Positions 1 to 64,000 of a stretch of 64,000 nt of DNA are shown here, piece by piece (positions within the stretch are counted from its first letter, which is position 1; every line of letters begins with the position of its first letter). The stretch is from the IMG/VR virus record IMGVR_UViG_3300032286_001748; one strand, 5' to 3'. The notes beneath the pieces are model-generated. The model was not told the DNA's origin. It saw nothing but the letters and a program-made list of their open reading frames with translations, and ran no database searches. The translations under genes and the position numbers were made by a program. Source of the DNA: an uncultured virus (IMG/VR IMGVR_UViG_3300032286_001748) (taxonomy: Duplodnaviria; Heunggongvirae; Uroviricota; Caudoviricetes).

Positions 1-354
1 CACGTCGTGCGGCGCGACCTCCGCGAGCACCGCGATCATCACGCGCGCAAGGACGCGCCGCCACCCCGCGCCGTCCAGCGTCTCCGCACCACGCCGCACG
101 ACGGCAGCGTAGCGGCGGACCATCGCGGGCCATGCCGACGCACTGCCGTTGTCATCGAGGCTGGGCGTCATGTGGGCGAGCCACCTCGGGATCACGTCGG
201 CCGGGCACCGGGACACGACGCCCTCCGCTCCGACCTCGGGGGCGAGGGCGAGCAGGAGACACGCGCGCTCCTGCCCGTCACCCCACTCGTTGCGGACGAG
301 GCGGCCCTGCTCGATGAAGCAGTCCAGTCGGTCGAAACGCTCGTTGAGATTCAC
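1..354 (-). CDS. hypothetical phage protein, runs off window start
   Basis: GTG at 354 overlaps the stop of the upstream gene (GTGA); frame stays open to base 1 (VNLNERFDRLDCF...). Confidence 0.6.
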   Translation of the reverse strand, partial: MNLNERFDRLDCFIEQGRLVRNEWGDGQERACLLLALAPEVGAEGVVSRCPADVIPRWLAHMTPSLDDNGSASAWPAMVRRYAAVVRRGAETLDGAGWRRVLARVMIAVLAEVAPHDV

Positions 355-710
355 TTTTCCTCCTCGCGGCGGTGCGCGCCGCGCTCAATGGCCTCTGCAC
401 ACTCGAGGAACGTCGCCGCCCGAACGGGCAGGTGCATCTCCATCGCCGCGTCAACCTCGCCGCCCAGCCACGCCACCACGGCAGCACGCTCGCCCCGGAG
501 CGCCACCACCTCGGCCTCCACCCGGTCGGCGTAGCTGCGGGCGGCCTCTCGACCCGTTCGCAATAGGTAGACCTCGGCGCGCAGCCGCTCGATCTCCGCC
601 AGCAGCGCCTTCGCCTCCGACGGGTAGACGCTCCACGCGTGCCCTCCCTCGACGGCCTGGCCGAGGGCGGTGACGATAGACGCGAGGTGTGCTTCGTCGC
701 TGCGGTTCAC
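351..710 (-). CDS. hypothetical protein, ERAAVVAWL...IERGxHRREE paralog family
   Basis: GTG at 710 (GTGA overlap); C-terminus ERAAVVAWL..AIERGAHRREEEK shared with several ORFs at 55.6-57.7 kb. Confidence 0.7.
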   Translation of the reverse strand: MNRSDEAHLASIVTALGQAVEGGHAWSVYPSEAKALLAEIERLRAEVYLLRTGREAARSYADRVEAEVVALRGERAAVVAWLGGEVDAAMEMHLPVRAATFLECAEAIERGAHRREEEK

Positions 711-970
711 GGCTTCCCCCAGATGTCGATCTTCCCCACGACGTGGTGGGTAGTGTCCACCTCGTCGGTCTCGGCATCGACGTAGAAGTTTGTCTCCCCC
801 TTGGGGCACTCGGCACGCAGCTTCCAGAGTGCGGCCTTGACGCTCCACGGGCTCTCCCCGATGGCCTCGCTCCGCGCCTCGCACCGCGAGCACACGGCGA
901 TGACCCCGTCGACAAGGGGCGCGTAGTCGCCGCGCACGCGATCCGCGTACACCTCGCACCTCACACGCAT
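707..970 (-). CDS. small Cys-containing hypothetical protein
   Basis: ATG at 970; CSRC and ECP motifs; overlaps neighbours. Confidence 0.55.
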   Translation of the reverse strand: MRVRCEVYADRVRGDYAPLVDGVIAVCSRCEARSEAIGESPWSVKAALWKLRAECPKGETNFYVDAETDEVDTTHHVVGKIDIWGKP

Positions 971-1488
971 GCTGCACCGCGCGCGGCCCGAACGGCCTCC
1001 ATGTCGCCCGGCTCCAGCGGCCGGGCCGTCGCGACGTGCGGCAGATAGGCGCAGCCGTTCTCTGCGGCCCATGCGCGCGCCTCGGCCTCCATCTCCGCGC
1101 CGACCACGGTCCCGACGCGTCGATCGCCCTTGACCCACGCCCGGCGCCACGTCCAGGCTTTGTCGTTGATCCGCATCTTCGGGCGGAAGCTGCACAGCGC
1201 CCACCAGATCTTCGGGCGTCCGCCTGCGTTTGTCGAGGCCACGCGGGTCCAGTTCGCGGCCAGGGGCGGGACGACGTAGGGCGCGTCCTCGCAGACCCAA
1301 CGACACAGTGTAGGGTCGACGCCCGCGGCGCGCACCGCCTCTTCCAGCGCGCGCAGCGAGGCGGGCCGTTCCATCGTGCGGCTCGACACGCGCACGACGA
1401 ACAGCTCGGGCCACCAGAGCGCGCTCGCGGAGCGCGGCACGACCAGCGCCTTCGGGAGCTGGGTCGGATCGGGGGGGGTAAAGCTCAC
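961..1488 (-). CDS. hypothetical protein
   Basis: GTG at 1488 coupled to upstream stop; protein-like composition (VSFTPPDPTQLPKAL...). Confidence 0.55.
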   Translation of the reverse strand: MSFTPPDPTQLPKALVVPRSASALWWPELFVVRVSSRTMERPASLRALEEAVRAAGVDPTLCRWVCEDAPYVVPPLAANWTRVASTNAGGRPKIWWALCSFRPKMRINDKAWTWRRAWVKGDRRVGTVVGAEMEAEARAWAAENGCAYLPHVATARPLEPGDMEAVRAARGAACV

Positions 1489-2285
1489 AGCGTCACCACC
1501 CCTTCGGACACGGTCACGCGCTTCCAGCGGAAGCCGGTGGGCGTGAGGATCAGCTCGGTGATCCCTGTCTCGGACAGGTAGCTCATCACCTCGAGCAGGT
1601 GTTCGCCCATCTGCTCGGGAATCCAGGTGGGGAAGACGCTCTGATCGATGCTGCGGCGAGGGGGGAGGGGGATGTTGGGCTCGTTCATGGGGGGCTCCAC
1701 GGGTTCGGGGGTCGGATCGACGGGCGCGTGACAGGGCACCGCCTCGGGGGGGAGGGAAGGGGGAGGGGCATCGGAAGCGCGCGTCTTGACGCTCGTGCGC
1801 CGCCACTTGCTCACGGTAGGCTGGGAGACGCCGTGCGCGGCCGCGAACGCCTTCTGCGTCCCCGTCCAGGCTTGCGCCTGCGCGATCAAGGCCTCCCGCT
1901 CCTCCGGCGTGAAGGTGCGGGGCTCGGTCGGCCGGATCTCGACGGTGGGCACCACCAAGTCGGTGGGGGAGCGCGTATACGCACGCGTCAGCGCGGTCGC
2001 GCACGCGGCGTCGAAGATCTCCCCTGCTTGGATCTCCACGAGCCTGCGCCGGATCCCCGCCAGCCCGTCCTCGACGATGAGCGGCTTCCCGGTGCGCTTT
2101 GCCCAGTCGCGGGCGACCTTGCTTCCGTGGTGGGAACAGGACGCGATGCGGCACACGATCGCGTCGAGCGTGTCGGTGAGGCGCTCGCCACCTGCGCCTG
2201 CGAACACGACGATGTGCCCGTCCATCTCCAGGCCCTTCGCGTGGGCCTTGCAGTGGTCGGGCTTCGATACGATCCCGATATTCAT
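1485..2285 (-). CDS. DUF2325-like domain plus HTH protein
   Basis: LDAIVCRIASCSHHGSKVARDWAKRTGKPLI resembles DUF2325; TQKAFAAAHGVSQPTVSKWRR is an HTH. Confidence 0.6.
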   Translation of the reverse strand: MNIGIVSKPDHCKAHAKGLEMDGHIVVFAGAGGERLTDTLDAIVCRIASCSHHGSKVARDWAKRTGKPLIVEDGLAGIRRRLVEIQAGEIFDAACATALTRAYTRSPTDLVVPTVEIRPTEPRTFTPEEREALIAQAQAWTGTQKAFAAAHGVSQPTVSKWRRTSVKTRASDAPPPSLPPEAVPCHAPVDPTPEPVEPPMNEPNIPLPPRRSIDQSVFPTWIPEQMGEHLLEVMSYLSETGITELILTPTGFRWKRVTVSEGVVTL

Positions 2286-2450
2286 GGGCACACGTCGGGC
2301 TGGACGATGCCGTCCCACGCGCTCTCGCAGGACGAAGGCGCGAGCCAAGAGAGCACGGCCAGCGTGAGCGCAGCGCCGCCGACGATCGCGGCGACGACGG
2401 GGAACCAAAAGTCGAGGAGGCGGGACACGCGGACTCCGAGGATGTCCCGC

Positions 2451-2479
2451 CTTCTACCCAGTCACCTGTCTCTTGACAA
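2451..2479 (-). promoter_or_regulatory. putative promoter, recurrent motif
   Basis: TTGTCA-ag-AGACAGG...17 nt...TAGAAG upstream of the leftward operon. Confidence 0.5.
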
Positions 2480-2558
2480 CCTCTCCCCCCACCCAAACCG
2501 GGAGTCCACTTCTGGAAACCGGCGTTCCAGCAGGATCTTGTCGATTGTCAAGTTTTTG

Positions 2559-3023
2559 TCAAGTCCCTTCTGCCCACTTCCGGGCCGATGCGAGGGTGGT
2601 CACACGCGGAAAGCCGGGGATCACCCGTACGCGCCGACGCGCCTCCTCGTGGGAGACCCGGCTGATGCGCCGGAGCAGGGCGTAGGCGGCAGACGCGCTC
2701 CGGGAGAGTCCGGCCTGGCAGTGGAGGAGCACGGGCCCGCGTTTCCGGGCGGCCTGCACGGCCTTCGCCATGCGGTCGAGCGCGCCCTCGGGGAACACGT
2801 CCCCGTCGAGGAAGGGGATCGAGAGCAGCCTCTTCGCGGTGTCGCGCACCCGGCTCGGGTACTGCGCGCTCGAGCCGTACCAGTCCACGACCAGCTCCCA
2901 CTTTTTCCCCTCGGGCGGGTGCTTCGTCGCGTACTCGGCGCCGACGTACAGGTTCGGCGCGACCTCGCGCAGGTTGATGTTCTCGTCGCGCGCGATCCAG
3001 CGCGGCCATTTCGTCTCGGTCAT
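2559..3023 (-). CDS. dual-specificity protein phosphatase
   Basis: EVAPNLYVG and catalytic VLLHCQAGLSRS (HCxxGxxR). Confidence 0.88.
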   Translation of the reverse strand: MTETKWPRWIARDENINLREVAPNLYVGAEYATKHPPEGKKWELVVDWYGSSAQYPSRVRDTAKRLLSIPFLDGDVFPEGALDRMAKAVQAARKRGPVLLHCQAGLSRSASAAYALLRRISRVSHEEARRRVRVIPGFPRVTTLASARKWAEGT

Positions 3024-3610
3024 GCGGGGCCTCGTACAGCGGGCAGGAGGGAGCGCCACGCGTGGGCGCGGGCGTCGTCGTCGGGGAGGCTCAGGTGGAG
3101 CTGGAGTCCGTCTGCGCCCACCCGCTCGATCGCGAACCCTGCGCGTCGGCCGGCGTGCGCCAGGGCTCCTACCTCGTCCTGCGTGAGCCGGCTCACGCCG
3201 AACACGCCGCGCCCGTGGGTGGCGCGCAGCGCGTGTGCGAACGTGCTCCGGTCGGGTGCGACGTAGCGCTCCGAGCGCCAGAGCCGCTCGCGCGTGCCCT
3301 CGCTGTCGCGGAGCCAGAGGCCCTCGCCGCGGACGCACTCAGCGTCGGACTGGAGCGCGTCGAAGACGGCGCGGGCGCCTTCTCGCGTCACCCGATGGCC
3401 GGCGCAACTCGGGAACGTCGTCCAACCGCGCGCATGGGCGCCAGCCACCAGCGCGCGCAGCTCGGGATCGACCGTCTCGGGGCGAACGTGGGCGCGCCCC
3501 GCGAGCGGGCCGCGCCGGGGGCTCGCGTAGAACCAGCGCACCCCCGGCCGGAGAGGCTCCCACCAGCGCCAGGCGCGGAAGGAGCGATACGGGACGGGGA
3601 GGGCGTACAT
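3020..3610 (-). CDS. hypothetical protein with TxxSCxGH motif
   Basis: VDPELRALV...GWTTFPSCAGH; RBS GGAGG before ATG 3610. Confidence 0.55.
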   Translation of the reverse strand: MYALPVPYRSFRAWRWWEPLRPGVRWFYASPRRGPLAGRAHVRPETVDPELRALVAGAHARGWTTFPSCAGHRVTREGARAVFDALQSDAECVRGEGLWLRDSEGTRERLWRSERYVAPDRSTFAHALRATHGRGVFGVSRLTQDEVGALAHAGRRAGFAIERVGADGLQLHLSLPDDDARAHAWRSLLPAVRGPA

Positions 3611-3623
3611 CCTCCCCCGCCTA

Positions 3624-4223
3624 TCACGCCTCGTCGTTGTCGCTGGCGTCGTCCTGCGCGTCCTTGTCCGAGAGGGGGGAGATCTTCCCAGACGGGTGGA
3701 TGCGGAACGAGGCGTTGAACCAGGCGCGCTCCCCGGTGACGTCCCGGTCGAGGTGCGCCTGCTCGTCCAGCGCGTCCCGCTCCGCATCGCGGTAGGCGGC
3801 ATCCTCCTCTTCGAGTTCGCTCTGGTAGACCGCATCCTCCTCGTCGAGTGCGCGCTCGACGGCTTCACGCAGCTCGGTCGCGGTGTGCCGGTGGGCCCGC
3901 GCCTCCTCGATCTTCACGAGCGCGTCGAGGGCCTTCTCGCCCAGGGTGATCACCATGGCGACCCCCTGCTCGATCTGAAGACGGAGCTGGTTCGCGGTGG
4001 CCTCGGGGCCGAGGTGCTCGTAGAGCGGCATGAGGGCGCCGAACTGGGCCGTGATCGAGGCTCGGATCTGGTCTCCGATCTGAGCCACGCTCTCGAGGTG
4101 GTGCCGGTGATCGGCCGCGCGGTGCTCCATCGCCTGGGCGTGGCTCAGCTTCGTGTGCTCCATCGCGAGGGCGTGGGTCAGCTTCATCCGTTCTACGTCT
4201 TGCTCAAAGTCACTCTTCTTCAT
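3624..4223 (-). CDS. hypothetical coiled-coil/acidic protein
   Basis: ATG 4223 with AGGAG RBS; MKKSDFEQDVERMK. Confidence 0.6.
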   Translation of the reverse strand: MKKSDFEQDVERMKLTHALAMEHTKLSHAQAMEHRAADHRHHLESVAQIGDQIRASITAQFGALMPLYEHLGPEATANQLRLQIEQGVAMVITLGEKALDALVKIEEARAHRHTATELREAVERALDEEDAVYQSELEEEDAAYRDAERDALDEQAHLDRDVTGERAWFNASFRIHPSGKISPLSDKDAQDDASDNDEA

Positions 4224-4299
4224 GGCTCTCCTGTGGGGGAGGCTTGGGTATCCCTGTCCCGTTTGTTGCGCCAGCGTATGCGTGGGGATAGTCGGCGGT

Positions 4300-4497
4300 A
4301 TGCACTCGTACCCTCTCCGTGACGCGCTCGTCGATGTGCTCGACCGGTACGACCGTGCGTCCCCGGACGAGGTCACCGACGCGCTGCTTGCTATCCTCTG
4401 CGCCCACGTCGTCGCGGAGGGTCTCGATCCGGTGCGCCTCCTCCAGCGGGTACATGCCTCGATCGTCGCGCTCGCCTCCACTGCGGAGCCTTCCTGA
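4300..4497 (+). CDS. small hypothetical protein
   Basis: ATG 4300; TGATG overlap with the next gene. Confidence 0.45.
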   Translation: MHSYPLRDALVDVLDRYDRASPDEVTDALLAILCAHVVAEGLDPVRLLQRVHASIVALASTAEPS

Positions 4498-4832
4498 TGG
4501 CGCCCGTTCGCGTGATCCGCGACCAGCTCGGCTACACCCAGGCGCGCCTCTCCGCGCTCCTCGGCGTGCATGCGTTGACCGTCTCGCGTTGGGAGCGCGG
4601 CGCGCTCTTCCCGACGCCCGAGGGTCTGCGGCTCCTGCACGCGGTCGAGCGGGCCCTCGTCCTCGACCCCACGCTGCCGACGCGGCTGCGCCAGATCGGG
4701 TCGGACCCGATCCGCGAGCTGGCGGCCATCCTCTCGGTGCTCCACCCCGACCTCGCGGCCGAGGCGGTGTGCTCGCGGGCGGACGCGGAGGCCCTCCTGG
4801 CCCGCGCGGCGCGCGCTACGCCGCGGGGGTAG
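4497..4832 (+). CDS. XRE-family HTH regulator
   Basis: IRDQLGYTQARLSALLGVHALTVSRWERG. Confidence 0.85.
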   Translation: MAPVRVIRDQLGYTQARLSALLGVHALTVSRWERGALFPTPEGLRLLHAVERALVLDPTLPTRLRQIGSDPIRELAAILSVLHPDLAAEAVCSRADAEALLARAARATPRG

Positions 4833-5049
4833 CGTCGGCCTCGGCCTCGGGGGGAGTCACCGCCTGCTCGCGCTCGGCCTGCGTCGGCACGCGGACGGCC
4901 GCGTTCTGGAGGGCCGTCGCGAGGAGCTGGGACAGCGGGATCCCGAACTGGCCGAGCTGGATCTCGCTGCCCGGTTCGGCCGTGTACGCGTAGGCGAAGG
5001 TGCCGTCCGCGAGGAGCTGGAGCGTGAGCGTGCAGATCGGGGTAGACAT
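4816..5049 (-). CDS. small hypothetical protein
   Basis: GGAG RBS; lies downstream of the fibre-like gene. Confidence 0.55.
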   Translation of the reverse strand: MSTPICTLTLQLLADGTFAYAYTAEPGSEIQLGQFGIPLSQLLATALQNAAVRVPTQAEREQAVTPPEAEADATPAA

Positions 5050-5105
5050 GGGGGACTCCGGAGTGGAGCCCCCTGTCTAACCTATGCGGGGGAATAGTCG
5101 AGCGA

Positions 5106-5801
5106 CTACGCGCCCTGACGATACCAGAGCGACGTGGCCGTGACCCAGGTGAAGATCATGGCACGAAGCGCCGGGATGATCGCAGACGCCCCGTCCGCGA
5201 CGTTGGAGGTTGCAGCGGCCGCGAAGGTGATGGAGTTGGCGGAGTCGTTGATGATGTTGATCGTCTGGCCGTCCGCGAGTCCGGCCGTGAGGATCACGCC
5301 CGTCGCCGCACCCCCGGTGGTCACCCGCTTGTTGAAGCCGGTCGTGGGGAGAACGATGGTGTTTCCGTTCGCGATCGTCTGAGCGGCTCCACTGTTCGGG
5401 GAGCGGAACGGCCCCGCGACGTTCACGAGGCCACGGATCCCAAGACCGGTCGGGGTTCCGGGAGTAAGATTGATACTCCCCCCGTTACCGTCCGTCGAAG
5501 CGCCGTTCCCGGCCGTCACATTGACGCTTCCGCCGTTCCCACCCGTCGTGCCCGTCCCACCGTTCCCGGCGGTCACCGACGCGTTCCCGCCGTTCCCGCC
5601 CGTCGCGACACCGTTCGTTCCTGCGGTGGCGATCAGGGCGACGGGGTTCCCCGCCGTCCCGACGCCCGTGGCGCTCGCCGCGGACAGGAAGGGGCCCACG
5701 AACCCGGTGCTGCTGGCAATCGCACCCGTGACGGTGATCGTCCCGTTCACGGTCATGCCGGTGCAGGTGATGGTTCCAGCGAAGATATTGTCGGTTGCCA
5801 T
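5106..5801 (-). CDS. Gly/Thr-rich fibre-like structural protein
   Basis: Repeats of GGNGGxVxVTAGNG; N-terminus NIFAGTI resembles that of the 58352-60562 fibre. Confidence 0.65.
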   Translation of the reverse strand: MATDNIFAGTITCTGMTVNGTITVTGAIASSTGFVGPFLSAASATGVGTAGNPVALIATAGTNGVATGGNGGNASVTAGNGGTGTTGGNGGSVNVTAGNGASTDGNGGSINLTPGTPTGLGIRGLVNVAGPFRSPNSGAAQTIANGNTIVLPTTGFNKRVTTGGAATGVILTAGLADGQTINIINDSANSITFAAAATSNVADGASAIIPALRAMIFTWVTATSLWYRQGA

Positions 5802-5898
5802 GGGAGAGGCTCCAAAGAGGACGCGAGGGTGCGTCCGCCTACGATAATGGGTTCGCCCCCCTCGTCAAGCCCTCTCCCGACATTCCCCGCATCCAAAC

Positions 5899-5934
5899 CT
5901 GTCCCTTGACAACTTCTGTTCTCACGCATAGACC
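5899..5934 (+). promoter_or_regulatory. sigma70-like promoter
   Basis: CTGTCCC then TTGACA (5906-5911), 17 nt, TAGACC (5929-5934); near twin at 49949-49985. Confidence 0.65.
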
Positions 5935-5956
5935 TCCGCACTCACCCGGAGCCCCC

Positions 5957-6577
5957 CTGTCCTCCACCCGCTTCGTCGGCTCGACCGTCACCCGGCTGCG
6001 CCTCACCGCCCCCTACGCCCCGCCCGACCTCACGGGCTCCCTCCGCGAGGGCCTCGAGGCCAACGCCTTCACCGACTACCTCACCCCCACCCAGAAGGGC
6101 CAGCGCACGGGCTTCGCCCGCGCCGACAAGCCGCTGGTCCTCCCCGCCGACTTCCACGACGCCACCCAGTGGCGGGTCGATCCCTACGCGGTCTTCGCGT
6201 TCCGCATCGACGACAAGAAGGTCCCGCCCAAGAAGCTCAAGGCCGCGCTCGACGAGCAGGTGGAGCAGTGGTGCCGCGCGAACCTCCGCGAGCGCTGCCC
6301 GCGGGCCGTGAAGGAGGAACTGAAGGAGCAGGTGGAGCTGGGCTTGCTCCCGCGCTGCCTGCCCACCAGCAAGGTCGTCGGCCTCGTCTGGAACCTCTCG
6401 TCCGACTGGCTCCTCCTCTCGACCCGCTCGGCCCCGCAGATCGAGGCCCTCCGCAAGGCCCTGCACCGGGCCTTTGGGATCTCCACGACGGTCGAGGATC
6501 CCGACGACGCCCTCGACGCGGACACGCTGGAGAAGCTCGGCCAGACCGACCCGCTCGTCCTCGCCCCCACCCGCTAA
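5957..6577 (+). CDS. rdgC: RdgC-like protein, N-terminal half (probable CTG start)
   Basis: FAFRIDDKKVP..LKAAL...KEELKEQVELGLLPRCLP...VWNL; GGAG RBS 5 nt before an in-frame CTG. Confidence 0.7.
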   Translation: MSSTRFVGSTVTRLRLTAPYAPPDLTGSLREGLEANAFTDYLTPTQKGQRTGFARADKPLVLPADFHDATQWRVDPYAVFAFRIDDKKVPPKKLKAALDEQVEQWCRANLRERCPRAVKEELKEQVELGLLPRCLPTSKVVGLVWNLSSDWLLLSTRSAPQIEALRKALHRAFGISTTVEDPDDALDADTLEKLGQTDPLVLAPTR

Positions 6578-6591
6578 CCCCCCGAGGTCCC

Positions 6592-7176
6592 ATGCCCCCC
6601 GAACGCGATCTGCTCCCCCCGATGCCGCCCCATGTGGCGTCCGAGTTCCTGCTCTGGCTCGCTTACCGCGAGGCCCAGGGCAACGACACCTACACGGTCG
6701 ATGACAGCCCCGTCACCGTCTCCTTGCAGGACGACGTCGAGCTGAAGCGCCCCGAGGAGGACGCGCCCAGCGTCGTCCTGCGCGGCCTCGGCTCGTCCGA
6801 GCACCCGGAGCTGCTCGCCAGCCTGCGCGCGGGCCGCGTCCTCTACCGTGCCAAGCTCCGCGTCGGCTGTGCGGAGGACCGTGAGTACCGGCTCACGCTC
6901 ACCGGGCCGACGCTGGAGTGGAGTGGGGTGAAGCTCCCGCGCCTCGTGAAGTCGGGCGACCTCGGGGAGGGCCTGTACGAGGAGCTTTTCCTGTACGAGG
7001 AGCTGCACCGGGTGGTGCGTGCGATCTTCGCCCAGTACGCCGCCCGGAGGGTCGATGAAGACCGCTGGACGCAGGAGGGCACCTCCATCCGGTCTTGGCT
7101 GGGCGAGACCTTCGCCCGCGTGTTCGCGTTCGACCCGACGACCGGGCAGGGCCGGCTCTTCGGGGGTGACGCGTGA
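6592..7176 (+). CDS. RdgC-like protein, C-terminal-half partner
   Basis: SEFLLWL...ELLASLRAGR..AKL...SGVKLP; such split pairs are recalled from deltaproteobacteria. Confidence 0.55.
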   Translation: MPPERDLLPPMPPHVASEFLLWLAYREAQGNDTYTVDDSPVTVSLQDDVELKRPEEDAPSVVLRGLGSSEHPELLASLRAGRVLYRAKLRVGCAEDREYRLTLTGPTLEWSGVKLPRLVKSGDLGEGLYEELFLYEELHRVVRAIFAQYAARRVDEDRWTQEGTSIRSWLGETFARVFAFDPTTGQGRLFGGDA

Positions 7177-7499
7177 GCCTCGAAACGTCCCCCCTGGGTC
7201 GCATGCCCGCGGGGGTGATTTTCCGGTGTGGAGGGAAGCCCGCGCGTCCGCGTTACTCGTTCAAGCCTGCTTTGTGCGAGGCGCTCTGCGTGGTCCCGTT
7301 CGACGGGCTCGGTTCGTTCGAGGCGCTCCACACGGAGCTGAAGACCTCCGGTTGGTCCCTCGCCGTCGCGCAGGTGGGCGGGGGCGCCGCGCCTTCGATG
7401 ACCCCCTCGGGCGCCCTCCACATCCCCGGTGTCCTGGCGGTCGACCCGCTCTGCGCGGCCTGTACGGCGGCCCTCTTGGCGCGCCTGGAGGCCGAATGA
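7173..7499 (+). CDS. hypothetical protein
   Basis: GTGA and ATGA overlaps on both sides. Confidence 0.55.
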   Translation: MSLETSPLGRMPAGVIFRCGGKPARPRYSFKPALCEALCVVPFDGLGSFEALHTELKTSGWSLAVAQVGGGAAPSMTPSGALHIPGVLAVDPLCAACTAALLARLEAE

Positions 7500-8125
7500 G
7501 CCTCCTCGGCCTCGTCGGACGGAAGGGCTCGGGCAAGGACACGGTGGGCGACTACCTCGTCGCGCGCCACGGTTTTGTGCGGGCGGCGTTCGCGGACCCG
7601 GTCAAGTGGGTCGCCCGCGACCTCTGGCCGCACCTCACCGTCGAGCAGTGCTGGGGCCCCATCGAGGTCAAGGAGGCCATGGACACGACGCTCGGCGTCT
7701 CGCCCCGCTGGCTCCTCCAGCGCATCGGCACCGAGGTGGGCCGGAACGGCGACCTCGCGACGTTCGCGGGCCTTGGGGTCTCCCCCGCCCGCATGCAGGA
7801 GGCGCTCGACCGGCACGGGGTCGTCCCCGGTCCCTCCGCGTGGGTGGACGCGCTTTTCCGTGCGACGTTCGCGATCGACGTGGTGATCACCGACGTGCGC
7901 TTCCCGAACGAGGCGGAGTCCGTTCGATCCCGTCACGGGTGGGTCCTGAAGCTCCTCCGGCCAGACTTCGACACGCGCATCGGCAACGACCACCCCTCCG
8001 AGCGGGAGGTGGACGCGTGTACGTTCGACTACCTCGTCCGGAACGATCGCGACGTGCCCGCGCTGCACGCGAAGGTGCGGCGGATCTTCGACGACGTCCG
8101 GCGGTCCGAGATGTGTGCGCGATGA
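7496..8125 (+). CDS. deoxynucleoside monophosphate kinase (phage type)
   Basis: GLVGRKGSGKDT P-loop, FADPVK, PRWLLQRIGTEVGR, ITDVRFPNE. Confidence 0.9.
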   Translation: MSLLGLVGRKGSGKDTVGDYLVARHGFVRAAFADPVKWVARDLWPHLTVEQCWGPIEVKEAMDTTLGVSPRWLLQRIGTEVGRNGDLATFAGLGVSPARMQEALDRHGVVPGPSAWVDALFRATFAIDVVITDVRFPNEAESVRSRHGWVLKLLRPDFDTRIGNDHPSEREVDACTFDYLVRNDRDVPALHAKVRRIFDDVRRSEMCAR

Positions 8126-8439
8126 GGGCGCTCTTTCCGGTCTTCGCTCTCCTTTTTGCGTCCGCTTGCGCGGAGACGCCCGTGTGCGCCTCTCCGTGCG
8201 ACTCCGTGTGGTCCGTGCAGCAGGATCCCGCGTGCTGGTCGACGACGCCGTGCGCCGACTTCGTGTACACCGCGCTGGACCGCTCGACGATGGCCTGTCG
8301 GCCCGATCAGTCCGCGTCGGTGACGTGGGAGCCGGCTCTGACCGGGGCGCGGAACGACGACGAGAGACGGGTCGGTGGGGTGGTTGTCTGCCGCTGCACG
8401 GGCGCCTCGCCATCGGCTCTGGAAGGCCAGACGAGATGA
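8122..8439 (+). CDS. Cys-rich putative lipoprotein
   Basis: MRALFPVFALLFASAC signal with lipobox-like ASAC. Confidence 0.6.
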   Translation: MRALFPVFALLFASACAETPVCASPCDSVWSVQQDPACWSTTPCADFVYTALDRSTMACRPDQSASVTWEPALTGARNDDERRVGGVVVCRCTGASPSALEGQTR

Positions 8440-8590
8440 GAGATCCGATGCGCCTCGAGCTGAATCGGCACCGCGCGGACACGGACGATGCCCCCATCGG
8501 CCGCGCGACCCGACGTGGCCTCAAGGGCAAGGCTCGCACGGCGCTTCGCGCGGAGCAGGCCGAGCAGGCCGAGGCCGACGAGTCCGTGGA

Positions 8591-8908
8591 CTACCGCAAG
8601 CCTTCGCGGTAGCCCGAGAACAGGAGGTAGACGGGGCCGAGCAGGCCGGCGCCGATGGTCGCCGCGGTGCCCGCGCCTCGCTTGTTCGCCTGGAGCGCGG
8701 CCGCGGGGGCCGACAGCAGGTAGACGGTCGCGATGGTGCCGAAGGCGGTCTTGAGCTGGTTTTCGGTCTTCACGACGCGGGCCTGCACGGCCTCGAGGTC
8801 GGCGCGTGCGACGATGACCTGACCGGGCGCCACGAGGCGGGTCAGGTAGTCGGAGGCGCGGCCCTTGCCTTTTTCGAGATCAGCGATGTCCTGAGAGGTC
8901 TTTGCCAT
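8591..8908 (-). CDS. small membrane protein
   Basis: Two hydrophobic segments in the C-terminal half. Confidence 0.55.
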   Translation of the reverse strand: MAKTSQDIADLEKGKGRASDYLTRLVAPGQVIVARADLEAVQARVVKTENQLKTAFGTIATVYLLSAPAAALQANKRGAGTAATIGAGLLGPVYLLFSGYREGLR

Positions 8909-9000
8909 GGGGAGATCCTGGAAGAGTGAGGGTACGCCTACCCCGTGCGGGAGATCTACGCACGTTGACGCGTCCTGCTCTTTCTACTACATGTGAAGCC

Positions 9001-9357
9001 ATGTCGTTTTCCACCCTCGTCGACTTCGCGCTGAAGGCCGGAGTGCCCAGCGCGCTCGGTGTCTTCATCGTCTGGTATCTCCTCTCCAAGTTCATCCCTT
9101 CGCAGCAGGCGCTGTTCCGGTCGGAGATGGAGGCGACCCGCACGACCTTCCGCGATGCGTTGACGAGCGAACAGAAAACGCACTCCGAGCTGATGAACCG
9201 CGTGGTGGACGCGGTGACCAGCGAGGGTCAGCAGACGCGGGCCAGCATCGACCGGCTCAACGTCACCACCCAGAACCTCACCGAGGTCGTCTACCAGATG
9301 TCGGGCAAGGTCATCGCCCTCGACCGCACGGGCAACACCACCGTGAACGGCCGCTGA
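9001..9357 (+). CDS. holin-like protein (N-terminal TM plus coiled coil)
   Basis: GVPSALGVFIVWYLL TM; lies upstream of the endolysin. Confidence 0.55.
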   Translation: MSFSTLVDFALKAGVPSALGVFIVWYLLSKFIPSQQALFRSEMEATRTTFRDALTSEQKTHSELMNRVVDAVTSEGQQTRASIDRLNVTTQNLTEVVYQMSGKVIALDRTGNTTVNGR

Positions 9358-9840
9358 ATGGATCCGGCCCCGACCTCCCTGGAGACCTCCGAGCAGGACG
9401 TAGCGTCTCCCCCTTCTCCCCTTTCCGCTCCTCTGGCAGACGAAGCGCCCGTTGCGCGCTCCACCGAGGAGGCCTCCTTTGCCGTGTCGGAGGCGCCGCC
9501 TGGGCACGACTACCCGTCCCTGTACGACACAAAAGACACGACGATGGTCGCGATCCTGCTGGGGGTGGTGATCATCGTCAGCATCCAGATCGGGGTCGCT
9601 CGGATCTTCAAACTCTACCGCGAGGAGCACCGGGCCTTGACCGCCTTCGCCACCTCGATGGTCGGGATCGTCGTTGGGATCTACGTCTGCGACATGCTCA
9701 TCGCGGGTCCGACCACGGAGCTGCTATCGGACGGCGAGCGGCTCTCCATCCTCAGCTTCGTCAAGGACACGGCGCTGATGGTGTTCGCGTACTATTTTGG
9801 GACGAAGGCTCAAGTCCCGACCGATCTCCCCCGTGAGTGA
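9358..9840 (+). CDS. three-TM membrane protein, possible holin
   Basis: Three hydrophobic helices ending FAYYFG; lysis cassette context. Confidence 0.6.
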   Translation: MDPAPTSLETSEQDVASPPSPLSAPLADEAPVARSTEEASFAVSEAPPGHDYPSLYDTKDTTMVAILLGVVIIVSIQIGVARIFKLYREEHRALTAFATSMVGIVVGIYVCDMLIAGPTTELLSDGERLSILSFVKDTALMVFAYYFGTKAQVPTDLPRE

Positions 9841-10165
9841 CGAGTCCCGCCCCCTCTCCGTCTCCGAGGACAGCGCGATTGCGATCCCGCTGCGGAACCT
9901 GCTCTCGCTTCTCGGTGCGGTGGCGGCAGCGGTCTGGGGCTACTCGGAGCTGGAGGGTCGGATCACGACGCTGGAGAACCGGATCCAGATGATCGAGGAG
10001 GATGTGGGGCGCATGGAACAGGGCACGCGGGACGCGGCGACCGGCATCGACCCGTGGGCCACCGATGTCGAGCAGACGACCCGGATCGATCGGGCCGAGT
10101 CTGACATCAAGCGCATCGAAGAGCTGTACCTACAGGCCATCAACGACAAGGAGTGTCACCTATGA
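9833..10165 (+). CDS. TM plus coiled-coil protein of the lysis region
   Basis: IAIPLRNLLSLLGAVAAAVWGYSELEGRITTLE; GTG 9833. Confidence 0.6.
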   Translation: MSDESRPLSVSEDSAIAIPLRNLLSLLGAVAAAVWGYSELEGRITTLENRIQMIEEDVGRMEQGTRDAATGIDPWATDVEQTTRIDRAESDIKRIEELYLQAINDKECHL

Positions 10166-10614
10166 ACCTCAGCCCCCACTTCACCTTCGAGGAACTGACC
10201 CGCACCAGCCAGACGGCGCTGCAGGCCACGAACCGCGCGGAGGCGCAGGCCTTCCTCCCGTCGCTCACCGAGCTGGCCGCGTTGCTGGAGGTCATCCGGG
10301 TCCACTTCGGGAAGCCTCTGAAGATCAACTCGGGCTTCCGGGGCGCGTCCGTCAACGCAGGCACCCCCGGCGCGAGCAAGACCAGCCAGCACATGAAGGG
10401 CGAGGCGGCCGACATTGAGATCCCGGGCATCGACGACGCGGAACTGCACCGTTGGATCGTGAAGGACTCCGGCCTCCAGTTCGGCCAGTGCATCTTGGAG
10501 CGTCCGCCCGGCAAGTCGTGGGTTCACGTCTCCATCCGCGGCACCCGCGACCCCAAGTCCTGCCAGCAGGCCCTGACCTTCGACGGCACCCGCTACGCGC
10601 CGTGGAAGGGCTGA
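10162..10614 (+). CDS. endolysin, peptidase M15A family
   Basis: LSPHFTFEEL, INSGFR, SQHMKGEAADI, WVHVS zinc-peptidase motifs. Confidence 0.9.
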   Translation: MNLSPHFTFEELTRTSQTALQATNRAEAQAFLPSLTELAALLEVIRVHFGKPLKINSGFRGASVNAGTPGASKTSQHMKGEAADIEIPGIDDAELHRWIVKDSGLQFGQCILERPPGKSWVHVSIRGTRDPKSCQQALTFDGTRYAPWKG

Positions 10615-10618
10615 AACC

Positions 10619-10927
10619 ATGAAGCCCGAGCGCCACGCCCTTCTCCAGGCCCATCTCACGCCCGAGACGCTCCTCCAGCACGTCGATCTCGACGCGGCCC
10701 TCGCGGCCCCGGAGAGCGCGAACAAGACGCCAGAAGAGATCGCAGACGCCATCATCGACGCCATCGCGGCGGCCACGCCGTGGTCGGTGATCCTCCCGGG
10801 GATCGGGATCCTCATCGACGCCGTCGAGGCGAAGGTGGTGAAGGGCATCGCGCACGCGATCCTCGTCGCGACGGTGAAGAAGCGGGTCGAGGCCAGCGCG
10901 CCCTCGGATCCTCCCCCCGCGTCCTAA
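10619..10927 (+). CDS. hypothetical protein
   Basis: Follows endolysin; hydrophobic C-terminal half. Confidence 0.55.
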   Translation: MKPERHALLQAHLTPETLLQHVDLDAALAAPESANKTPEEIADAIIDAIAAATPWSVILPGIGILIDAVEAKVVKGIAHAILVATVKKRVEASAPSDPPPAS

Positions 10928-11133
10928 GCGGGATCGAGGGGCGCCTGGAGGTGCAGCTCCAGGGAGATCTCCCCGAGGAGCTGGGCGTAGAGCATCACGC
11001 GCTCCGGGTTGCGACCGTGGGCCTCCCTGAGTTTCGCGCGGAGGTGGCGCACGACGGCTTCGCGCTCGCGGAGCGCGCCGACCTCCTCGTCCACCTGGCG
11101 GCCGAACGCAGCGACGGCCTGCGGGGTGCTCAT
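10924..11133 (-). CDS. small hypothetical protein
   Basis: ATGA overlap; MSTPQAVAAF. Confidence 0.5.
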   Translation of the reverse strand: MSTPQAVAAFGRQVDEEVGALREREAVVRHLRAKLREAHGRNPERVMLYAQLLGEISLELHLQAPLDPA

Positions 11134-11396
11134 GCTTGACCCGGGTTGCGCCAGTGGAGGGTGGACAGGACGGCGGAGGGCGTCTCGTTGTAGGCCGCGA
11201 CATGCTGGGCGCTCCGCGCGGTCTGCGTGAAGGTCTGCGCGAGATCGGTCTCGCCGCGTGCGCGGAGGATCCCCGCCATCCAGGCGGTGTGGCACCAGAT
11301 CGGCCACGTCTCCATGCGCTTCTTCAAGAGCGTGGCGTTGATCCACGTCGGAACGTCTGCGAGGCTGCCCATCTGGTCGTCGTCGTCGTCGGTCAT
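11130..11396 (-). CDS. small hypothetical protein
   Basis: ATGA overlap with sigma gene stop; MTDDDDDQMG. Confidence 0.5.
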   Translation of the reverse strand: MTDDDDDQMGSLADVPTWINATLLKKRMETWPIWCHTAWMAGILRARGETDLAQTFTQTARSAQHVAAYNETPSAVLSTLHWRNPGQA

Positions 11397-12079
11397 GGGG
11401 TATCCGGGGTTCGGCAGAAGAAGTCGCGAAGGTGAACGATCTGTTCGTTTCGGATCTGGCGGATGCGCTCGCGGGAGAGCCGGTGGCGCGTCCCTACGGT
11501 CTGGAGCGAGCTGTCGTCGTCGAGGCCCGCGAGCAGCGCATCGCGAGAGAGCGCGGACATCCCGGTGAGGAACGCGTGGAGCTGCTCCAGGTCGGTCCCG
11601 TCCTCGTACGGCTCGACGGAGAGGTCGCCCAACGGGTCGTCGTCGTCCGTGCGCGACTCCAGCTCGCGCTTCCAGGGGTGGACCAGCCACGCGACCCGCT
11701 GCCGCTCCTCGTTGGTGAGGCCGCCCAGGTCCAGCGCCGGATCGAGCACGTCCTTCCCCCTCCCGACCCAGGTTCGCACCTTCTGCTCCACGTTCTTGGA
11801 GACGTGAATCCCATGCTCCGTTTCCCGCGACCGCAGGCAAAACCAGAGGGCGACCTTGATGACGCTTCCCTTGTCGGGGTCGACGTACAGCATCGCGCGA
11901 TGCAGCGCGATGCGGGCCTCGGAGAGGGTGTCATCGTCCACGCGGAAGAACACCCTTCGCGAGACGAAATAGGCGATGCCCGGGTTGCGAACGACCAACT
12001 CCCACGCGAACGCTGCGCGCTCCGTGGGATCTGCGATCTGTCGCAGCGTCTCAAGGTCGAGACGGAGGGCTTCACGCAT
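11393..12079 (-). CDS. phage sigma-70-family RNA polymerase sigma factor
   Basis: Region-2-like LVVRNPGIAYFVSRR..DTLSEARIALHRAMLYVDPDKG; region 4 SLQTVGTRHRLSRERIRQI. Confidence 0.8.
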   Translation of the reverse strand: MREALRLDLETLRQIADPTERAAFAWELVVRNPGIAYFVSRRVFFRVDDDTLSEARIALHRAMLYVDPDKGSVIKVALWFCLRSRETEHGIHVSKNVEQKVRTWVGRGKDVLDPALDLGGLTNEERQRVAWLVHPWKRELESRTDDDDPLGDLSVEPYEDGTDLEQLHAFLTGMSALSRDALLAGLDDDSSLQTVGTRHRLSRERIRQIRNEQIVHLRDFFCRTPDTP

Positions 12080-12175
12080 GGGGTCTCACACGGTCGAAAG
12101 GATGCTCGTCTCTCCGAGCCGTCACGTCAGTACCCTCACGCCTGCGACGTTCCGCGTTCCTCCTCTCGGAGCCCG

Positions 12176-12595
12176 TCACACGACCTCTTCATGGGCCGTG
12201 CGGACGGGTTTCCCGCTCTCCCAGCGGAACTGGATGATGCGCGCGCGGAGCACGGTTCCCATGTCATGGGCGCGCAAGGCCCCAGACACGAAGCGCTCGC
12301 GTTCCCCGCCGCATCCCGAAGAGATCTGTCCCGAGGGGAGCTGGAGGATCCACAACTCTCCTTGGGCGTAGCCCACCATCTGGGCGATGGCGCGGGTCGC
12401 GCGCAGCCCGCGCTCCCGCTCCTCCGGCACCTCGTCGCGGCCGTACAGGCCTGCGCTCACCTCGCGGTGGACGAGGAGGGGCGCGTACCCCTCCGAAACC
12501 GCCAGCTCGGCCAGCGCGACCGCGCGGCGCACGTTCTCCTCGATGGAGAGTCCCTCGTTGGGAGCGAACGGCGCGGCGACGTAGACGACAGACAT
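12176..12595 (-). CDS. DUF4406/nucleoside deoxyribosyltransferase-like fold protein
   Basis: VVYVAAPF..IEENVRRA...GYAPLLVH...ISSGCGGER. Confidence 0.6.
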   Translation of the reverse strand: MSVVYVAAPFAPNEGLSIEENVRRAVALAELAVSEGYAPLLVHREVSAGLYGRDEVPEERERGLRATRAIAQMVGYAQGELWILQLPSGQISSGCGGERERFVSGALRAHDMGTVLRARIIQFRWESGKPVRTAHEEVV

Positions 12596-12615
12596 GGACA
12601 ACCCGAAGATGACAC

Positions 12616-12645
12616 TCCCTATCCGGGGTGCCTGTCACTTGTCAA
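12616..12645 (-). promoter_or_regulatory. putative promoter, recurrent motif
   Basis: TTGACA-ag-TGACAGG...18 nt...TAGGGA. Confidence 0.55.
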
Positions 12646-12930
12646 GGTGTCTTCTTCGGGAACCGAGATGGCGTGCTGCGCGTCGGCCAGGCTCACCTCC
12701 AGCACGCAGCACATCGCCAGCAGATTCAGCCCGTTCGGGCGGCGCCGACCGGTCTCCCAGTGGCAGATGACGGACCCGTTGATCACGTTGCCGCCGTTGG
12801 CGTTGATCGCGGCGGCGAGCTGGTCTTGACTCAACGCCTTGGTCTTCCGGATCGTCCGGAGCCACGTCGGGAATCGGCCTGAGGCGAGCGCCAAACGCTC
12901 TTCCGAGGAGAGAGGCGGGGTGTAGGACAT
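12619..12930 (-). CDS. XRE-family HTH regulator
   Basis: LRTIRKTKALSQDQLAAAI...VICHWETGRRRP. Confidence 0.85.
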   Translation of the reverse strand: MSYTPPLSSEERLALASGRFPTWLRTIRKTKALSQDQLAAAINANGGNVINGSVICHWETGRRRPNGLNLLAMCCVLEVSLADAQHAISVPEEDTLTSDRHPG

Positions 12931-12935
12931 ACCCC

Positions 12936-12964
12936 CGTCTACTGGGTGGGGTGTCCGTTGTCAA
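12936..12964 (-). promoter_or_regulatory. putative promoter, possibly giving a leaderless mRNA
   Basis: TTGACA-ac-GGACA...17 nt...TAGACG ends 5 nt before ATG 12930. Confidence 0.6.
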
Positions 12965-12982
12965 GCGAGGGAGGCGGCCGCA

Positions 12983-14074
12983 TCACCTCGATCCCTGGAT
13001 CTTGGCGCGGAGGTAACGCTGCGCGCTGTTCACGCGGTCCGCGCCCGTCTCGACCTTGCTGTGGACCCACTGCGGGAGGTCGTCGTCGTCCCGCAGCATC
13101 TGACGCATCGCGTGCGCGTCCGTCTCGAGGTTGCGGAGCGTGTTGCGGAGCATCCGGCCTTCGTGCGCGTCGGAGGGCACCGACCCGTAGTCGAGGTTTC
13201 GGGCGCGTGAGCCCCGGTTGGAGCTGCCCATCGGGAGCACGAGGAGGGCCACGCCGGCCGCGCCCGCCACCGCGAGGGCGGGGAGGAGCCACGCGGGCAT
13301 CGCGTCCGGCGCGGGGGCGCCCGGCGTGGGAGCGTCCGGCTGGGCCGACGCCGTGGTCGGCTGGGTCAGCGCGGTCGAGGTGGGCCCCTCGTCCGTCGAT
13401 GCGGCGGGGGCCGGCGCGGCGGGCGCAGGGGCGGGTGCAGAGGCAGTGGCGGGGGCGGGCACCGCAGGAGGGGCCTTGAACCGTTCGAGGGCCTCCTTTA
13501 CCGTCTCCGTGGGCTTCACGAGGCGGGTCAGGTTGTCGGTTCCGCCGGCTTCCACCAGCTCCTGCCGAAGGACGGGGAGGCGCTTGAGCAGCGCTTCCTT
13601 GGCGTTTCGGGCGCTCTCGAGCTTCGCGCCGTTTCCCTTGGCGGTCGTCCAGTCCACCGCCTTGGTGTTGAGGAGGAACGGAACCTTCTTGAACACGTTG
13701 TTCCACTCTCCCCACGCACCCGGCTGCTCCCCCGTCTGGAGCGCCGTCTTCACGATGGCGGGGGCGAGGTCGTTCACGATCCGCGCGATGGCTTCGTCGT
13801 AGGGCGCAGCGTTGGCGGGGGTGTCGGTGGTGGTGTTGCTCCACGCGGAGTAGACCTTGCGCTGCGCGGCGCCCGCGTCCTGCAGGACGCGCACCGCGCC
13901 CCACACCGCGTCCGCGTAGCTCTGGATGCCCTGCTCCCAGCCCTTCTGGAGGGGACGATCTCCAAGGCTCCGCGCGAGCGTGGAGAGACCGCGCAGGGTC
14001 TCGAGTCGCTTTTCGATCGGGGCGTCGGCGGGGGTGAAGCCGTAACGGGAAGGAAGGGAGGGGACAGGGCGCAT
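12983..14074 (-). CDS. membrane-anchored protein with internal tag and C-terminal phage domain
   Basis: Ala/Pro linker, TM WLLPALAVAGAAGVALLVL, GSSNRGSRA, then HEGRM...LRDDDDLPQWVHSKV. Confidence 0.65.
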   Translation of the reverse strand: MRPVPSLPSRYGFTPADAPIEKRLETLRGLSTLARSLGDRPLQKGWEQGIQSYADAVWGAVRVLQDAGAAQRKVYSAWSNTTTDTPANAAPYDEAIARIVNDLAPAIVKTALQTGEQPGAWGEWNNVFKKVPFLLNTKAVDWTTAKGNGAKLESARNAKEALLKRLPVLRQELVEAGGTDNLTRLVKPTETVKEALERFKAPPAVPAPATASAPAPAPAAPAPAASTDEGPTSTALTQPTTASAQPDAPTPGAPAPDAMPAWLLPALAVAGAAGVALLVLPMGSSNRGSRARNLDYGSVPSDAHEGRMLRNTLRNLETDAHAMRQMLRDDDDLPQWVHSKVETGADRVNSAQRYLRAKIQGSR

Positions 14075-14082
14075 GGGGGGCC

Positions 14083-14943
14083 TCAGCGAGCGGAGAGGAG
14101 GGAGGACTTGCTGCCCTCGGCGTAGGAGTAGGTGGACCCCTCCCGCCCGAGGACGAGGTGGTCGAGGAGGGTGTAGCCTAAGATCTTCCCAGCCTGGGCC
14201 ACGCGATAGGTCGTGGTGTCGTCCGCAGACGAGGGCTCGGCCACGCCCGAGGGGTGGTTGTGAACGAGGATGAGGCTCTTCGCGCGGGTCTCGACCGCGG
14301 GGAGGAGGACCTCGCGCACGTCGATGAGGCTCTGGTCCACCGCGCCCACATGAAGCGTCCGGCTTGCGAGGAGTCGGTTCTGCCCGTCGAAGTAGAGGCC
14401 GACCACGCGCTCCTGCGGGCCGGCAGCGTACGCACGGGCCAGCGCGACGGCGTCGGAAGGAGAGGTGATCGCCCTCCCCGCGCCCTCGACCGCGCCCTTG
14501 AGCTGGGAGCGCCGCATCAGCTCGGCGGCGGCCAGAACCCGTGCGCGGGCCATGGGCGTGAAGCCGGGTCGGTCGATGAAGCCCTCGGCCCGCGCCACGC
14601 GGGCGAGGTTGCCGTTCACGTCCCGTAGAAGCGCGCTCGCAGCCTCCAGTGGGTCTGCCGTGGTCGTCCCTGCGAGCAGAACGGCGACGAGGTCGGTGTC
14701 GCTCGTCTCCCGCACATCGACGCGCAGGAAGGCCTCCGCGACCTCCGTGAGCGGGTCGGGCTTCGCCCGTCGCTTCGGGGCGCTTCGGTCGGCGCTCCCG
14801 GTGGTCGCGCGCGCCGCGTGCAGCGCGGCGCGGAGCTGCTCCAGCGATGCGTGGGAACGACTCCCGCGCGGCTCTGTCCGGATCGCGAGCGCGATGGCGC
14901 CGACGCCGAGGAGCGAGGGGATGATCCAGCCTCGGCTGTCCAT
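14083..14943 (-). CDS. radC: tagged RadC-like JAB domain protein
   Basis: Tag MDSRGWIIPSLLGVGAIALAIRTEPRGSRS; intact ILVHNHPSG.EPSSAD...LLDHLVLG. Confidence 0.85.
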   Translation of the reverse strand: MDSRGWIIPSLLGVGAIALAIRTEPRGSRSHASLEQLRAALHAARATTGSADRSAPKRRAKPDPLTEVAEAFLRVDVRETSDTDLVAVLLAGTTTADPLEAASALLRDVNGNLARVARAEGFIDRPGFTPMARARVLAAAELMRRSQLKGAVEGAGRAITSPSDAVALARAYAAGPQERVVGLYFDGQNRLLASRTLHVGAVDQSLIDVREVLLPAVETRAKSLILVHNHPSGVAEPSSADDTTTYRVAQAGKILGYTLLDHLVLGREGSTYSYAEGSKSSLLSAR

Positions 14944-15608
14944 CAGCCCCCCAGATCGATGGGCGCGATGCGCTCGATGAACAGGCCGCCGCCGGGACCG
15001 CCCTCGTCGGTCTTGAGCATGGCGTGGACGCTTGCGGCCCGGAACGGTCCGACGCTGTGCTTCGACGCGCGCCCCGTGCTGTCCACGAGCCGGAACGTGA
15101 CGGTGGGGACGCCGCGCTCGGTCGCGGTCAGGTGGACCTCGTAGACCTTCCCGGTCTCCATCCCCGTGAACGGCACCCGACCGATGACGCGCACGCGGTC
15201 TCCGGCGTTCAGCTCCCGCGGCTTCCGGGGCATCGCCCCGCTGCGGAAGCCATCGACGTAGTCCGCGAACAGGAACAGGGCGTCCGCGGCCCGCTCCATG
15301 CGCGCCTTCTCCTGGCGCTCCATCTGGTTGCGGGGCGCGGTGCGGCGCGCGGCGCGCTGGAGGTTGCCGGCGAGCGTCCGGTAGTGGGCGCGGGTCGGGG
15401 CCTCGTACGCATGATCGGGCAGGTACACCTCGGCGTAGCTCGACCACGCGCCCTCGGCGCCGTCTGCGATCTTCTCGTCCACCTCGAGGGTGATGCCGTC
15501 GAACACGGACATGCGGGTCGCGGCCGAGCCCTTCCGATCTGCGACCATACCAGCGGCCGCGAGGAGGGCCACGCCACCCAGAGCCAGGGGAACACCGATC
15601 TCAGACAT
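14943..15608 (-). CDS. tagged hypothetical protein
   Basis: Tag MSEIGVPLALGGVALLAAAGMVADRKGSAA. Confidence 0.75.
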   Translation of the reverse strand: MSEIGVPLALGGVALLAAAGMVADRKGSAATRMSVFDGITLEVDEKIADGAEGAWSSYAEVYLPDHAYEAPTRAHYRTLAGNLQRAARRTAPRNQMERQEKARMERAADALFLFADYVDGFRSGAMPRKPRELNAGDRVRVIGRVPFTGMETGKVYEVHLTATERGVPTVTFRLVDSTGRASKHSVGPFRAASVHAMLKTDEGGPGGGLFIERIAPIDLGG

Positions 15609-15659
15609 GGGGAGAGCCCTCGTTCCTCGTGCTATCCGGTCGCCGGAGCGCTGGCGAGA

Positions 15660-16064
15660 TCATCCCCTCGCCCGCCGCCACGCCCCCACCGTCCCGATGT
15701 CGGGGCGGCCGAGCAGCCCGGCCCGCGCCTCGCGCGCCGTCAGCCGGGTGAAGTACGCATGCCGGGGGTGCTCCGGGTCGAGCAGCTCCTCGCAGCGGTG
15801 ATACACCGGGCGTGTGTCACCCCGGTAGGCTCGGCGCGTCAGCGTCCGCCCGTCCCAGCGCACGCTCTCCACCAGCGCGGGGTGGTCGCACCGGTCGAAC
15901 GAGGTGGTGCGCCCGAGCATCACGTCGTCGGGGCCCACCCGGGCCACCGACCAGTCCAGATCGGACACCCGACGCGCCACCGCGGCGATGCGCCGACGCG
16001 CGGCCGCGTCGAGCTGGTGGAGCGCGGAGCGATGGACGTACTGCCGGGCGCCGACGCGCTTCAC
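15660..16064 (-). CDS. domain resembling part of the DNA phosphorothioation-associated putative methyltransferases
   Basis: GTG 16064; KRVGARQYVHRSAL and PVYHRCEELLDPEHPRHAYFTRLTAREARAGLLG..IGT..W. Confidence 0.6.
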   Translation of the reverse strand: MKRVGARQYVHRSALHQLDAAARRRIAAVARRVSDLDWSVARVGPDDVMLGRTTSFDRCDHPALVESVRWDGRTLTRRAYRGDTRPVYHRCEELLDPEHPRHAYFTRLTAREARAGLLGRPDIGTVGAWRRARG

Positions 16065-18097
16065 CCGCGCCGCCAGGCCCCGACCACCGATCCAGACAGG
16101 GCCGGCAGGCGGACGGGGGTGAAGCCGGGCCCCAGCACCGCGCGCACCTCGGCGGCGAGCTGATCTGCGGTGTAGCCCCGCTGGAACCGGTCGCGGGCGC
16201 CGTCCTCTCCGATGATCTGGTGCCCGTCGCCGTTCCGGCTCCAGCCCGCGACGGTCGCGGCCACCTCGGCCTGGGGGCGCACCGCGAGGACGAGGTGACC
16301 ACCGGGCTTGACGTAGGCCGATGCCTCGCGCAGCGCGGCGTGCCGCTCGGCCTTGGGCAGCACGTTGAGGACGTAGGTGGCCAGCACGGTGTCGAACCTG
16401 CCGGTGGGGCGCTTCCGCACCGCCGCGTCGGGGTGGTGGGGGTCGTAGGGGGTGGCGCGCAGCGCCTTGGCGTCGGCCCCGCGCCCGCTCCCGAAGTCGA
16501 GGAGCCGTCCCCGCAGAAGCTGGGGCGCATGGGCGCGCAGATGCTGCACCGGGGCCGAGGGCCCGGTGCGGGCCATGGCGGTCTGGTCGTAGCCCGAGGG
16601 GGCGATGACGTTGGGAGAGCCCGCAGCCCAGCCGCGCCCCGTGCTGCAACGCGCCCACACGTCGCGGTAGATCCACCCGTAGTCGAGGAGCCGCCCGTCG
16701 TCCGCGAGGTTCTGGGTGGTGAGGTCCTGGATGCCGCAGGCGTTGAGCGCGTGACGCGTGGCCTCGCTCATCCTTCCCTTGCCGGTGGCGCGGACCTGTT
16801 CCATCAAGATCCAAGGAGCGCCGCCCTCGACCTCGCCCTCGAGGACGGGGACGAGGTGGCGTCGGATCTGCTCCGGGGCGTCCTCCCAGACCTCGGTCTC
16901 CGTGCGATTGGCCTGTTCTCCCTCTCGGTCGAACGCGACCTTGAGCGCGCCTCCCGGCACGGAGAACACGATGCGCTGGGCCCCCGCGCCAAGGTAGGTA
17001 GCGCCGTGGGCGCGCGCCCAACGGCGGAAGGCGCGCTCCTCGTCGGGCTCGCGCTCCCAGTCGTGCTCGTCGTACCAGTGGCGGAAGGCTTCCACGAAGG
17101 CGTCGGTGTCGAAGGGGGTGTTGGCGCCCCCCTCGCGGGCCTTCTTGGTCTTGCGGGCGATGTTCGGGGGCTGGGGCGTGAACTGCTGGCCCCGCGCGAG
17201 CCCCGCCCGCTTCGCGCGCGTCGTCGCGCCGATCTCGGCGGGGGTGAGAAGGTCGAACGCCTCGGCGGGCAGATAGCGCTCGCCCGTCTCGAGGCTCTCG
17301 GCCCCGGAATAGGTGCGCCAGTCCTGCCGCGTCCAGCGCGCGAGCGCGTTGTCCGGGTCCTTCGGCCCGAGGTAGCCGCCGCCGCGCGCTGTGTAGAGCT
17401 GGACGGCCCGCTGGGCCTTCCGGGCACTCCACTGGCCCGGTCGTCCGCCCTTGTCGCTGGCGGTGACTTCAGCCTTCACGCGCTCCCAGAGGGCGGGGTC
17501 GGTGCGGGGGGTCGTGCGGGCGGCGCTTCCGGTCGGCGTGGGCGCCAGGTCGGCCATCTCGATCGCGGGGAGGTGGGTGATCCCAAGCCGGTGAGCCGCG
17601 AACAACCGGTGCCGCCCGTCTGCGAAGTGACCATCCCAGGTCACGATGGGGGAGATCGCGGGGCCAGGGTTTGGGCGTGGTCGACGGACGCCGCGGACGA
17701 ACTCGGTGTAGGGGGTCGACGCGAGGAGGCGGCGCGCGACCTCGACGGGGTCGGAGCGGAGTGACGCCGGCACCAGGCGCTCCATTTCGTCCGCGAGTCG
17801 GTCGACATGCGCGGGTCCCCGGTCGTCCCAGGCGTCGTGTGCTACGCTCCGGTACAGCGGCTCGACTGCGACGAGGTGGAGCGGAAGCCGGGCGGGGGGC
17901 GAGAAGGGCTCTCCGCTTGTCGCCTCGATCCCATACCGCTCCTCCATGAAGTCCCCGATCAACACCCGCATGTCGTGCGGGAGGTCGACGTACGCGAGGG
18001 AGGGCAGCGCAGTGGAGGCCGCGCTCCCCCGCTTTCGCACGGCCCCCGCGAGCGCGAGGCCCGCCACGAGACCGAGGGCGAGATCACGCCCGTTCAT
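16061..18097 (-). CDS. tagged polyvalent protein: ParB-like, DUF5872-like, kinase-like and SAM methyltransferase domains
   Basis: Tag MNGRDLALGLVAGLALAGAVRKRGSAA; ADGRHRL; KGGRPGQWSARKAQ; LGAGAQR..DLTTQN..LLDYG; LLDFGSGRGAD..YVLNVL. Confidence 0.8.
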   Translation of the reverse strand: MNGRDLALGLVAGLALAGAVRKRGSAASTALPSLAYVDLPHDMRVLIGDFMEERYGIEATSGEPFSPPARLPLHLVAVEPLYRSVAHDAWDDRGPAHVDRLADEMERLVPASLRSDPVEVARRLLASTPYTEFVRGVRRPRPNPGPAISPIVTWDGHFADGRHRLFAAHRLGITHLPAIEMADLAPTPTGSAARTTPRTDPALWERVKAEVTASDKGGRPGQWSARKAQRAVQLYTARGGGYLGPKDPDNALARWTRQDWRTYSGAESLETGERYLPAEAFDLLTPAEIGATTRAKRAGLARGQQFTPQPPNIARKTKKAREGGANTPFDTDAFVEAFRHWYDEHDWEREPDEERAFRRWARAHGATYLGAGAQRIVFSVPGGALKVAFDREGEQANRTETEVWEDAPEQIRRHLVPVLEGEVEGGAPWILMEQVRATGKGRMSEATRHALNACGIQDLTTQNLADDGRLLDYGWIYRDVWARCSTGRGWAAGSPNVIAPSGYDQTAMARTGPSAPVQHLRAHAPQLLRGRLLDFGSGRGADAKALRATPYDPHHPDAAVRKRPTGRFDTVLATYVLNVLPKAERHAALREASAYVKPGGHLVLAVRPQAEVAATVAGWSRNGDGHQIIGEDGARDRFQRGYTADQLAAEVRAVLGPGFTPVRLPALSGSVVGAWRRG

Positions 18098-19581
18098 GGA
18101 CCCCTCCGGGGACGGACAGATCCGGAACCGTCGCGCGCCGCGCTCCCCTCCGCGCGGCACCTCGCCTCCTGCCCCCAGAAGCGCATCGCGCCGTAGTCGA
18201 GGAGGCGCCCGTCCGCGGCGAAGTTGGGCCGACGCAGATCCAAGAACCCGCACCCCTTGAGCGCGTCCATTGTTTCCTTCGGGATGTGCTGGGTGGCGCG
18301 CATCGGCTTGACCCTCTCCATGACCAGCCAGCTCCCCATCGGGTCGACCGCGAGGACGGGCACGAGGTGGGGGCGCATCGCCGCGCTCGCCTCGCGCCAC
18401 GCGCGGGCCTCGTCCCGGTTGGCTTCTCGTCCGTAGGGGGAGAAGACGAGCTTGAGCACGCGCGTGCCGTCTGGCTCCGCGAACACCGCGCGGGACTGCC
18501 CCGACCCGATGTAGACGAGCCCGTTCTTCTTCGCCCAACGGCCCATCTGCTGGGCCGTGGCGCTCGCCATCGTGTCGGTGAAGGTGCGGGCGAGGGCGTC
18601 CGCGTTGGGCCAGGCCTCGAGGGATGCACTCCCGCGCCGCACCCGCGCCGCGATGTTCACCTTGCGCGCCACCCTGTTCTGATGCGCCCCGCCCGTGCGC
18701 TCGATCCGCGGGGTGTAGGGGTCCAGCTCGACGGCGACGGTGCGGTCCCCGGCCTGAAGGTGCTCCACGAGCCGGTGGTGCCCGTCCAGCACGAAGTAGT
18801 GCCCGCGCGGCGTGTCGAGCGCGCTCACGCGGAGCGGTGCCTCGTAGCTGTACGACCGGCACCCCTCCGCGATGTCGTGCAGTGTCTCCTCGAGCTTGTC
18901 GGGGATCGTCCAGAAGCGCTCGACGGGGATGCGCTTCGGGGCCGCGGTGCGGGCGGCGCTCCCGCGCGCCAGTCCCGTCTCAAGCAGGCCTCGGCGCACG
19001 AGTCCATCCATCACGGACGTGTTGGTCTTGCTGTAGACGCGCGCGAGCGCCTCTCCGTAGGGGCCGCTCGTGTAGACGCGCCCCTGCCGCGGGTCTGCGT
19101 TGAAGCGCCGCCCTTCCTCTTCCTCTTCGTCCAGGAACCTGCGCGGGAGGGGGGCGCTCTTCACATCCGGGCGCTGCTCGTAGTAGTGCTTCCAGACGCG
19201 TGCGGCCTCGGGTGAGATCTCGCTCTGGTCCGGCACGACCCCGTGTGCGCCAAGCTGGTGGGCGATCTCGAGGCCCAGATCGTAGAGCAGCGGTCCGAGC
19301 CCGTCGAGACGGGCCTCCGTCTCGCTGACCTCGAAGAGGGTGGGGTGCCGAGGTCGGAACCCGCGTTCCATCCGAAAGAGCCCGACGAGGTCCTCTCCAC
19401 GGAGGGCGTAGATCTCCACGAAGGTTCGGAGGTCGTGCCGGTCGATGTTCACCTGAACGTGGACATCCGACGGAAGGTTCTCGGGTCGGAGCATGGCGCG
19501 CGAGCCGTGGGCGCGCACGGCTCCCGCCACCGCGAGGGCGGCGACGGCGCCGAGGGCGAGCATCCGTCCATCAGAGGTCAT
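18094..19581 (-). CDS. tagged polyvalent protein: GNAT-like, ParB-like and kinase-like domains
   Basis: Tag MTSDGRMLALGAVAALAVAGAVRAHGSRA; GLGPLLYD..ISPEAARVW; VLDGHHRL; IGSGQSR..DLRRPN..LLDYG. Confidence 0.8.
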   Translation of the reverse strand: MTSDGRMLALGAVAALAVAGAVRAHGSRAMLRPENLPSDVHVQVNIDRHDLRTFVEIYALRGEDLVGLFRMERGFRPRHPTLFEVSETEARLDGLGPLLYDLGLEIAHQLGAHGVVPDQSEISPEAARVWKHYYEQRPDVKSAPLPRRFLDEEEEEGRRFNADPRQGRVYTSGPYGEALARVYSKTNTSVMDGLVRRGLLETGLARGSAARTAAPKRIPVERFWTIPDKLEETLHDIAEGCRSYSYEAPLRVSALDTPRGHYFVLDGHHRLVEHLQAGDRTVAVELDPYTPRIERTGGAHQNRVARKVNIAARVRRGSASLEAWPNADALARTFTDTMASATAQQMGRWAKKNGLVYIGSGQSRAVFAEPDGTRVLKLVFSPYGREANRDEARAWREASAAMRPHLVPVLAVDPMGSWLVMERVKPMRATQHIPKETMDALKGCGFLDLRRPNFAADGRLLDYGAMRFWGQEARCRAEGSAARDGSGSVRPRRGP

Positions 19582-20191
19582 AGGCCACCACGCGTCCGTC
19601 CTTCGTCACCCCGAGGTTGAGGGTCAGATCGATGTCATCGGTCGGGAGCCCCCGGCAGATGGCGCGGGCGAGCCCCTTCGTCTCTGGGTAGCGTGCGAGC
19701 GTGTCGAGGTCTTCTGGGAAAAAAGCGCCAGCAAGAGCAAAGTACAGGTCTTGAAACCGAGGGTCGTCGTGCCCACCGTATCGGCGGGTGAGGAAGCCCT
19801 CGGGGTCGGTGTCGACCCGCTCCTTCCAGCTCACCACATGCCCGTCGATCTCGGTCATGGCGAAGACGGGGACCACCCCACCCTCAAAGTCCTCGTCCAG
19901 CAGGAGCGACTGCTTCTCCACGCTCCGTCCTCGACCGACACGGACAACGATGCCCTTCCGGGTCGTGTTGAACACACGCGCGTCACTCCCGGTGCCCAGC
20001 TCCGTCGTCGGGGCCGGGACCGTGACACCGCGGGCGGCGAGCTGCGCGCGGGCGGTGAGGGCGAGGCGCTTGTCGTAGCGCAGGCCCTCTGGGTCGAGCC
20101 GGCCCACGATGGCTGCGGAGCCGTGCCGACGCACGGCCCCCGCCACGGCAAAGCACGCCACGATCCCGAGGGTAAGATCGCGTCCGTTCAT
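19571..20191 (-). CDS. tagged kinase-like protein
   Basis: Tag MNGRDLTLGIVACFAVAGAVRRHGSAA; LGTGSDARVF..VVPVF..NLGVTKDGRVVAYD. Confidence 0.7.
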   Translation of the reverse strand: MNGRDLTLGIVACFAVAGAVRRHGSAAIVGRLDPEGLRYDKRLALTARAQLAARGVTVPAPTTELGTGSDARVFNTTRKGIVVRVGRGRSVEKQSLLLDEDFEGGVVPVFAMTEIDGHVVSWKERVDTDPEGFLTRRYGGHDDPRFQDLYFALAGAFFPEDLDTLARYPETKGLARAICRGLPTDDIDLTLNLGVTKDGRVVAYDL

Positions 20192-21300
20192 CCGAGTCTC
20201 TCCATGATCCACTCGTCTGCCGCGTCGGGTCCGCGACGAACCGCCTCCAGCGGAGGAACACCCGACCCGTTCAGCCTCCACCCTTGCGGGTTGTACTGTC
20301 GCTGGGCGTAGCCCGCCTTCAGGACGGCGTAGAGATCGGGCCAGAGGCTTGCATCGAAGTTTCGGAAGCGAACCCGCACCGGGATCTCGATGCCGAGCAG
20401 CGACCCCGCCAAGACGCGGTGATGGCCGTCTTGGAACCCCACCCCTCCGTCCGCGCCGACGATGATTTCGACCGGTTCACGGATGCCTGCACCGACATGC
20501 TGCTTCGCCCACGCAACCTGCTCGGTCTTCGGCTTGCGGAAGAACTCGGGCCAGTTGGCGAACCCGCCGAGGCCGTACTCCCACCCGCCCCGCCCCCCGC
20601 TGAAGAGGACCGACGCTGGCAGATTCACCTCGATGTCGGCGCTTCGGCTGCCGGACGCTCCGCGCGCCGCCGACCCCTTCCGGTGCCACGCGACCTCCCC
20701 CTCGACCGCGTAGCGCCGCCCGAGCCGCTCCCAGACGCGCAGCGCATCGGCGCTCGTCAGCTCGGTGCCGGTGAGGCAGCGGTTGGACGCGAGGGCGCCG
20801 CCGTGCGTGCCCGCGGCCTCGACAAGCGCGGCGTAGAGCGCCTGGCCGACGCCCTTCCCTCGGAGCCGCTCGTCCACGAAGGCCCCGGTGACGCCGAAGG
20901 CGTGGTCGGGCCCGCCGAGCCGGACGAGGTCGGCCGCGCACCGGCCGCGCAGCGGGATGGGCGTCTCGCGCCTCCGCTCGTGGGTGGCGGCGACCTGTCC
21001 GAGCCGCGCCTCCTTCCAGCGCTCCCCCTTCGGGTAGAGCGTGGCGATGAGCGTGTGGTAGGTGTAGGGCACGGATGTGACTCCGGTGCCGACCCCGGTG
21101 GGCTCCCAGTGCGACGTGCGCGTCTGGGTTTCGGTCACGACGAGGTCGTGCGTGTCGCGCAGGGGCGCCGGCAGCAGATCGTTCCGCAGGGCCTCCGCGT
21201 TCCGACCGCCACGAAGGTTCAGCGAGGCTGAACCTGTGTGCGCGAGCCCCGCTACCGCGAGCCCCGCCACAGCCCCGAGTGTCCACGTCGCCCCGTTCAT
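20188..21300 (-). CDS. tagged GNAT plus ParB-like protein
   Basis: Tag MNGATWTLGAVAGLAVAGLAHTGSAS; VDERLRGKGVGQALY..SADALRVW; FQDGHHRV. Confidence 0.78.
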   Translation of the reverse strand: MNGATWTLGAVAGLAVAGLAHTGSASLNLRGGRNAEALRNDLLPAPLRDTHDLVVTETQTRTSHWEPTGVGTGVTSVPYTYHTLIATLYPKGERWKEARLGQVAATHERRRETPIPLRGRCAADLVRLGGPDHAFGVTGAFVDERLRGKGVGQALYAALVEAAGTHGGALASNRCLTGTELTSADALRVWERLGRRYAVEGEVAWHRKGSAARGASGSRSADIEVNLPASVLFSGGRGGWEYGLGGFANWPEFFRKPKTEQVAWAKQHVGAGIREPVEIIVGADGGVGFQDGHHRVLAGSLLGIEIPVRVRFRNFDASLWPDLYAVLKAGYAQRQYNPQGWRLNGSGVPPLEAVRRGPDAADEWIMERLG

Positions 21301-22187
21301 TTTCCCTCCCACACGCCGACCAGCGCTAGGTCTTCGGGCCGGAAGCGCAGCTCGCACTCGACGGAGATCTGCTCCGAGCCCGCGCCCTTCCGCGCTGCGA
21401 GCTGGACGAGCCCGACCGCCTCGGGGCGGACGCGCGCGAACTTCGACGCGGGCTCGGTGAACCCGACCGTGTACGAGCACGGGTGATCGTCGATCCAGTT
21501 GATCTGGCTCGAGATGTCTGCCAGACGGTTCTCCCAGGTGCGGAGCGCCTCGTACAGCGCCGGTCCACTGGGCGTGTGCTTCACGTTCGCTTCGGCGTCC
21601 TTCAGCTCACCGTCCGCCCACGACGACCAGTTGTCACCAGCCTCCGGGTCGTCCGGCTCGTCGTCGGAGCGCGCGTCGATCTCGTCGTACACGAGGGAGA
21701 GCGTGCCTTCGCTCTCCCGCTTCAAGATCCGAAACGCCTCCTCGGCTCCGATCTGCCCATGCACCGCCTCGGCCATCATCCGGGTCGCGCGCAGCACGCG
21801 CAGCGCGCCGTCGAGCGTCAGCCCCACGCTCACGCGGTCGGGTGCCTCGTCGCGAAAGCCCCCGCCGAGCCCGGCGCCCTGCCGGCCCGCAGCCCGCAGC
21901 TCGCGGCGGCTCCGGAGCCGCCCCTCCGCGAGCACCGCCGGGAGGTTCGTCGTGACATGGTAGAAGCCGGTCCCCGGCTGGGCTTTGCCCGTCTCCTCCG
22001 GATCCACCGCCAGCTCGAGCGTCGTGCCGCGCACGAACGACAAGGGCGAGGTCACAAAACCCGTGGGGACGGGGGAGATCTTCCGGAAGCGGCCGGGGCG
22101 GGTGTTCCCGCTGCCCGCCGAACGCCGCGCGAGCCCCGCCACCGCGAGGCCCGCCACCACACCCAGCGTCAGCGCACGAGAATCCAT
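21297..22187 (-). CDS. tagged ADP-ribosyltransferase-like protein
   Basis: Tag MDSRALTLGVVAGLAVAGLARRSAGSG; FYHVTTNLPAVLAEGRLRSRREL...DRVSV. Confidence 0.65.
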   Translation of the reverse strand: MDSRALTLGVVAGLAVAGLARRSAGSGNTRPGRFRKISPVPTGFVTSPLSFVRGTTLELAVDPEETGKAQPGTGFYHVTTNLPAVLAEGRLRSRRELRAAGRQGAGLGGGFRDEAPDRVSVGLTLDGALRVLRATRMMAEAVHGQIGAEEAFRILKRESEGTLSLVYDEIDARSDDEPDDPEAGDNWSSWADGELKDAEANVKHTPSGPALYEALRTWENRLADISSQINWIDDHPCSYTVGFTEPASKFARVRPEAVGLVQLAARKGAGSEQISVECELRFRPEDLALVGVWEGK

Positions 22188-22196
22188 CCCGACCCC

Positions 22197-23258
22197 CTAA
22201 CCGCGTGCGCGGAGGCGTTTCGTCCTCGGCCCTGTTTCCCCACGCGCGAAACGCGCCCCCTTCCGAGCGCCTTCCGCGTCCATCCGGTCCATCCTCCCCG
22301 CGACCTCGCGCGCCCAGTCGCGCCCCGCATCGCCGCCCCACAACAGCCACGCCACGACCCCGGGGGTGGCCTGGCCGCGCGCCGCGCCCGCGCTCTTCAG
22401 GTCCACCGCGTGGCGCCGGAAGTAGTCGCGCATCCGGGTGATCTCCCGGGGCGGCATCGCGGGCAGCGTGGCGAGCTGCATGGCCCGTCCGACGCCGATC
22501 CACCAGCCGCCGGGGCCGGCGCCGGTCTTGGGGTCCACCTTCACCCCGCGCTGCTCGTTGGCCTTGCGGAGCTGGAGGCCGCGCAGGGCCTCCTTGCGGA
22601 CCTCGGGCGGCGGGCGGAAGTCGACGCCGGGGTACGCGCCCTCTTGGGTCGGGCCCGCCGTCTGGGTCGTGTCATCCCCACGCTCGAGCGCGGTCGGCCC
22701 CTGCCCCGCCGCCGCGAGGGCGCGGGCGATCTCCCGGTCGGTGTAGCCGAGGGCGCGGAGGGGGGCGTGCAGATCGCGCGCCGCGCTTCCCCGGACGAAC
22801 TGCTGGCGCGACACCCCACGAACGAGCTGGAGCTGTCGCGGGTCGTCTACCCCCTCGATGTCCTGCGCGTCGTAGAAGCGCCCGTCGAGGAGAAGGACAA
22901 GGTGTGCGACATCCTCGAAGATCCCATCCGGTAGACCGAACTTCTCGTACCGGAGCGCGGCGAGATCGACCACCTCTGCATCGCCCCCGATGCGCCGCAC
23001 GGCTGCCTCCGCCCAGTCCTCGCACATCCCGTCGTTGATGTCCCATGCGGTGGGTCGATCGTGGCGTTTGACGCGCGCTTTGTAGTCTCCCGTCCACCAC
23101 CCCACCCGCTGCATCTCGTCCTGGATCTGCTCGGTCACCTCGCGCAGGATGCGCGTGCGCTCCGACGCGGGGAGCGAGCGGCTCCCACTCCGCTGCTTCA
23201 CCAGCCCCGCGACCGCGAGGCCTGCAAGGGCGCCGAGGGTGAGGTCACGTCCGTTCAT
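22197..23258 (-). CDS. tagged Cys-His-Asp hydrolase-like domain plus phage WGG domain
   Basis: Tag MNGRDLTLGALAGLAVAGLVKQRSGSRS; INDGMCEDWA..AHLV..DGRFYDA; RMRDYFRRH..VAWLLWGGDAG. Confidence 0.7.
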   Translation of the reverse strand: MNGRDLTLGALAGLAVAGLVKQRSGSRSLPASERTRILREVTEQIQDEMQRVGWWTGDYKARVKRHDRPTAWDINDGMCEDWAEAAVRRIGGDAEVVDLAALRYEKFGLPDGIFEDVAHLVLLLDGRFYDAQDIEGVDDPRQLQLVRGVSRQQFVRGSAARDLHAPLRALGYTDREIARALAAAGQGPTALERGDDTTQTAGPTQEGAYPGVDFRPPPEVRKEALRGLQLRKANEQRGVKVDPKTGAGPGGWWIGVGRAMQLATLPAMPPREITRMRDYFRRHAVDLKSAGAARGQATPGVVAWLLWGGDAGRDWAREVAGRMDRMDAEGARKGARFARGETGPRTKRLRARG

Positions 23259-24412
23259 CGGGGCTTCCGGGTGTTCGGGGTTCCGCGGCTGGACACGGGC
23301 TCGGCGTAGTCGAGGATGCGGTGGTCGGTGGAGACGTTGTCCGCGTGAACGTCGAACAGGCCCACGGCCTTTCCGCGTTGGTGCATCGCCTTCATCGTTG
23401 GTCCGTCCTCAGGCTCCCACGGAAGGGGCGTGACGCGCTCCATGATGAGCCAGTGCCCATCGGGATCGACCCCGACCACCGGGACGAGGAGGGCGCGCGT
23501 CTTCGGACCCGCCTCCTCCCAGAACGCGGCCTCATCGAGGTTGTCGGAGGGGCGCATCGCGAGCTTGACCACGAAGCGGGGATCGGAGGACGCGACGACC
23601 GCGCGAAAGACACCGTGCCCGAGCAGGTTCGTCCCGAAGTGACGCGCAAGCACCTTCTCCCGGTCTGGAAGCACCAGGCCCATGTCATCGAGCCCGATGT
23701 AGGTATCGTTCCCCCGGGCCTCGTCCTCGGCACGCCACGCGCGGACCCGCTCTTGGAACCAGCGAGAGGCCGCGCGCGCCTCCTCGCGGACAGCATCGGG
23801 CACCGCGGACGCGCTCCCGGCGCGCGACCCCTCCGGCCGGCTCGTCACCGCGAGCACCATCGCCCCCACGGGTCGCCCCAGCGCGCGCTCGGCGGCGCGG
23901 AGTGTCTCCCCGGTGTCCAGCACGTTGTCCACGAGGTAGACCGAGCCGGCGAGATCGACCTGGCGCTGCGCGCGCAGCGTCATGGGCATCTGCTGGGCGC
24001 GCAGGCCCGGCAGGCCCGCCTTCTTCCGATCTCGGCTGCTCTGGCGTTCGGGTCCGTGCAGCGCGTCCACGACCGTGGCCCCGATGCGGGCCGCGACGGC
24101 CTCGGCCAGCCGCCGGTTCGCGGTCGTGTCCCCCTTGGAGCTGGGGACCGGCACGAGCACGATGCCGGGCCCGCGCACCGTTCGCGGCAGCTTCGCCACA
24201 AGGGTGTCTGCGGCCTCCTCGATGCGGGCAGAGCCTGTCTGCTTCAGCGCGTAGGCGAGGTCGCGGAGGGCGGCGTAGTCGCCGCCCGCGTAGACGGGTC
24301 CGCCGAGGACCGAGGGGCGCACGTCGGCGCTCCCCGGCGCCCCCCGGCGCGACACGGCCGCGCCGAGCGCGAGCGCGCCGATGAGTCCCAAGGTCAAGTC
24401 CCGTCCGTTCAC
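23255..24412 (-). CDS. tagged ComF-like phosphoribosyltransferase plus kinase-like protein
   Basis: GTG-start tag MNGRDLTLGLIGALALGAAVSRRG; LVPVPSS..VYLVDNVLDTGETL; LGHGVFR..DVHADN..ILDYA. Confidence 0.8.
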   Translation of the reverse strand: MNGRDLTLGLIGALALGAAVSRRGAPGSADVRPSVLGGPVYAGGDYAALRDLAYALKQTGSARIEEAADTLVAKLPRTVRGPGIVLVPVPSSKGDTTANRRLAEAVAARIGATVVDALHGPERQSSRDRKKAGLPGLRAQQMPMTLRAQRQVDLAGSVYLVDNVLDTGETLRAAERALGRPVGAMVLAVTSRPEGSRAGSASAVPDAVREEARAASRWFQERVRAWRAEDEARGNDTYIGLDDMGLVLPDREKVLARHFGTNLLGHGVFRAVVASSDPRFVVKLAMRPSDNLDEAAFWEEAGPKTRALLVPVVGVDPDGHWLIMERVTPLPWEPEDGPTMKAMHQRGKAVGLFDVHADNVSTDHRILDYAEPVSSRGTPNTRKPR

Positions 24413-25146
24413 CCGCCACGCCCCCGGAAGGCCTGTTCCGCCTTCCGTCGATCGCGCTGGCGCTTCGCCTGGAGTTTCTCGCGGTCGTACAGTGGGTCGA
24501 GCAGCACAAGGGTGCCCGCGTCGTCCGTCGCGAGGTTGCGCGGCGAGAACTCAAAGACGTAGTCGTCGCTGTAGTTGGCCGCGGTGTCGACGAGGATGCG
24601 GAGGGCCTCCAGCGTGGACGGGCTCACGCCCGCACGCTCCGCGCACGCCACCGTCTCTTCGTTGATCCGATACCCGCGCTTCCCGGTCCCGCGGCGCGCG
24701 TCCCAGTGCGCGTAGGCGTCCTCGCGGCAGTGCTTGAGGATCGCGTAGTCCTGCCAGCCCGAGGCGCTGTCGGCCTTCCGGAGCGGCGTGCGGTACAGCG
24801 GCATCGCGTAGATGAACTGGTCGCGCGTCTCGCCCACCTTCTCCACCTTCGGCAGGTGCGGGTTGTTCGGCTCCGCGTCCCGCGCCATCGCGAGCAGCTC
24901 CTTGTCGTACACATCGTCGGGGGTGACGACGTAGACGACGGGTGGGGTCATCTTGGTCGTGACGTAGGCCGTGGCGAACGCACCCGCCCCCAGCTTCTTG
25001 ATCTGGATGGGTGCTTGGCCGGGGAGGCGCAGCACGCCGCGCGTGAGGGAGGCGAGGCTCTCGTCGCGGGAGCCGCGCCGCTGGGCGACGAGCCCGGCGA
25101 CGGCGAGGCCGGCGGCGATGCCGAGGGTGAGGTCGCGTCCATTCAT
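24409..25146 (-). CDS. tagged kinase-like protein
   Basis: Tag MNGRDLTLGIAAGLAVAGLVAQRRGSR; KKLGAGAFATAY..HLPKV..EFSPRN..LVLLDP. Confidence 0.75.
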   Translation of the reverse strand: MNGRDLTLGIAAGLAVAGLVAQRRGSRDESLASLTRGVLRLPGQAPIQIKKLGAGAFATAYVTTKMTPPVVYVVTPDDVYDKELLAMARDAEPNNPHLPKVEKVGETRDQFIYAMPLYRTPLRKADSASGWQDYAILKHCREDAYAHWDARRGTGKRGYRINEETVACAERAGVSPSTLEALRILVDTAANYSDDYVFEFSPRNLATDDAGTLVLLDPLYDREKLQAKRQRDRRKAEQAFRGRGG

Positions 25147-25171
25147 CGGGGCTCCAGAGGCAGGGAAGGAC

Positions 25172-25648
25172 CTATCGGGTTTTGGAGCGGCGCGGGCGCT
25201 TCGTGGCCTCGTAGGCGTGCCGGAAGGTCTCGATGGCGCGCTCCACCGTGGGGAGCACCTCGTTCTCCATCGTGTCCATCACCCGGTCCTCGTCCGCGTC
25301 TTCATCGATCAGATACTGCACCTCGTCGCGCGCGGCCTCCAGTTCCTGTTCCAGCGCGTAGGCGTCGTCGGACAGGTCGGACGGGAGATCGTAGAAGCCC
25401 GAGCTGAAGTTCGCCGCGTCGAGGACGCGCTCCACATCGTTGAGGGCATCGGAGGCGTCGTTGAGGGTGATCTCCTCCACCAGTCGGTTCATCTTCTCGA
25501 GCTGGCGCTCGACGGGGTCGGGCAGGGCCCGCGCCGCGCTTCCGGAGCCGTACAGGCCCGCCTTGTTCGCGGCCCCCACGGCGGCGACGGCTGCGACGAG
25601 TCCGAGGGCGACGAGGGCGCCGTTGTCGAGGATCTTCTTGCCGGCCAT
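25172..25648 (-). CDS. tagged acidic helical protein (MAGK subfamily)
   Basis: Tag MAGKKILDNGALVALGLVAAVAAVGAANKAGLYGSGSAA; GGAG RBS. Confidence 0.75.
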   Translation of the reverse strand: MAGKKILDNGALVALGLVAAVAAVGAANKAGLYGSGSAARALPDPVERQLEKMNRLVEEITLNDASDALNDVERVLDAANFSSGFYDLPSDLSDDAYALEQELEAARDEVQYLIDEDADEDRVMDTMENEVLPTVERAIETFRHAYEATKRPRRSKTR

Positions 25649-25668
25649 GGGAGGCTCCGGGGAGAGGG

Positions 25669-25738
25669 CTATCGAGTCTTGGAGTGGGGCCGCTGCGGGC
25701 GCTTCGTGGCCTCGTAGGCGCGCCGGAACGTCTGGATG
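25669..25738 (-). repeat. degenerate copy of the 3-prime end of gene 25172-25648
   Basis: Matches 25172-25235; encodes IQTFRRAYEATKRPQRPHSKTR* versus IETFRHAYEATKRPRRSKTR*. Confidence 0.85.
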
Positions 25739-25739
25739 T

Positions 25740-26675
25740 TCAGCTCTTTTTCGCGTACATCTGGAGGTACTCCGAGAGACGCATTCCCTTATTCTCGGGC
25801 TTGGGCAACGGCTTATGGGTCGCAGGACCGAAGATCCCCCCGGTGCGGGAGGCGGCCCTACCCTCTTCATGGACGGTGTCCTTGACGGACTCCATGACGA
25901 GGGAGATCATCGCCCCGATGAGGGCGGCGCTCGCGGTCGGGTACGTCCCCATCTCCGAAAGGGGGTCATCCGTTGCGATGTGCAGCTTCGCCACCCACCC
26001 GTCCCGGACCTTGGATCCAACGATGGACGGGGTACGGATGGCGCGTGACACGGGTTTCGTTCCCAGGGGAAGTTGCTCGGTCGTGTACCCGCCCTCACCG
26101 TCCGGCTCCACGGTGACCGTTTCCGTGCTGTCGAGATACCGCGCTTGCCGGTCGAAGCTGAGGGCCACCGCAGATGCGAACCACGGGAAGATCGGCCGGA
26201 CCTTCTGATCCTTCCGGTTGAATCCGCCGCGCGCCATGGCTCCTTCGCCCACCTCGTCGTGAAGCGCGTGCTCGATGGCGATCAAGAGCGCGTTCTCCGG
26301 GGTGGATTCAGTTGGTCCAACCTCCTTATAGTCCCCGTCATTCATACCGGTATGGTTGTCGTAGGAAGAGCGGTAGGTAGCGGGGATCCAGCCGCCCGGC
26401 GCCCGGATCGCAGCGGCGTTGATGTTCGTGAAGGAGTACGTCTCAGCGTGGGCCACTTTGTCGGACTCGTGCCGGATCGTACCGGGTCCACGCTTGAGAA
26501 CGCGCACCAGATCTTCCCGCGCCCCCTCAAGCGTGTTTCCCATGCTTTGTGCTGTCTCCCCTCCCGTGTGCGAGCGGCTTCCGCTCCCGCGCTTCACCAC
26601 CGCGCCAGCGGCCGCGACGGCGCCGACGAGGCCGAGGGTGACGAGGGTGCCGTTGTCGAGGATCTTGCCGGCCAT
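25740..26675 (-). CDS. tagged hypothetical protein (MAGK subfamily)
   Basis: Tag MAGKILDNGTLVTLGLVGAVAAAGAVVKRGSGSRS; C-terminus RTGGIFGP..KGMRLSEYLQMY. Confidence 0.75.
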   Translation of the reverse strand: MAGKILDNGTLVTLGLVGAVAAAGAVVKRGSGSRSHTGGETAQSMGNTLEGAREDLVRVLKRGPGTIRHESDKVAHAETYSFTNINAAAIRAPGGWIPATYRSSYDNHTGMNDGDYKEVGPTESTPENALLIAIEHALHDEVGEGAMARGGFNRKDQKVRPIFPWFASAVALSFDRQARYLDSTETVTVEPDGEGGYTTEQLPLGTKPVSRAIRTPSIVGSKVRDGWVAKLHIATDDPLSEMGTYPTASAALIGAMISLVMESVKDTVHEEGRAASRTGGIFGPATHKPLPKPENKGMRLSEYLQMYAKKS

Positions 26676-26751
26676 GGGAGGCTCCGGGATGCAGAGGGGA
26701 GGGGAGGGAAGGAGAGAGTATCTCTTCCCCCGCCCCCCGTCACGCTCCGAC

Positions 26752-27483
26752 CTACGCGCGCGTCTCCGCGAGGTGCCGTCGCGCCGCCGCGCGCTTCGCG
26801 GCCCGCACCGCTGCGGGGCGCGCTGCGGTGGGCATCTGGACGCAGATCTCCCCGACGCCGGGCTTGCCCCGGACCCACCGCACCTCGGTGGCCTGGGCGC
26901 GGAGCGCGTCGAGGGAGTCGAAGCCCTCGACCTCGTCCTCCCCGGTGAGGCAGAGGAACGCCCGCACCGGGGCGGGGAGCTGCGCGGGGATGTAGGTGCG
27001 GGCCCCGCGCCGGGCCTCTCGCACCACGACCTTCCCGCCCTCCTCCCCGAAGGTCACGCGCCAACGGGTGGTGCGGGTGGTGGGCCCGCGCGGGGCGACC
27101 CAGTAGTTGTCCAACGGGTCCTCCCCGGTCTCTGCAACATGGGCGGCGTACGCCTGCCACGACCGCTCGGCGGCGGCGGCGTCTTCCGTGTAGGCGGCGT
27201 CCTCGAGGGTGTAGGGGGTCTCGTCCGCGAGGTCCCAGTTGCCGTCCGTATCGACGGTGTACTGGGTGTTCCAGAGCGTGCCGTCCGCGTCGAGCCGCAG
27301 CCCGAACACAGACCAGCTCTGGTGCCATGTCTCACAGTCGTCACACCACTCGGCGTGCGCCGTCGCGCCGTCCACCGAGTCCGGGGTGTACGCCCACTCG
27401 GTGTGGGACGCGAGGGCCGCGAGGGCCTCCGCGGGGAGGGCGAGGTCTGCGAGCTGGTCGGGGGAGAGGGAGGAGAGAAGCAT
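26752..27483 (-). CDS. hypothetical protein (untagged, own promoter)
   Basis: GGAG RBS; promoter motif at 27508-27535. Confidence 0.7.
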   Translation of the reverse strand: MLLSSLSPDQLADLALPAEALAALASHTEWAYTPDSVDGATAHAEWCDDCETWHQSWSVFGLRLDADGTLWNTQYTVDTDGNWDLADETPYTLEDAAYTEDAAAAERSWQAYAAHVAETGEDPLDNYWVAPRGPTTRTTRWRVTFGEEGGKVVVREARRGARTYIPAQLPAPVRAFLCLTGEDEVEGFDSLDALRAQATEVRWVRGKPGVGEICVQMPTAARPAAVRAAKRAAARRHLAETRA

Positions 27484-27507
27484 GAGGGGCTCCGAGGGTG
27501 CCCTATC

Positions 27508-27535
27508 CCTCTATCCCCAGGTTGTCAGATGACAA
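27508..27535 (-). promoter_or_regulatory. putative promoter, recurrent motif
   Basis: TTGTCA-tc-TGACAA...16 nt...TAGAGG. Confidence 0.5.
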
Positions 27536-27598
27536 GTGACCAACCGCAAACGCATACACCTTCGCGATTCTGTATGCGTTTAGGTACTGAACGCATGT

Positions 27599-28336
27599 TC
27601 ATCTCTTCCCGTGCGCCTGGAGGAACTCGGCCAGGGTCATCCCCTTCGCGGGGGGCTCTGGGGCCGGTTCTGGCGCCGGGGGACCGAAGATCCCCCCCGT
27701 GCGCGGAGGCCGCACCGGGGTGTCGGCCTGGGCCTGGCGCCGCGCGACCTCCTCCTCGGCGGGGTACTGCCGGGAGAGGATGGCGAACGCTCGCCAGCCG
27801 GTCGAGGTGAGCTTCGGCCCCCACGGGCTCGCAGTCGCCAGCCCGGCCTCGAGCAGTGCCCGGCTCGGCGTCTCGTCCTTCCGCTGCTTCGTCCCGATGC
27901 GGAGCAGATCGCGCACCGTGGCGCGCGACAGCTCGGCCAAGCCCTCGCGCAGCGCGATGTCGGTCTCGGTCTGGGCCAGACTCCAGCGCACCGCGCCCTC
28001 GTTCTTCCCCCCCACCGCGCTCTTCAAGAGATGACGGAGGCTCGCCGCGCTTCGACGCAGCGCGTCCAGATAGGTCTGGGGGCTGGAGGGAGCAGCCTGC
28101 GCGCGCACCGAAGTGTTTCCGACCTCGATCGTGTTCCCCACCTCGTACCCGGTGCGCTGGCGATCTCCCTTCCCGTACTCGTAGTCGGCGGGTTGCAGGA
28201 CATGGGTGATCTGAACCATGGCCCGCCACGGGCGGGTGGGGAGCACCTCGGTCAGGATGCCGACGTACTCGCCGTTCGCCGCCGTGAAGGCGTAGACGGA
28301 CTGGCCGAGGAGGGCGAGGGCTTCGTCGCGGTTCAC
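27599..28336 (-). CDS. hypothetical protein with C-terminal RTGGIFGP/MTLAEFL motif
   Basis: GTG 28336 (GTGA overlap); ends RTGGIFGP..KGMTLAEFLQAHGKR. Confidence 0.7.
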   Translation of the reverse strand: MNRDEALALLGQSVYAFTAANGEYVGILTEVLPTRPWRAMVQITHVLQPADYEYGKGDRQRTGYEVGNTIEVGNTSVRAQAAPSSPQTYLDALRRSAASLRHLLKSAVGGKNEGAVRWSLAQTETDIALREGLAELSRATVRDLLRIGTKQRKDETPSRALLEAGLATASPWGPKLTSTGWRAFAILSRQYPAEEEVARRQAQADTPVRPPRTGGIFGPPAPEPAPEPPAKGMTLAEFLQAHGKR

Positions 28337-29016
28337 AGCATCCCCCCGCCGCCCGGCCGCCATCCGTCGTCCACGACGGTGCCGTACCAATCGTCCAGCC
28401 CAAGCTCTCCCATCACCTCGTCCGCCATGCGCTCGGCTCGCGTGCAGTCGGAGGTCGGGAACGCGAGGAAGCGTTCATCGAGGAGCGGGTCGTTCGGGTC
28501 GGTGCCCGACAGGCGATGGTAGTTCCCACCCTCTTCAGCCGGCACCAGTACACACCACTCCCGCGCCAAGCGGCGCCAGACGGAAAGCATGGGGGCCGAG
28601 TGGTTCCACTTGTCGCTCACCACGATGAACCCGTTCTCCAGCAGCAGCGCGTAGAGCCGGTGCATGTGCCCCTTTCCACGATGCTCAGGCTTGGTGAAGG
28701 TGTTGTGCTCCGCGAACACCTGCGGATCCAGCGACAGCTCCCCCGCCGAGGCGCTCACGATCTTCCCGCGCACCTTGAGCTGGAGAATGTCCAGTTCCAG
28801 ATCGCCGTCCTCGTCCGGCTTACCCACACTGAACTGGACGAGCCCCTCGGGGCTCTCCACGAGCGGGGTCATCCTGCGGCGAGGGTGGGCCAGATCTGCG
28901 AACCCTTCCATCATGGCCCCTATCCTGGCCGGGCTCCCCGTGGCGCGCCGCGCCGCGCCGAGGGCCGCGAGCACGCCCACGGCGCCCAGCGCCAGCGGGA
29001 GGCCGGAGCGGCTCAT
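28333..29016 (-). CDS. tagged GNAT acetyltransferase
   Basis: Tag MSRSGLPLALGAVGVLAALGAARRATGSPA; TKPEHRGKGHMHRLY..SVWRRL. Confidence 0.78.
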   Translation of the reverse strand: MSRSGLPLALGAVGVLAALGAARRATGSPARIGAMMEGFADLAHPRRRMTPLVESPEGLVQFSVGKPDEDGDLELDILQLKVRGKIVSASAGELSLDPQVFAEHNTFTKPEHRGKGHMHRLYALLLENGFIVVSDKWNHSAPMLSVWRRLAREWCVLVPAEEGGNYHRLSGTDPNDPLLDERFLAFPTSDCTRAERMADEVMGELGLDDWYGTVVDDGWRPGGGGML

Positions 29017-29330
29017 CAGCGCATCCGGGAGCGGAGGTCGCGCTCCAGCAGCCGCGTGTCCACGCCCCGCTCCTGGCCTTCCTTGATCCGGGTCAGCAGA
29101 TCCCGGTTCTGCACCAGCGCGCGCTCTCGAATCTGCTTGATCTCCGACGGGCGACGACGCTCCCCCGCCGCGAACAGGGCTCCCACGTCGAACTGGAGGT
29201 CGGCCACGCGCTCCTCGAGGGTGGCGCGGCTCCCGTACAGCCCCGCCTTGTTCGCGGCCCCCACGGCGGCGACGGCGCCGACGATTCCGAGGGCGACGAG
29301 GGTGCCGTTGTCGAGGATCTTTCCAGCCAT
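29016..29330 (-). CDS. tagged small protein (MAGK subfamily)
   Basis: Tag MAGKILDNGTLVALGIVGAVAAVGAANKAGLYGSRA, near-identical DNA to the 25172-25648 tag. Confidence 0.75.
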   Translation of the reverse strand: MAGKILDNGTLVALGIVGAVAAVGAANKAGLYGSRATLEERVADLQFDVGALFAAGERRRPSEIKQIRERALVQNRDLLTRIKEGQERGVDTRLLERDLRSRMR

Positions 29331-29368
29331 GGAGGCTCCGAGGAGAAAGGAGAAGAGGGAAGGGGTGA

Positions 29369-30265
29369 CTATCTGCGCCCGAGCTGCGCGTCCACGCGCG
29401 CCGCGAACCGCGCGAAGCGCGGGTTGGTCGATCGCGATGCCGCGACCCCCTCGCCCTTCACCAGCGGGTGCAGCCCGTCCCCGCCGTACTGGGAGCCGGT
29501 CAGGTCAACCTCGCGCCCGCCGGGGAGGCGGTTCCAGGCGTGGGCCTGCCCGCGCACGGTGCCCTTCACGATCTCCCCGCCGAACCGGTCCTGCACGAGG
29601 TGCGCGGCCCCGTAGCAGTGCCCGGTGAGCGGGTCCTTCGCGCGCCTCCACGTCGCGGGGGCGTAGGCCGTGTCGGCCCGCGCGGCCTTGACCATCGCCG
29701 CGCGGAGGGTGCGGAGGGCGGCGTCGGTGGCGGGGGCGCGGTTGTAGCTCACTTCCTCGTCCACGACCTCGCCGCGCTCGAGGATGGCGTACCCGTCCCC
29801 CCGGTCGGTCACGGTGAAGCCGCGCCGCACCAGCATGGCCTGGGCGAGGGGGTTCACGGCCTCGATCACTGAGGCGTAGCCCATCCCCTCGTACTCCCGC
29901 GCGAGCTGGTCGGCCTCGTTGACCAGCCACCGCCCGATGCCGGTCCCCTGCACCGCGGGGTCGACGACGAAGTCGAAGCTGTAGCTCCCGCCGAGTTCGT
30001 CGAACAGCGCACCCACGACCTTCGACCCCTTATAGACGACGATCCGCAGGTTCTTGCTCCGCAGGATGCCGATGCCGACCTTCTTGGCGAGCGCGCGGGC
30101 CTTGGTCTCGCGCGCCTCGTCGCCGGGCTGGGAGTCGTCGTCGGAGAAGGTGGTGCTGCGGTAGCCCGCGGGGAGGGTGGAGCGGGCGCGGCTCCCGCGC
30201 CGCCCCAGCGCCGCCCCCACGGCGAGCGCGCCGACGAGGCCCAAGGTGAGGTCGCGTCCGTTCAT
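29369..30265 (-). CDS. tagged GNAT plus YunG-like domain protein
   Basis: Tag MNGRDLTLGLVGALAVGAALGRRGSRA; VVDPAVQGTGIGRWL; GHCYGAAHLVQDRFGGEI..HAWNRL..DLTGSQY. Confidence 0.78.
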   Translation of the reverse strand: MNGRDLTLGLVGALAVGAALGRRGSRARSTLPAGYRSTTFSDDDSQPGDEARETKARALAKKVGIGILRSKNLRIVVYKGSKVVGALFDELGGSYSFDFVVDPAVQGTGIGRWLVNEADQLAREYEGMGYASVIEAVNPLAQAMLVRRGFTVTDRGDGYAILERGEVVDEEVSYNRAPATDAALRTLRAAMVKAARADTAYAPATWRRAKDPLTGHCYGAAHLVQDRFGGEIVKGTVRGQAHAWNRLPGGREVDLTGSQYGGDGLHPLVKGEGVAASRSTNPRFARFAARVDAQLGRR

Positions 30266-30900
30266 GTGCCGTAGTCCAGAAGTCGGAAGGAGGTGTCGAG
30301 GTTGGGGGGTCGAACTTCTTGAGGAGCGATCTGGAGCTGGGCCGCGACCCGCTGCACCGCATCTGGGATCTGCTTCCGCATCGCCCGGTCGTGCGCGCTC
30401 CACTCTTGCAGCCTGTCTTCGGAGACTCCGTGCATGAGCCCCTTCACCTTCTGCATGACCACCCAACGCCCTTTCGGGTCGTACCCGAGGACGGGGACGA
30501 GGTGTTGGCGCTGGCGCGCGGTGGCGCGCTCCCAGCGCTTGGCTTCCGCGAGGCTGGAGCCGGACGGCTTCCCGTTCCAGTTCCAGAACTCCTCGTCGTC
30601 GTCCTTGGTGTGGTCGCCCATGCCCTGCTCGAGCTTCAAGACCCGCCCGTCTCCGAGGTCGAACGCGATGCGGAAGAGGCCGGTTCCGAGTACGGGGAGG
30701 CCGGTTCCCTGGATCCACGCATCGTACTCAGGAAAACCGTCCAACTGGTCGCATCCCATGCCGAAGCATCCCGTGTCGTGCGTCTTCGCCATCTTCCTGA
30801 CCATGCGCTGGAACGATGCGTAGAGCGCGTCGAAGCGACGACGGTCTGCGTCAGACACCGAGGCGGTTCCGTAGGTCGCGAGAAATTCGGAGAGGTTCAT
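30262..30900 (-). CDS. kinase-like protein with MNLSEFL N-terminus
   Basis: LGTGLFRIAF..VLKL..HLVPVLG..WVVMQKV..EVRPPN..LLDYG. Confidence 0.75.
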   Translation of the reverse strand: MNLSEFLATYGTASVSDADRRRFDALYASFQRMVRKMAKTHDTGCFGMGCDQLDGFPEYDAWIQGTGLPVLGTGLFRIAFDLGDGRVLKLEQGMGDHTKDDDEEFWNWNGKPSGSSLAEAKRWERATARQRQHLVPVLGYDPKGRWVVMQKVKGLMHGVSEDRLQEWSAHDRAMRKQIPDAVQRVAAQLQIAPQEVRPPNLDTSFRLLDYGT

Positions 30901-31124
30901 CGGGGGCTCCGGTTGTAGCGGATGCGCGGGTCGGTGGGGTCGAAGGTGCCTCGGAGAGAGGCGGGGAGGAGGTCGTTCCGGAGGGCCTCCGCGTTCCGGC
31001 CTCCACGAAGATCCAGTTCATCTTCGAGATCGTAGAGCGAGACGGATCGGCTCCCGAGGCGGGAGGCCGGGCCCGCAATTGCGAGCGCGGTGATGGTGAA
31101 GGGGGGGGGAAAGGAGCCGTTCAT
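30897..31124 (-). CDS. chimeric mini-gene (degenerate tag plus fragments of two other genes), possibly a pseudogene
   Basis: LRGGRNAEALRNDLLPA matches gene 20188; GTFDPTDPRIRYNRSPR matches the end of gene 33664. Confidence 0.6.
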   Translation of the reverse strand: MNGSFPPPFTITALAIAGPASRLGSRSVSLYDLEDELDLRGGRNAEALRNDLLPASLRGTFDPTDPRIRYNRSPR

Positions 31125-32584
31125 GGTTTCACCCGCGGGAGATCAAAGGCGAAGCCTGGGGCGTCAACCTGCTTCGGGGAGAGGCGCTCGACCTTCTGCA
31201 CCTTCGCGGGGTTGAACAGGACCACCCAATCCTCTCCCTCCTTGTGCTTGAGCGACGCGTCGATCCCGCGGCGACTCAAAAATGCCGCGAGGGCGGGCCC
31301 GTGTTGCCCGCTGGCCACGTCAGCCTTCACGAACGCGTTGACGAGCAGACTTGCGGGGAAGGGACCGCCCGCGCGAGCCGCGCCGCGTTCCAGCGTGTGG
31401 AGGATGTCCTCCCGGTCGCGCAGTCGGGAGAGGCCCCGGATCCATACGGTCGTGGCTGGCAGGGGGAGGCGCGCCTCTTCGAGCCAGCCCAGTGCTGGGT
31501 CCAACTCCATCCGGTAGACAGCCCCGCCGCCCATCGCGTAGAGACGAGCGCGCGACCAAGAGGTCGTGAGGTAGATGCCGGGCCCGTGCTCGGCGTGCCC
31601 CTTCCGGTGGGCCACGATTTGGGGTGGACCCTCCCATCGCTGGGAACCGTGGTAGAGGACGAGTGGCGCAGCCGCCTCGTGGCGGTTCGCCATGCCCCGA
31701 CCCTCCGTGAAGTAGATCCCAAAGCTGAGTTGCTCCTTCTTACGGTAGTTGGGACGGAAGGCGTCGAACTCTCCTGCCGTTGTTCCGTGGTGCACCACCA
31801 GAGGCTTCCCCTCCGAGTCCACCACCTTGCTGTCTCCGAACCAGCGTCGGAAGGCTGGGGTGGAGGTGGGGTCGGTCGGAGCCGGGGCTCGGTTTGTGCT
31901 TCCGCCCCCACCCCACACAATCACGGGCGTCCCGGCCTGCGCGAGCGCCTCCGGGTCATGGTCGTCCTCCTCGGCGCGCATGTAGTCGGGGTCGCCCACA
32001 TGGGGGTAGCGGCGGGCGAGCGTCGACCAGACGCGCATCGCCGCGTCCGACACGCTCCCCCGAGGGGCGCACCAGTGGGGCGAGACGGCGTAGCGGTCGG
32101 ACCATGCGGCTCGGATCAGTGCGTCGTACATCGCGGAACCGATGCCGCGTCCGTGGAGCCGGCTGTCCAGCTCCGTGTTCCCGACGAGGTAGAGGCCACG
32201 GACGATCCCGCGCCGCCGCAGATCGGCCAGCGCGTCGGCGCAGGCAGGGAGGATCCGGGAGTAGATCTGAGCATCGTCCGCGAGGACATACCCGAGGACG
32301 GCCTCGTCTCCCTCGTTCTGCATCGAGGTGTCCGCGTCAGGGTCCTCGAGCACGAAGACCGCGAGCTGCCGCCCGTACGGGTAGTCCATGCGCTGGGCGC
32401 GCAGCCAGAGACCGGTGTCTCCCGAGACGCGGCCGCGCTTCCGGATGGGCTCCTGGAGGAGGATCACCGGCTCTTGGGTCCACCCCATCTCCGCAGCCGC
32501 GGAGCGGGAGCCGCGGGCCCGCCCCAGCGCCGCCCCCAGCGCGAGCGCGCCCACCAGGCCGAGGGTCAGATCGCGTCCATTCAT
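31121..32584 (-). CDS. tagged GNAT plus two ART-like domains
   Basis: Tag MNGRDLTLGLVGALALGAALGRARGSRS; LHGRGIGSAMY; PAFRRWFGDSKVVDSEGKPLVVHHGT..GIYFT; LYHGS..HGPGIYLT. Confidence 0.8.
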   Translation of the reverse strand: MNGRDLTLGLVGALALGAALGRARGSRSAAAEMGWTQEPVILLQEPIRKRGRVSGDTGLWLRAQRMDYPYGRQLAVFVLEDPDADTSMQNEGDEAVLGYVLADDAQIYSRILPACADALADLRRRGIVRGLYLVGNTELDSRLHGRGIGSAMYDALIRAAWSDRYAVSPHWCAPRGSVSDAAMRVWSTLARRYPHVGDPDYMRAEEDDHDPEALAQAGTPVIVWGGGGSTNRAPAPTDPTSTPAFRRWFGDSKVVDSEGKPLVVHHGTTAGEFDAFRPNYRKKEQLSFGIYFTEGRGMANRHEAAAPLVLYHGSQRWEGPPQIVAHRKGHAEHGPGIYLTTSWSRARLYAMGGGAVYRMELDPALGWLEEARLPLPATTVWIRGLSRLRDREDILHTLERGAARAGGPFPASLLVNAFVKADVASGQHGPALAAFLSRRGIDASLKHKEGEDWVVLFNPAKVQKVERLSPKQVDAPGFAFDLPRVKP

Positions 32585-33267
32585 CGCGGCCACCGGGCCG
32601 GCTTCGACGGGGGTTCGCCGGTCCTCCCAAGGTGGGCATCGACTCGCGCGATCCCGCGGGCCACCTCCTTGTCTTGTTTCGCGATGCTCCGGATGGAGTG
32701 GGTCGGGGCGTAGACGAGGAAGTCCTCCTTCCGGTTTGACGCGGCGTACCCGTACTCCGGGTCTCGTCGCCCGAAACTCCACTTCGAGGAGGCGGGAACC
32801 GCGACCACGTTCCAGTAGTGGGAGACGCGGGGCTCTCCTCGGATCTCCCCGTTCGGATCCACGATGTAGTGTGCCGCGTCTTCCTTTACCTCGACCCAGT
32901 GGTGGTGCTCGTCTCGCCACACCTTGTCAAGCGGAAGCTCCTCGTCGCCCATCATCGTGCGCTTGTGGCGCAAGGAGGCTTCGCTGTCTTGCCACCAGTA
33001 CACGCCCACCCGGAGCTTGCGCGGGAGGCCGAGCCGGTCGCAGATCCACGCGAACACGGCCGCGCCCCCGTTGCAGGACCACACCCCGTCCGTCACCTCG
33101 CCCTTGATCTGCTCGAACAGCGCAACAGCGCGCCGCATCCGAGGCGAGAGGTCCGTGGCCTCCGGATTCCGCCACGGGGCCAGCTCGGAACGGCTCCCCC
33201 GCCGCCCCAGCGCCGCCCCCACGGCGAGCGCGCCGACGAGGGTGAGGGCGAGGGTCGATCCGTTCAT
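32581..33267 (-). CDS. tagged transglutaminase/papain-like protein
   Basis: Tag MNGSTLALTLVGALAVGAALGRRGSRS; WSCNGGA..HHWVEV..IVDP. Confidence 0.7.
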   Translation of the reverse strand: MNGSTLALTLVGALAVGAALGRRGSRSELAPWRNPEATDLSPRMRRAVALFEQIKGEVTDGVWSCNGGAAVFAWICDRLGLPRKLRVGVYWWQDSEASLRHKRTMMGDEELPLDKVWRDEHHHWVEVKEDAAHYIVDPNGEIRGEPRVSHYWNVVAVPASSKWSFGRRDPEYGYAASNRKEDFLVYAPTHSIRSIAKQDKEVARGIARVDAHLGRTGEPPSKPARWPR

Positions 33268-33284
33268 CGAAGACGGGCCGAGAC

Positions 33285-33611
33285 TCACGCGGTCCTCCGA
33301 TCCAGCGTGAACATCCAATCTCCCGTCCCCACCGCCTTCTTGACGGAGGCGACGACTTGGGGGTTCTTCCGGTGCAAGGTGTCCATCGCGCGCTTGAAGT
33401 CGCGCCGTCCCTCGGGCCCGTCCCAGTAGATCTCCCCTGCGACCTGCAAGACCGGGAAGCCGTCCTTGGACAGCTTCCGGTCCAGCACATGGAGGCCCTC
33501 GTCGATGGCGTCGAGCATGTACTGGTCCACCAGCTCGGTCGGAACCCGTGCAGGCGCCTTGGCGGGCGAGCCCTCGGGAGCGAGGAGGAGGGAGAGGTAG
33601 TCTACGGTCAT
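33285..33611 (-). CDS. hypothetical protein
   Basis: MTVDYLSLLLAPEGS; AAGGA RBS. Confidence 0.6.
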   Translation of the reverse strand: MTVDYLSLLLAPEGSPAKAPARVPTELVDQYMLDAIDEGLHVLDRKLSKDGFPVLQVAGEIYWDGPEGRRDFKRAMDTLHRKNPQVVASVKKAVGTGDWMFTLDRRTA

Positions 33612-33663
33612 GGCTGCGCTTCCTTGTTCGTTCGTGCGCGGACGAGGCGGATGTGACCCCCGT

Positions 33664-35559
33664 TTATCGGGGACTCCGGTTGTAGCTCAGCCGCGCGTCG
33701 TTCGGATCCCACGTCCCCACGTTCGGGCCCGACCCCGCGATGGGGGCGCGGTCGGTGCGCGAGAGGAGGGGGGCCGTGGCCGCGCTCTTGGCCTGGGTGG
33801 GCGAGAACCAGATGTAGACCGTGCCCGCGTTCGGGTACGGGTTGGCGCGCGTCGGCTTGGCTTTCCGCTTCGGAGGCCCGTGATACCAGTCCTCGCTGTT
33901 CCGGAGGATGAGCCCGTCGTGCCCTGCGGCGCGGGCCTGCTCGACCGCCGACTCCGTCCCGCGCCACACCTGTCCCCGACCGTCGAGGACCATCGGGTTC
34001 TGGATCGACAGGTAGAGCGGGACGACGCCCTCCTCGACCTGCTGGTAGTCCCCTGTGGCCCGATGGGGATCTGCGTAGCTGTTCGCCATGTCGTAGCGGT
34101 CGGTGGCGAAGTAGCTGTGGCCGCGCAGGGCCGACTTCCGGAACCCCTGCTGCACCAGCTCGCGGACATCCGGGGAGCCGTGGTACACAATGAGCGGCCT
34201 GCCGGCCCCGTCCACCACCTGGCTCGCCCCGAACCAGCGCCGGAAGGCCGGGCTGGAGGGGAGGTCGGTGGCGCGGCTCCCGCGCCGGTTCGCGCTCACC
34301 CGCGCATCCTCCGGATCGAAGGTCCCCGCGTTGTCGAGGGACTTGATCTGGGTCGGCTCGAGGGCGATCCACGCGTCGGACTGGTTGCTGTCGAAGTCGT
34401 CGCCTGTGACGAGGACCCCGTCGTACCCCTGGCGCCGCAGCGCGGCCCGGTAGTCCTCCACCGCGTTCGCGGCGATGGCGGTCCAGAGGGCGTCGGGGAG
34501 ATCGCGATGTCCGAGATCGACCCCATAGGCCTTCGCGAGCCGGGTGATGGATGCCTTCGGCAAGACTCGGATCTGCTCGATCCCCCGCTTGAGCGCCTCG
34601 CGGTCGTACGGGGGGAAGCCCCCCTTCTTTTGCTGCTCCTCATAGACGGTGGCCCACGCCGACCCCGGCTTTCGCGCCATCGCCTCGGCCTCCCGGTACA
34701 TCCGGCGCCACGCGCCAGGGCCGGCGAAGACCTTGGGGTTCTGGATGGAGAGCCAGTAGGCACGCACGCTCGGCCCATAGAGCGGGCCGGGGCGGCTGGC
34801 GAACCAGCTCCCGAGGGTGTCGATCTTCACCCACGCGCGCCGGCCCGCCTGCCGGGTCCGGTCGAACACCTCAAAGTTGGTGTCGTGCCCGCTGTGGTAG
34901 ACCACGCGCGGGCTCCCATCTGCCCACGCGACCGCGCTGCCCTTGAACCAGCGCCGGAAGGCGGGGCTGTCGGGGGCGCGCGGGGCGTCTACAGGGCGGC
35001 GCGGCACCTCGATCGGCCCCATCACCGCCGGCAGAGCCCCGTCGAACGCCATGTCGAGGAGCTTCGGGAGGGCCGCGCGCAGACCGGGGTGGAGATCATC
35101 GAGGTGGTTGACGAGGTCCTCCGCGCTCCACCACTGGGCGTCATCGTTCTCCCAGTTCAGGTTGATGAAGCGGCGCTCCATCGCGGCCGGCACCCGCACC
35201 ACCGAGGTGGTGTAGCGGAAGGACGAGGTGGGGCTTTGCCAGACAGAACTCCCCTGCACCTTCGCGTCGTCGGGGTCGATCTCCAGGCCCGTCTCCTCCT
35301 CCAGCTCCCGCAGGCCCGCGGTGAGGGCGTCCTCGCCGGGATCGACCGCGCCGCCCGGCAGGGCCCAGGTGCCGGGCTCCGTCACCTCGTCGGAGCGGAG
35401 CAGGACCAGCACCTTCCTCCCGGTCGTGAGCAGCACCCCGGCGCCCGCGCGGCCCCAGTGCCCGTCGCGCCCGAAGGCGCGCGAGCCAGAACGCGAGAGG
35501 GCGGCGGCGGCCGCGAGGACACCGACCGCGCCGAGGGTGAGGGGAAGTCCGGAGCGCAT
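33664..35559 (-). CDS. tagged Nudix hydrolase plus two ART-PolyVal-like domains
   Basis: Tag MRSGLPLTLGAVGVLAAAAALSRSGSRA; Nudix box GGAVDPGEDALTAGLRELEEETGL; two PAFRRWF..V.YH(S/G)..F..LSIQNP..GxDG domains. Confidence 0.85.
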   Translation of the reverse strand: MRSGLPLTLGAVGVLAAAAALSRSGSRAFGRDGHWGRAGAGVLLTTGRKVLVLLRSDEVTEPGTWALPGGAVDPGEDALTAGLRELEEETGLEIDPDDAKVQGSSVWQSPTSSFRYTTSVVRVPAAMERRFINLNWENDDAQWWSAEDLVNHLDDLHPGLRAALPKLLDMAFDGALPAVMGPIEVPRRPVDAPRAPDSPAFRRWFKGSAVAWADGSPRVVYHSGHDTNFEVFDRTRQAGRRAWVKIDTLGSWFASRPGPLYGPSVRAYWLSIQNPKVFAGPGAWRRMYREAEAMARKPGSAWATVYEEQQKKGGFPPYDREALKRGIEQIRVLPKASITRLAKAYGVDLGHRDLPDALWTAIAANAVEDYRAALRRQGYDGVLVTGDDFDSNQSDAWIALEPTQIKSLDNAGTFDPEDARVSANRRGSRATDLPSSPAFRRWFGASQVVDGAGRPLIVYHGSPDVRELVQQGFRKSALRGHSYFATDRYDMANSYADPHRATGDYQQVEEGVVPLYLSIQNPMVLDGRGQVWRGTESAVEQARAAGHDGLILRNSEDWYHGPPKRKAKPTRANPYPNAGTVYIWFSPTQAKSAATAPLLSRTDRAPIAGSGPNVGTWDPNDARLSYNRSPR

Positions 35560-35723
35560 CGGGGAGCACTAACGGGATGGCGCTGGACGCGCGATCCAGA
35601 TAGCCCCCCTTTGTCGTTGGCCGTCCGGTGAACGGCCCGGCTCGGAATCCGAAGCGGGAGACAACGCACAGTCCTGGCCGCGCCCTCCTGCCGAGAGGGG
35701 GCCGCGCGGCGCCCTTCGTGTCG

Positions 35724-36122
35724 TCAGGGGGCGTCGAGGACGGCGCCCGCACGCACAGATGCGAGCAGCGCCTCCAGTCGACGGAGCTGGATCTGTTCGT
35801 CCTTGATCCGATTCTCGATGTCCCGCACGAGCTTCCCTCGGGCTTCGGCTTCGGTCGCGAAGAAATGATACGAGAAGGTCTGCGTTACCCACTCCGGGTT
35901 GCACCCCGGCGCGTTGAGGAAGCTCGCCGCGTAGTAGGGGAACCTTCCATCTTCGACGCACCCGCCGTTGGGATCGTTGCAGCGGCCTGCGGTACGCACG
36001 GTCCCCGCTTGGATCCGGTCGTACTTCGGGCGGTACACCGTCGCGCCAACCACGAAGGCCTCCGCCTCTCGCTCCGCTTGGCGCTTCCATGCGGCCTCGT
36101 GCTCGGTGTCGAAGCGGCTCAT
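35724..36122 (-). CDS. hypothetical protein
   Basis: ATGA overlap with recA stop; MSRFDTEHEAAW. Confidence 0.6.
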   Translation of the reverse strand: MSRFDTEHEAAWKRQAEREAEAFVVGATVYRPKYDRIQAGTVRTAGRCNDPNGGCVEDGRFPYYAASFLNAPGCNPEWVTQTFSYHFFATEAEARGKLVRDIENRIKDEQIQLRRLEALLASVRAGAVLDAP

Positions 36123-36973
36123 GCGGACTCCGGATCCAGAAGTGCTTCCCTCGACCATCCTTCCTGCCACGCCGCGAGCGCCTCGGTGGAATCGAGGCGG
36201 CAACTGTCGTACGCGCGTCCGCTCCGGTGTGCCGCGCGGCCGAGTTCGACCCACTCCGCGTGGGCGTGTGCAGATTCGCAGAGATCTGCCTTCGGGTCCG
36301 CGCCCAGTCGGAACACGCCCTTCGTGAACGGATGCGCGAGCTTGTTCTTGACGACCGTGGCGAGGACGCCCCGCTCGTCCGGGCGAAGGATGACCCGGAC
36401 GGACGCGTAGTATTTCAAGGCGTTCCCGCCCGCGGCGACCTCGTGGGGGCCGAAGGTGACCCCGGTCTTCACCCGGAGCGTGTTCGTGAACAGCACCGTG
36501 GTCTGAGTCTGCTCCGCGAGCGGGACGAGCGTGCGGATGATCTTGGACATCCGGCGGGAAAGCGGGTCGGCCGCGTCCTCGCTCGAGCCCAGCCCAGCCA
36601 CGGAGTCCACGACGACCAGGGGGACCGCGCCGCTTCGGATCATGGCCTCCACGATGTCGAGCGCCTGCTCTCCGTGGTCGGGCTGCGCGAGGATCATCCG
36701 GCGCAGGTGGACCCCGTGCGCCTCTGCCCAGGCGGGATCGAACCGGCCATCGGCGTCCACGAACATCGCCTGCGCCCCACGCGCCTGTACGGCCGCGACC
36801 GCGTGGAGCGCGAGGGTGGTCTTCCCGACCGACGCGGGGCCCAGCACCTCAACGAGGCGGCCCAGCGGCCAGCCGCCGATGCCGAGCGCCGTGTCGAGCG
36901 CCGGGACGCCGGTTGAGATCACAGGGGTGGGCTCCGGAGGAGCGACGGGTGCTTCGGGGGGCGCGTATTCCAT
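36119..36973 (-). CDS. recA: divergent RecA-family protein
   Basis: ISTGVPALDTALGIGGWPLGRLVEVLGPASVGKTTL, VVVDSVA, GGNALKYYASVR, VVKNK. Confidence 0.9.
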   Translation of the reverse strand: MEYAPPEAPVAPPEPTPVISTGVPALDTALGIGGWPLGRLVEVLGPASVGKTTLALHAVAAVQARGAQAMFVDADGRFDPAWAEAHGVHLRRMILAQPDHGEQALDIVEAMIRSGAVPLVVVDSVAGLGSSEDAADPLSRRMSKIIRTLVPLAEQTQTTVLFTNTLRVKTGVTFGPHEVAAGGNALKYYASVRVILRPDERGVLATVVKNKLAHPFTKGVFRLGADPKADLCESAHAHAEWVELGRAAHRSGRAYDSCRLDSTEALAAWQEGWSREALLDPESA

Positions 36974-36990
36974 ACGGTCTCCAAGAGGAG

Positions 36991-37018
36991 CCCCTATCCC
37001 GTACTTGTCATCCGTCAA
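36991..37018 (-). promoter_or_regulatory. putative recA promoter, recurrent motif
   Basis: TTGACG-ga-TGACAA...16 nt...TAGGGG, then GGAG RBS. Confidence 0.55.
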
Positions 37019-37503
37019 GTTTGGTACGGGCTCTCCTCCCGGTAGCGTCGGATCTCTGCCGCCGTCCACGGCCCCTTGCCCCAGGTGAAGGGCCGCACCC
37101 GGATCGGGATGCGGTTCATCCGCGCGGCATGGGCGCGGTGGTGGCCGTCCTCAATGGCGACGTAGTCGCGGCCGAGGTCGGCGTCCGTGAGCGGGCGCGA
37201 CCAGGCCAACTCATGCTCAAACCCACCCTCCTCGGCGTCCCGGTAGTTCTGGAGATCTCCCTCGTCCACCGTTCCGATCTGCCCGGAGATGGGCGGGAAC
37301 CGGCCCCACCCACCTGCCCGCTTCATGGAGGCCGCGTAGCGGTCCACCTGATCGAAGTCGGTGGCGTTGTAGCCGGACTCGCGGAAGAGGTCGGAGGCGA
37401 TCTCAATGTATGCGGGGGTGCGCGCGGCGCTCCCCCGCTTCCCCACGGCCGCCCCCACGGCGAGGGCGCCCACGGCCCCCAGCGTCCACCCCACCCCGCT
37501 CAT
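37015..37503 (-). CDS. tagged ParB/Srx-like protein
   Basis: Tag MSGVGWTLGAVGALAVGAAVGKRGSAA; FPPI..IEDGHHRAHAA. Confidence 0.72.
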   Translation of the reverse strand: MSGVGWTLGAVGALAVGAAVGKRGSAARTPAYIEIASDLFRESGYNATDFDQVDRYAASMKRAGGWGRFPPISGQIGTVDEGDLQNYRDAEEGGFEHELAWSRPLTDADLGRDYVAIEDGHHRAHAARMNRIPIRVRPFTWGKGPWTAAEIRRYREESPYQT

Positions 37504-39068
37504 CGCGCCGCCCCCACATTCACCACCCCGCCCGACCAGCCGACCGTGAGCGGCAGCTCGTGGAGGCGGGGCTGGTCGGCCCGGAGGCTGCGCGGCGCGA
37601 CGAGCGCTTTGTGCAGGCGCGCTCCCAGCCGCTGCGCCTCGGCCTCGGTGCGGGCCGCGGGCGCGTACACGAACCAGCCGGGGACCGCCCCGCGCACATA
37701 CCGCTGCACGAGGAGGACCCGCTCGTCCACGCCCTCCGGCCACGCCCGGAACAGGTCGCTGGCGTCGATGGTCTCGGGCAGCGCACCCGCCGCCGCCTCG
37801 AACGCGCGCCGCGCCCGCGTCTCAGGAGAGGCCTGCGGTTCGGGCTCGTCCTCGAAGAAGTCGAAGTCGAGCGCGCGGCTCCCGCGCCGCGCCCGGCTCT
37901 TCCCCTGCTCCCCGTCCAGCGTGAAGATCCACTCGATCCCGCTGTGGGTGAGCCAGTAGGCGGGGACGCCCCGGTAGGTGCCCTTGTCGTAGCCGACGTG
38001 CCAGTCGCGCGAGATGGAGAAGTCGCGGTCGTAGCCCAGCGACTTCTGGACCCACTTCCACTGCTCCGGCCCGATGGCCCGCGCGAAGGTCGCGCGGCTC
38101 ACCCCGGTGGCCGTCTCCTTCATCGCGGAGATGTCCTCGTAGGTCGAGCCGATGCAGTTCGTGACGAAGCGGTAACGGCCCATCCCGGACTCCACGCGCG
38201 CCGCCGACCCCTTCCCCCACTCCGCGCGCTGGGCTCGGATCTTCGCAAGCTCCCGCTCGTGGTAGGCGAGGGCCTCGCGCTTCTCGGCCAGCGCCCGCGC
38301 GTACCCGGGCCCCCACCCGCCGCGCGGCTCCATGCCTGCGATCTCCTCCTTGCGGCGGGCGATGCCCCGCTGGAGCTGGGCGATCTGGTTGTCCAGCTCC
38401 GCGGGCGTGAAGACCATGGCCGACCCCTCCCGCACCCCCGCCACCCGCGCCGCGCGCGCCTCCCCGTGCGCCGCGAGCCGGGCGCCGAGCTGCTGCATGT
38501 ACGCGCGCCGCCCCTCGCGCACGGCGTTGCGCCACGCCGGGTACAGCCCGCTCTCCGCAAAGTGGAGCTTCCCGCGGCTCACCTCGAAGATCGACCCGTC
38601 CTGCCCCACGCCGAGGTAGCCGATCTCCGCGGGGAAGTAGACGCGCACCCCGAGGCCAGGCTTCGTCCAGATCCGGAGCTGGCTGGGCCCGCCCGCGGCG
38701 CGGATCGCAGCGACGAGGGCCTCGGCGCTCTCGAGCGCGAAGGTGCGGTCGAGCGCGGAGGCCGCGTCCCCGGCCGCGCGCTCCCGCTGCATCGCGCGGT
38801 AGTGGGCCGCGTCCGCCCTCGCCTCCTCCACCCGCTGGGCGAGGTGGGCGAGCCACTCCTCCCAGTCCGGATCGTCCGTGATCTCCTTCCGCCGGGCCGC
38901 GTCGAGCTTGGCCTGGCGGGCATCCACCTCGGCGTCGAGCCGGGCCTGCTCTGCCGCGACGGCGGCGGCGCGCGCGGCCGTCTCCGAGGTCGCGGCGCTC
39001 CCGCGCCGGGCCGCGCCCAGGACGGCGAGGCCCGCGACGAGGCCCAAGGTGAGCGTGGATCCGTTCAT
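37500..39068 (-). CDS. tagged multidomain protein, domains unrecognised
   Basis: Tag MNGSTLTLGLVAGLAVLGAARRGSAA; internal EGSAM, KGSAAR and RRGSRA junctions. Confidence 0.75.
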   Translation of the reverse strand: MNGSTLTLGLVAGLAVLGAARRGSAATSETAARAAAVAAEQARLDAEVDARQAKLDAARRKEITDDPDWEEWLAHLAQRVEEARADAAHYRAMQRERAAGDAASALDRTFALESAEALVAAIRAAGGPSQLRIWTKPGLGVRVYFPAEIGYLGVGQDGSIFEVSRGKLHFAESGLYPAWRNAVREGRRAYMQQLGARLAAHGEARAARVAGVREGSAMVFTPAELDNQIAQLQRGIARRKEEIAGMEPRGGWGPGYARALAEKREALAYHERELAKIRAQRAEWGKGSAARVESGMGRYRFVTNCIGSTYEDISAMKETATGVSRATFARAIGPEQWKWVQKSLGYDRDFSISRDWHVGYDKGTYRGVPAYWLTHSGIEWIFTLDGEQGKSRARRGSRALDFDFFEDEPEPQASPETRARRAFEAAAGALPETIDASDLFRAWPEGVDERVLLVQRYVRGAVPGWFVYAPAARTEAEAQRLGARLHKALVAPRSLRADQPRLHELPLTVGWSGGVVNVGAAR

Positions 39069-39460
39069 CCGCTCACCCTGCGCCGACGCAGCAGCTCCCG
39101 CGTCTCCAGCGGGGTCAGGTCCCTCCGCAGGACGGCCTCGATCTCCCGCGTCAGGCGCCCGTCCTCCCAGCGCGCGATCCATGCGTCTGGCGCGTCGTGG
39201 TCGGAGGTCCAGTCCTCAATCTCCCGCTCGACGGTCTCCACGCTCTGGCGGATCTCCTCGTCCCAGTCGGGGAACAGGCCCGTCATGCGCGCGTCGAGGC
39301 GGGCCTTCTCGTCCAGCAGCGAGAGCAGCGGCGCGTAGGGCCAGTCCTGTACGAGGGTGAGGTCGATCTGCTGCGCGCGGCTGGACGAGCCGCGCTTCAC
39401 GCGGCCTGCGGCGGCGAGCAGGGCGACCGCGCCGAGCGCGAGGGGGAGTCCATTGTTCAT
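39065..39460 (-). CDS. tagged small protein
   Basis: Tag MNNGLPLALGAVALLAAAGRVKRGSSSRA. Confidence 0.75.
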   Translation of the reverse strand: MNNGLPLALGAVALLAAAGRVKRGSSSRAQQIDLTLVQDWPYAPLLSLLDEKARLDARMTGLFPDWDEEIRQSVETVEREIEDWTSDHDAPDAWIARWEDGRLTREIEAVLRRDLTPLETRELLRRRRVSG

Positions 39461-39909
39461 CGAGGCACCGGGGAGGGAGGGCGGGGACGCCGACGCGGGG
39501 CGTCCGGATGCGTGTACCGCCAGAGGAGAGCGGCGAGCGCTCCTCCCCCTACCACGGTTGCGCCCACCCGGGCACGTTGCGCGAACGTGCGGCCCCCGAG
39601 GGTCGTGGCCGCGAACAGGCTCGTGTACCACAGGATGTCCCACCCGTAGTAGTTCGCGGCCTGCGCGGCCCAGTAGGACCCCGGCGAGAGCGAGCCGCCC
39701 TTCTCCCGGAGCTGCGCCTCGCCCCAGAAGAAGCCGATGTCGGTGGGGGTGGGGATGGCGTCCAGAACGGCGATGCCGAGGAACGCCGCCGGGACGAGGG
39801 ACGCCCCCTCCGGGCGCGCCGCGAGCGCCTGCACGTCCGAGACGAGGGTGCGCTCGGGTGCGGGCGTGGGGGCGGGGGCGACCAGCGCGCCGAGGAGATC
39901 GAGGGCCAT
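39457..39909 (-). CDS. membrane protein
   Basis: Several hydrophobic segments; ATG 39909. Confidence 0.6.
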   Translation of the reverse strand: MALDLLGALVAPAPTPAPERTLVSDVQALAARPEGASLVPAAFLGIAVLDAIPTPTDIGFFWGEAQLREKGGSLSPGSYWAAQAANYYGWDILWYTSLFAATTLGGRTFAQRARVGATVVGGGALAALLWRYTHPDAPRRRPRPPSPVPR

Positions 39910-39917
39910 GCCCCTCG

Positions 39918-40511
39918 CTAACCCGGAGGAGCGGAAACGGATCGAAAGGTGAGGTTCACGCGAATCCCGACCGGGGTGGGGCTCTTGGGGATCTGATGCG
40001 CCCACGCCGTCTGCACCTCGGGCGCCATGACGAGCAGATCTCCCGCGTGCAGCAGCATCCGCTGCGAGGGGCAGAAGTCCGGCGCGATCGGTCGCACGTC
40101 AAAGGCGCGTGTCGCTCCGAAGCTCAACGAGGCCACGGCCGCCGTCGCGCCGACCGGGTAATCGTCATCGCTGTGCCAGCTCACGCTGTCGTTGCCGTCC
40201 GCGTAGCGGTTGCAGAGGACGGCGTTGAACGCGTACCCCGTCGCGTCACAGACCCGCTGGAGCAGCGACTGGAGCAGCGGCGGGAGGGGCCGGGCGGGGT
40301 GGGAGATCTGGCTGTAGGTGTACGGGCTCGGCCCGTACCACGCCACCTGGCGCGGGACGCGGACGGAGCGCCCGTACAGGTGCATGCGGTGCCCCTCCCA
40401 CGGGATCGTCGCATCGAGCCACGCCAGGAGGGTCGCCGCCTCGTCGGCCGGGAGGAACGAGGAGAGCTGGAACCCGGGCGGCAGCGTCCGGTCGGGGAAG
40501 AGCGCGTTCAT
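39918..40511 (-). CDS. alkB: AlkB-family 2OG-Fe(II) dioxygenase
   Basis: PRQVAWYG, NAVLCNRYADGNDSVSWHSDD, SLSFGATR, WAHQIPK, RVNLTFR. Confidence 0.92.
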   Translation of the reverse strand: MNALFPDRTLPPGFQLSSFLPADEAATLLAWLDATIPWEGHRMHLYGRSVRVPRQVAWYGPSPYTYSQISHPARPLPPLLQSLLQRVCDATGYAFNAVLCNRYADGNDSVSWHSDDDYPVGATAAVASLSFGATRAFDVRPIAPDFCPSQRMLLHAGDLLVMAPEVQTAWAHQIPKSPTPVGIRVNLTFRSVSAPPG

Positions 40512-41053
40512 GGGGTGTGTCCCGTGGGGGGCTGGAGGAGTGCGGCCACCTGTTGCTGGCGCGCCTCGGCTTCTGCGAGCTTCGTGTGGCCGGCTGCGAT
40601 CTGGCGCTCCCCCTCCTCCCGGAGCCGGAGCACCTCCCCGAGGAGCCGATGGGCCGCGCGCACGGGGTCCTCCTCGGACGGCGGCTCCGCCACCGTCACG
40701 GTCCCCTCCGCGCGCCGCCGGAGCGTGTTCCGATCGACCCCATGCCTCCGCGCGACGACCCGCAGGGGCTCGCCCGCGCGCACCTCGTCCACCGCCGCCG
40801 CGGGGACCGCGCTCGGCCGGCGCCCCACATGCGTCCCCGCCTCCCGCGCCGCCTCAATCCCCGCTTGGATCTTCGCGCGCCGCTCGGCGGCGTCCTCCAC
40901 CGTGATGGCGACGAGGGGCGGGGGGCGGTCGAGCACCTTCTTCTCGGCCTCGAGCAGCGCGCGGTGCCGCGCGCAGACGTCCATCGTCCCGTCCGGGGTG
41001 CGAACGGAGGAGGTGAAGGTCGCGCGACAGCCGGTGTGGGCGCAGGGGTGCAT
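40508..41053 (-). CDS. Zn-finger plus resolvase-type HTH protein
   Basis: CAHTGC..CARH; IQAGIEAAREAGTHVGRRP..LRVVARRHGVDRNTLRR. Confidence 0.65.
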   Translation of the reverse strand: MHPCAHTGCRATFTSSVRTPDGTMDVCARHRALLEAEKKVLDRPPPLVAITVEDAAERRAKIQAGIEAAREAGTHVGRRPSAVPAAAVDEVRAGEPLRVVARRHGVDRNTLRRRAEGTVTVAEPPSEEDPVRAAHRLLGEVLRLREEGERQIAAGHTKLAEAEARQQQVAALLQPPTGHTP

Positions 41054-41259
41054 CAGGGGGCCTCGGGGGGCGGCAGGACGGCGCCGGCCTTTACCCACCT
41101 CGCCCACTCCTGGGCCGTCAGGGTGTGGGGGTAGCCGTCCGCATCGCGAACCGTCACCGTGCGGGACGAGATGCCCACCACGCGGAGCGTTGTGCCCGAC
41201 GCAGTGGAGATCTGATCTCCGACCACAGGATCGGTGGCGACCGATCGGGCCGGGCTCAT
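41053..41259 (-). CDS. small hypothetical protein
   Basis: Coupled overlaps; MSPARSVATDP. Confidence 0.5.
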   Translation of the reverse strand: MSPARSVATDPVVGDQISTASGTTLRVVGISSRTVTVRDADGYPHTLTAQEWARWVKAGAVLPPPEAP

Positions 41260-41717
41260 GCGCGCGCCTCGGCGCGCAGCGCCTGCAGGCGGGCCTGCAC
41301 CCGCTTGGCTACCGTTTTCGGGAGCGGCTGCTCCAGCGCGTCCCGGCACTGGCGCTCCGTGAAGTGCGCGAGCACCTTCACGTACGCGCGAACGGTGCGC
41401 GGGTAGGTGCGCGCCGAGAAGGGCTCGGGGGCGGTTCCGATGAAGGGATCGACCGGTCGCGTCCTCCCCTCCAGCCGGTCCACCACGGCAGCCTCCGCGG
41501 CCTTGCGCTCCACCGCCATCTGGCGGCGCACGCCCTCCCGGTCGGGCGCGTCGTGCAGGAGCGTGGTCCCGAAGCGGCGCCCGCCCCAGGTGTCCGTGTT
41601 CACGCGCCACACGCGCGGGGCGCGGGTCGGATGGAAGCGCGAGCGCGTCTTCACCCGCGCGATGTGGAGGTCGTCGTCCTGCGCGAGGGAGATCACCGTC
41701 CCATAGAACGCGTTCAC
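41256..41717 (-). CDS. hypothetical protein
   Basis: GTG 41717 with GGAGG RBS. Confidence 0.55.
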   Translation of the reverse strand: MNAFYGTVISLAQDDDLHIARVKTRSRFHPTRAPRVWRVNTDTWGGRRFGTTLLHDAPDREGVRRQMAVERKAAEAAVVDRLEGRTRPVDPFIGTAPEPFSARTYPRTVRAYVKVLAHFTERQCRDALEQPLPKTVAKRVQARLQALRAEARA

Positions 41718-42082
41718 GCGCCCTCCTTGGACGCGTCTGCCTCCCGCACGGGGAGGGCAGAGGCCCACGGCGCGAGGTGGGGGCACACGGCATCCGAGAG
41801 CAGGATGCCGTGCCGGCAGAAGTCGAGCAGATCGGGCTCCTCGATCCACGCGCCCCCGGCGAACCACGCGGGCCGCGTCGTCGCGGGGTCGGTCGGATCG
41901 CGCCACGCCGCGTCGAACGCGGCGAGCTGGACGACCGAGAGGTACACCCCCTTCGCGTCCATCAGGGCCCACACCTGCCCGACCCGGAAGCCGGGGAACG
42001 GACGCGGCTCCGCGTTGAGGCGCACGCCGAGGCCGGGGTACGCCGCGTGCAGCGCATCCGGAAGAGCCCGTGTCCCCCTCAT
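41714..42082 (-). CDS. hypothetical protein
   Basis: ATGA overlap; FRVGQVW motif. Confidence 0.55.
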   Translation of the reverse strand: MRGTRALPDALHAAYPGLGVRLNAEPRPFPGFRVGQVWALMDAKGVYLSVVQLAAFDAAWRDPTDPATTRPAWFAGGAWIEEPDLLDFCRHGILLSDAVCPHLAPWASALPVREADASKEGA

Positions 42083-42327
42083 TCGCAGGCCCGAACAGGC
42101 ATGGGCGCCGCCTCTGGAGCCTGCGCGGCGCGCAGCTCCCAATACGCGGCCCGGAGCTGCGCGTTCTCCTCCCGGACCTGCTTCAGCGCGGCGAGGCCCT
42201 CGCGGACGCGGGCCCGGATCGCCTCCCGGTCGGTCGGATCTTCGATGGCGCGCCATGCGAGCCGGCGGAACGCCGACGTGGCGGTGTCGATGGCGGGACA
42301 GGTGTGGCCGGGGAGACGAGTGCTCAC
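42079..42327 (-). CDS. small hypothetical protein
   Basis: PGHTCPAID...LKQVREENAQLR. Confidence 0.6.
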   Translation of the reverse strand: MSTRLPGHTCPAIDTATSAFRRLAWRAIEDPTDREAIRARVREGLAALKQVREENAQLRAAYWELRAAQAPEAAPMPVRACE

Positions 42328-42821
42328 AGGTCCTCCGCGGCCTTCTGGGCGGCCGCCTTGCGCGCGGCGGCGGCGGCCCTCTGCAGGCCCATCTGAACCA
42401 GCAGGACGGAGCCCTGGCTGGAGTACCGGTTGTAGCTCCAGACGCCCGAGGTCTCTCCGCGCGCCGACCCCATGACGTTCCAGAACCCGTCCGCGAGCGC
42501 GGACGTATCGCCCTCCCGCTTCGTCTGGTAGGGGACGTCCCAGGCCTCAAAGACCGTCTCAAACACGGTCTGGCACGCAGTGAACCCGTTGCACTCGACG
42601 CTCACGCCCCAGTAGTAGCCCTCCTCCACCCGGTAGCGAACCGTGACGGCCGCGTCTCCCACGGTCTGGGCACAGGCCCACGCGACCGTGGGCTCTGGCG
42701 CCTGCGTGCAGTGCTGGGACGGGGGCTCGGCCAGCACCGTGGCGAGCCCGTAGGGCGTCCCGCGCCACGCGCGGGAGAGGTCGCCCGCCAGCGCGGACGA
42801 GAGGAGGAGGAGAGAGATCAT
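42324..42821 (-). CDS. putative secreted protein
   Basis: Signal MISLLLLSSALAG; own promoter. Confidence 0.7.
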   Translation of the reverse strand: MISLLLLSSALAGDLSRAWRGTPYGLATVLAEPPSQHCTQAPEPTVAWACAQTVGDAAVTVRYRVEEGYYWGVSVECNGFTACQTVFETVFEAWDVPYQTKREGDTSALADGFWNVMGSARGETSGVWSYNRYSSQGSVLLVQMGLQRAAAAARKAAAQKAAEDL

Positions 42822-42839
42822 CGGGGCTCCGGGAGAGGG

Positions 42840-42867
42840 GGACTAACGCGATACTGTCCGCTGACAA
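42840..42867 (-). promoter_or_regulatory. putative promoter, recurrent motif
   Basis: TTGTCA-gc-GGACAG-tatcgcgt-TAGTCC; near twin of the ssb promoter. Confidence 0.6.
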
Positions 42868-42886
42868 GTAGGCCGGTGTGAAACGA

Positions 42887-43276
42887 TCAGCGCGTGCCGT
42901 CGTCCTCGGGCGGCGTCGAGGGCACGTCCTTGGCCTCGGCGCCGCGGTGCCTCCCATTGAGCCAGAGCACGCGGTCGACGACGAGGTTCACCTCGTAGTG
43001 GGCGACGTTGTCCTTGTCCGTCCACTTGTTCGGGCGGAGGGAGCACTCCACCGCGAGCCCGTCGCCCTTCTTCGCGTAGGCGCCGATGAAGGTGGCGTTC
43101 GCGTCGAACAGGGTCAGCCGGTGCCAGTCCGGGGTGTCCACCCACTCCTCGCCCACCTTGCGCCTGTGCGGGGTGGCGAGCGAGAGCTTGACGAGCTGCC
43201 GGCCGTTGGCCGTGGTTCGGATCTCCGGATCTTGTCCGATGTGGCCGATGAGATACGCCTTGTTCAAGCCGTGCAT
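42887..43276 (-). CDS. ssb: single-stranded DNA-binding protein
   Basis: LNKAYLIGHIGQDPEIR, LSLAT, DWHRL, KKGD..VE. Confidence 0.93.
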   Translation of the reverse strand: MHGLNKAYLIGHIGQDPEIRTTANGRQLVKLSLATPHRRKVGEEWVDTPDWHRLTLFDANATFIGAYAKKGDGLAVECSLRPNKWTDKDNVAHYEVNLVVDRVLWLNGRHRGAEAKDVPSTPPEDDGTR

Positions 43277-43298
43277 GAAGACCTCGTAGGGAGAGGGG

Positions 43299-43326
43299 AG
43301 TCTAACGCGATCCTGTCAGTTGACAC
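43299..43326 (-). promoter_or_regulatory. putative ssb promoter, recurrent motif
   Basis: GTGTCA-ac-TGACAGG-atcgcgt-TAGACT. Confidence 0.6.
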
Positions 43327-43327
43327 G

Positions 43328-43618
43328 TCATCCAGCGCGGAAGGAGGCAAGAACGACGCCCGTGTCGCTCCGCTCCGCCGCGCCGAGCAGCGTGACCTCC
43401 ACCTCGTCCGGGTGGGAGGCCCAGGTGGGGGAGCGGTGCTCGGGGCGGGTCCATGCGGCGTCGTCCCACTCGGCCGGCACGCGCCAGCGCGCGCCGTTCC
43501 ACCGCTGCTCACCGTCCGGATGGATCGTCCGGGCCGTCTCGGCGTCGGGCGCGCGGACGACGGCGCTGGAGTAGGTGTCGTAGCCGAGGCGGCCGGCGTG
43601 GAGGAGGTAGAGGTTCAT
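43328..43618 (-). CDS. phage hypothetical protein
   Basis: MNLYLL..GYDTYSSAVVRAPDAETARTIHP...VVLASFRAG. Confidence 0.7.
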   Translation of the reverse strand: MNLYLLHAGRLGYDTYSSAVVRAPDAETARTIHPDGEQRWNGARWRVPAEWDDAAWTRPEHRSPTWASHPDEVEVTLLGAAERSDTGVVLASFRAG

Positions 43619-44010
43619 CCTTCCCCCGTGTAGGTGGCCGAGCAGGAATTGCACCTGTAGTGAAGGGGGACGTCGCGGCTCTCGCGGAACACGTTTCCGC
43701 CGCAGTCGCAGCGGAAGCTCCTGGGGTTGCCAGGCAAGAAGACCATCTTGTCCGTGTCTCCCCACCGCTCTGAGGGGCGGTTCGTGAGGGGGGCCCAGTG
43801 GGTCGGTTCCCACCCGTAGTCCGAGAGCGGAGTGTCTCCGATCTGCAGCCAGCGGATCGGGCCCCCGCGCGCGGGCCGGAAGGCCTCGTAGCGACGGCCG
43901 ACCGTCACGAAGCTGGGCGTCGAGGTGTACCCGCTGTCCCCCGTGAGGAGCACGAACTGCTCGTCGGGCGGGAGGCGGTCGGAGAGGGAGATCCAGTCGA
44001 TGCGGGTCAC
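43615..44010 (-). CDS. DUF551-like protein with C-terminal Zn ribbon
   Basis: WISLSDRLP..PTHWAPL; CDCGG..CNSC. Confidence 0.65.
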   Translation of the reverse strand: MTRIDWISLSDRLPPDEQFVLLTGDSGYTSTPSFVTVGRRYEAFRPARGGPIRWLQIGDTPLSDYGWEPTHWAPLTNRPSERWGDTDKMVFLPGNPRSFRCDCGGNVFRESRDVPLHYRCNSCSATYTGEG

Positions 44011-45110
44011 GCGGCCTCCACGCGCGCCCGGAGGGCCGCGCTGCGCGTGCGCGGCCCGTCCTGCTGGACCCGAGGGAGGCAGATCCAGGCCGGGTCGATC
44101 CCCAGCGCCTCGAGGTGACGGAGGAGCCGGTCGTGCCCCGTGCTCCCCTCCTCGTGCCCGTCCTCCGTGGCGAGCACCAGCCACGGTGCGTCCGGGCCCG
44201 ACAGTGCGTGCCGCAGCTCCATCAGGGTCGCGCGCGGCCAGTCGAGCAGCGCGTCGAGGAAGAGCACACCCCAGCGCGCGAGGGCCAGCTCCCCGAGCCG
44301 CCCACCCGCCCCAACCAGCCCGCTGCGGGAGATCGTGTAGTGGGGCGCGCGGAAGGGCCGCCCCACCCCCGACCCGAGTCCCACCGCGTCCGCGACGGTC
44401 GCGATCTGGAGCTGCTCCGCCGCAGAGGGGAGGGGGAGGATCTCCGGCAGCCGGGCGGCGATCATGGTTTTGCCGCAGCCCGGCGGGCCCACGAACAGGA
44501 CCGGGCGCCGGGCGCGCGCGGCCTCGACCAGGGCATCACCGACCGCCTCGTCCAGCGCCACGTCCCCAAAATCGAGCGCGCGCTCCGGCCACGCCTCGGG
44601 CATCGGCGCGACGGGCGCCCACGTCGTCTCACGAACGGCCGCGAGGAACGGCAGGGCGGCGGCCGGGAGCCCGGCCCGCGCGGCCCGCGCCGCCCCCTCG
44701 GGGGAGGTGACCAGGAGGAGGCCCTGCGCCTGCGCGGCCCGCGCGGCCGCCAGCGTCCCCCGAACGGTGCGGACCTCCCCCGACAGCGACAGCTCGCCCC
44801 AGAAGGCGAGTCCGTCGAGACGGGCAGCCTCGAGTTGCTCGCTGGCGACGAGCGCCGCGAGCGCGAGGGCCAGGTCGACCCCCGTGGAGGCCACAAGGGG
44901 AGCTACCCCCTGCGACAGGACCAGCTCGACCCGTTGGCGGGGCCAGTCGTAGCCGGAGGACACGACGGCCTCGTGGACGCGGGTGGCGGTCTCGCGTGCG
45001 GACGCCGCGGAGAGGCCGGTGATCGCCATCACCGGGAGGCGGCGGAGGAGGGTGCAGGACGCCGCCGCGGGGTGCGCGGTGGGACCGTCGAGGACGTAGG
45101 TGGCGATCAT
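44007..45110 (-). CDS. comM: ComM/YifB Mg-chelatase-like AAA+ protein, truncated/degenerate
   Basis: RETATRV, DLALALA, GELSLSGEVR, GPPGCGKTMIAARLPEILP, PFRAPHYT, GELALARWGVLFLD. Confidence 0.85.
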   Translation of the reverse strand: MIATYVLDGPTAHPAAASCTLLRRLPVMAITGLSAASARETATRVHEAVVSSGYDWPRQRVELVLSQGVAPLVASTGVDLALALAALVASEQLEAARLDGLAFWGELSLSGEVRTVRGTLAAARAAQAQGLLLVTSPEGAARAARAGLPAAALPFLAAVRETTWAPVAPMPEAWPERALDFGDVALDEAVGDALVEAARARRPVLFVGPPGCGKTMIAARLPEILPLPSAAEQLQIATVADAVGLGSGVGRPFRAPHYTISRSGLVGAGGRLGELALARWGVLFLDALLDWPRATLMELRHALSGPDAPWLVLATEDGHEEGSTGHDRLLRHLEALGIDPAWICLPRVQQDGPRTRSAALRARVEAA

Positions 45111-45316
45111 GCTTCCCCCACCGGGCCCACGAGGCGGGCCCCGGCGCGGGCCAGCACGATGGCGTCCCGCGCCTCCTCGAGGGTGCGCCAGCGCGTCCCC
45201 GCGAGGCGCGCGGGGAGCCCCTGGGTGACCGTGGAGGCCTGCAGCGCCCACCCATGCGGGGTGAGCTGGAGGAGGTGGGGGATGCCACCGACGCGGAGGA
45301 TGGAGCCGAAGAACAT
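45107..45316 (-). CDS. small hypothetical protein
   Basis: GAGG RBS; ATGA overlap. Confidence 0.5.
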   Translation of the reverse strand: MFFGSILRVGGIPHLLQLTPHGWALQASTVTQGLPARLAGTRWRTLEEARDAIVLARAGARLVGPVGEA

Positions 45317-45336
45317 GGGGCCTCGTTGAGCTTGGG

Positions 45337-45621
45337 TTAGTCGTGGACGACGATCCACGGGCGCGTTCCCGTGGCGGGGTCGCGGGGCCCATCGACATAG
45401 GCCGTTCCCGCGTTCGAGATGCAGCAGACGTAGACCCGCCGCCAGCGCGGCGAGCCGGGGAGCTGGACCCGACGCGTCGTTGGGATGCGGCGCCCGTAGC
45501 CGGTCGCCGTGAACGACCGGCCCGCAGCCTGCCACGGCAGGACCGCGAGCTGGGTGGGCACGCGCTGCCCGCCCACCTCGAGCCACTGGGCCTCGGGGAG
45601 AAGGGAGACGGTGCCGCTCAC
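45337..45621 (-). CDS. phage hypothetical protein
   Basis: TATGYGRRIPT..WRRVYVCCISNAGTAYV. Confidence 0.65.
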   Translation of the reverse strand: MSGTVSLLPEAQWLEVGGQRVPTQLAVLPWQAAGRSFTATGYGRRIPTTRRVQLPGSPRWRRVYVCCISNAGTAYVDGPRDPATGTRPWIVVHD

Positions 45622-45947
45622 GAGAGCACGTCCAATGCGTCGACCGCAGCGCCGAGCGCGAGGGAAGCGCAGTCCTCGGCGTGATCGCTGTCGCGCATGA
45701 TCCCCGCGTACTGCACGCGCCCGTCACAGTGCGTGCATCGCGTCCACGACGGGTACGGCCAGTTCTGCTCCGAGTACGTAGACGCACGCGCGACCACGCG
45801 ACGGGCGGCCTCGATCAGCACGTCCCTCGCAGCCTCCTCTTCTGCGGAGCGGCGGCGCTCGACAGGCGGGGCGGCGTCGGGCGTGAAGTTCCTGCACCAG
45901 CACTCCCCCGTTCGGATACAATTCTCGTTGCCGTTCGGGCAGATCAC
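45618..45947 (-). CDS. Cys-rich hypothetical protein
   Basis: GTG 45947; CTHC..HAEDC. Confidence 0.55.
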   Translation of the reverse strand: MICPNGNENCIRTGECWCRNFTPDAAPPVERRRSAEEEAARDVLIEAARRVVARASTYSEQNWPYPSWTRCTHCDGRVQYAGIMRDSDHAEDCASLALGAAVDALDVLS

Positions 45948-46228
45948 GACGCACGCTCGAACAGCACTTCGCTGTCGCCCGACACGGGCTCGCTCACGGT
46001 GAGCATGCTGCCATCCCACGCCAGGTGCAGTGCGCGGTGGAGGTTCCCACCAAGGTCGTGCGCGCAGGAGAAGTCGATGAGGTCGTTCTCCGCGCGGAGA
46101 ATGTCTGCGCCCATCACGTCAGCGGCGTCGTCACCTACGGCGCGGCCGATGGCGGCCCACGCCGGGCGCTTCTCCCCGCTGTCCAGGTCGGAACGGATGG
46201 TCGAGGTGCTGACGGTGCTCTTGTTCAC
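45944..46228 (-). CDS. hypothetical protein
   Basis: GTG 46228 with GGAGG RBS. Confidence 0.55.
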   Translation of the reverse strand: MNKSTVSTSTIRSDLDSGEKRPAWAAIGRAVGDDAADVMGADILRAENDLIDFSCAHDLGGNLHRALHLAWDGSMLTVSEPVSGDSEVLFERAS

Positions 46229-46452
46229 GAGGCCTCCCCGTACAGGCGCCGGGCCACGCGGAGCGCCGAGGCGCGGGTGGCGTAGGACCGCTCGCCCGCC
46301 ACATAGGCGAGCGAGCCGAAGACCGCGAAGCAACCGGTGATGCGCTGGGTCGCAGGGCGGAGGACCGCGGTGTACCGCGCGCCGTCGCGCTGGGCGACGA
46401 CGTAGCGGTTGTTGTGGGGGTGGACGTAGGCGTCGAAGGGGGAGAGGGGCAT
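46225..46452 (-). CDS. small hypothetical protein
   Basis: GGAG RBS; coupled to next gene. Confidence 0.55.
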   Translation of the reverse strand: MPLSPFDAYVHPHNNRYVVAQRDGARYTAVLRPATQRITGCFAVFGSLAYVAGERSYATRASALRVARRLYGEAS

Positions 46453-46545
46453 CGGCTACTCCGAAGCGGGGGTGAGGTAGGTGTGAAGGGCCACGCCGGG
46501 CGTTCCGTAGGGGCGGCTGGCCGAGGTGAAGGGGGTGGACATGAG

Positions 46546-46791
46546 CTACTCCTGGGCGCGACAGTCGTCGCAGAAATCAAGGGTGTCGGAGGCGAGCGCG
46601 AGCGCACGCGTCTCGGAGAGGACGAGGGTGCCGTGGTCCTCGCAGACCGTGGCCCACCCCTCGCCGTCGATCCCCGCCTCCCGCGCGCGGTACACGCCTC
46701 GGAGGGCACCCGTCCGAACGGAGGTTGCGAGGTAAACGCATCCCGCGCGGGCGGCGCGTTCGCGGTCGAGCTGGAGACGGGAGAGGGACAT
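46546..46791 (-). CDS. small hypothetical protein
   Basis: GGAG RBS; WATVCEDHG..FCDDC. Confidence 0.6.
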   Translation of the reverse strand: MSLSRLQLDRERAARAGCVYLATSVRTGALRGVYRAREAGIDGEGWATVCEDHGTLVLSETRALALASDTLDFCDDCRAQE

Positions 46792-46824
46792 GGGGACTCC
46801 GAAGGCGGATGGGGGATGGGGGGA

Positions 46825-47049
46825 TCAGAACGTGCAGCAGCCGCAGCAGGGCGCGTCCTCGCACCGGCCGCGCCGGTTGCGGGTGCCGCGCCAGCCCGAG
46901 GTGCGGACCTCGATGACGGCCGGCTCGCCTGCGGCGCAGGCGAGGTGGCGGGCCTCCCAGCCGCCGGCCGAGGACCGGTGGAGGGAGCCGCCCGAGGCGG
47001 GAACGGTAGACCGGCACACCCCGCAGGGGGCCGGGTAACGGTTGGTCAT
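46825..47049 (-). CDS. small Cys-rich phage protein
   Basis: NRYPAPCGVC...RNRRGRCEDAPCCGCC. Confidence 0.65.
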   Translation of the reverse strand: MTNRYPAPCGVCRSTVPASGGSLHRSSAGGWEARHLACAAGEPAVIEVRTSGWRGTRNRRGRCEDAPCCGCCTF

Positions 47050-47342
47050 GCCGCACCCCCAGCAGCAGCGTCCACCGCTGCATCCCACCGCCGCAACAGC
47101 GCGGCGTCGATCTCCCCGCCGTCGCCCCCGACGACCCATGCCGACCGGGGAGCTACCTCTTCGGTGATCTCGATGTCGAGGCCGTCGAGGTCGAGGCCGT
47201 CGATGTCGAGGGCCTCCCACGCGGCGTCGAGGATCGCGTCGATCTGATCTTCGGTCCACGCGGTCGAGGGCGAGGCAGTCCAGTTGAGGTTCTCCGCGAG
47301 GGTGTGGCGGGACACCCGGAGGACGGGGCTACGCTTTGCCAT
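47046..47342 (-). CDS. acidic hypothetical protein
   Basis: GGAG RBS; first gene after the promoter at 47392-47420. Confidence 0.6.
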   Translation of the reverse strand: MAKRSPVLRVSRHTLAENLNWTASPSTAWTEDQIDAILDAAWEALDIDGLDLDGLDIEITEEVAPRSAWVVGGDGGEIDAALLRRWDAAVDAAAGGAA

Positions 47343-47391
47343 GATGTGAACTCCGGTCGGGGGAGAGGCGGGGTTGCCGTCCGACATCCCC

Positions 47392-47420
47392 AACATGCTC
47401 GCTACCCTGTCAACTGACAA
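47392..47420 (-). promoter_or_regulatory. putative promoter, recurrent motif
   Basis: TTGTCA-gt-TGACA...17 nt...CATGTT; three further TTGTCAA copies at about 47463-47504. Confidence 0.45.
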
Positions 47421-47545
47421 CCACCTCCCTCCCCTCCATCCAGAGATACTGCCCGTAAGTGCTTGTCAAACCTGCTCTTTCTCTATTTGTCAAGAGATTG
47501 TCAAGACGAATACCCGTACAGGCGTTCAGGTATGAAGGGGCGGTT

Positions 47546-47866
47546 TCATCCTGGCTTACCGGTGAGATCGGGGAGGGCCCCCGTCCCTCCGCACGCGCGA
47601 CAGGGCTCACCGTTCCCGCGTTTCCCGCCCACACACCGGATCGCAAGGCCCCTGCGAAACCCGGGACAGGTGCAGGGCTCGGAATGCACGTAGCGAAGCG
47701 TGGCGCGATCCCACAGAGGAACCTCCCATTCGAGCACCCCGTCGCACGGGGCGCCCTCGCCGTGCGCGTGCCCGCAGGCACAGATCTCCCCCTCGTTCGG
47801 GAACTCCCGGTTCGGGCAGTACACGAACCCTTCTGGCGGGACGGGTTGGTTCGGGGGCGGAGTCAT
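47546..47866 (-). CDS. Cys-rich Zn-binding protein
   Basis: CACGH, CTC, CVGG..CRACGG motifs. Confidence 0.5.
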   Translation of the reverse strand: MTPPPNQPVPPEGFVYCPNREFPNEGEICACGHAHGEGAPCDGVLEWEVPLWDRATLRYVHSEPCTCPGFRRGLAIRCVGGKRGNGEPCRACGGTGALPDLTGKPG

Positions 47867-48104
47867 GCGTCAAGGAGACGGCGCGGTGGCTCTCCGGTTC
47901 CGCCGCAAGTCCGCCACGCAGGTGTGGGGTAGCGTCCGCCCCCCACGTCGATGTCCTCGTGCTTCCCGCACGTACCGTCTTTGCGGAGGCGAACGGGAAG
48001 CCCACAGACCGCGCACAGGCCGCGGGGAGCACGCGCGCTCACCTCCCCCTCCGCATCCGCACATCGGCGACGGTGATGATCATGGAGGTCCAGGGTGTGA
48101 CGGT

Positions 48105-48134
48105 CTCCTACCCCTGAAACATGTCATCTGTCAA
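48105..48134 (-). promoter_or_regulatory. putative promoter, recurrent motif
   Basis: TTGACA-ga-TGACA...18 nt...TAGGAG. Confidence 0.45.
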
Positions 48135-48191
48135 GTACGCCCACGCACGGGGCCGCGTGCGCCATGCGGAGCAGCTTCGCCTACACCGGAG

Positions 48192-49847
48192 CTACCCGAA
48201 GGGCTTCCGGAGCGCCTGGCGCGCGGCCTTCGCCAGGGCGAAGATGTCCCTGTGTCCCTTCGGCACGGGCTTGTTCCGCACACGCTCGATGATCTCCCGC
48301 AGCCCGTACTTCTCCTTGAACGTGAAGCCGTAGGTGTCCTCCATGGCGGTGATCTTCTGGGCGAGCTGCGGGTAGGTGAGCGCCGCGAGCGCCACGTCCT
48401 CGTCCCCAGCGAGCGGGCAGAGGCGACAGGAGAGCCGCTGGAAGCCGAGGTCGTAGATCGGATGGTAGGGGAGCCCGCTGGCCTTGATGAGGTCCCACAC
48501 GGCCGACTCGGGGAGCGTCTGGATGGGGAGCCACTCGCGCGTCTGGCGGGCCTGCGTGTCGTCCCCCTTCACGTCGAACCCCTTCCCCGCGCGCTTCTCG
48601 CTCTCGTACGCCCGGAGGCCCAAGACGTTGAGCACACGCGCAGGTCGGCCGAGGGTTTTCAGGTGCTGCTTCACGAACGCCGTGGTCCACTTCGACACCT
48701 CGGCGGTTTTGAACTCGCTCGTGCAGTAGCGCGTACCGAAGCCGGGGAAGCCACCTGCGCGCCGAAGATGGAAGCGTCCCGGATCTGGGTTGCCCTTCGC
48801 TCCCGACTCGCGGATACGGAAGTCTCCGGGACGCAGCTTCTGCTTCTCCTCCCGCTCCGTGAGGCCGAGGGAGAGGAGCCACGCGCGCATCTCCTCGCGG
48901 GCATCGGGCTCGACCCGCACCTCCCAGGCCTCCCCACGCGCAGCAGGCTCGAACCCTTTCTTCGCAAGCGTCCGCTCGTTGGCGTTGGGGATCGCAGAGA
49001 CGATGTACGGCATCTCCTTGAGGCCCATGTCAAGGATCGCGGTTTGGATCTTCTTCCGTTCCTTCGTCTCTGCGTAGCGCACCCAAACCGGATCGGTCTT
49101 GGTGTCCTCGCGCGCCTCGAACCCAAGCCGCCCCAGCGCGCTTGCCTCCCGCTGGGTGGACGGGTACGCGAGGAACTTGTCCTGCAAGTTGTCCACGAAC
49201 CGGTCGAGCAGATCGACCCGCACCCCGCGCACCTCGCGGTGGACGACGTGGAACGGGAGGCCGAGGCGACGAGCTTGGTCCTCGGCCAGCTCGCGCACCC
49301 CGTCATGCTCCGCGCCCCCGAGGTCCGCGTGGATGACCTCGACCCGATCGAGCACCCCTTGAACCTCGGCCAGCTTCTTCATCACGATCAGCATGGCCGC
49401 CGAGTCCTTGCCGCCCGAGCTGTTGAGCAGGACAAGATCGAAGTGGCGCAGGTTCGGCTGCCAAGCCCCGAGCTTCGCGACGATGCCCGTGTGCGCCCCG
49501 CGCTCGACCTTCGCGTCTCCGATCTTCTGGACCGGATCGTAGCCGCGCATGTCGGTGAGGCTGTCGGCTCCTCCCCTCTCCCAGAGCGCGTCGTAGTCGC
49601 CCGAGGGGCTGTAGCCCCGCCCCGGCTCGCCCTGCGGTGCTGACTCGAGCATCTGGGCGAGGAGCGCGCGGCCCCGCGCCGCGTTCCCCTTCTTGCCCGG
49701 CTCCTCCTGCGGCGTCGGGCAGGCATCATGGCCGTGGACCTGCACGAAGACGGGAGCCTGAGCGGCCGTCTTCTTCGGCGCCTGCGCCTTCGTCGGCACC
49801 TGCGCGGCGGGCGCAGCGTAGCGCGTGAGGAAGTCTGCGAGGTTCAT
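48192..49847 (-). CDS. PAPS-reductase-family (PP-loop) protein
   Basis: NSSGGKDSAAM, HADLG, RYCTSEFK, GLRAYESEKRA, WLPI, HPIYDLGFQRLSCRLC; N-terminus MNLADFLTRY. Confidence 0.88.
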   Translation of the reverse strand: MNLADFLTRYAAPAAQVPTKAQAPKKTAAQAPVFVQVHGHDACPTPQEEPGKKGNAARGRALLAQMLESAPQGEPGRGYSPSGDYDALWERGGADSLTDMRGYDPVQKIGDAKVERGAHTGIVAKLGAWQPNLRHFDLVLLNSSGGKDSAAMLIVMKKLAEVQGVLDRVEVIHADLGGAEHDGVRELAEDQARRLGLPFHVVHREVRGVRVDLLDRFVDNLQDKFLAYPSTQREASALGRLGFEAREDTKTDPVWVRYAETKERKKIQTAILDMGLKEMPYIVSAIPNANERTLAKKGFEPAARGEAWEVRVEPDAREEMRAWLLSLGLTEREEKQKLRPGDFRIRESGAKGNPDPGRFHLRRAGGFPGFGTRYCTSEFKTAEVSKWTTAFVKQHLKTLGRPARVLNVLGLRAYESEKRAGKGFDVKGDDTQARQTREWLPIQTLPESAVWDLIKASGLPYHPIYDLGFQRLSCRLCPLAGDEDVALAALTYPQLAQKITAMEDTYGFTFKEKYGLREIIERVRNKPVPKGHRDIFALAKAARQALRKPFG

Positions 49848-49948
49848 GGGTTCTCCGAGGAAGGGGCCCGCCTCGGGAACAAGAAGGATGGAGATGGAGA
49901 GCGAGACGGGCCCCACCCCCCCTATCCCGACCCGAACACGGCACCACA

Positions 49949-49985
49949 CTTGTCCCTTGACAGGTTCTGTACCCCCGCTTAGTCC
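49949..49985 (+). promoter_or_regulatory. sigma70-like promoter of the rightward operon
   Basis: TTGTCCC then TTGACA (49957-49962), 17 nt, TAGTCC (49980-49985). Confidence 0.65.
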
Positions 49986-49991
49986 CTCTCC

Positions 49992-50354
49992 ATGCCTGCC
50001 CCTCCCCTCCCTCTTCTCCGCATCCCCCTGACCTTCGAGCGGACCGTCTCGGTCGTCGTCTACGCCCCAGCGGGCACGACCCCGGAACAGCTTCAGGAGA
50101 TCGGAGCGCGCATCGCGGGCGAGGGCCTGGACGGATGGGATCCGGACCCGTGGGAGGCCTTCATCGGCCCCAGCGAGCCGGTGGAGGTCCCGGCCTCCGA
50201 GCGCACGCTGGAGGCCCCGAACCGGTACGGCTTCCGGAAGGTCGTGGAGGGCTCGCGCCTTGGGCGCGAGGAGACGCTCGTCCTCTCCGACGCCGGAGAC
50301 GACCTCGTCTGTGCCGAGGACGCGACGTGGTGGATCGCGAAGGAGGAAGCGTGA
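49992..50354 (+). CDS. hypothetical protein
   Basis: First ORF after promoter; GTGA overlap downstream. Confidence 0.6.
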   Translation: MPAPPLPLLRIPLTFERTVSVVVYAPAGTTPEQLQEIGARIAGEGLDGWDPDPWEAFIGPSEPVEVPASERTLEAPNRYGFRKVVEGSRLGREETLVLSDAGDDLVCAEDATWWIAKEEA

Positions 50355-50578
50355 AGGACTTCTCCGTTCAGGACTGCCCGAAGTGCCGCACCCACCGCAT
50401 CGCCGTCCGCATGTTCTACTGCGACAAGGTGATGGGCACGGATCGGCCGCTCTGCCCTGTCAAACGGCACGAGCACATGCACCACACCTGCGCGCACTGC
50501 GGCTACGCGTGGATCACCCGCACGGCCGACTGTCCGGCGCCGCCCCCCGCGGGCGTCCCTCCTCGCACGAAGCCCTGA
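50351..50578 (+). CDS. Zn-finger protein
   Basis: CPKC..EHMHHTCAHCGYAW. Confidence 0.65.
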   Translation: MKDFSVQDCPKCRTHRIAVRMFYCDKVMGTDRPLCPVKRHEHMHHTCAHCGYAWITRTADCPAPPPAGVPPRTKP

Positions 50579-50606
50579 CCCCCTGACCCCCTGCCCCGAG
50601 ATCTCC

Positions 50607-51521
50607 ATGTCCATCGTCCTCCTCGTCCCCTCCGCGGCCCACGCGCACCAGCTCACCGCCCAGCTCACCGTGGAGGCCGAGTACGGCGCCCATGTCTGGG
50701 AGGGCACGATCTACACGGCGGCCCACCACCAGAAGGACGGCCCCTACGCGGGCCGGCACCTCCGCGCCCACGCCGCCACCGGCCGCCCGAGCCCGTGCAA
50801 CGACGCGAACATCCCGGTCCTCCAGCACAGCCTCATCGGGGTCTCGCATCTGGACCTCGACACCATCGGCGGCGTGCTGCGCGCCGACCCGGTGCGCGTC
50901 CACACCCACTTCCGTCCTGACACCCAGGCGTTCTGGGATCTGGCCGAGGCCGTGGACACGCGGGGCGCGCACCGCCTCCCCGAGCTGTGTCAGGAGGAGG
51001 CGCTCCTGCGCCGGCTCCACGGCTTCTGGGCGTGGAGCAAGACCACGCCCCGCTTCGATTTTACGCGCGTCCACGATGTGGGACACGTCCTCGACGAGGC
51101 GGCGCGGGTGCTGCTCGACCTGTTCGCGGACGACCCGAAGCGGATCGAAGCCGGGGTTGCGCTCGCCGCGGGCGAGGCCGCGCTCAACGCGCGCACCTAC
51201 GTCCACGCCGAGGAGCGGGTGATCCTGCGCCACACCGAGTCGGCCAGCGAGTTCGTCAACCACCTCTACCGGAGCCCCAGCGGGGACCCGCACGACGGCG
51301 TCGTCGCGTGGAACCGCGAGAAGGGAACCATCACGGTGTCCGTCTCTGACCCGGACGCGCTCGGCGTCGACTGCCGCGCCCTCGTGCAGGGGCTCTGGGG
51401 CCCCGAGGCGGGCGGGCACGCCGGCATCGGCGGCGGGCCGCGCGAGCGGCGCTTCGGGTTTGGCGAGGCCGACCGGGCCGTGGTGGCGCTGCGCGCGGCG
51501 CTCGCGAAGGGGGCCGCGTGA
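50607..51521 (+). CDS. DHH-like phosphoesterase-fold protein
   Basis: AAHH, SHLDLDTIGG and C-terminal AGGHAGIGGGPR. Confidence 0.55.
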   Translation: MSIVLLVPSAAHAHQLTAQLTVEAEYGAHVWEGTIYTAAHHQKDGPYAGRHLRAHAATGRPSPCNDANIPVLQHSLIGVSHLDLDTIGGVLRADPVRVHTHFRPDTQAFWDLAEAVDTRGAHRLPELCQEEALLRRLHGFWAWSKTTPRFDFTRVHDVGHVLDEAARVLLDLFADDPKRIEAGVALAAGEAALNARTYVHAEERVILRHTESASEFVNHLYRSPSGDPHDGVVAWNREKGTITVSVSDPDALGVDCRALVQGLWGPEAGGHAGIGGGPRERRFGFGEADRAVVALRAALAKGAA

Positions 51522-51973
51522 GCGTGTTGACGCCGTCGTCGTTCGATCTGGACGACGTGACGTACCGCCACCTCGATCCGGCGCGGCTCGCCGGGACGAC
51601 CCTGCATGCGGGGCACGTCCTCGTCGACCTCGACGCGGCGCTCCAGGAGATCCAGCGGCTCGAGGCGCAGCTCCTCCAGACCGAGCGCGCGTGCGCCCGG
51701 CTCCGCGCCGAGGGGGAGCGGCTGGAGGACGAGGTCGAGCTGCTCCGATCCGAGAACCGCGCGCTGGGCGAGCAGACGACCGCGGAGGAGGCGCGCGCGG
51801 GCATCGTCCGCTGGATGCAGCAGACCGCCGACCAGTACAGCGCGCAGTCGGAGTTGGTCGGGCTCGGCCTCTCCACGGTCTGGCGCATCATCGCCCACCT
51901 TATCGAAGAGAAGTGCGACCTCGAGCCGCGCATCCACAACCACCCCATCCCGATCCCGATCCGGAGCCTCTGA
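51518..51973 (+). CDS. coiled-coil hypothetical protein
   Basis: EEARAGIVRWM..AHLIE, distant member of the ERAAVVAWL family. Confidence 0.55.
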   Translation: MSVLTPSSFDLDDVTYRHLDPARLAGTTLHAGHVLVDLDAALQEIQRLEAQLLQTERACARLRAEGERLEDEVELLRSENRALGEQTTAEEARAGIVRWMQQTADQYSAQSELVGLGLSTVWRIIAHLIEEKCDLEPRIHNHPIPIPIRSL

Positions 51974-52344
51974 TGCACGCCCTCCCCAACAACGCCCCCA
52001 CCAACGTCGCCGCGCTCGATGCGCGCGATCCTCTCGCTGGAAACGCCAGCCACGCCTACGGCATCCAGTTCGGCGGCCCGAAGGACGTGTGCCACATCCC
52101 CTTCCAGCACGGCCCGCGCGGCGTCGTGAGCAGCACGCCCGGCGTGTTCGACGACGATCTGCTCGCCATCGTGCAGGATCGGCTGGAGGGCTTCCAGTTG
52201 GTCCCCTACGCCTGCACCGAGAACGCGGAGGCGCTCAAGGCCGTCCAGTTCGCCCGCGAGGCGCTCGGCCAGCGGGTCGCGCGCCGCATCGCGCAGGGCG
52301 TGCTCGGCGCGAACGCGACCCACACCTCGGAGACGAAGGCATGA
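51973..52344 (+). CDS. tad1: Tad1-like anti-defence signal-sequestering protein
   Basis: GNASHAY..IPFQHGPR..GVFDDDLLAIVQDRLEGFQ..YACTENAEAL..RVARRIAQGVLG follows the Tad1 pattern as I recall it. Confidence 0.78.
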   Translation: MHALPNNAPTNVAALDARDPLAGNASHAYGIQFGGPKDVCHIPFQHGPRGVVSSTPGVFDDDLLAIVQDRLEGFQLVPYACTENAEALKAVQFAREALGQRVARRIAQGVLGANATHTSETKA

Positions 52345-52754
52345 ACATCACCGCTAGGGACTACGACAACGCCCTCCGCGAGGGGCGTGCGACCCTCAAC
52401 GAGATCACCCACGCGGCTCATTCCAACAGCGTGGCCAAGGGCTTCTGGGACGACCAGAAGCTCGCGTTCAACACGACCCGCCTCGACCGGGAGCGCGTGC
52501 AGCGCACCATCCCGGAGAAGCTGGCGCTCATCCACTCGGAGGTGTCCGAGGCGCTGGAGGACTACCGCGACGGCGTGATGGTCACGACGGTGGACGCGAA
52601 GGGGAAGCCGGTCGGGTTCCCGTCCGAACTGGCCGACATCATGATCCGGATCTGCGACCTCGCGGGCGCCCTCGGCATCGACCTCGACGCAGAGATCGAA
52701 CAGAAGATGCGCTACAACGCAGGGCGCCCGCGCAAGCACGGGAAGGTGTGCTGA
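52341..52754 (+). CDS. MazG-like nucleotide pyrophosphohydrolase
   Basis: EKLALIHSEVSEALE, ELADIMIRICD, KMRYNAGRPRKHGK. Confidence 0.88.
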   Translation: MNITARDYDNALREGRATLNEITHAAHSNSVAKGFWDDQKLAFNTTRLDRERVQRTIPEKLALIHSEVSEALEDYRDGVMVTTVDAKGKPVGFPSELADIMIRICDLAGALGIDLDAEIEQKMRYNAGRPRKHGKVC

Positions 52755-53110
52755 TGGCCGATGTGGATGCCTTGAAGGGTGAGCCGGTCTCCCCGTTCAC
52801 CTCCCTCCCCCCGTCCAGCTCGCCCCTGCGCGTGCGCTGGGTCGAGTATCCCTTCCATCGCGAGACGGGGTGCGAGATGCTGCCGGGCCGTCACCGCTAC
52901 CTGCACTGGGAGGGCGTGTCGGACGCCGAGCGGGGGCCGGTGTGGTCCGATCGCTCCGGGTTCGCGAGCCTGCCCGAGAGCAGCATGGCGAAGCAGGGGT
53001 GGCTGCGTGAAGGGGTCGTCCTCGCGTTCGCGGGGGAGAACCTCCTCGTCGCCGCGACGGATGGACGCATCGTCAACCTTCCGCTCTACGCGGTTCGGAG
53101 GATCGAATGA
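52754..53110 (+). CDS. hypothetical protein
   Basis: TGATG and ATGA coupling. Confidence 0.55.
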   Translation: MADVDALKGEPVSPFTSLPPSSSPLRVRWVEYPFHRETGCEMLPGRHRYLHWEGVSDAERGPVWSDRSGFASLPESSMAKQGWLREGVVLAFAGENLLVAATDGRIVNLPLYAVRRIE

Positions 53111-53160
53111 CGCCGGCCGAGCGCTTCCACGCGCACCTCGACGGCTGCGTGCGATCGTGA
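53107..53160 (+). repeat. truncated duplicate of the start of ORF 53477-53620
   Basis: MTPAERFHAHLDGCVRS* versus MTPADRFHAHLDGCVRC. Confidence 0.8.
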
Positions 53161-53480
53161 GCGCGCATTGGTTGAAGTCGCTTGGAGAAGCGGTGCGGGA
53201 GTGGCGCGTGCGCGAGACGGGCACGCAGAAGGCAGCCGCAGATCGCCTGTCTGTGTCACAGAGCGGGCTGTCCCGGTGGGAGACCGGCGAAAACGAACCG
53301 GACTATGCGGCCCTGTGGCGCGCGGGCGTCAGCATCGACGCGCTCCTCACGCGCGCGGCTGAGATCGAGAAGGCGCACCTCGACGCTGAGGCGTGCTACG
53401 CGCTCGGGCGGGCGCTGCGCGAACGGCCGGATCTGCACGCGACCGTCACCGAGATCCTGGCGCGCGAGGAGGCCGAATGA
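53157..53480 (+). CDS. XRE-family HTH regulator
   Basis: LGEAVREWR..TQKAAADRLSVSQSGLSRWETGENEP. Confidence 0.85.
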   Translation: MSAHWLKSLGEAVREWRVRETGTQKAAADRLSVSQSGLSRWETGENEPDYAALWRAGVSIDALLTRAAEIEKAHLDAEACYALGRALRERPDLHATVTEILAREEAE

Positions 53481-53620
53481 CCCCCGCTGACCGTTTCCAC
53501 GCCCACCTCGACGGCTGCGTGCGCTGCTCGACGACCCCGTTCAACCTGTGCGCGGAGGGGCACGTCCTGCTCCACCTCGCGGCGCGGGCGGCCACGTCAT
53601 CCCGCGAGAAGACGAAATGA
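53477..53620 (+). CDS. small His/Cys protein
   Basis: FHAHLDGCVRC..LCAEG; ATGA overlaps. Confidence 0.6.
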   Translation: MTPADRFHAHLDGCVRCSTTPFNLCAEGHVLLHLAARAATSSREKTK

Positions 53621-54024
53621 CCGTCCTCCTCGCGAAGATCCAGGCCCACCAAGCGCACCAGTTCTCCGCCGAGGAGCTGGACGAGGCGATCGTGTTCTTC
53701 GGCACCCTGGAGACGGGGCTCCGCCTGCTGGGCCCGCACTACCATCTGGCATGGCAGGAGGTCCAGCGCACCTGGATGGCGCTGCGCGGGTTTCGGACCC
53801 TGCGGGATGCGTGCGCGGACCCCACGGATCGCGCCTATGACTGGAAGCGTGGCCTTCTCATCCCGTGCCCGGTGTGCGCGGTCCCCATCGGGGAGGCCTG
53901 CGATCTCTCGGAGAACGACAGCGCGACGCGTCCGTCTGGATCTCCCGACGCCAAACCGCTTCACCGGGTGCGTGTCGATGCTGGACAAGCGCACGGACGT
54001 ACGAAGGGAGGAGCCAGGACATGA
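53617..54024 (+). CDS. hypothetical protein with Zn finger
   Basis: CPVCAVPIGEAC..H. Confidence 0.6.
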   Translation: MTVLLAKIQAHQAHQFSAEELDEAIVFFGTLETGLRLLGPHYHLAWQEVQRTWMALRGFRTLRDACADPTDRAYDWKRGLLIPCPVCAVPIGEACDLSENDSATRPSGSPDAKPLHRVRVDAGQAHGRTKGGART

Positions 54025-54425
54025 CCAAGGAACAGATCGCACTCTCCCGCCGCGCCGTCGCCTGCAAAGGCTGGCGGTTGACACCGGGTATGCTTACCGA
54101 CGAAGGGCGTCGGGTCATGTGCGTGTGGCCCGATGATCTCGGGATCAAGTGGTCGCACCTCCTCGACAACCGCGTTGTGCGGGACGCCGATGCGCTCCCC
54201 GATCTCACGGACGCGGCAACGCTGGGCTGTCTCCTCGCCCTGGTGCGGGAGGCGTGGGGTTGCGCTGTGAGCATCTGCCCTGACTACGACCACGACGACG
54301 ACGAGGGCTGTCAGGGGCCGAACGTCGTCGGGTGGCGCGCGGTCGAGACGGTGCGCTGGGTGTCGGTCGGGGCGGGCGCCACCGAGGCCGAGGCGCTTGT
54401 GGTCGCGTTGGAGGGCGCGCCATGA
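54021..54425 (+). CDS. phage hypothetical protein
   Basis: RRAVACKGWRL.PGM..LPDLTDAATLGCLLALVREAW..TEAEALV. Confidence 0.7.
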   Translation: MTKEQIALSRRAVACKGWRLTPGMLTDEGRRVMCVWPDDLGIKWSHLLDNRVVRDADALPDLTDAATLGCLLALVREAWGCAVSICPDYDHDDDEGCQGPNVVGWRAVETVRWVSVGAGATEAEALVVALEGAP

Positions 54426-54631
54426 GCGAAAAACGAGACGTGATCTACCGCATCCAATACTCGCACGACAAGGGCGCGACGTGGCTCAACGTGGGGCAAC
54501 CCTACACTGTCAAAGAGGCCGCCGTGCTCGACGCCGAGAACGGTCGGCACTACGCGTACTGTTGCGGCGTCCACTACAGTCGGGTCGTCGCCCTGAGCAC
54601 CGACGTCGTGCAGCAGTGGGGGCCGGCATGA
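54422..54631 (+). CDS. small hypothetical protein
   Basis: ATGA overlaps. Confidence 0.5.
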   Translation: MSEKRDVIYRIQYSHDKGATWLNVGQPYTVKEAAVLDAENGRHYAYCCGVHYSRVVALSTDVVQQWGPA

Positions 54632-54825
54632 CCGAAGCCGAGGCCCGACGCGACGAACGTGCGCGCATCGTCACATGGCTCCGGCAGGAGGCCGCGCGCT
54701 ACCGGCGGCTGGAGCCGGTGCTCTCCCCGGCAGCGCGGGCGCTGGAGGCGACGGCGTACCTCATCGAGACGCACGCCCCGCACACGGTCGATCTCGCTGA
54801 CACGGGGAAGGGGATGGAAGGATGA
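54628..54825 (+). CDS. small protein, ERAAVVAWL-family variant
   Basis: DERARIVTWLR..ATAYLIE. Confidence 0.55.
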   Translation: MTEAEARRDERARIVTWLRQEAARYRRLEPVLSPAARALEATAYLIETHAPHTVDLADTGKGMEG

Positions 54826-55001
54826 TCTCCCTGTTCATGGTTCTGGCGTGCCTCTCAACGCCTACGCCCGAACAGACGGTATTCTGCGAAGCCCTGTGCC
54901 CGCCGCCCGTGGCGGCCGTCAAGGCGTGGGAGATCTCCGGTGGGGTCAAGTGTGAGTGCATCTACCGCCTCCCGGCGCTCCCGCGCACGGAGGTCAAGTG
55001 A
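54822..55001 (+). CDS. small Cys-rich putative lipoprotein
   Basis: MISLFMVLAC; 59 aa, coupled on both sides. Confidence 0.45.
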   Translation: MISLFMVLACLSTPTPEQTVFCEALCPPPVAAVKAWEISGGVKCECIYRLPALPRTEVK

Positions 55002-55249
55002 CCCTCACCGCCCGCTGCGAGACCTGCCGCTGGTCGGAGCCCGGTAGCCGGTCCGGCGGCCCCGTGCTGGAGTGCCACCGCGCGCCCCCCAGCTCGGACG
55101 GCTGGCCCGCCGTGCGCCCGGCCGACCGGTGCGGGGAGCACGCGTCGGACGGGTGGAAGGGGTTCACCGAGGCCGAGAAGGGGAGGGCGCGCCAGGCGGC
55201 GGCCATCCAGAACCTCTTCCGGCGGCTCGCGCAGATCGGGAGGGGTTGA
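54998..55249 (+). CDS. small Cys-rich phage protein
   Basis: CETCRW..ECHRAPP..WPAV..CGEH. Confidence 0.65.
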   Translation: MTLTARCETCRWSEPGSRSGGPVLECHRAPPSSDGWPAVRPADRCGEHASDGWKGFTEAEKGRARQAAAIQNLFRRLAQIGRG

Positions 55250-55273
55250 CACCTGACAGGTATGGGATAGGGT
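55246..55273 (+). promoter_or_regulatory. putative promoter, recurrent motif
   Basis: TTGACA-cc-TGACAGG...16 nt...TAGGGT. Confidence 0.6.
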
Positions 55274-55288
55274 GGGTCCGGAGGTTCG

Positions 55289-55591
55289 ATGACCGCAGAC
55301 ACCGCCCTCGGCGCCGCCCTCGGCGCAGCCCTCTTTGGGATCTGCGTCGGGGAGTGGGTCCGGCGCCGACCGGCGCTCTCTCCCTCTTCGATGGTTTTCC
55401 TCGAGATGGGCGTGGTGCTCGTGACGACCGCCCTCGGCGCCGTCCTCGGCGGCTGCGTGGGGACCGCCCTCTCGGGGGAGACCCCCACGGAGAGGCCCCT
55501 CCACTGGGAGCCCGTCGCGCCGCCGCGCGCCGGCCTTGTCTGCTGGCGTGCGGGGCACGCCGTCGTGTGCGAGCCAGAGGAGGAACCGTGA
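55289..55591 (+). CDS. two-TM membrane protein
   Basis: GGAGG RBS; two hydrophobic helices. Confidence 0.65.
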   Translation: MTADTALGAALGAALFGICVGEWVRRRPALSPSSMVFLEMGVVLVTTALGAVLGGCVGTALSGETPTERPLHWEPVAPPRAGLVCWRAGHAVVCEPEEEP

Positions 55592-56145
55592 GCAAGCCCC
55601 CCGTCGATCCCATCGCCTACCCGCTCCGCTGCCTCCGCCGCGCCGTGGAGATCGGCTACCCGTGGTCCGTCTCTCCGCACGAGGCCCGCGCCCTCGTCGC
55701 GGAGGTCGAGCGCCTGCGCGCCCTGGAGGCCGACGCCGAGCGCGCCCGCGTCAAGGCCGACCTGTGGAGCTACTACGAGGCCTTCGTCGCGGCCAACGGG
55801 GCGGGGTCGATTACGGAACTCGTCGTCCAGCGGGACGCGGCCCGCGCCGAAGCCGCGACGATGCGCGCGTGGGCTGAGGAGGCCGCGAAAGCGGAGAACG
55901 AGAACGCGCGGGATCTGGAGATGGCGCGCGACACGATCCAACGCCTCACGCGCCTCCTCGTAGAGGCGAAGAAGGAAGGCGCGAGGAGCACGGTGGAGGA
56001 GCGCGATGCGGAGCGCGCCGCCGTCGTGGCGTGGCTGCGGGAGGTGGCCGATGCGCCGGAGACGTATGTAGACGAGGCCATCGCCCTGCGCGGAGCGTCG
56101 GCATCCATCGAACGCGGTGAACACCGCCGCGAGGAGCAAAAGTGA
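55588..56145 (+). CDS. coiled-coil protein, ERAAVVAWL...IERGEHRREE family
   Basis: WSVSPHEARALVAEVERLR and the C-terminal module shared with 351-710. Confidence 0.7.
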   Translation: MSKPPVDPIAYPLRCLRRAVEIGYPWSVSPHEARALVAEVERLRALEADAERARVKADLWSYYEAFVAANGAGSITELVVQRDAARAEAATMRAWAEEAAKAENENARDLEMARDTIQRLTRLLVEAKKEGARSTVEERDAERAAVVAWLREVADAPETYVDEAIALRGASASIERGEHRREEQK

Positions 56146-56381
56146 GCGCCCCCAAGCCCCGCGACTACCACGAGCGCCGCAGATGGCAGGACGCCCAGCG
56201 CGCGGCCGGCGCAGATCCGGAGTGCGGACGGGAGGCGTGCCGCAACACGGCGAAGCCCGCCTACGTCAACGCCGGTACGCCGCTGCTCTACTGCGCCGCC
56301 TGCGCTCACGCGATCAACCGCTACAACCCCGGCCTGTGTACGCTGGAACGCGGCGAGCCCCGCCGCGAGGAGGCCCAATGA
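56142..56381 (+). CDS. small Cys-rich protein ending LERGEPRREE
   Basis: CGREAC..YCAACAHAIN. Confidence 0.6.
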   Translation: MSAPKPRDYHERRRWQDAQRAAGADPECGREACRNTAKPAYVNAGTPLLYCAACAHAINRYNPGLCTLERGEPRREEAQ

Positions 56382-56698
56382 CCCCCGAACCCTGCCCGAC
56401 CTGTAGGGGACGATGCTGCGTCACTGGGGGCGCGCTCAAGATCCCCCACGGTGGCGGGAACGCGCTCTCCGTGCGCCACTACCGACACGACTGCCCCGAC
56501 TGCGAGGAGGGAGTCGTCCCCACGCTCACCCGCACCGCCGAGGACGACCTCGTGCGCGTCCTCCGGCGCGTCCTCGACGAGAACAAGCTCCGCGAGGCCC
56601 ACGGCGAGGACACCCTCGGCGTGCTGATGAAGTGCGGTGCCTTCCACGACACCGAGGTGGCCGCGCTCGCTGCGCGCATCGACGCGGTGGAGCTGTGA
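56378..56698 (+). CDS. Zn-binding hypothetical protein
   Basis: PCPTCRGRCC..CPDC. Confidence 0.6.
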   Translation: MTPEPCPTCRGRCCVTGGALKIPHGGGNALSVRHYRHDCPDCEEGVVPTLTRTAEDDLVRVLRRVLDENKLREAHGEDTLGVLMKCGAFHDTEVAALAARIDAVEL

Positions 56699-57096
56699 GC
56701 GCCCCCACGCCCTGCCCGACCTGCAACGGGCGCTGCTGCTTCCGCATGGGCTCCGTGAAGGCGGACGATGCGTACGTCCCCCACGGGAACGGCGAGAGGG
56801 ACGAGGCGTACAGCTTCCACGTCTGCGCCTGCTTCAACGGAACGACCGCGGGAGGCGTGTCCTCTGGGCCCCTGCACCCGGCGGCCGAGAATGAGCGCGC
56901 CGCGGTGGTGCGCTGGCTTCGGACGATGCCGGACATGCGCTGCACCGTCATCGACGCCATCGCGCGTGGCGCACACCATCACGAGGAGGAGAACGGGTGT
57001 CCCTACTGCGGGGCATTGGGTGAGCCCAACGGGTGCGCCGATTGTGCCGCCGAGGCGTATGAGCGAGGCACGGAACTCTGCGAGGAGGAAACGTGA
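56695..57096 (+). CDS. Zn-binding protein with ERAAVV module
   Basis: PCPTCNGRCC; ERAAVVRWLR..IARGAHHHEE. Confidence 0.6.
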   Translation: MSAPTPCPTCNGRCCFRMGSVKADDAYVPHGNGERDEAYSFHVCACFNGTTAGGVSSGPLHPAAENERAAVVRWLRTMPDMRCTVIDAIARGAHHHEEENGCPYCGALGEPNGCADCAAEAYERGTELCEEET

Positions 57097-57404
57097 TCGA
57101 CTTCATGACCATCGACCTCGACGACTGCCGCGCGCGCTTCAAGGCCCTCGCGTCCAGCGACGTCAAGCCCCACGTCCACGAATCGCTGGAGGAGGTCATC
57201 GCGTCCCTGGAGCGCCTGCGTGCCGAGGTCGTGACCCTGCGCGGAGAGCGCGCGGCCGTGGTGGCGTTCCTGCGGGCCCGGTCGAAGGCCCTGGGCGAGG
57301 ATCACCGCAACACCGACGATCCGGTCTGCTGGGCGGAGATGTCCCTTTCCGCAGTGGCAGTGAACATCGAGCGCGGCGAACACCGCCGCGAGGAGAAGGA
57401 ATGA
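57093..57404 (+). CDS. ERAAVVAWL...IERGEHRREE family protein
   Basis: GERAAVVAFLR..NIERGEHRREEKE. Confidence 0.7.
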   Translation: MIDFMTIDLDDCRARFKALASSDVKPHVHESLEEVIASLERLRAEVVTLRGERAAVVAFLRARSKALGEDHRNTDDPVCWAEMSLSAVAVNIERGEHRREEKE

Positions 57405-57652
57405 CCACGCCGAGCGCATGGGCGATGGACATCGCAGACGAGATCGTTGTCTCCGAGGGGCTCGCACCCAGCTCCGAGCGCGATCTGCTGGAGAAGATCG
57501 CAGCCGCGCTGGACGCAGAACGTGCCGCCGTGGTGGCGTGGCTGCGTGCGGAGAGCCGAGTTGCGGGTGTGTCGCCCGACGAGAGGCGCATGTTGGCGTA
57601 CGCTTCCAGCCACATCGAGCGCGGCGAGCACCGCCGCGAGGAGACGAAATGA
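57401..57652 (+). CDS. ERAAVVAWL...IERGEHRREE family protein
   Basis: AERAAVVAWLR..HIERGEHRREETK. Confidence 0.7.
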   Translation: MTTPSAWAMDIADEIVVSEGLAPSSERDLLEKIAAALDAERAAVVAWLRAESRVAGVSPDERRMLAYASSHIERGEHRREETK

Positions 57653-57909
57653 CCGACCGAAACGGAGCAGCCGTCTCTATCGGCGCGCGGGTGCGCTTCA
57701 CGACGGACCATCAACGCGAGCGCTGGGTCGAGGGCTGGGTCCGCGACGTTGCGGAGCACACGTTCTACCACCCCAAAACGACGCGGTGGGAGGCCCGCGT
57801 GGACAACGGGGTCGAGGACAGCGACCACTTCACCAACGGCGCGACGATCCTCGCGTGGGTTCCATGTGCGGAGATCGAGGTCTGCGGCCGCGAGGACGGG
57901 ATCCCATGA
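57649..57909 (+). CDS. SH3/KOW-like small protein, tandem paralog 1
   Basis: DRNGAAVSIGARVRF..WVEGWVR..ARVDNG..EIEV. Confidence 0.6.
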   Translation: MTDRNGAAVSIGARVRFTTDHQRERWVEGWVRDVAEHTFYHPKTTRWEARVDNGVEDSDHFTNGATILAWVPCAEIEVCGREDGIP

Positions 57910-58223
57910 TCGACCGCTACCAGCGCCCCGTCCGCGTCGGAGATCTCATCCGCTTCCGCGCGCTCGGCTCCCGCTGGGCCGAGGGCGTCGTCCGCGAGAT
58001 CGTGCGCTGGCCCACCCCGAACGACCCAGAGCACGCGCGGGTCGACGACGGCGACCCGGCCGAGCCCGAGCTGCGCGCGAGCGGGTTCACGGTCTGCGCG
58101 CTGGTGGACCACAACGAGATCGAGGTCCTCGCGCCATGCGCCGCACCCACCACCGCGCCCGCGTCCTGCGGGCCCGCCGCGGACGGTTCCGCTACGCCCC
58201 GCCCTCCGCGCGGGCCAACGTGA
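57906..58223 (+). CDS. SH3/KOW-like small protein, tandem paralog 2
   Basis: DRYQRPVRVGDLIRF..WAEGVVR..ARVDDG..EIEV. Confidence 0.6.
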   Translation: MIDRYQRPVRVGDLIRFRALGSRWAEGVVREIVRWPTPNDPEHARVDDGDPAEPELRASGFTVCALVDHNEIEVLAPCAAPTTAPASCGPAADGSATPRPPRGPT

Positions 58224-58351
58224 AGGCCGAGGCGCGCTCCGGGATGCGCGCGGCCGACCGGGTGGCCGAGCAGGCCGCGCTGCGCGGGGACGACCCCGTC
58301 GCGCCCACGCGCACCCTCGAGGTCAGCGACCGGTGGAGTTGGGATTGAGCG

Positions 58352-60562
58352 TCAGAAGAGGTCGATCTCGATGACCATGTCGGCTGCGGCACCCGCAGCC
58401 GGGATGCCGTCCGTCTGCACGGCGAGGTAGTCGCCCTGCGCGAAGTCCACCGAAACACCGTACTGCACCGCCGAGGTGTTGGCCCCGCTCACGGTCGCGG
58501 TCATGGCCGTAGGCACTCCGCTGCCCACCACGCCGGTCGTGGACTTCAGAACCGTGATCACGACGGCGTTCGCACCACCCGGAGCCACGCGCAGGTTGAC
58601 GGACAAGCCCTGTACGATGCTCTTCTGCTGGAAGCGGTAGAAGACCTGCGTGGCATCGCCAGCGGTCTGCACCCCCGGCCAATAGTATCGGACGGCATCG
58701 TTGACGTTGCCCTGCAGGCCGTAGACGAGCGTGGACGGGGTGACGTAGGTGGTGAAAGCATGGTTCCCCGCCGACTTCGTGATGAGGTCGGTGCCGGGGC
58801 CGATCTGGATGCCGTTCGTGCCGTTGCCAGCCTGCGGCGCGTTCTGGAGGATGTCGCTCCCAGCGTACCGCTGCACGAACGTGAGCGCGACCGCACCCAC
58901 GTTGCCCACCGTCGTACACTCCCAGCCCGTGTGGACGTAGGTGCCGCCGTCCACGAAAATGTAGGCGCCGAGGGCCGCGCTCCCCGCCGCGTAGTCCAGC
59001 GCGCGTGTCCAGGCACCCGCCGCGACGACATAGATGCCGTTGTCTACACCGGCCGCCTGCGCGGCAACGAGAACACGGTTTCCTGCGACAAGAGGAACGC
59101 CCTGAATCACGGGAGTGCCGTTGAGCACCGTGTTGACATCGGTGCGGAGCACGACGGGCAACTTCAGCGCAACGGCGGGGTACGGCGACCCGGCGACGGA
59201 GGACGTGCGAACCTGAACCTGCGAGTTGATGTTGTCGGTGTAGACGCCGACATAGAGGCCCGTCGAGAGAGGGTTGGTCGGAGCCGCGACGTAGATGTTC
59301 ATGTCGCGGGTGCTGACCTCCGACGCCGAGGTGCTGGGCATGAAGATGCCGAACTTGTTCCCGCCTCCGTTGCTCCGCACGTTGATGGTGGAACCCTTCA
59401 GCATGTTGAAGGAGAACGTCGCGGGGCCGAGCACACCTGCGCCGCTGCACAGGACGCCGTACACGTTTGTCGTCGTGCCCACGGCCACGGTGGAGTTGTC
59501 CACGGTGAGGACAGACACCCGCAACTTGGAGGTCACCGAGGTCGTGCCGGGGAGCGCGATGCCGACGAGGTTCGTCGTCGCGTCCGCCGAGGTGAGCGTA
59601 AGCGAGAGGTCTTCGACGCGGGTGTTTTCGCCCATCGTCAGCATCGTGGCCGTGCCGCCGGGAACGGAGGCCGCCCAGGTCAACCGGGTCGTCTGGAGCG
59701 AGAGGCCGCGCAGCGAGCAGGTGTTCGGGAGGGTCAACCCGCCCGAGAGCGCGTAGGTGCCGGGGAGAATCCAGCACGTCACGCCGCCCGCGGGGAGGAC
59801 GAGTCCCGCCATGTAGGTGACGGCGGCGTTCACCGTCGCGAACGGAAGCCCGTTGATCGATCCGGTCCCGTCGTTGCCGTTGATCGAATCCACGACGACG
59901 GTGTTGCCCATCTTGAGGAGCGAGGCGCTGCTTCCCGGTGCGGAGCCCCCCGTCACCCCCGTCACGCGCCCGAATGCGTCCGTGGTCAGCGAGGCGGGGT
60001 AGGCGTAGACCCCGGCCGTCCCGGCGGCGGCGAGCCCGAGGACGGGCGCGGTCGCGGAGCCCGTGTTCGTCAGCTCGCCCGCATCGACGCTGACCGAGGT
60101 GACCGGGGCCGCGCCGCTCGCCGCCGCCGTCACGCGCCCGTAGGCGTCCACGGTGACCGAGGCGTTGGTGTAGGCGCCCGCTCCGACGCCGCTCGTCGCC
60201 AGGTCGAGCGTGTACGGGAGGCCGGCGCCGCCATCCGTACCCACGAGCCGACCGGCCGCGGGAGTGAAGACGCGCTCCTGCGTGAGCGCGCCGTTCGCGG
60301 TCAGGGTCAGGTAGGTCGCGTTGATGGGCGCGCCTGTGGCGGTGCCGAGCGCCACCCAGACCAGCCCTTTCGCGCCGCCCACGCTGGCGTTCTTGTAGGC
60401 CGCCCCGTTCTGCCGATCCAGCGCGAGCGACCCGCCGAGCGCGAGCACGACCCCGTTCGGATCGCTGTCCACCTGGAGGATCGGCGTGCGGTCGAGGGCG
60501 TCGGCCCCCACCCAGAGGGCGTCGGCCTCGAGCGTCCCCGCGAAGAGGTTGCGCGTGCTCAT
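58352..60562 (-). CDS. tail-fibre/spike-like structural protein
   Basis: VTVDAYGRVT and LTTDAFGRVT fibre repeats; VDSINGND..PFATV..PGTY beta-helix start; GNRVLV..Q..NGIYVV..GAWTRA domain. Confidence 0.8.
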   Translation of the reverse strand: MSTRNLFAGTLEADALWVGADALDRTPILQVDSDPNGVVLALGGSLALDRQNGAAYKNASVGGAKGLVWVALGTATGAPINATYLTLTANGALTQERVFTPAAGRLVGTDGGAGLPYTLDLATSGVGAGAYTNASVTVDAYGRVTAAASGAAPVTSVSVDAGELTNTGSATAPVLGLAAAGTAGVYAYPASLTTDAFGRVTGVTGGSAPGSSASLLKMGNTVVVDSINGNDGTGSINGLPFATVNAAVTYMAGLVLPAGGVTCWILPGTYALSGGLTLPNTCSLRGLSLQTTRLTWAASVPGGTATMLTMGENTRVEDLSLTLTSADATTNLVGIALPGTTSVTSKLRVSVLTVDNSTVAVGTTTNVYGVLCSGAGVLGPATFSFNMLKGSTINVRSNGGGNKFGIFMPSTSASEVSTRDMNIYVAAPTNPLSTGLYVGVYTDNINSQVQVRTSSVAGSPYPAVALKLPVVLRTDVNTVLNGTPVIQGVPLVAGNRVLVAAQAAGVDNGIYVVAAGAWTRALDYAAGSAALGAYIFVDGGTYVHTGWECTTVGNVGAVALTFVQRYAGSDILQNAPQAGNGTNGIQIGPGTDLITKSAGNHAFTTYVTPSTLVYGLQGNVNDAVRYYWPGVQTAGDATQVFYRFQQKSIVQGLSVNLRVAPGGANAVVITVLKSTTGVVGSGVPTAMTATVSGANTSAVQYGVSVDFAQGDYLAVQTDGIPAAGAAADMVIEIDLF

Positions 60563-60870
60563 GGGGTTCGCTTCATGGCCGCATCCGCCTTCTGCCAGAT
60601 CCAGAGGCTCCACACCGACACCCCGAGGCCCGTGGCGGCCGTGGCGGCGCGCAACACCGGGCGCTCCGCGGGGAGCTGGCTGGCCGCGTACACCACCAGC
60701 GGGCCCCCGAGCAGGCCGGCGGCGAGCCGCAGGGGCTGCACCATCGTCTGCTCGACATCGTGCGCCACGCACAGGTAGGGCCGCTCCTCGGTGCGGAGGG
60801 TCGCGGAGACGGCCGTGGAGGCCGGGAGGCGCTCCGTGCGGACGCCAGGATAACGAGAACCGGTCGGCAT
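60559..60870 (-). CDS. small two-TM membrane protein
   Basis: LAAGLLGGPLVVYAA and ATGLGVSVWSLWIW. Confidence 0.6.
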   Translation of the reverse strand: MPTGSRYPGVRTERLPASTAVSATLRTEERPYLCVAHDVEQTMVQPLRLAAGLLGGPLVVYAASQLPAERPVLRAATAATGLGVSVWSLWIWQKADAAMKRTP

Positions 60871-61634
60871 CAGCTCACCCTCCGTCCTTCACCGTACTTC
60901 GCCCGCCACACCGCCTCGCTGGCGGCCACGGCCGAAGCGGGCGGAGGCGTGTTGACCTCAACGTGCATCTCGTCCGCGCGGTACTTGTAGGTCCCGCCCC
61001 ACTTGAGCCCCAGGCTCTTGGCCTTCGCGGTGATTGCCGCCGCCTGCGCGGGGGACACGGTCCCGCGCGCCCCGAGCTTGTGCCGGCTCCCATTGATGTC
61101 GATCGCGGTGCCCGAGGCGTGGTTGGAGAGGTAGCTGTATCCTTGGATCTTCCGGTAGTTGTAGGAGCCCGTGTCGCCGGGGTTGACCGGCTCGACGTTC
61201 GCGTCCCACCAGCGCACCATCTCGACCAGCGCGGGCGCCGTCTCCGCGCGCAGCGGGAGGGTGACGCTCGCCCCGCTCCGGAGGGGGATCGTCATCCGCA
61301 CGAGCTTGACGACTTCGGGGTCGGGGTGCGCCGGCCAGCCGTTCTGGCTCTGGCCGAGCGCGACCGCGCCAGGCCCAGCGGGGGCCGCGGAGGAGGCCGC
61401 CGGGGTGGAGGGGAGCGGCGCTTCTGGCTCCAGGGTCTCGAGGTCTTCCTGCATCCGCCCGCGGCGCTGGGACCAGACCCACGCCCCGCCGGCCCCCGCG
61501 AGGAGGAGGAGGCCGAGCCCGACGTTCGTCTTCCGGTCTGCGCTGCCTTCCCCAGCCGGACCCGGGGGCCGCGCGCGCGCCGACCCCAGCGCGAGGGGGG
61601 AGAGGGCGAGGAGGGTGAGCACCGTGCCGTTCAT
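60870..61634 (-). CDS. membrane-anchored M15-family peptidoglycan peptidase
   Basis: Tag-like MNGTVLTLLALSPLALGSA plus second TM; SQNGWP, YNYR, SNHASGTAIDIN, KWGG, DEMHVE. Confidence 0.85.
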   Translation of the reverse strand: MNGTVLTLLALSPLALGSARARPPGPAGEGSADRKTNVGLGLLLLAGAGGAWVWSQRRGRMQEDLETLEPEAPLPSTPAASSAAPAGPGAVALGQSQNGWPAHPDPEVVKLVRMTIPLRSGASVTLPLRAETAPALVEMVRWWDANVEPVNPGDTGSYNYRKIQGYSYLSNHASGTAIDINGSRHKLGARGTVSPAQAAAITAKAKSLGLKWGGTYKYRADEMHVEVNTPPPASAVAASEAVWRAKYGEGRRVS

Positions 61635-62377
61635 GCGACCCCCGGAGCAGCGTCCAGCGAGGCGATGGCGGTCGCACCGGGTGCGGTGGCGATGGCGGGG
61701 GCCTTCACGGTCGAACCCGCCTCGTAGCCCGCAAGCACGCGCCGCGCGAGATCTCCGGTCCCCCAGGGACTGGCCGCGAGCGCCTGCGCCATCGCACGGG
61801 AGGACGTGCCGGCGCGGAGGGCCGCCACAAGGTTCGCGTAGCGCCCGTTCAGGATCGTCTTGACCGTCGCGTTCACGCCGGTCTGTGGATCGGGGTAGTT
61901 CTGCACGCCCACGCGGTTGTAGGCGGACGATCCCGTCATCCGCTGGGTCGTGTTGAACGGGTTGTAGCGCGCGGTCCCGCCCTCGGCCTGCCGCCAGGCG
62001 TAGAGGAACTGGAGCACGGCCGGGGTGGGGGCGGCTCCGATCCCGCGGAGGAGGGCGCGGTAGAAGGGGTCGTCCGCGCGGCCGGCGCGCACGGGGGCCG
62101 GCTCTGGGGCGGGAGCCGCCTCCGGCGGGGCCTCCGGAGCGGAGATCGCCTCGGGCGGTGCGGGGGGCGGGGTGTCCGTGCGCGGCGGGGCCACGGCGGC
62201 CTGCGCGCGCTTCGGCCAGAGGACGGCCGCGGTAGCGGCGGCGGTCACGAGCAGCACAAAACCGAGGCGCTGGCCGCTCGACGCGCTCCCCGTGGCGCCC
62301 GGCCGCGCCGGTCGGCCGCGCAGCTCGGACGCGACCGCGAGCGAGCCGAGGGCCGCGATGGGGAGGAGAGCGCTCAT
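61631..62377 (-). CDS. membrane-anchored lysozyme-like protein
   Basis: Two hydrophobic segments, Pro linker, AWRQAEGG..YNPFNT..GVQNY..GVNAT..Y. Confidence 0.65.
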   Translation of the reverse strand: MSALLPIAALGSLAVASELRGRPARPGATGSASSGQRLGFVLLVTAAATAAVLWPKRAQAAVAPPRTDTPPPAPPEAISAPEAPPEAAPAPEPAPVRAGRADDPFYRALLRGIGAAPTPAVLQFLYAWRQAEGGTARYNPFNTTQRMTGSSAYNRVGVQNYPDPQTGVNATVKTILNGRYANLVAALRAGTSSRAMAQALAASPWGTGDLARRVLAGYEAGSTVKAPAIATAPGATAIASLDAAPGVA

Positions 62378-62607
62378 CCGGGGATCGGAAGGCGGGGGTA
62401 GCGCGGGCGACGGACGGGCGTGGGTGCGCGCGGCGTCTGGGCGTCCACATAGAACGCGCCCGCCAGGACCGCGACGATGGAGCCCACGAGGACGTAGCCT
62501 AGAACCGGGATACGGGAGGGTGCGGGATCTTCCCCGACCGTCGCACGCCGGGTCGGGTCGGCGGTGACCGCCGTCAGCACGTCGAGGTCAAGGCGGGTGT
62601 CATTCAT
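62374..62607 (-). CDS. small TM protein
   Basis: VLGYVLVGSIVAVLAGAFYV. Confidence 0.6.
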   Translation of the reverse strand: MNDTRLDLDVLTAVTADPTRRATVGEDPAPSRIPVLGYVLVGSIVAVLAGAFYVDAQTPRAPTPVRRPRYPRLPIPG

Positions 62608-63488
62608 CGGGCACCGGGGGTGGCTCGGATCTCCGTGGCCACCGCGGACGCGGTGACCCCGTCGTACCAGCGGTCGTGGAGGGGGAAATGGGGAAGCGCG
62701 CGGGAGAGGGCCGCCCCGCTCCGATAGCCCGCGCGCACGGCCACGTCACGGACCCACGCCGGGAAGGGCGTCCGCCCGGCGCGGGCCGCGCCCCGGAGCG
62801 CCTGTCGCGCCACCCGTTTCTGCGGGGAGGGGGTCCGTTTGTTGAAGCTCCCCTCGTCCTCGTAGTCGAGGAGCACGAAGCGCCCGTCGTACCGGCCCCA
62901 GTTCTGGGCCCCGTACACGTCCCGCGTCAAGGCGCCCGGCGCCTGCCGCTGGCCCAAGTCCAGCCAGCGTTCCTGCGCGTCCCGCAGGGCCTCTTTGTCG
63001 GCGGCGGAGAGGCGGGCCTCCTCACGACTGTCGCGCGCGACCGGCTCCACCTCGGGGAACACGATCACCCCGGGCGGATAAACGAAGTCGAGCGGGGGCA
63101 GCATCATCCTTCGCACGTCGTCGTCGGCCTCCGACCAAGCGTTGTACTCGCTCTCGCTCCGCAGCGTGCCGTCGTAGCGCCACGGGAGCTTCGCCACGAC
63201 GCCGGGGGCGACGAGGACAGCGACCCGGCTGTAGCCGAAGCCCAGCACCGGAACCCCGAGGGCCTCTTCCAGATCGGCGTGCGAGAAGCTGTAGACGTTG
63301 GGATCGAACTCGACCTCGGTGGGGTCGTCCCCTGCGGCCTCGATCACGTTGCGCGTCCATAGCCTGAGCCGACCGGCGAGGTCGCGCACCCGGGCACGGT
63401 CGAGCGCCTGCGCGCTCCCCAGCCGCTTCCGGACGGTGGAGGCGAGGACGAACCCGCTGAGGATGCCGAAGGTGAGGGGAAGGCTCAT
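62604..63488 (-). CDS. tagged kinase-like protein
   Basis: Tag MSLPLTFGILSGFVLASTVRKRLGSA; LGFGYSRVA..VAKL..DVYGAQNWG..VLLDYE. Confidence 0.75.
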   Translation of the reverse strand: MSLPLTFGILSGFVLASTVRKRLGSAQALDRARVRDLAGRLRLWTRNVIEAAGDDPTEVEFDPNVYSFSHADLEEALGVPVLGFGYSRVAVLVAPGVVAKLPWRYDGTLRSESEYNAWSEADDDVRRMMLPPLDFVYPPGVIVFPEVEPVARDSREEARLSAADKEALRDAQERWLDLGQRQAPGALTRDVYGAQNWGRYDGRFVLLDYEDEGSFNKRTPSPQKRVARQALRGAARAGRTPFPAWVRDVAVRAGYRSGAALSRALPHFPLHDRWYDGVTASAVATEIRATPGAR

Positions 63489-64000
63489 GCGGAGGTCCTG
63501 GAGCGCCAGCTCCACCATCCGATCCCCCCAAGCAACGCGGCGCCCACGATCATCGGGGCCCACGGAAGAGGAGCAGGGAGCGGAGGCGCGGCGGGGGTGG
63601 GATCGAGGTAGGGCTGGGGGATGGCGATCTGCCCCCGCTTCGGGCGGAACAGGCGGCGCAGCCACGGGAGCGGGCCCGAGAGCCGCCGGACGACCGCCGG
63701 GTTGGCGCGCCGCTTCCGGGGCGCGTCGGCCCCGAAGCGCTTCGTGAGCTTCGCGCCCGCCTCATAGGTCGCCGCTCCCTTCGCGGGGAGCGCCGTCTGC
63801 GCGTAGGCGGACAGGTCGAGATCTTGCTTCCGGCCCAGCGTCTTGCTGGCTTCGATCTGCGCCTTCACGCTCGTACTGGCCGGCGCGAACTGCGTGGAGA
63901 GGCCCGCGGACGCCGCGAGGCGCGCGTTCTGGGGGAGGTAGGTCGTGTAGCGGACGCCGCCCGAAGCGTACAGCGGGCCCCCCTTCTTGTACGCGGCGGC
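63485..64000 (-). CDS. C-terminally anchored protein, start beyond window
   Basis: Frame open to 64000; ends PMIVGAALLGGIGWWSWRSR. Confidence 0.6.
   Translation of the reverse strand, partial: AAAYKKGGPLYASGGVRYTTYLPQNARLAASAGLSTQFAPASTSVKAQIEASKTLGRKQDLDLSAYAQTALPAKGAATYEAGAKLTKRFGADAPRKRRANPAVVRRLSGPLPWLRRLFRPKRGQIAIPQPYLDPTPAAPPLPAPLPWAPMIVGAALLGGIGWWSWRSRTSA

What the first reader, a model, noticed from the sequence alone, without database searches (positions are those of the whole stretch)
12983..39460. Array of over 20 phage genes sharing one N-terminal membrane tag fused to shuffled enzymatic payloads
Seen: ORFs starting at 14943, 15608, 18097, 19581, 20191, 21300, 22187, 23258, 24412, 25146, 25648, 26675, 29016, 29330, 30265, 32584, 33267, 35559, 37503, 39068, 39460 (and 63488) all begin with a ~25-35 aa tag. 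It is a short polar start (MNGRDL, MNGSTL, MAGKILDNG, xGLPL), a Gly/Ala-rich hydrophobic helix (LGxVxxLAxxGA), usually 1-3 Arg/Lys, then GS(A/R)(A/S). After the tag the proteins are unrelated. Most are translationally coupled (ATGA) on one strand. Established: kinase, GNAT, ART, ParB, JAB, Nudix, PRTase and methyltransferase domains are typical of phage/plasmid polyvalent proteins, but those are usually single giant polypeptides. Basic residues after the helix imply an N-out anchor with a cytoplasmic payload (positive-inside rule), not a Sec/Tat signal. Inference: the tag is a shared address, either for packaging into a lipid-containing virion/vesicle or for docking to the host inner membrane, delivering a modular host-takeover/anti-defence arsenal. 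I know no described system with this architecture.
Basis: partly seen in the sequence, partly recalled or inferred. Interest (0 to 1): 0.95.

Follow-up and report, generated by a model that had tools for sequence, protein, structure and literature searches.

The report
Shared leader on phage effector array
An uncultured high-GC phage carries over twenty neighbouring genes whose proteins all begin with the same short greasy leader and a Gly-Ser joint, followed by swappable enzyme modules, which looks like one common address label for a whole arsenal of host-manipulating enzymes.

Summary
A leader HMM scores them 27-56 bits; the next best place in six frames scores 11.7. Codons differ, so conservation is at protein level. 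The leader is not private: 262 protein clusters elsewhere carry it, always at the N-terminus, and 30 metagenome loci hold similar one-strand arrays. It matches no Pfam or NCBIfam model and was found in no isolated phage or reference genome.

New here: the G-S-(R/A)-(A/S) joint also recurs inside multi-module proteins, exactly where modules begin that elsewhere follow a leader directly. Payloads are polyvalent-protein domains (RadC/JAB, ART-PolyVal, GNAT, YunG, Nudix, methyltransferases, RecA), so this is a disaggregated polyvalent protein.

Best reading (about 0.45): a weakly hydrophobic N-out/C-in membrane leader plus a processing and exchange joint. Main rival (0.3): a capsid-targeting propeptide cut by the head protease, as in T4 and P1. 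The head genes lie outside the window, so the destination stays open. Undescribed as far as four literature searches show.

The parts
14083..14943 (-). leader-bearing gene; payload RadC-like JAB domain
   Evidence: leader 34.1 bits; PF04002 E 1.6e-32
14943..15608 (-). leader-bearing gene; payload unknown
   Evidence: leader 38.2 bits; no Pfam family at E<=0.01
16061..18097 (-). leader-bearing gene; DUF5872 + class I methyltransferase; internal joint at residue 190
   Evidence: leader 50.6 bits; PF13489 1.7e-9, PF19197 4.4e-4; joint
18094..19581 (-). leader-bearing gene; three internal joints (residues 207, 317, 479); modules found directly after a leader in L015 and L016
   Evidence: leader 46.3 bits; phrog_4301
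19571..20191 (-). leader-bearing gene; payload unknown
   Evidence: leader 56.1 bits
20188..21300 (-). leader-bearing gene; weak GNAT; internal joints at residues 209 and 217
   Evidence: leader 34.8 bits; PF00583 2.8e-4
21297..22187 (-). leader-bearing gene; payload unknown
   Evidence: leader 39.7 bits
22197..23258 (-). leader-bearing gene; internal joint at residue 157; C-terminal module follows a leader directly in L025 and L028
   Evidence: leader 48.7 bits; phrog_2859
23255..24412 (-). leader-bearing gene (GTG start); marginal PRTase-like; internal joints at residues 195 and 199
   Evidence: leader 38.7 bits; PF00156 E 0.092
   Evidence: leader 45.7 bits; phrog_11084 of unknown function; no PDB match with profile A7
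25172..25648 (-). leader-bearing gene, MAGK(K)ILDNG subclass
   Evidence: leader 27.1 bits
25740..26675 (-). leader-bearing gene, MAGKILDNG subclass
   Evidence: leader 40.7 bits
28333..29016 (-). leader-bearing gene; payload unknown
   Evidence: leader 33.2 bits
29016..29330 (-). leader-bearing gene, MAGKILDNG subclass; its 70-aa module is internal in P0087, P0140 and P0148
   Evidence: leader 37.8 bits
29369..30265 (-). leader-bearing gene; GNAT + YunG
   Evidence: leader 49.2 bits; PF24585 1.5e-16, PF13508 2.7e-7
30897..31124 (-). degenerate 23rd member (75 aa): decayed leader plus fragment of the module of 20188-21300
   Evidence: 11.7 bits; sequence; tblastn to L025
31121..32584 (-). leader-bearing gene; ART-PolyVal
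   Evidence: leader 45.2 bits; PF18760 2.1e-12
32581..33267 (-). leader-bearing gene; transglutaminase-like Cys-His-Asp fold (candidate peptidase or deamidase)
   Evidence: leader 46.4 bits; invariant C65, H121-123, D137; model pLDDT 73.8; VIA Z 6.6-5.0 to 2hly, TglA, LapG, NATs, PeiW, SseI
33664..35559 (-). leader-bearing gene; Nudix + ART-PolyVal, internal joint at residue 427 just before the ART module
   Evidence: leader 37.6 bits; PF00293 1.3e-16, PF18760 1e-23
36119..36922 (-). RecA/UvsX-like gene inside the array, no leader here; a relative elsewhere (P0054) carries the leader
   Evidence: PF00154 3.2e-58
37015..37503 (-). leader-bearing gene; ParB/sulfiredoxin-like fold (weak); relatives P0004 and P0005 carry the module internally after a G-S-R joint
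   Evidence: leader 47.8 bits
37500..39068 (-). leader-bearing gene; internal joints at residues 287 and 396
   Evidence: leader 36.0 bits
39065..39460 (-). first leader-bearing gene of the array
   Evidence: leader 41.7 bits
39457..39909 (-). small protein with several hydrophobic segments, overlapping the first leader gene by 4 nt; found in the same place in L010, L011, L012 and L014
12983..14074 (-). gene after the last leader gene: N-domain, Pro/Ala linker, internal leader-like helix, S-N-R-G-S-R-A joint, 75-aa module that follows a leader in L024
62604..63488 (-). outlying leader-bearing gene beside membrane and peptidoglycan-hydrolase genes
   Evidence: leader 38.5 bits; phrog_4301
61631..62377 (-). 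leader-like helix + basic loop with G-S-A + second hydrophobic helix + Pro/Ala linker + unknown domain
60870..61634 (-). decayed MNG leader + G-S-A joints + second hydrophobic helix + linker + Peptidase_M15_4
   Evidence: N-terminal 86 aa are 43% identical to the leader-bearing M23 protein of L015
62374..62607 (-). 77-aa single-helix protein; in L024 its homologue replaces the leader of the M15_4 protein, fused at T-G-S-A-D-R-R

Best explanation
Each gene encodes three parts: a leader, a joint, and one to four effector modules separated by further copies of the joint.

The leader is a weakly hydrophobic N-terminal helix. It carries no net charge before it and two to three basic residues after it. 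I read it as an N-out/C-in signal-anchor whose composition resembles that of releasable SAR (signal-arrest-release) helices. It would take the protein to the cytoplasmic membrane with the payload on the cytoplasmic side.

The joint, basic residues then G-S-(R/A)-(A/S), is a conserved hinge or processing site. It is also the exact point at which modules have been exchanged, fused and split.

The payloads are the domain set of phage and plasmid 'polyvalent proteins'. The array is therefore a disaggregated polyvalent protein whose pieces are held together by a common address instead of a common polypeptide.

Shown: the leader, the joint, its internal recurrence, module shuffling in register, the payload families and the spread in metagenomes.

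Inferred: membrane insertion and its orientation, cleavage at the joint, and the purpose. I take the purpose to be gathering the arsenal at the membrane, either for action there or as a step towards loading into assembling heads.
For: - Leader anatomy in 22 window and 148 outside sequences: the uncharged run has a median of 17.5 and 16 residues, N-flank net charge is about 0, and C-flank net charge is +2.4 and +2.6.
- Composition: 56-58% G/A/S/T in the uncharged run, against 26-47% in five other hydrophobic segments of the window. This matches the published description of SAR domains (PMC9239132, passages).
- No second hydrophobic segment occurs in most payloads.
- Three peptidoglycan-related proteins have this layout: leader or leader-like helix, basic loop with G-S-A, a second hydrophobic helix, a Pro/Ala linker, then the M23, M15_4 or unknown domain. 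They are P0168, P0171 and window 61631-62377. This is a coherent hairpin topology only if the first helix is N-out/C-in.
- In L024 the leader of the M15_4 protein is replaced by an unrelated, more hydrophobic single-helix protein module.
- A small protein with several hydrophobic segments is conserved right upstream of the first leader gene in the window and in 4 loci.
- Joint: GS[RA][ASTN] occurs 12 times in 6,098 payload residues, against 1.48 +/- 1.19 in 1000 shuffles with a maximum of 7.
- 51 of 61 internal occurrences of modules that elsewhere follow a leader keep G-S just upstream.
- 41 of 71 modules after an internal joint have a BLAST match that starts directly after a leader in another protein. 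5 of these are self-matches.
- Protein-level conservation is shown by the codon test.
Against: - The helix is short and weak. 10 of 22 window leaders have uncharged runs of only 15-16 residues, and only 8 of 22 reach a Kyte-Doolittle mean of 1.6 over 19 residues.
- The leader is conserved in sequence (MNG, L-x-L-G, G-S), far more than a plain anchor needs. The same holds in a marine relative, P0088.
- Tethering RecA, a C5 DNA methylase, Nudix and ADP-ribosyltransferases to a membrane has no obvious rationale.
- Window protein 12983-14074 has the helix after a 260-aa N-domain without a signal peptide. That domain could not easily be placed outside.
- No transmembrane predictor could be run and no experiment exists.
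- Cleavage at the joint is not shown.
Confidence: 0.45

Rival explanations
1. The leader is a capsid-targeting propeptide with no membrane step. It binds the scaffold, portal or inner capsid surface of the procapsid. The joint is the cleavage site of the head-maturation protease. The freed enzymes are ejected with the DNA, as for T4 internal proteins and P1 DarB.
For: - The payload set is that of polyvalent proteins, which are held to be packaged and injected (PMC5512222, passages; Pfam).
- Window modules match parts of very long phage families: phrog_21376 (1664 positions) and phrog_30335 (2900 positions).
- N-terminal signals of 30 residues or fewer are sufficient for packaging in P1, and the same paper cites Mullaney and Black for T4 (PMC9024508, passages).
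- A joint repeated between modules is what a protease site would look like.
- Leader-bearing or leader-like peptidoglycan hydrolases (M23, M15_4) would make sense as ejected entry enzymes. They lie beside a 736-aa protein with a capsid-decoration-like domain and tail-fibre PHROG hits.
- The sequence-specific conservation of the leader fits a binding peptide.
Against: - The main array is co-oriented and translationally coupled with SSB, RecA/UvsX, AlkB and other DNA-metabolism genes, not with head genes.
- No capsid, portal, scaffold or head-protease gene is in the window or in the 30 loci, so the key prediction could not be tested.
- A 16-20-residue uncharged helix on a soluble cargo would be prone to enter the membrane or aggregate.
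- The asymmetric charge pattern is explained better by membrane topology.
Confidence: 0.3
2. The leader is a self-association element. The glycine-zipper-like helices bundle with each other, so that all tagged proteins co-assemble into one body (a factory, condensate or inner body), and the joint is a flexible hinge.
For: Small residues recur every 3-4 positions (G9, G12/13, G17, G21 in the alignment). One leader subclass weakly resembles ATP synthase subunit c (E 0.0065, far below the family cut-off).
Against: There is no direct evidence. It does not explain the charge asymmetry or the strict N-terminal position. It is not exclusive of the two readings above.
Confidence: 0.1
3. The leader is only the inherited N-terminus of an old paralogue family. 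The joint is a scar of gene fusions, and neither has a common function.
For: Tandem paralogue families with shared N-termini are common in phages. Some fusions look accidental: P0076 and P0159 carry a whole or part of a leader internally.
Against: - Payloads are different folds.
- Synonymous sites are near saturation while the peptide is kept.
- The leader is kept across 262 clusters, including a marine contig.
- G-S is retained at 51 of 61 internal boundaries.
Confidence: 0.07

Closest known systems
Polyvalent proteins of phages and conjugative elements (Iyer, Burroughs, Anand, de Souza, Aravind 2017, PMC5512222; passages read)
   Same: The domain repertoire is the same: ART-PolyVal, RadC/JAB, GNAT, Nudix, methyltransferases, ParB-like and RecA-like domains, peptidoglycan peptidases. 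The mosaic reshuffling is the same, and so is the idea of processing into separate domains.
   Different: There, 2-15 domains sit in one giant polypeptide, often tied to MuF or portal domains. Here the modules are spread over 22 genes of 1-4 modules, each with its own leader. The terms transmembrane, signal peptide, TM helix and linker do not occur in the main text of that paper, and 'membrane' occurs only 3 times.
Capsid targeting sequences of T4 internal proteins and of P1 DarB (PMC9024508, passages read; T4 as cited there)
   Same: A short N-terminal address on otherwise unrelated cargo. In T4 it is followed by a head-protease site, and the cargo is anti-restriction enzymes.
   Different: The P1 authors found no consensus among the N-termini of the Dar proteins. 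I recall the T4 signal as about 10 residues and not hydrophobic. Here one conserved, hydrophobic, 25-30-residue leader serves more than 20 genes per genome, and packaging is untested.
SAR (signal-arrest-release) domains of phage endolysins and pinholins (PMC9239132, passages read)
   Same: An N-terminal, charge-free, Gly/Ala-rich, weakly hydrophobic helix that hydropathy methods often miss.
   Different: SAR endolysins have 2-3 basic residues before the helix and an exported muralytic domain, and share no sequence motif. Here the basic residues follow the helix, most payloads are cytoplasm-type enzymes, and the sequence is conserved.
Polymorphic toxins, including the phage MuF family (PMC5576092 and PMC12226406; search listing and abstract starts only)
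   Same: A constant N-terminal part that names the transport route, with variable C-terminal modules exchanged by recombination. I recall that other polymorphic toxins have a short conserved junction motif (VENN in CdiA, DPxGL in Rhs).
   Different: The constant part here is a 30-residue leader, not a folded domain. There are more than 20 copies per genome. No immunity genes or secretion system were identified.
Encapsulin cargo-loading peptides (recalled, no call)
   Same: A short Gly/Ser/Leu-rich peptide followed by basic residues that docks cargo enzymes to the inside of an HK97-fold shell.
   Different: These peptides are usually C-terminal and about 10 residues long. No shell gene is available here to test. 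The resemblance is a lead only.

Membership tests
Polyvalent proteins (Iyer et al. 2017) | Domain repertoire of invasion-phase effectors (ART-PolyVal, RadC, GNAT, Nudix, MTase, ParB-like) | tested here: met
   Pfam on the window proteins. Pfam on 150 outside leader proteins: 39 of 150 have a family at E<=1e-4, and 22 of those have ART-PolyVal.
Polyvalent proteins (Iyer et al. 2017) | Many domains (2-15) in a single polypeptide | tested here: not met
   22 separate genes of 104-678 aa. At most three G-S-(R/A) joints lie after residue 45 in any one protein.
Polyvalent proteins (Iyer et al. 2017) | Delivered with the DNA (virion-packaged or transferred by a T4SS) | not testable with these tools
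   No virion data exist, and no head genes are in the window.
T4/P1-type capsid targeting sequence | N-terminal peptide sufficient for packaging of foreign cargo | not testable with these tools
   Needs a cultured phage and reporter fusions.
T4/P1-type capsid targeting sequence | Cleavage motif shared with capsid and scaffold precursors and cut by the head protease | not tested
   No capsid, scaffold or protease gene was found in the window or in loci L002-L031. The rest of the 127-kb contig could not be fetched.
T4/P1-type capsid targeting sequence | Genes lie among or are co-expressed with virion genes | tested here: inconclusive
   The main array is coupled to DNA-metabolism genes. One member (62604-63488) and two leader-like genes lie beside a decoration/tail-fibre-like gene. 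The promoter and terminator scans were uninformative.
SAR domain / signal-anchor | N-terminal charge-free weakly hydrophobic Gly/Ala-rich helix | tested here: met
   The uncharged run is 15-21 residues long and 56% G/A/S/T.
SAR domain / signal-anchor | Basic residues before the helix (N-in) and an exported muralytic payload | tested here: not met
   N-flank net charge is about 0 and C-flank about +2.4. Payloads are mostly cytoplasm-type enzymes.
Sec / Tat / lipoprotein signal peptide | Positive n-region, twin arginine before the h-region, A-x-A site or lipobox Cys | tested here: not met
   The leader sequences and position frequencies show none of these features.
Polymorphic toxin systems | Constant N-terminal part, conserved junction, variable C-terminal modules | tested here: met
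Polymorphic toxin systems | Cognate immunity gene after each toxin and a dedicated secretion route | not tested
   Small ORFs without a leader lie in the array (15660-16064, 33285-33611, 35724-36122), but none was examined as an immunity gene.
Any curated family covering the leader itself | Profile match over residues 1-30 | tested here: not met
   No Pfam or NCBIfam match covers the leader. The only match reaching into it is ATP synthase subunit c (residues 7-59, 16.6 bits against a cut-off of 120). The protein atlas gave no usable hit.

The most novel reading that the evidence does not exclude
The leader plus joint is a universal plug-and-play cargo system of a phage head. Any enzyme module given the leader is loaded into the assembling particle, possibly from the membrane on which heads are built or into an internal lipid layer. 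It is then cut free at G-S-(R/A)-(A/S), and more than 20 different enzymes are co-injected with the DNA. That would be a phage counterpart of encapsulin cargo-loading peptides and of viral polyprotein processing, and a natural toolkit for packaging foreign proteins.
Probability: 0.3. Interest if true: 0.9.

Novelty: new variant of a known kind. Interest (0 to 1): 0.8.

Why it matters
Phages are known to carry effector enzymes against host defences. How many different proteins are brought to one place, or into one particle, is understood for very few cases (T4 internal proteins, P1 Dar).

Here a single short leader and a four-residue joint are used by more than 20 genes per genome and by at least 262 protein clusters in metagenomes. 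Modules have been swapped exactly at the joint. This gives:
- a directly testable address label (fuse the leader to a reporter);
- a candidate processing site;
- a catalogue of mostly unknown modules (111 of 150 outside proteins have no Pfam family at E<=1e-4) that are marked by their leader as belonging to one functional arsenal;
- evidence that 'polyvalent proteins' can exist in a disaggregated form.

Tried and rejected
- **Whole genome.** None is held for this window.
- **Rest of the 127,251-bp contig.** An exact 45-mer was not found in IMG/VR. The metagenome records behind the loci cannot be searched. The capsid type therefore remains unknown.
- **IMG/VR scans.** The leader alignment A2 gave 10 pattern matches and 1 tblastn relative, but no locus was returned. 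The L-T-L-G-L-V-G-A-L-A pattern gave 0 matches. The Nudix-ART protein gave only L001, which has no leader.
- **GTDB species genomes.** Two peptide patterns were tried. There was no true hit, and L032 is a false positive.
- **Isolated phages and plasmids.** There was no DNA match in phages. A tblastn search with a leader found no match in phages, with the low-complexity filter on. Searches with an ART protein found only payload-level hits in phages and plasmids. Searches of phages with the PAPS reductase and the 806-aa protein found only partial, low-identity hits.
- **Alignments too diverse for pattern search.**
- **Promoter and terminator scans.** Nothing above the shuffles (two searches were size slips).
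- **Other look-ups.** No tRNA genes. No usable hit in the protein atlas. Earlier-findings look-ups found nothing on this genome or sequence.
- **PDB sequence searches.** Profiles of the ParB-like and 'kinase' payloads gave nothing significant.
- **Complex prediction.** The conserved upstream small hydrophobic protein (A9) was run with the leader (A1). The result was no verdict, score 0.00, after seven hand-ins that were not queued because the queue was full.
- **Structure of the leader.** It was modelled with pLDDT below 50 in both folds, so no structural statement on it is possible.
- **Readings considered and dropped.**
  - Sec, Tat or lipoprotein signal: the charge pattern is wrong and there is no lipobox.
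  - Type IV prepilin leader: I recall the defining features as Gly at -1, Phe at +1 and Glu at +5, which are absent.
  - C-terminal sorting signals: wrong end of the protein.
  - DNA-level repeat or recent gene conversion: excluded by the codon test.

Full report
**Setting.** The window is 66-75% G+C. A codon-usage gene call gives 107 genes covering 92.6% of it. Recognisable genes are phage-like:
- an M15_3 endolysin among small membrane proteins (9.0-10.9 kb);
- a dNMP kinase and RdgC;
- SSB, RecA/UvsX, AlkB, a PAPS-reductase-like protein and a Mg-chelatase-like ATPase;
- a 736-aa protein with tail-fibre and decoration PHROG hits and a capsid-decoration-like stretch (PDB 9nx3, E 4.9e-6).

No capsid, portal, terminase or head-protease gene was recognised. 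The source contig is 127,251 bp, so about half of the element is unseen. There is no near relative among 50,697 phage records or in PLSDB plasmids.

**The observation.** Their first ~30 residues align as follows:
- (M)NG-x-x-L-(T/A)-L-G;
- a Gly/Ala/Leu/Val run;
- 1-4 basic residues;
- G-S-(R/A)-(A/S).

A profile of the 22 finds them at 27.1-56.1 bits in the six-frame translation. The next place scores 11.7 bits and is a decayed 23rd member (30897-31124). Nothing else exceeds 5.8 bits.

Because the profile was trained on these sequences, the independent evidence is the outside search. Among 1.84 billion representatives, 262 proteins match at E<=0.001. All 150 listed match within their own first 10 residues. 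A few of these are the window's own proteins (for example P0075).

G-S is in place in 22 of 22 and 148 of 150 leaders. The residue before it is Arg in 78% of the outside set, and the residue after it is Arg in 67% or Ala in 20%.

Between 12 same-register leaders, identical amino acids use identical codons in 52.6% of cases, against 45.1% expected from codon usage. The peptide, not the DNA, is conserved. 14 of 22 starts overlap the preceding stop codon.

**Spread.** One scan of JGI metagenomes with the pattern MNGRDL[TA]LG gave 30 loci. The leader profile finds 97 matches at E<=0.01 in them, all on the strand of the seed match. There are up to 13 matches in 20 kb (L024, on a 104-kb contig) and 9 in 9 kb (L002).

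Parts of the window are syntenic with L015, L017, L018, L025 and others, but genes and modules are inserted, lost or re-joined between them. Cluster members come from ENA, JGI and Logan assemblies. One (P0088) is in a marine MAG record.

The leader has no Pfam or NCBIfam model. It was not found in IMG/VR by two patterns or in 185,579 species genomes by two patterns.

Four literature searches and passages of the polyvalent-protein and jumbo-phage papers showed no description of it. Supplements were not read.

**The joint is a module boundary.** The second half of the profile also hits inside many leader proteins. GS[RA][ASTN] occurs 12 times in the 6,098 payload residues of the 22 window proteins. 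Shuffles give 1.48 +/- 1.19, with a maximum of 7 in 1000. In 12,669 residues of the other window genes it occurs 7 times, 3 of them in leader-related proteins.

I also ran a test that does not use the motif. I took the 60 residues beginning six positions after the first G-S of each leader protein and looked for internal copies in other proteins.
- Of 61 internal copies, 51 have G-S just upstream.
- 40 of those also have a basic residue 0-2 positions before the G-S.
- 10 have no G-S.
- Several copies are inherited versions of one event.

Conversely, 41 of 71 modules after an internal joint match a segment that starts directly after a leader elsewhere, mostly residue 1 to residue 1. Five are self-matches. 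Examples:
- The ART-PolyVal module follows a leader in P0020, P0025 and P0035, and follows an internal joint in window 33664-35559.
- The module of window 29016-29330 is internal in P0087, P0140 and P0148.
- The ParB-like module of 37015-37503 lies behind other domains and a G-S-R joint in P0004 and P0005.
- The marine P0088 has four internal joints.

**Payloads.** Pfam finds the following in the window:
- RadC/JAB;
- DUF5872 plus a methyltransferase;
- GNAT;
- GNAT plus YunG;
- ART-PolyVal;
- Nudix plus ART-PolyVal.

Among the 150 outside proteins, 39 have a family at E<=1e-4: ART-PolyVal 22, GNAT 6, YunG 5, Nudix 4, plus RecA (P0054), a C5 DNA methylase (P0056), RadC, DUF5872, DUF5591 and PRTase. 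Window modules match segments of very long PHROG families of unknown function.

Two folds were made:
- The payload of 37015-37503 (pLDDT 75.8) gives weak but consistent ParB/sulfiredoxin-class matches, with Foldseek E 0.1-3.
- The payload of 32581-33267 (pLDDT 73.8) has invariant Cys, His and Asp. It matches transglutaminase-like Cys-His-Asp enzymes at VIA Z 6.6-5.0 (TglA, LapG, arylamine N-acetyltransferases, PeiW, SseI). This Z range is middling. It is a candidate peptidase or deamidase. Nothing links it to the joint.

**What the leader is.** The features that point to a membrane helix with the N-terminus outside are:
- An uncharged run of 15-21 residues, no net charge before it and +2.4 after it.
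- A class of peptidoglycan-related proteins built as leader or decayed leader, basic loop with G-S-A, a second hydrophobic helix, a Pro/Ala linker, then an M23 domain (P0168, L015), an M15_4 domain (window 60870-61634) or an unknown domain (61631-62377). The enzyme reaches the cell wall only if the first helix is N-out/C-in or stays in the cytoplasm.
- In L024 the first helix is replaced by the homologue of a separate, more hydrophobic one-helix protein (window 62374-62607), fused at T-G-S-A-D-R-R.
- A small protein with several hydrophobic segments sits just upstream of the first leader gene in the window and in four loci.

Against a stable anchor:
- The helix is short and 56% G/A/S/T, against 26-47% in five other hydrophobic segments of the window.
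- Only 8 of 22 leaders pass a classical hydropathy threshold.
- This composition matches that reported for releasable SAR domains. Those have their basic residues on the other side and no shared motif.
- The leader's sequence conservation, and the idea of tethering RecA or a DNA methylase to a membrane, are hard to explain by anchoring alone.
- Window protein 12983-14074 carries the helix and joint after a 260-residue N-domain without a signal peptide.

**The rival.** A capsid-targeting propeptide followed by a head-protease site is the established way in which T4 and P1 load anti-restriction proteins. It is the expected fate of polyvalent-protein domains, and it would explain a joint repeated between modules.

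It could not be tested, because no head gene is available. In addition, the main array is coupled to DNA-metabolism genes rather than to virion genes.

A combined route is possible: membrane tether first, encapsidation and cleavage later. I recall, from no call, that T4 proheads assemble on the membrane.

**Verdict.** The feature is real, widespread and undescribed as far as the searches here show. It is best filed as a new variant of the polyvalent-protein and polymorphic-effector theme: one leader, one joint and many exchangeable modules in more than 20 genes per genome.

My odds are:
- membrane leader with a processing and exchange joint: 0.45;
- direct capsid-targeting propeptide: 0.30;
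- self-association element: 0.10;
- functionless inheritance: 0.07;
- the remainder is unassigned.

Noticed in passing
window 9001-10927 (+): Likely lysis cassette. The M15_3 endolysin (10162-10614; PF08291 3.9e-17, phrog_894 2.2e-31) is flanked by four small proteins with one or two hydrophobic segments.
   Followed up: partly
window 25649-25660, 26676-26687, 29331-29342 (minus strand, just upstream of the three MAGK(K)ILDNG-type starts): The three genes of the MAGKILDNG leader subclass share a near-identical upstream stretch, (c)ggagcctcc(c), right before the ATG. The other leader genes do not have it. It may be a shared ribosome-binding or regulatory element.
   Followed up: no
L024:1154-2515 (-): An IS605-type OrfB/TnpB transposase (PF01385 2.6e-29, PF07282 4.8e-23) is inserted between leader genes of the related 104-kb contig.
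   Followed up: no
window 11393-12079 (-) and L015:10402-11112: The gene three places downstream of the array is 60% identical to a locus protein with a sigma-70 region 4 match (PF04545 1.1e-6). It may be a phage sigma factor next to the array.
   Followed up: no
window 48192-49916 (-): The 574-585-aa protein has its PAPS-reductase domain only in the C-terminal part (residues 430-513), behind a long unassigned N-terminal region. It is the first gene of the long leftward gene run.
   Followed up: no
window 63488-64000 (-), full length in P0178: This is the C-terminal part of a conserved 427-aa protein with no Pfam or PHROG family. It has two hydrophobic segments, and its stop overlaps the start of the outlying leader gene.
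   Followed up: partly
window 18094-19581, 23255-24412, 62604-63488: One module (phrog_4301, unknown function) recurs in three leader proteins of the window.
   Followed up: no
P0076 residues 196-218; P0159 around residue 450: A whole leader (P0076) or its C-terminal part with the joint (P0159) lies inside a longer protein, as if two neighbouring leader genes had been read or fused together.
   Followed up: no
window 27599-28363 (-) versus L022:1008: This window protein has no leader, but its 47%-identical relative in L022 carries one. The leader can therefore be present or absent on the same payload.
   Followed up: partly
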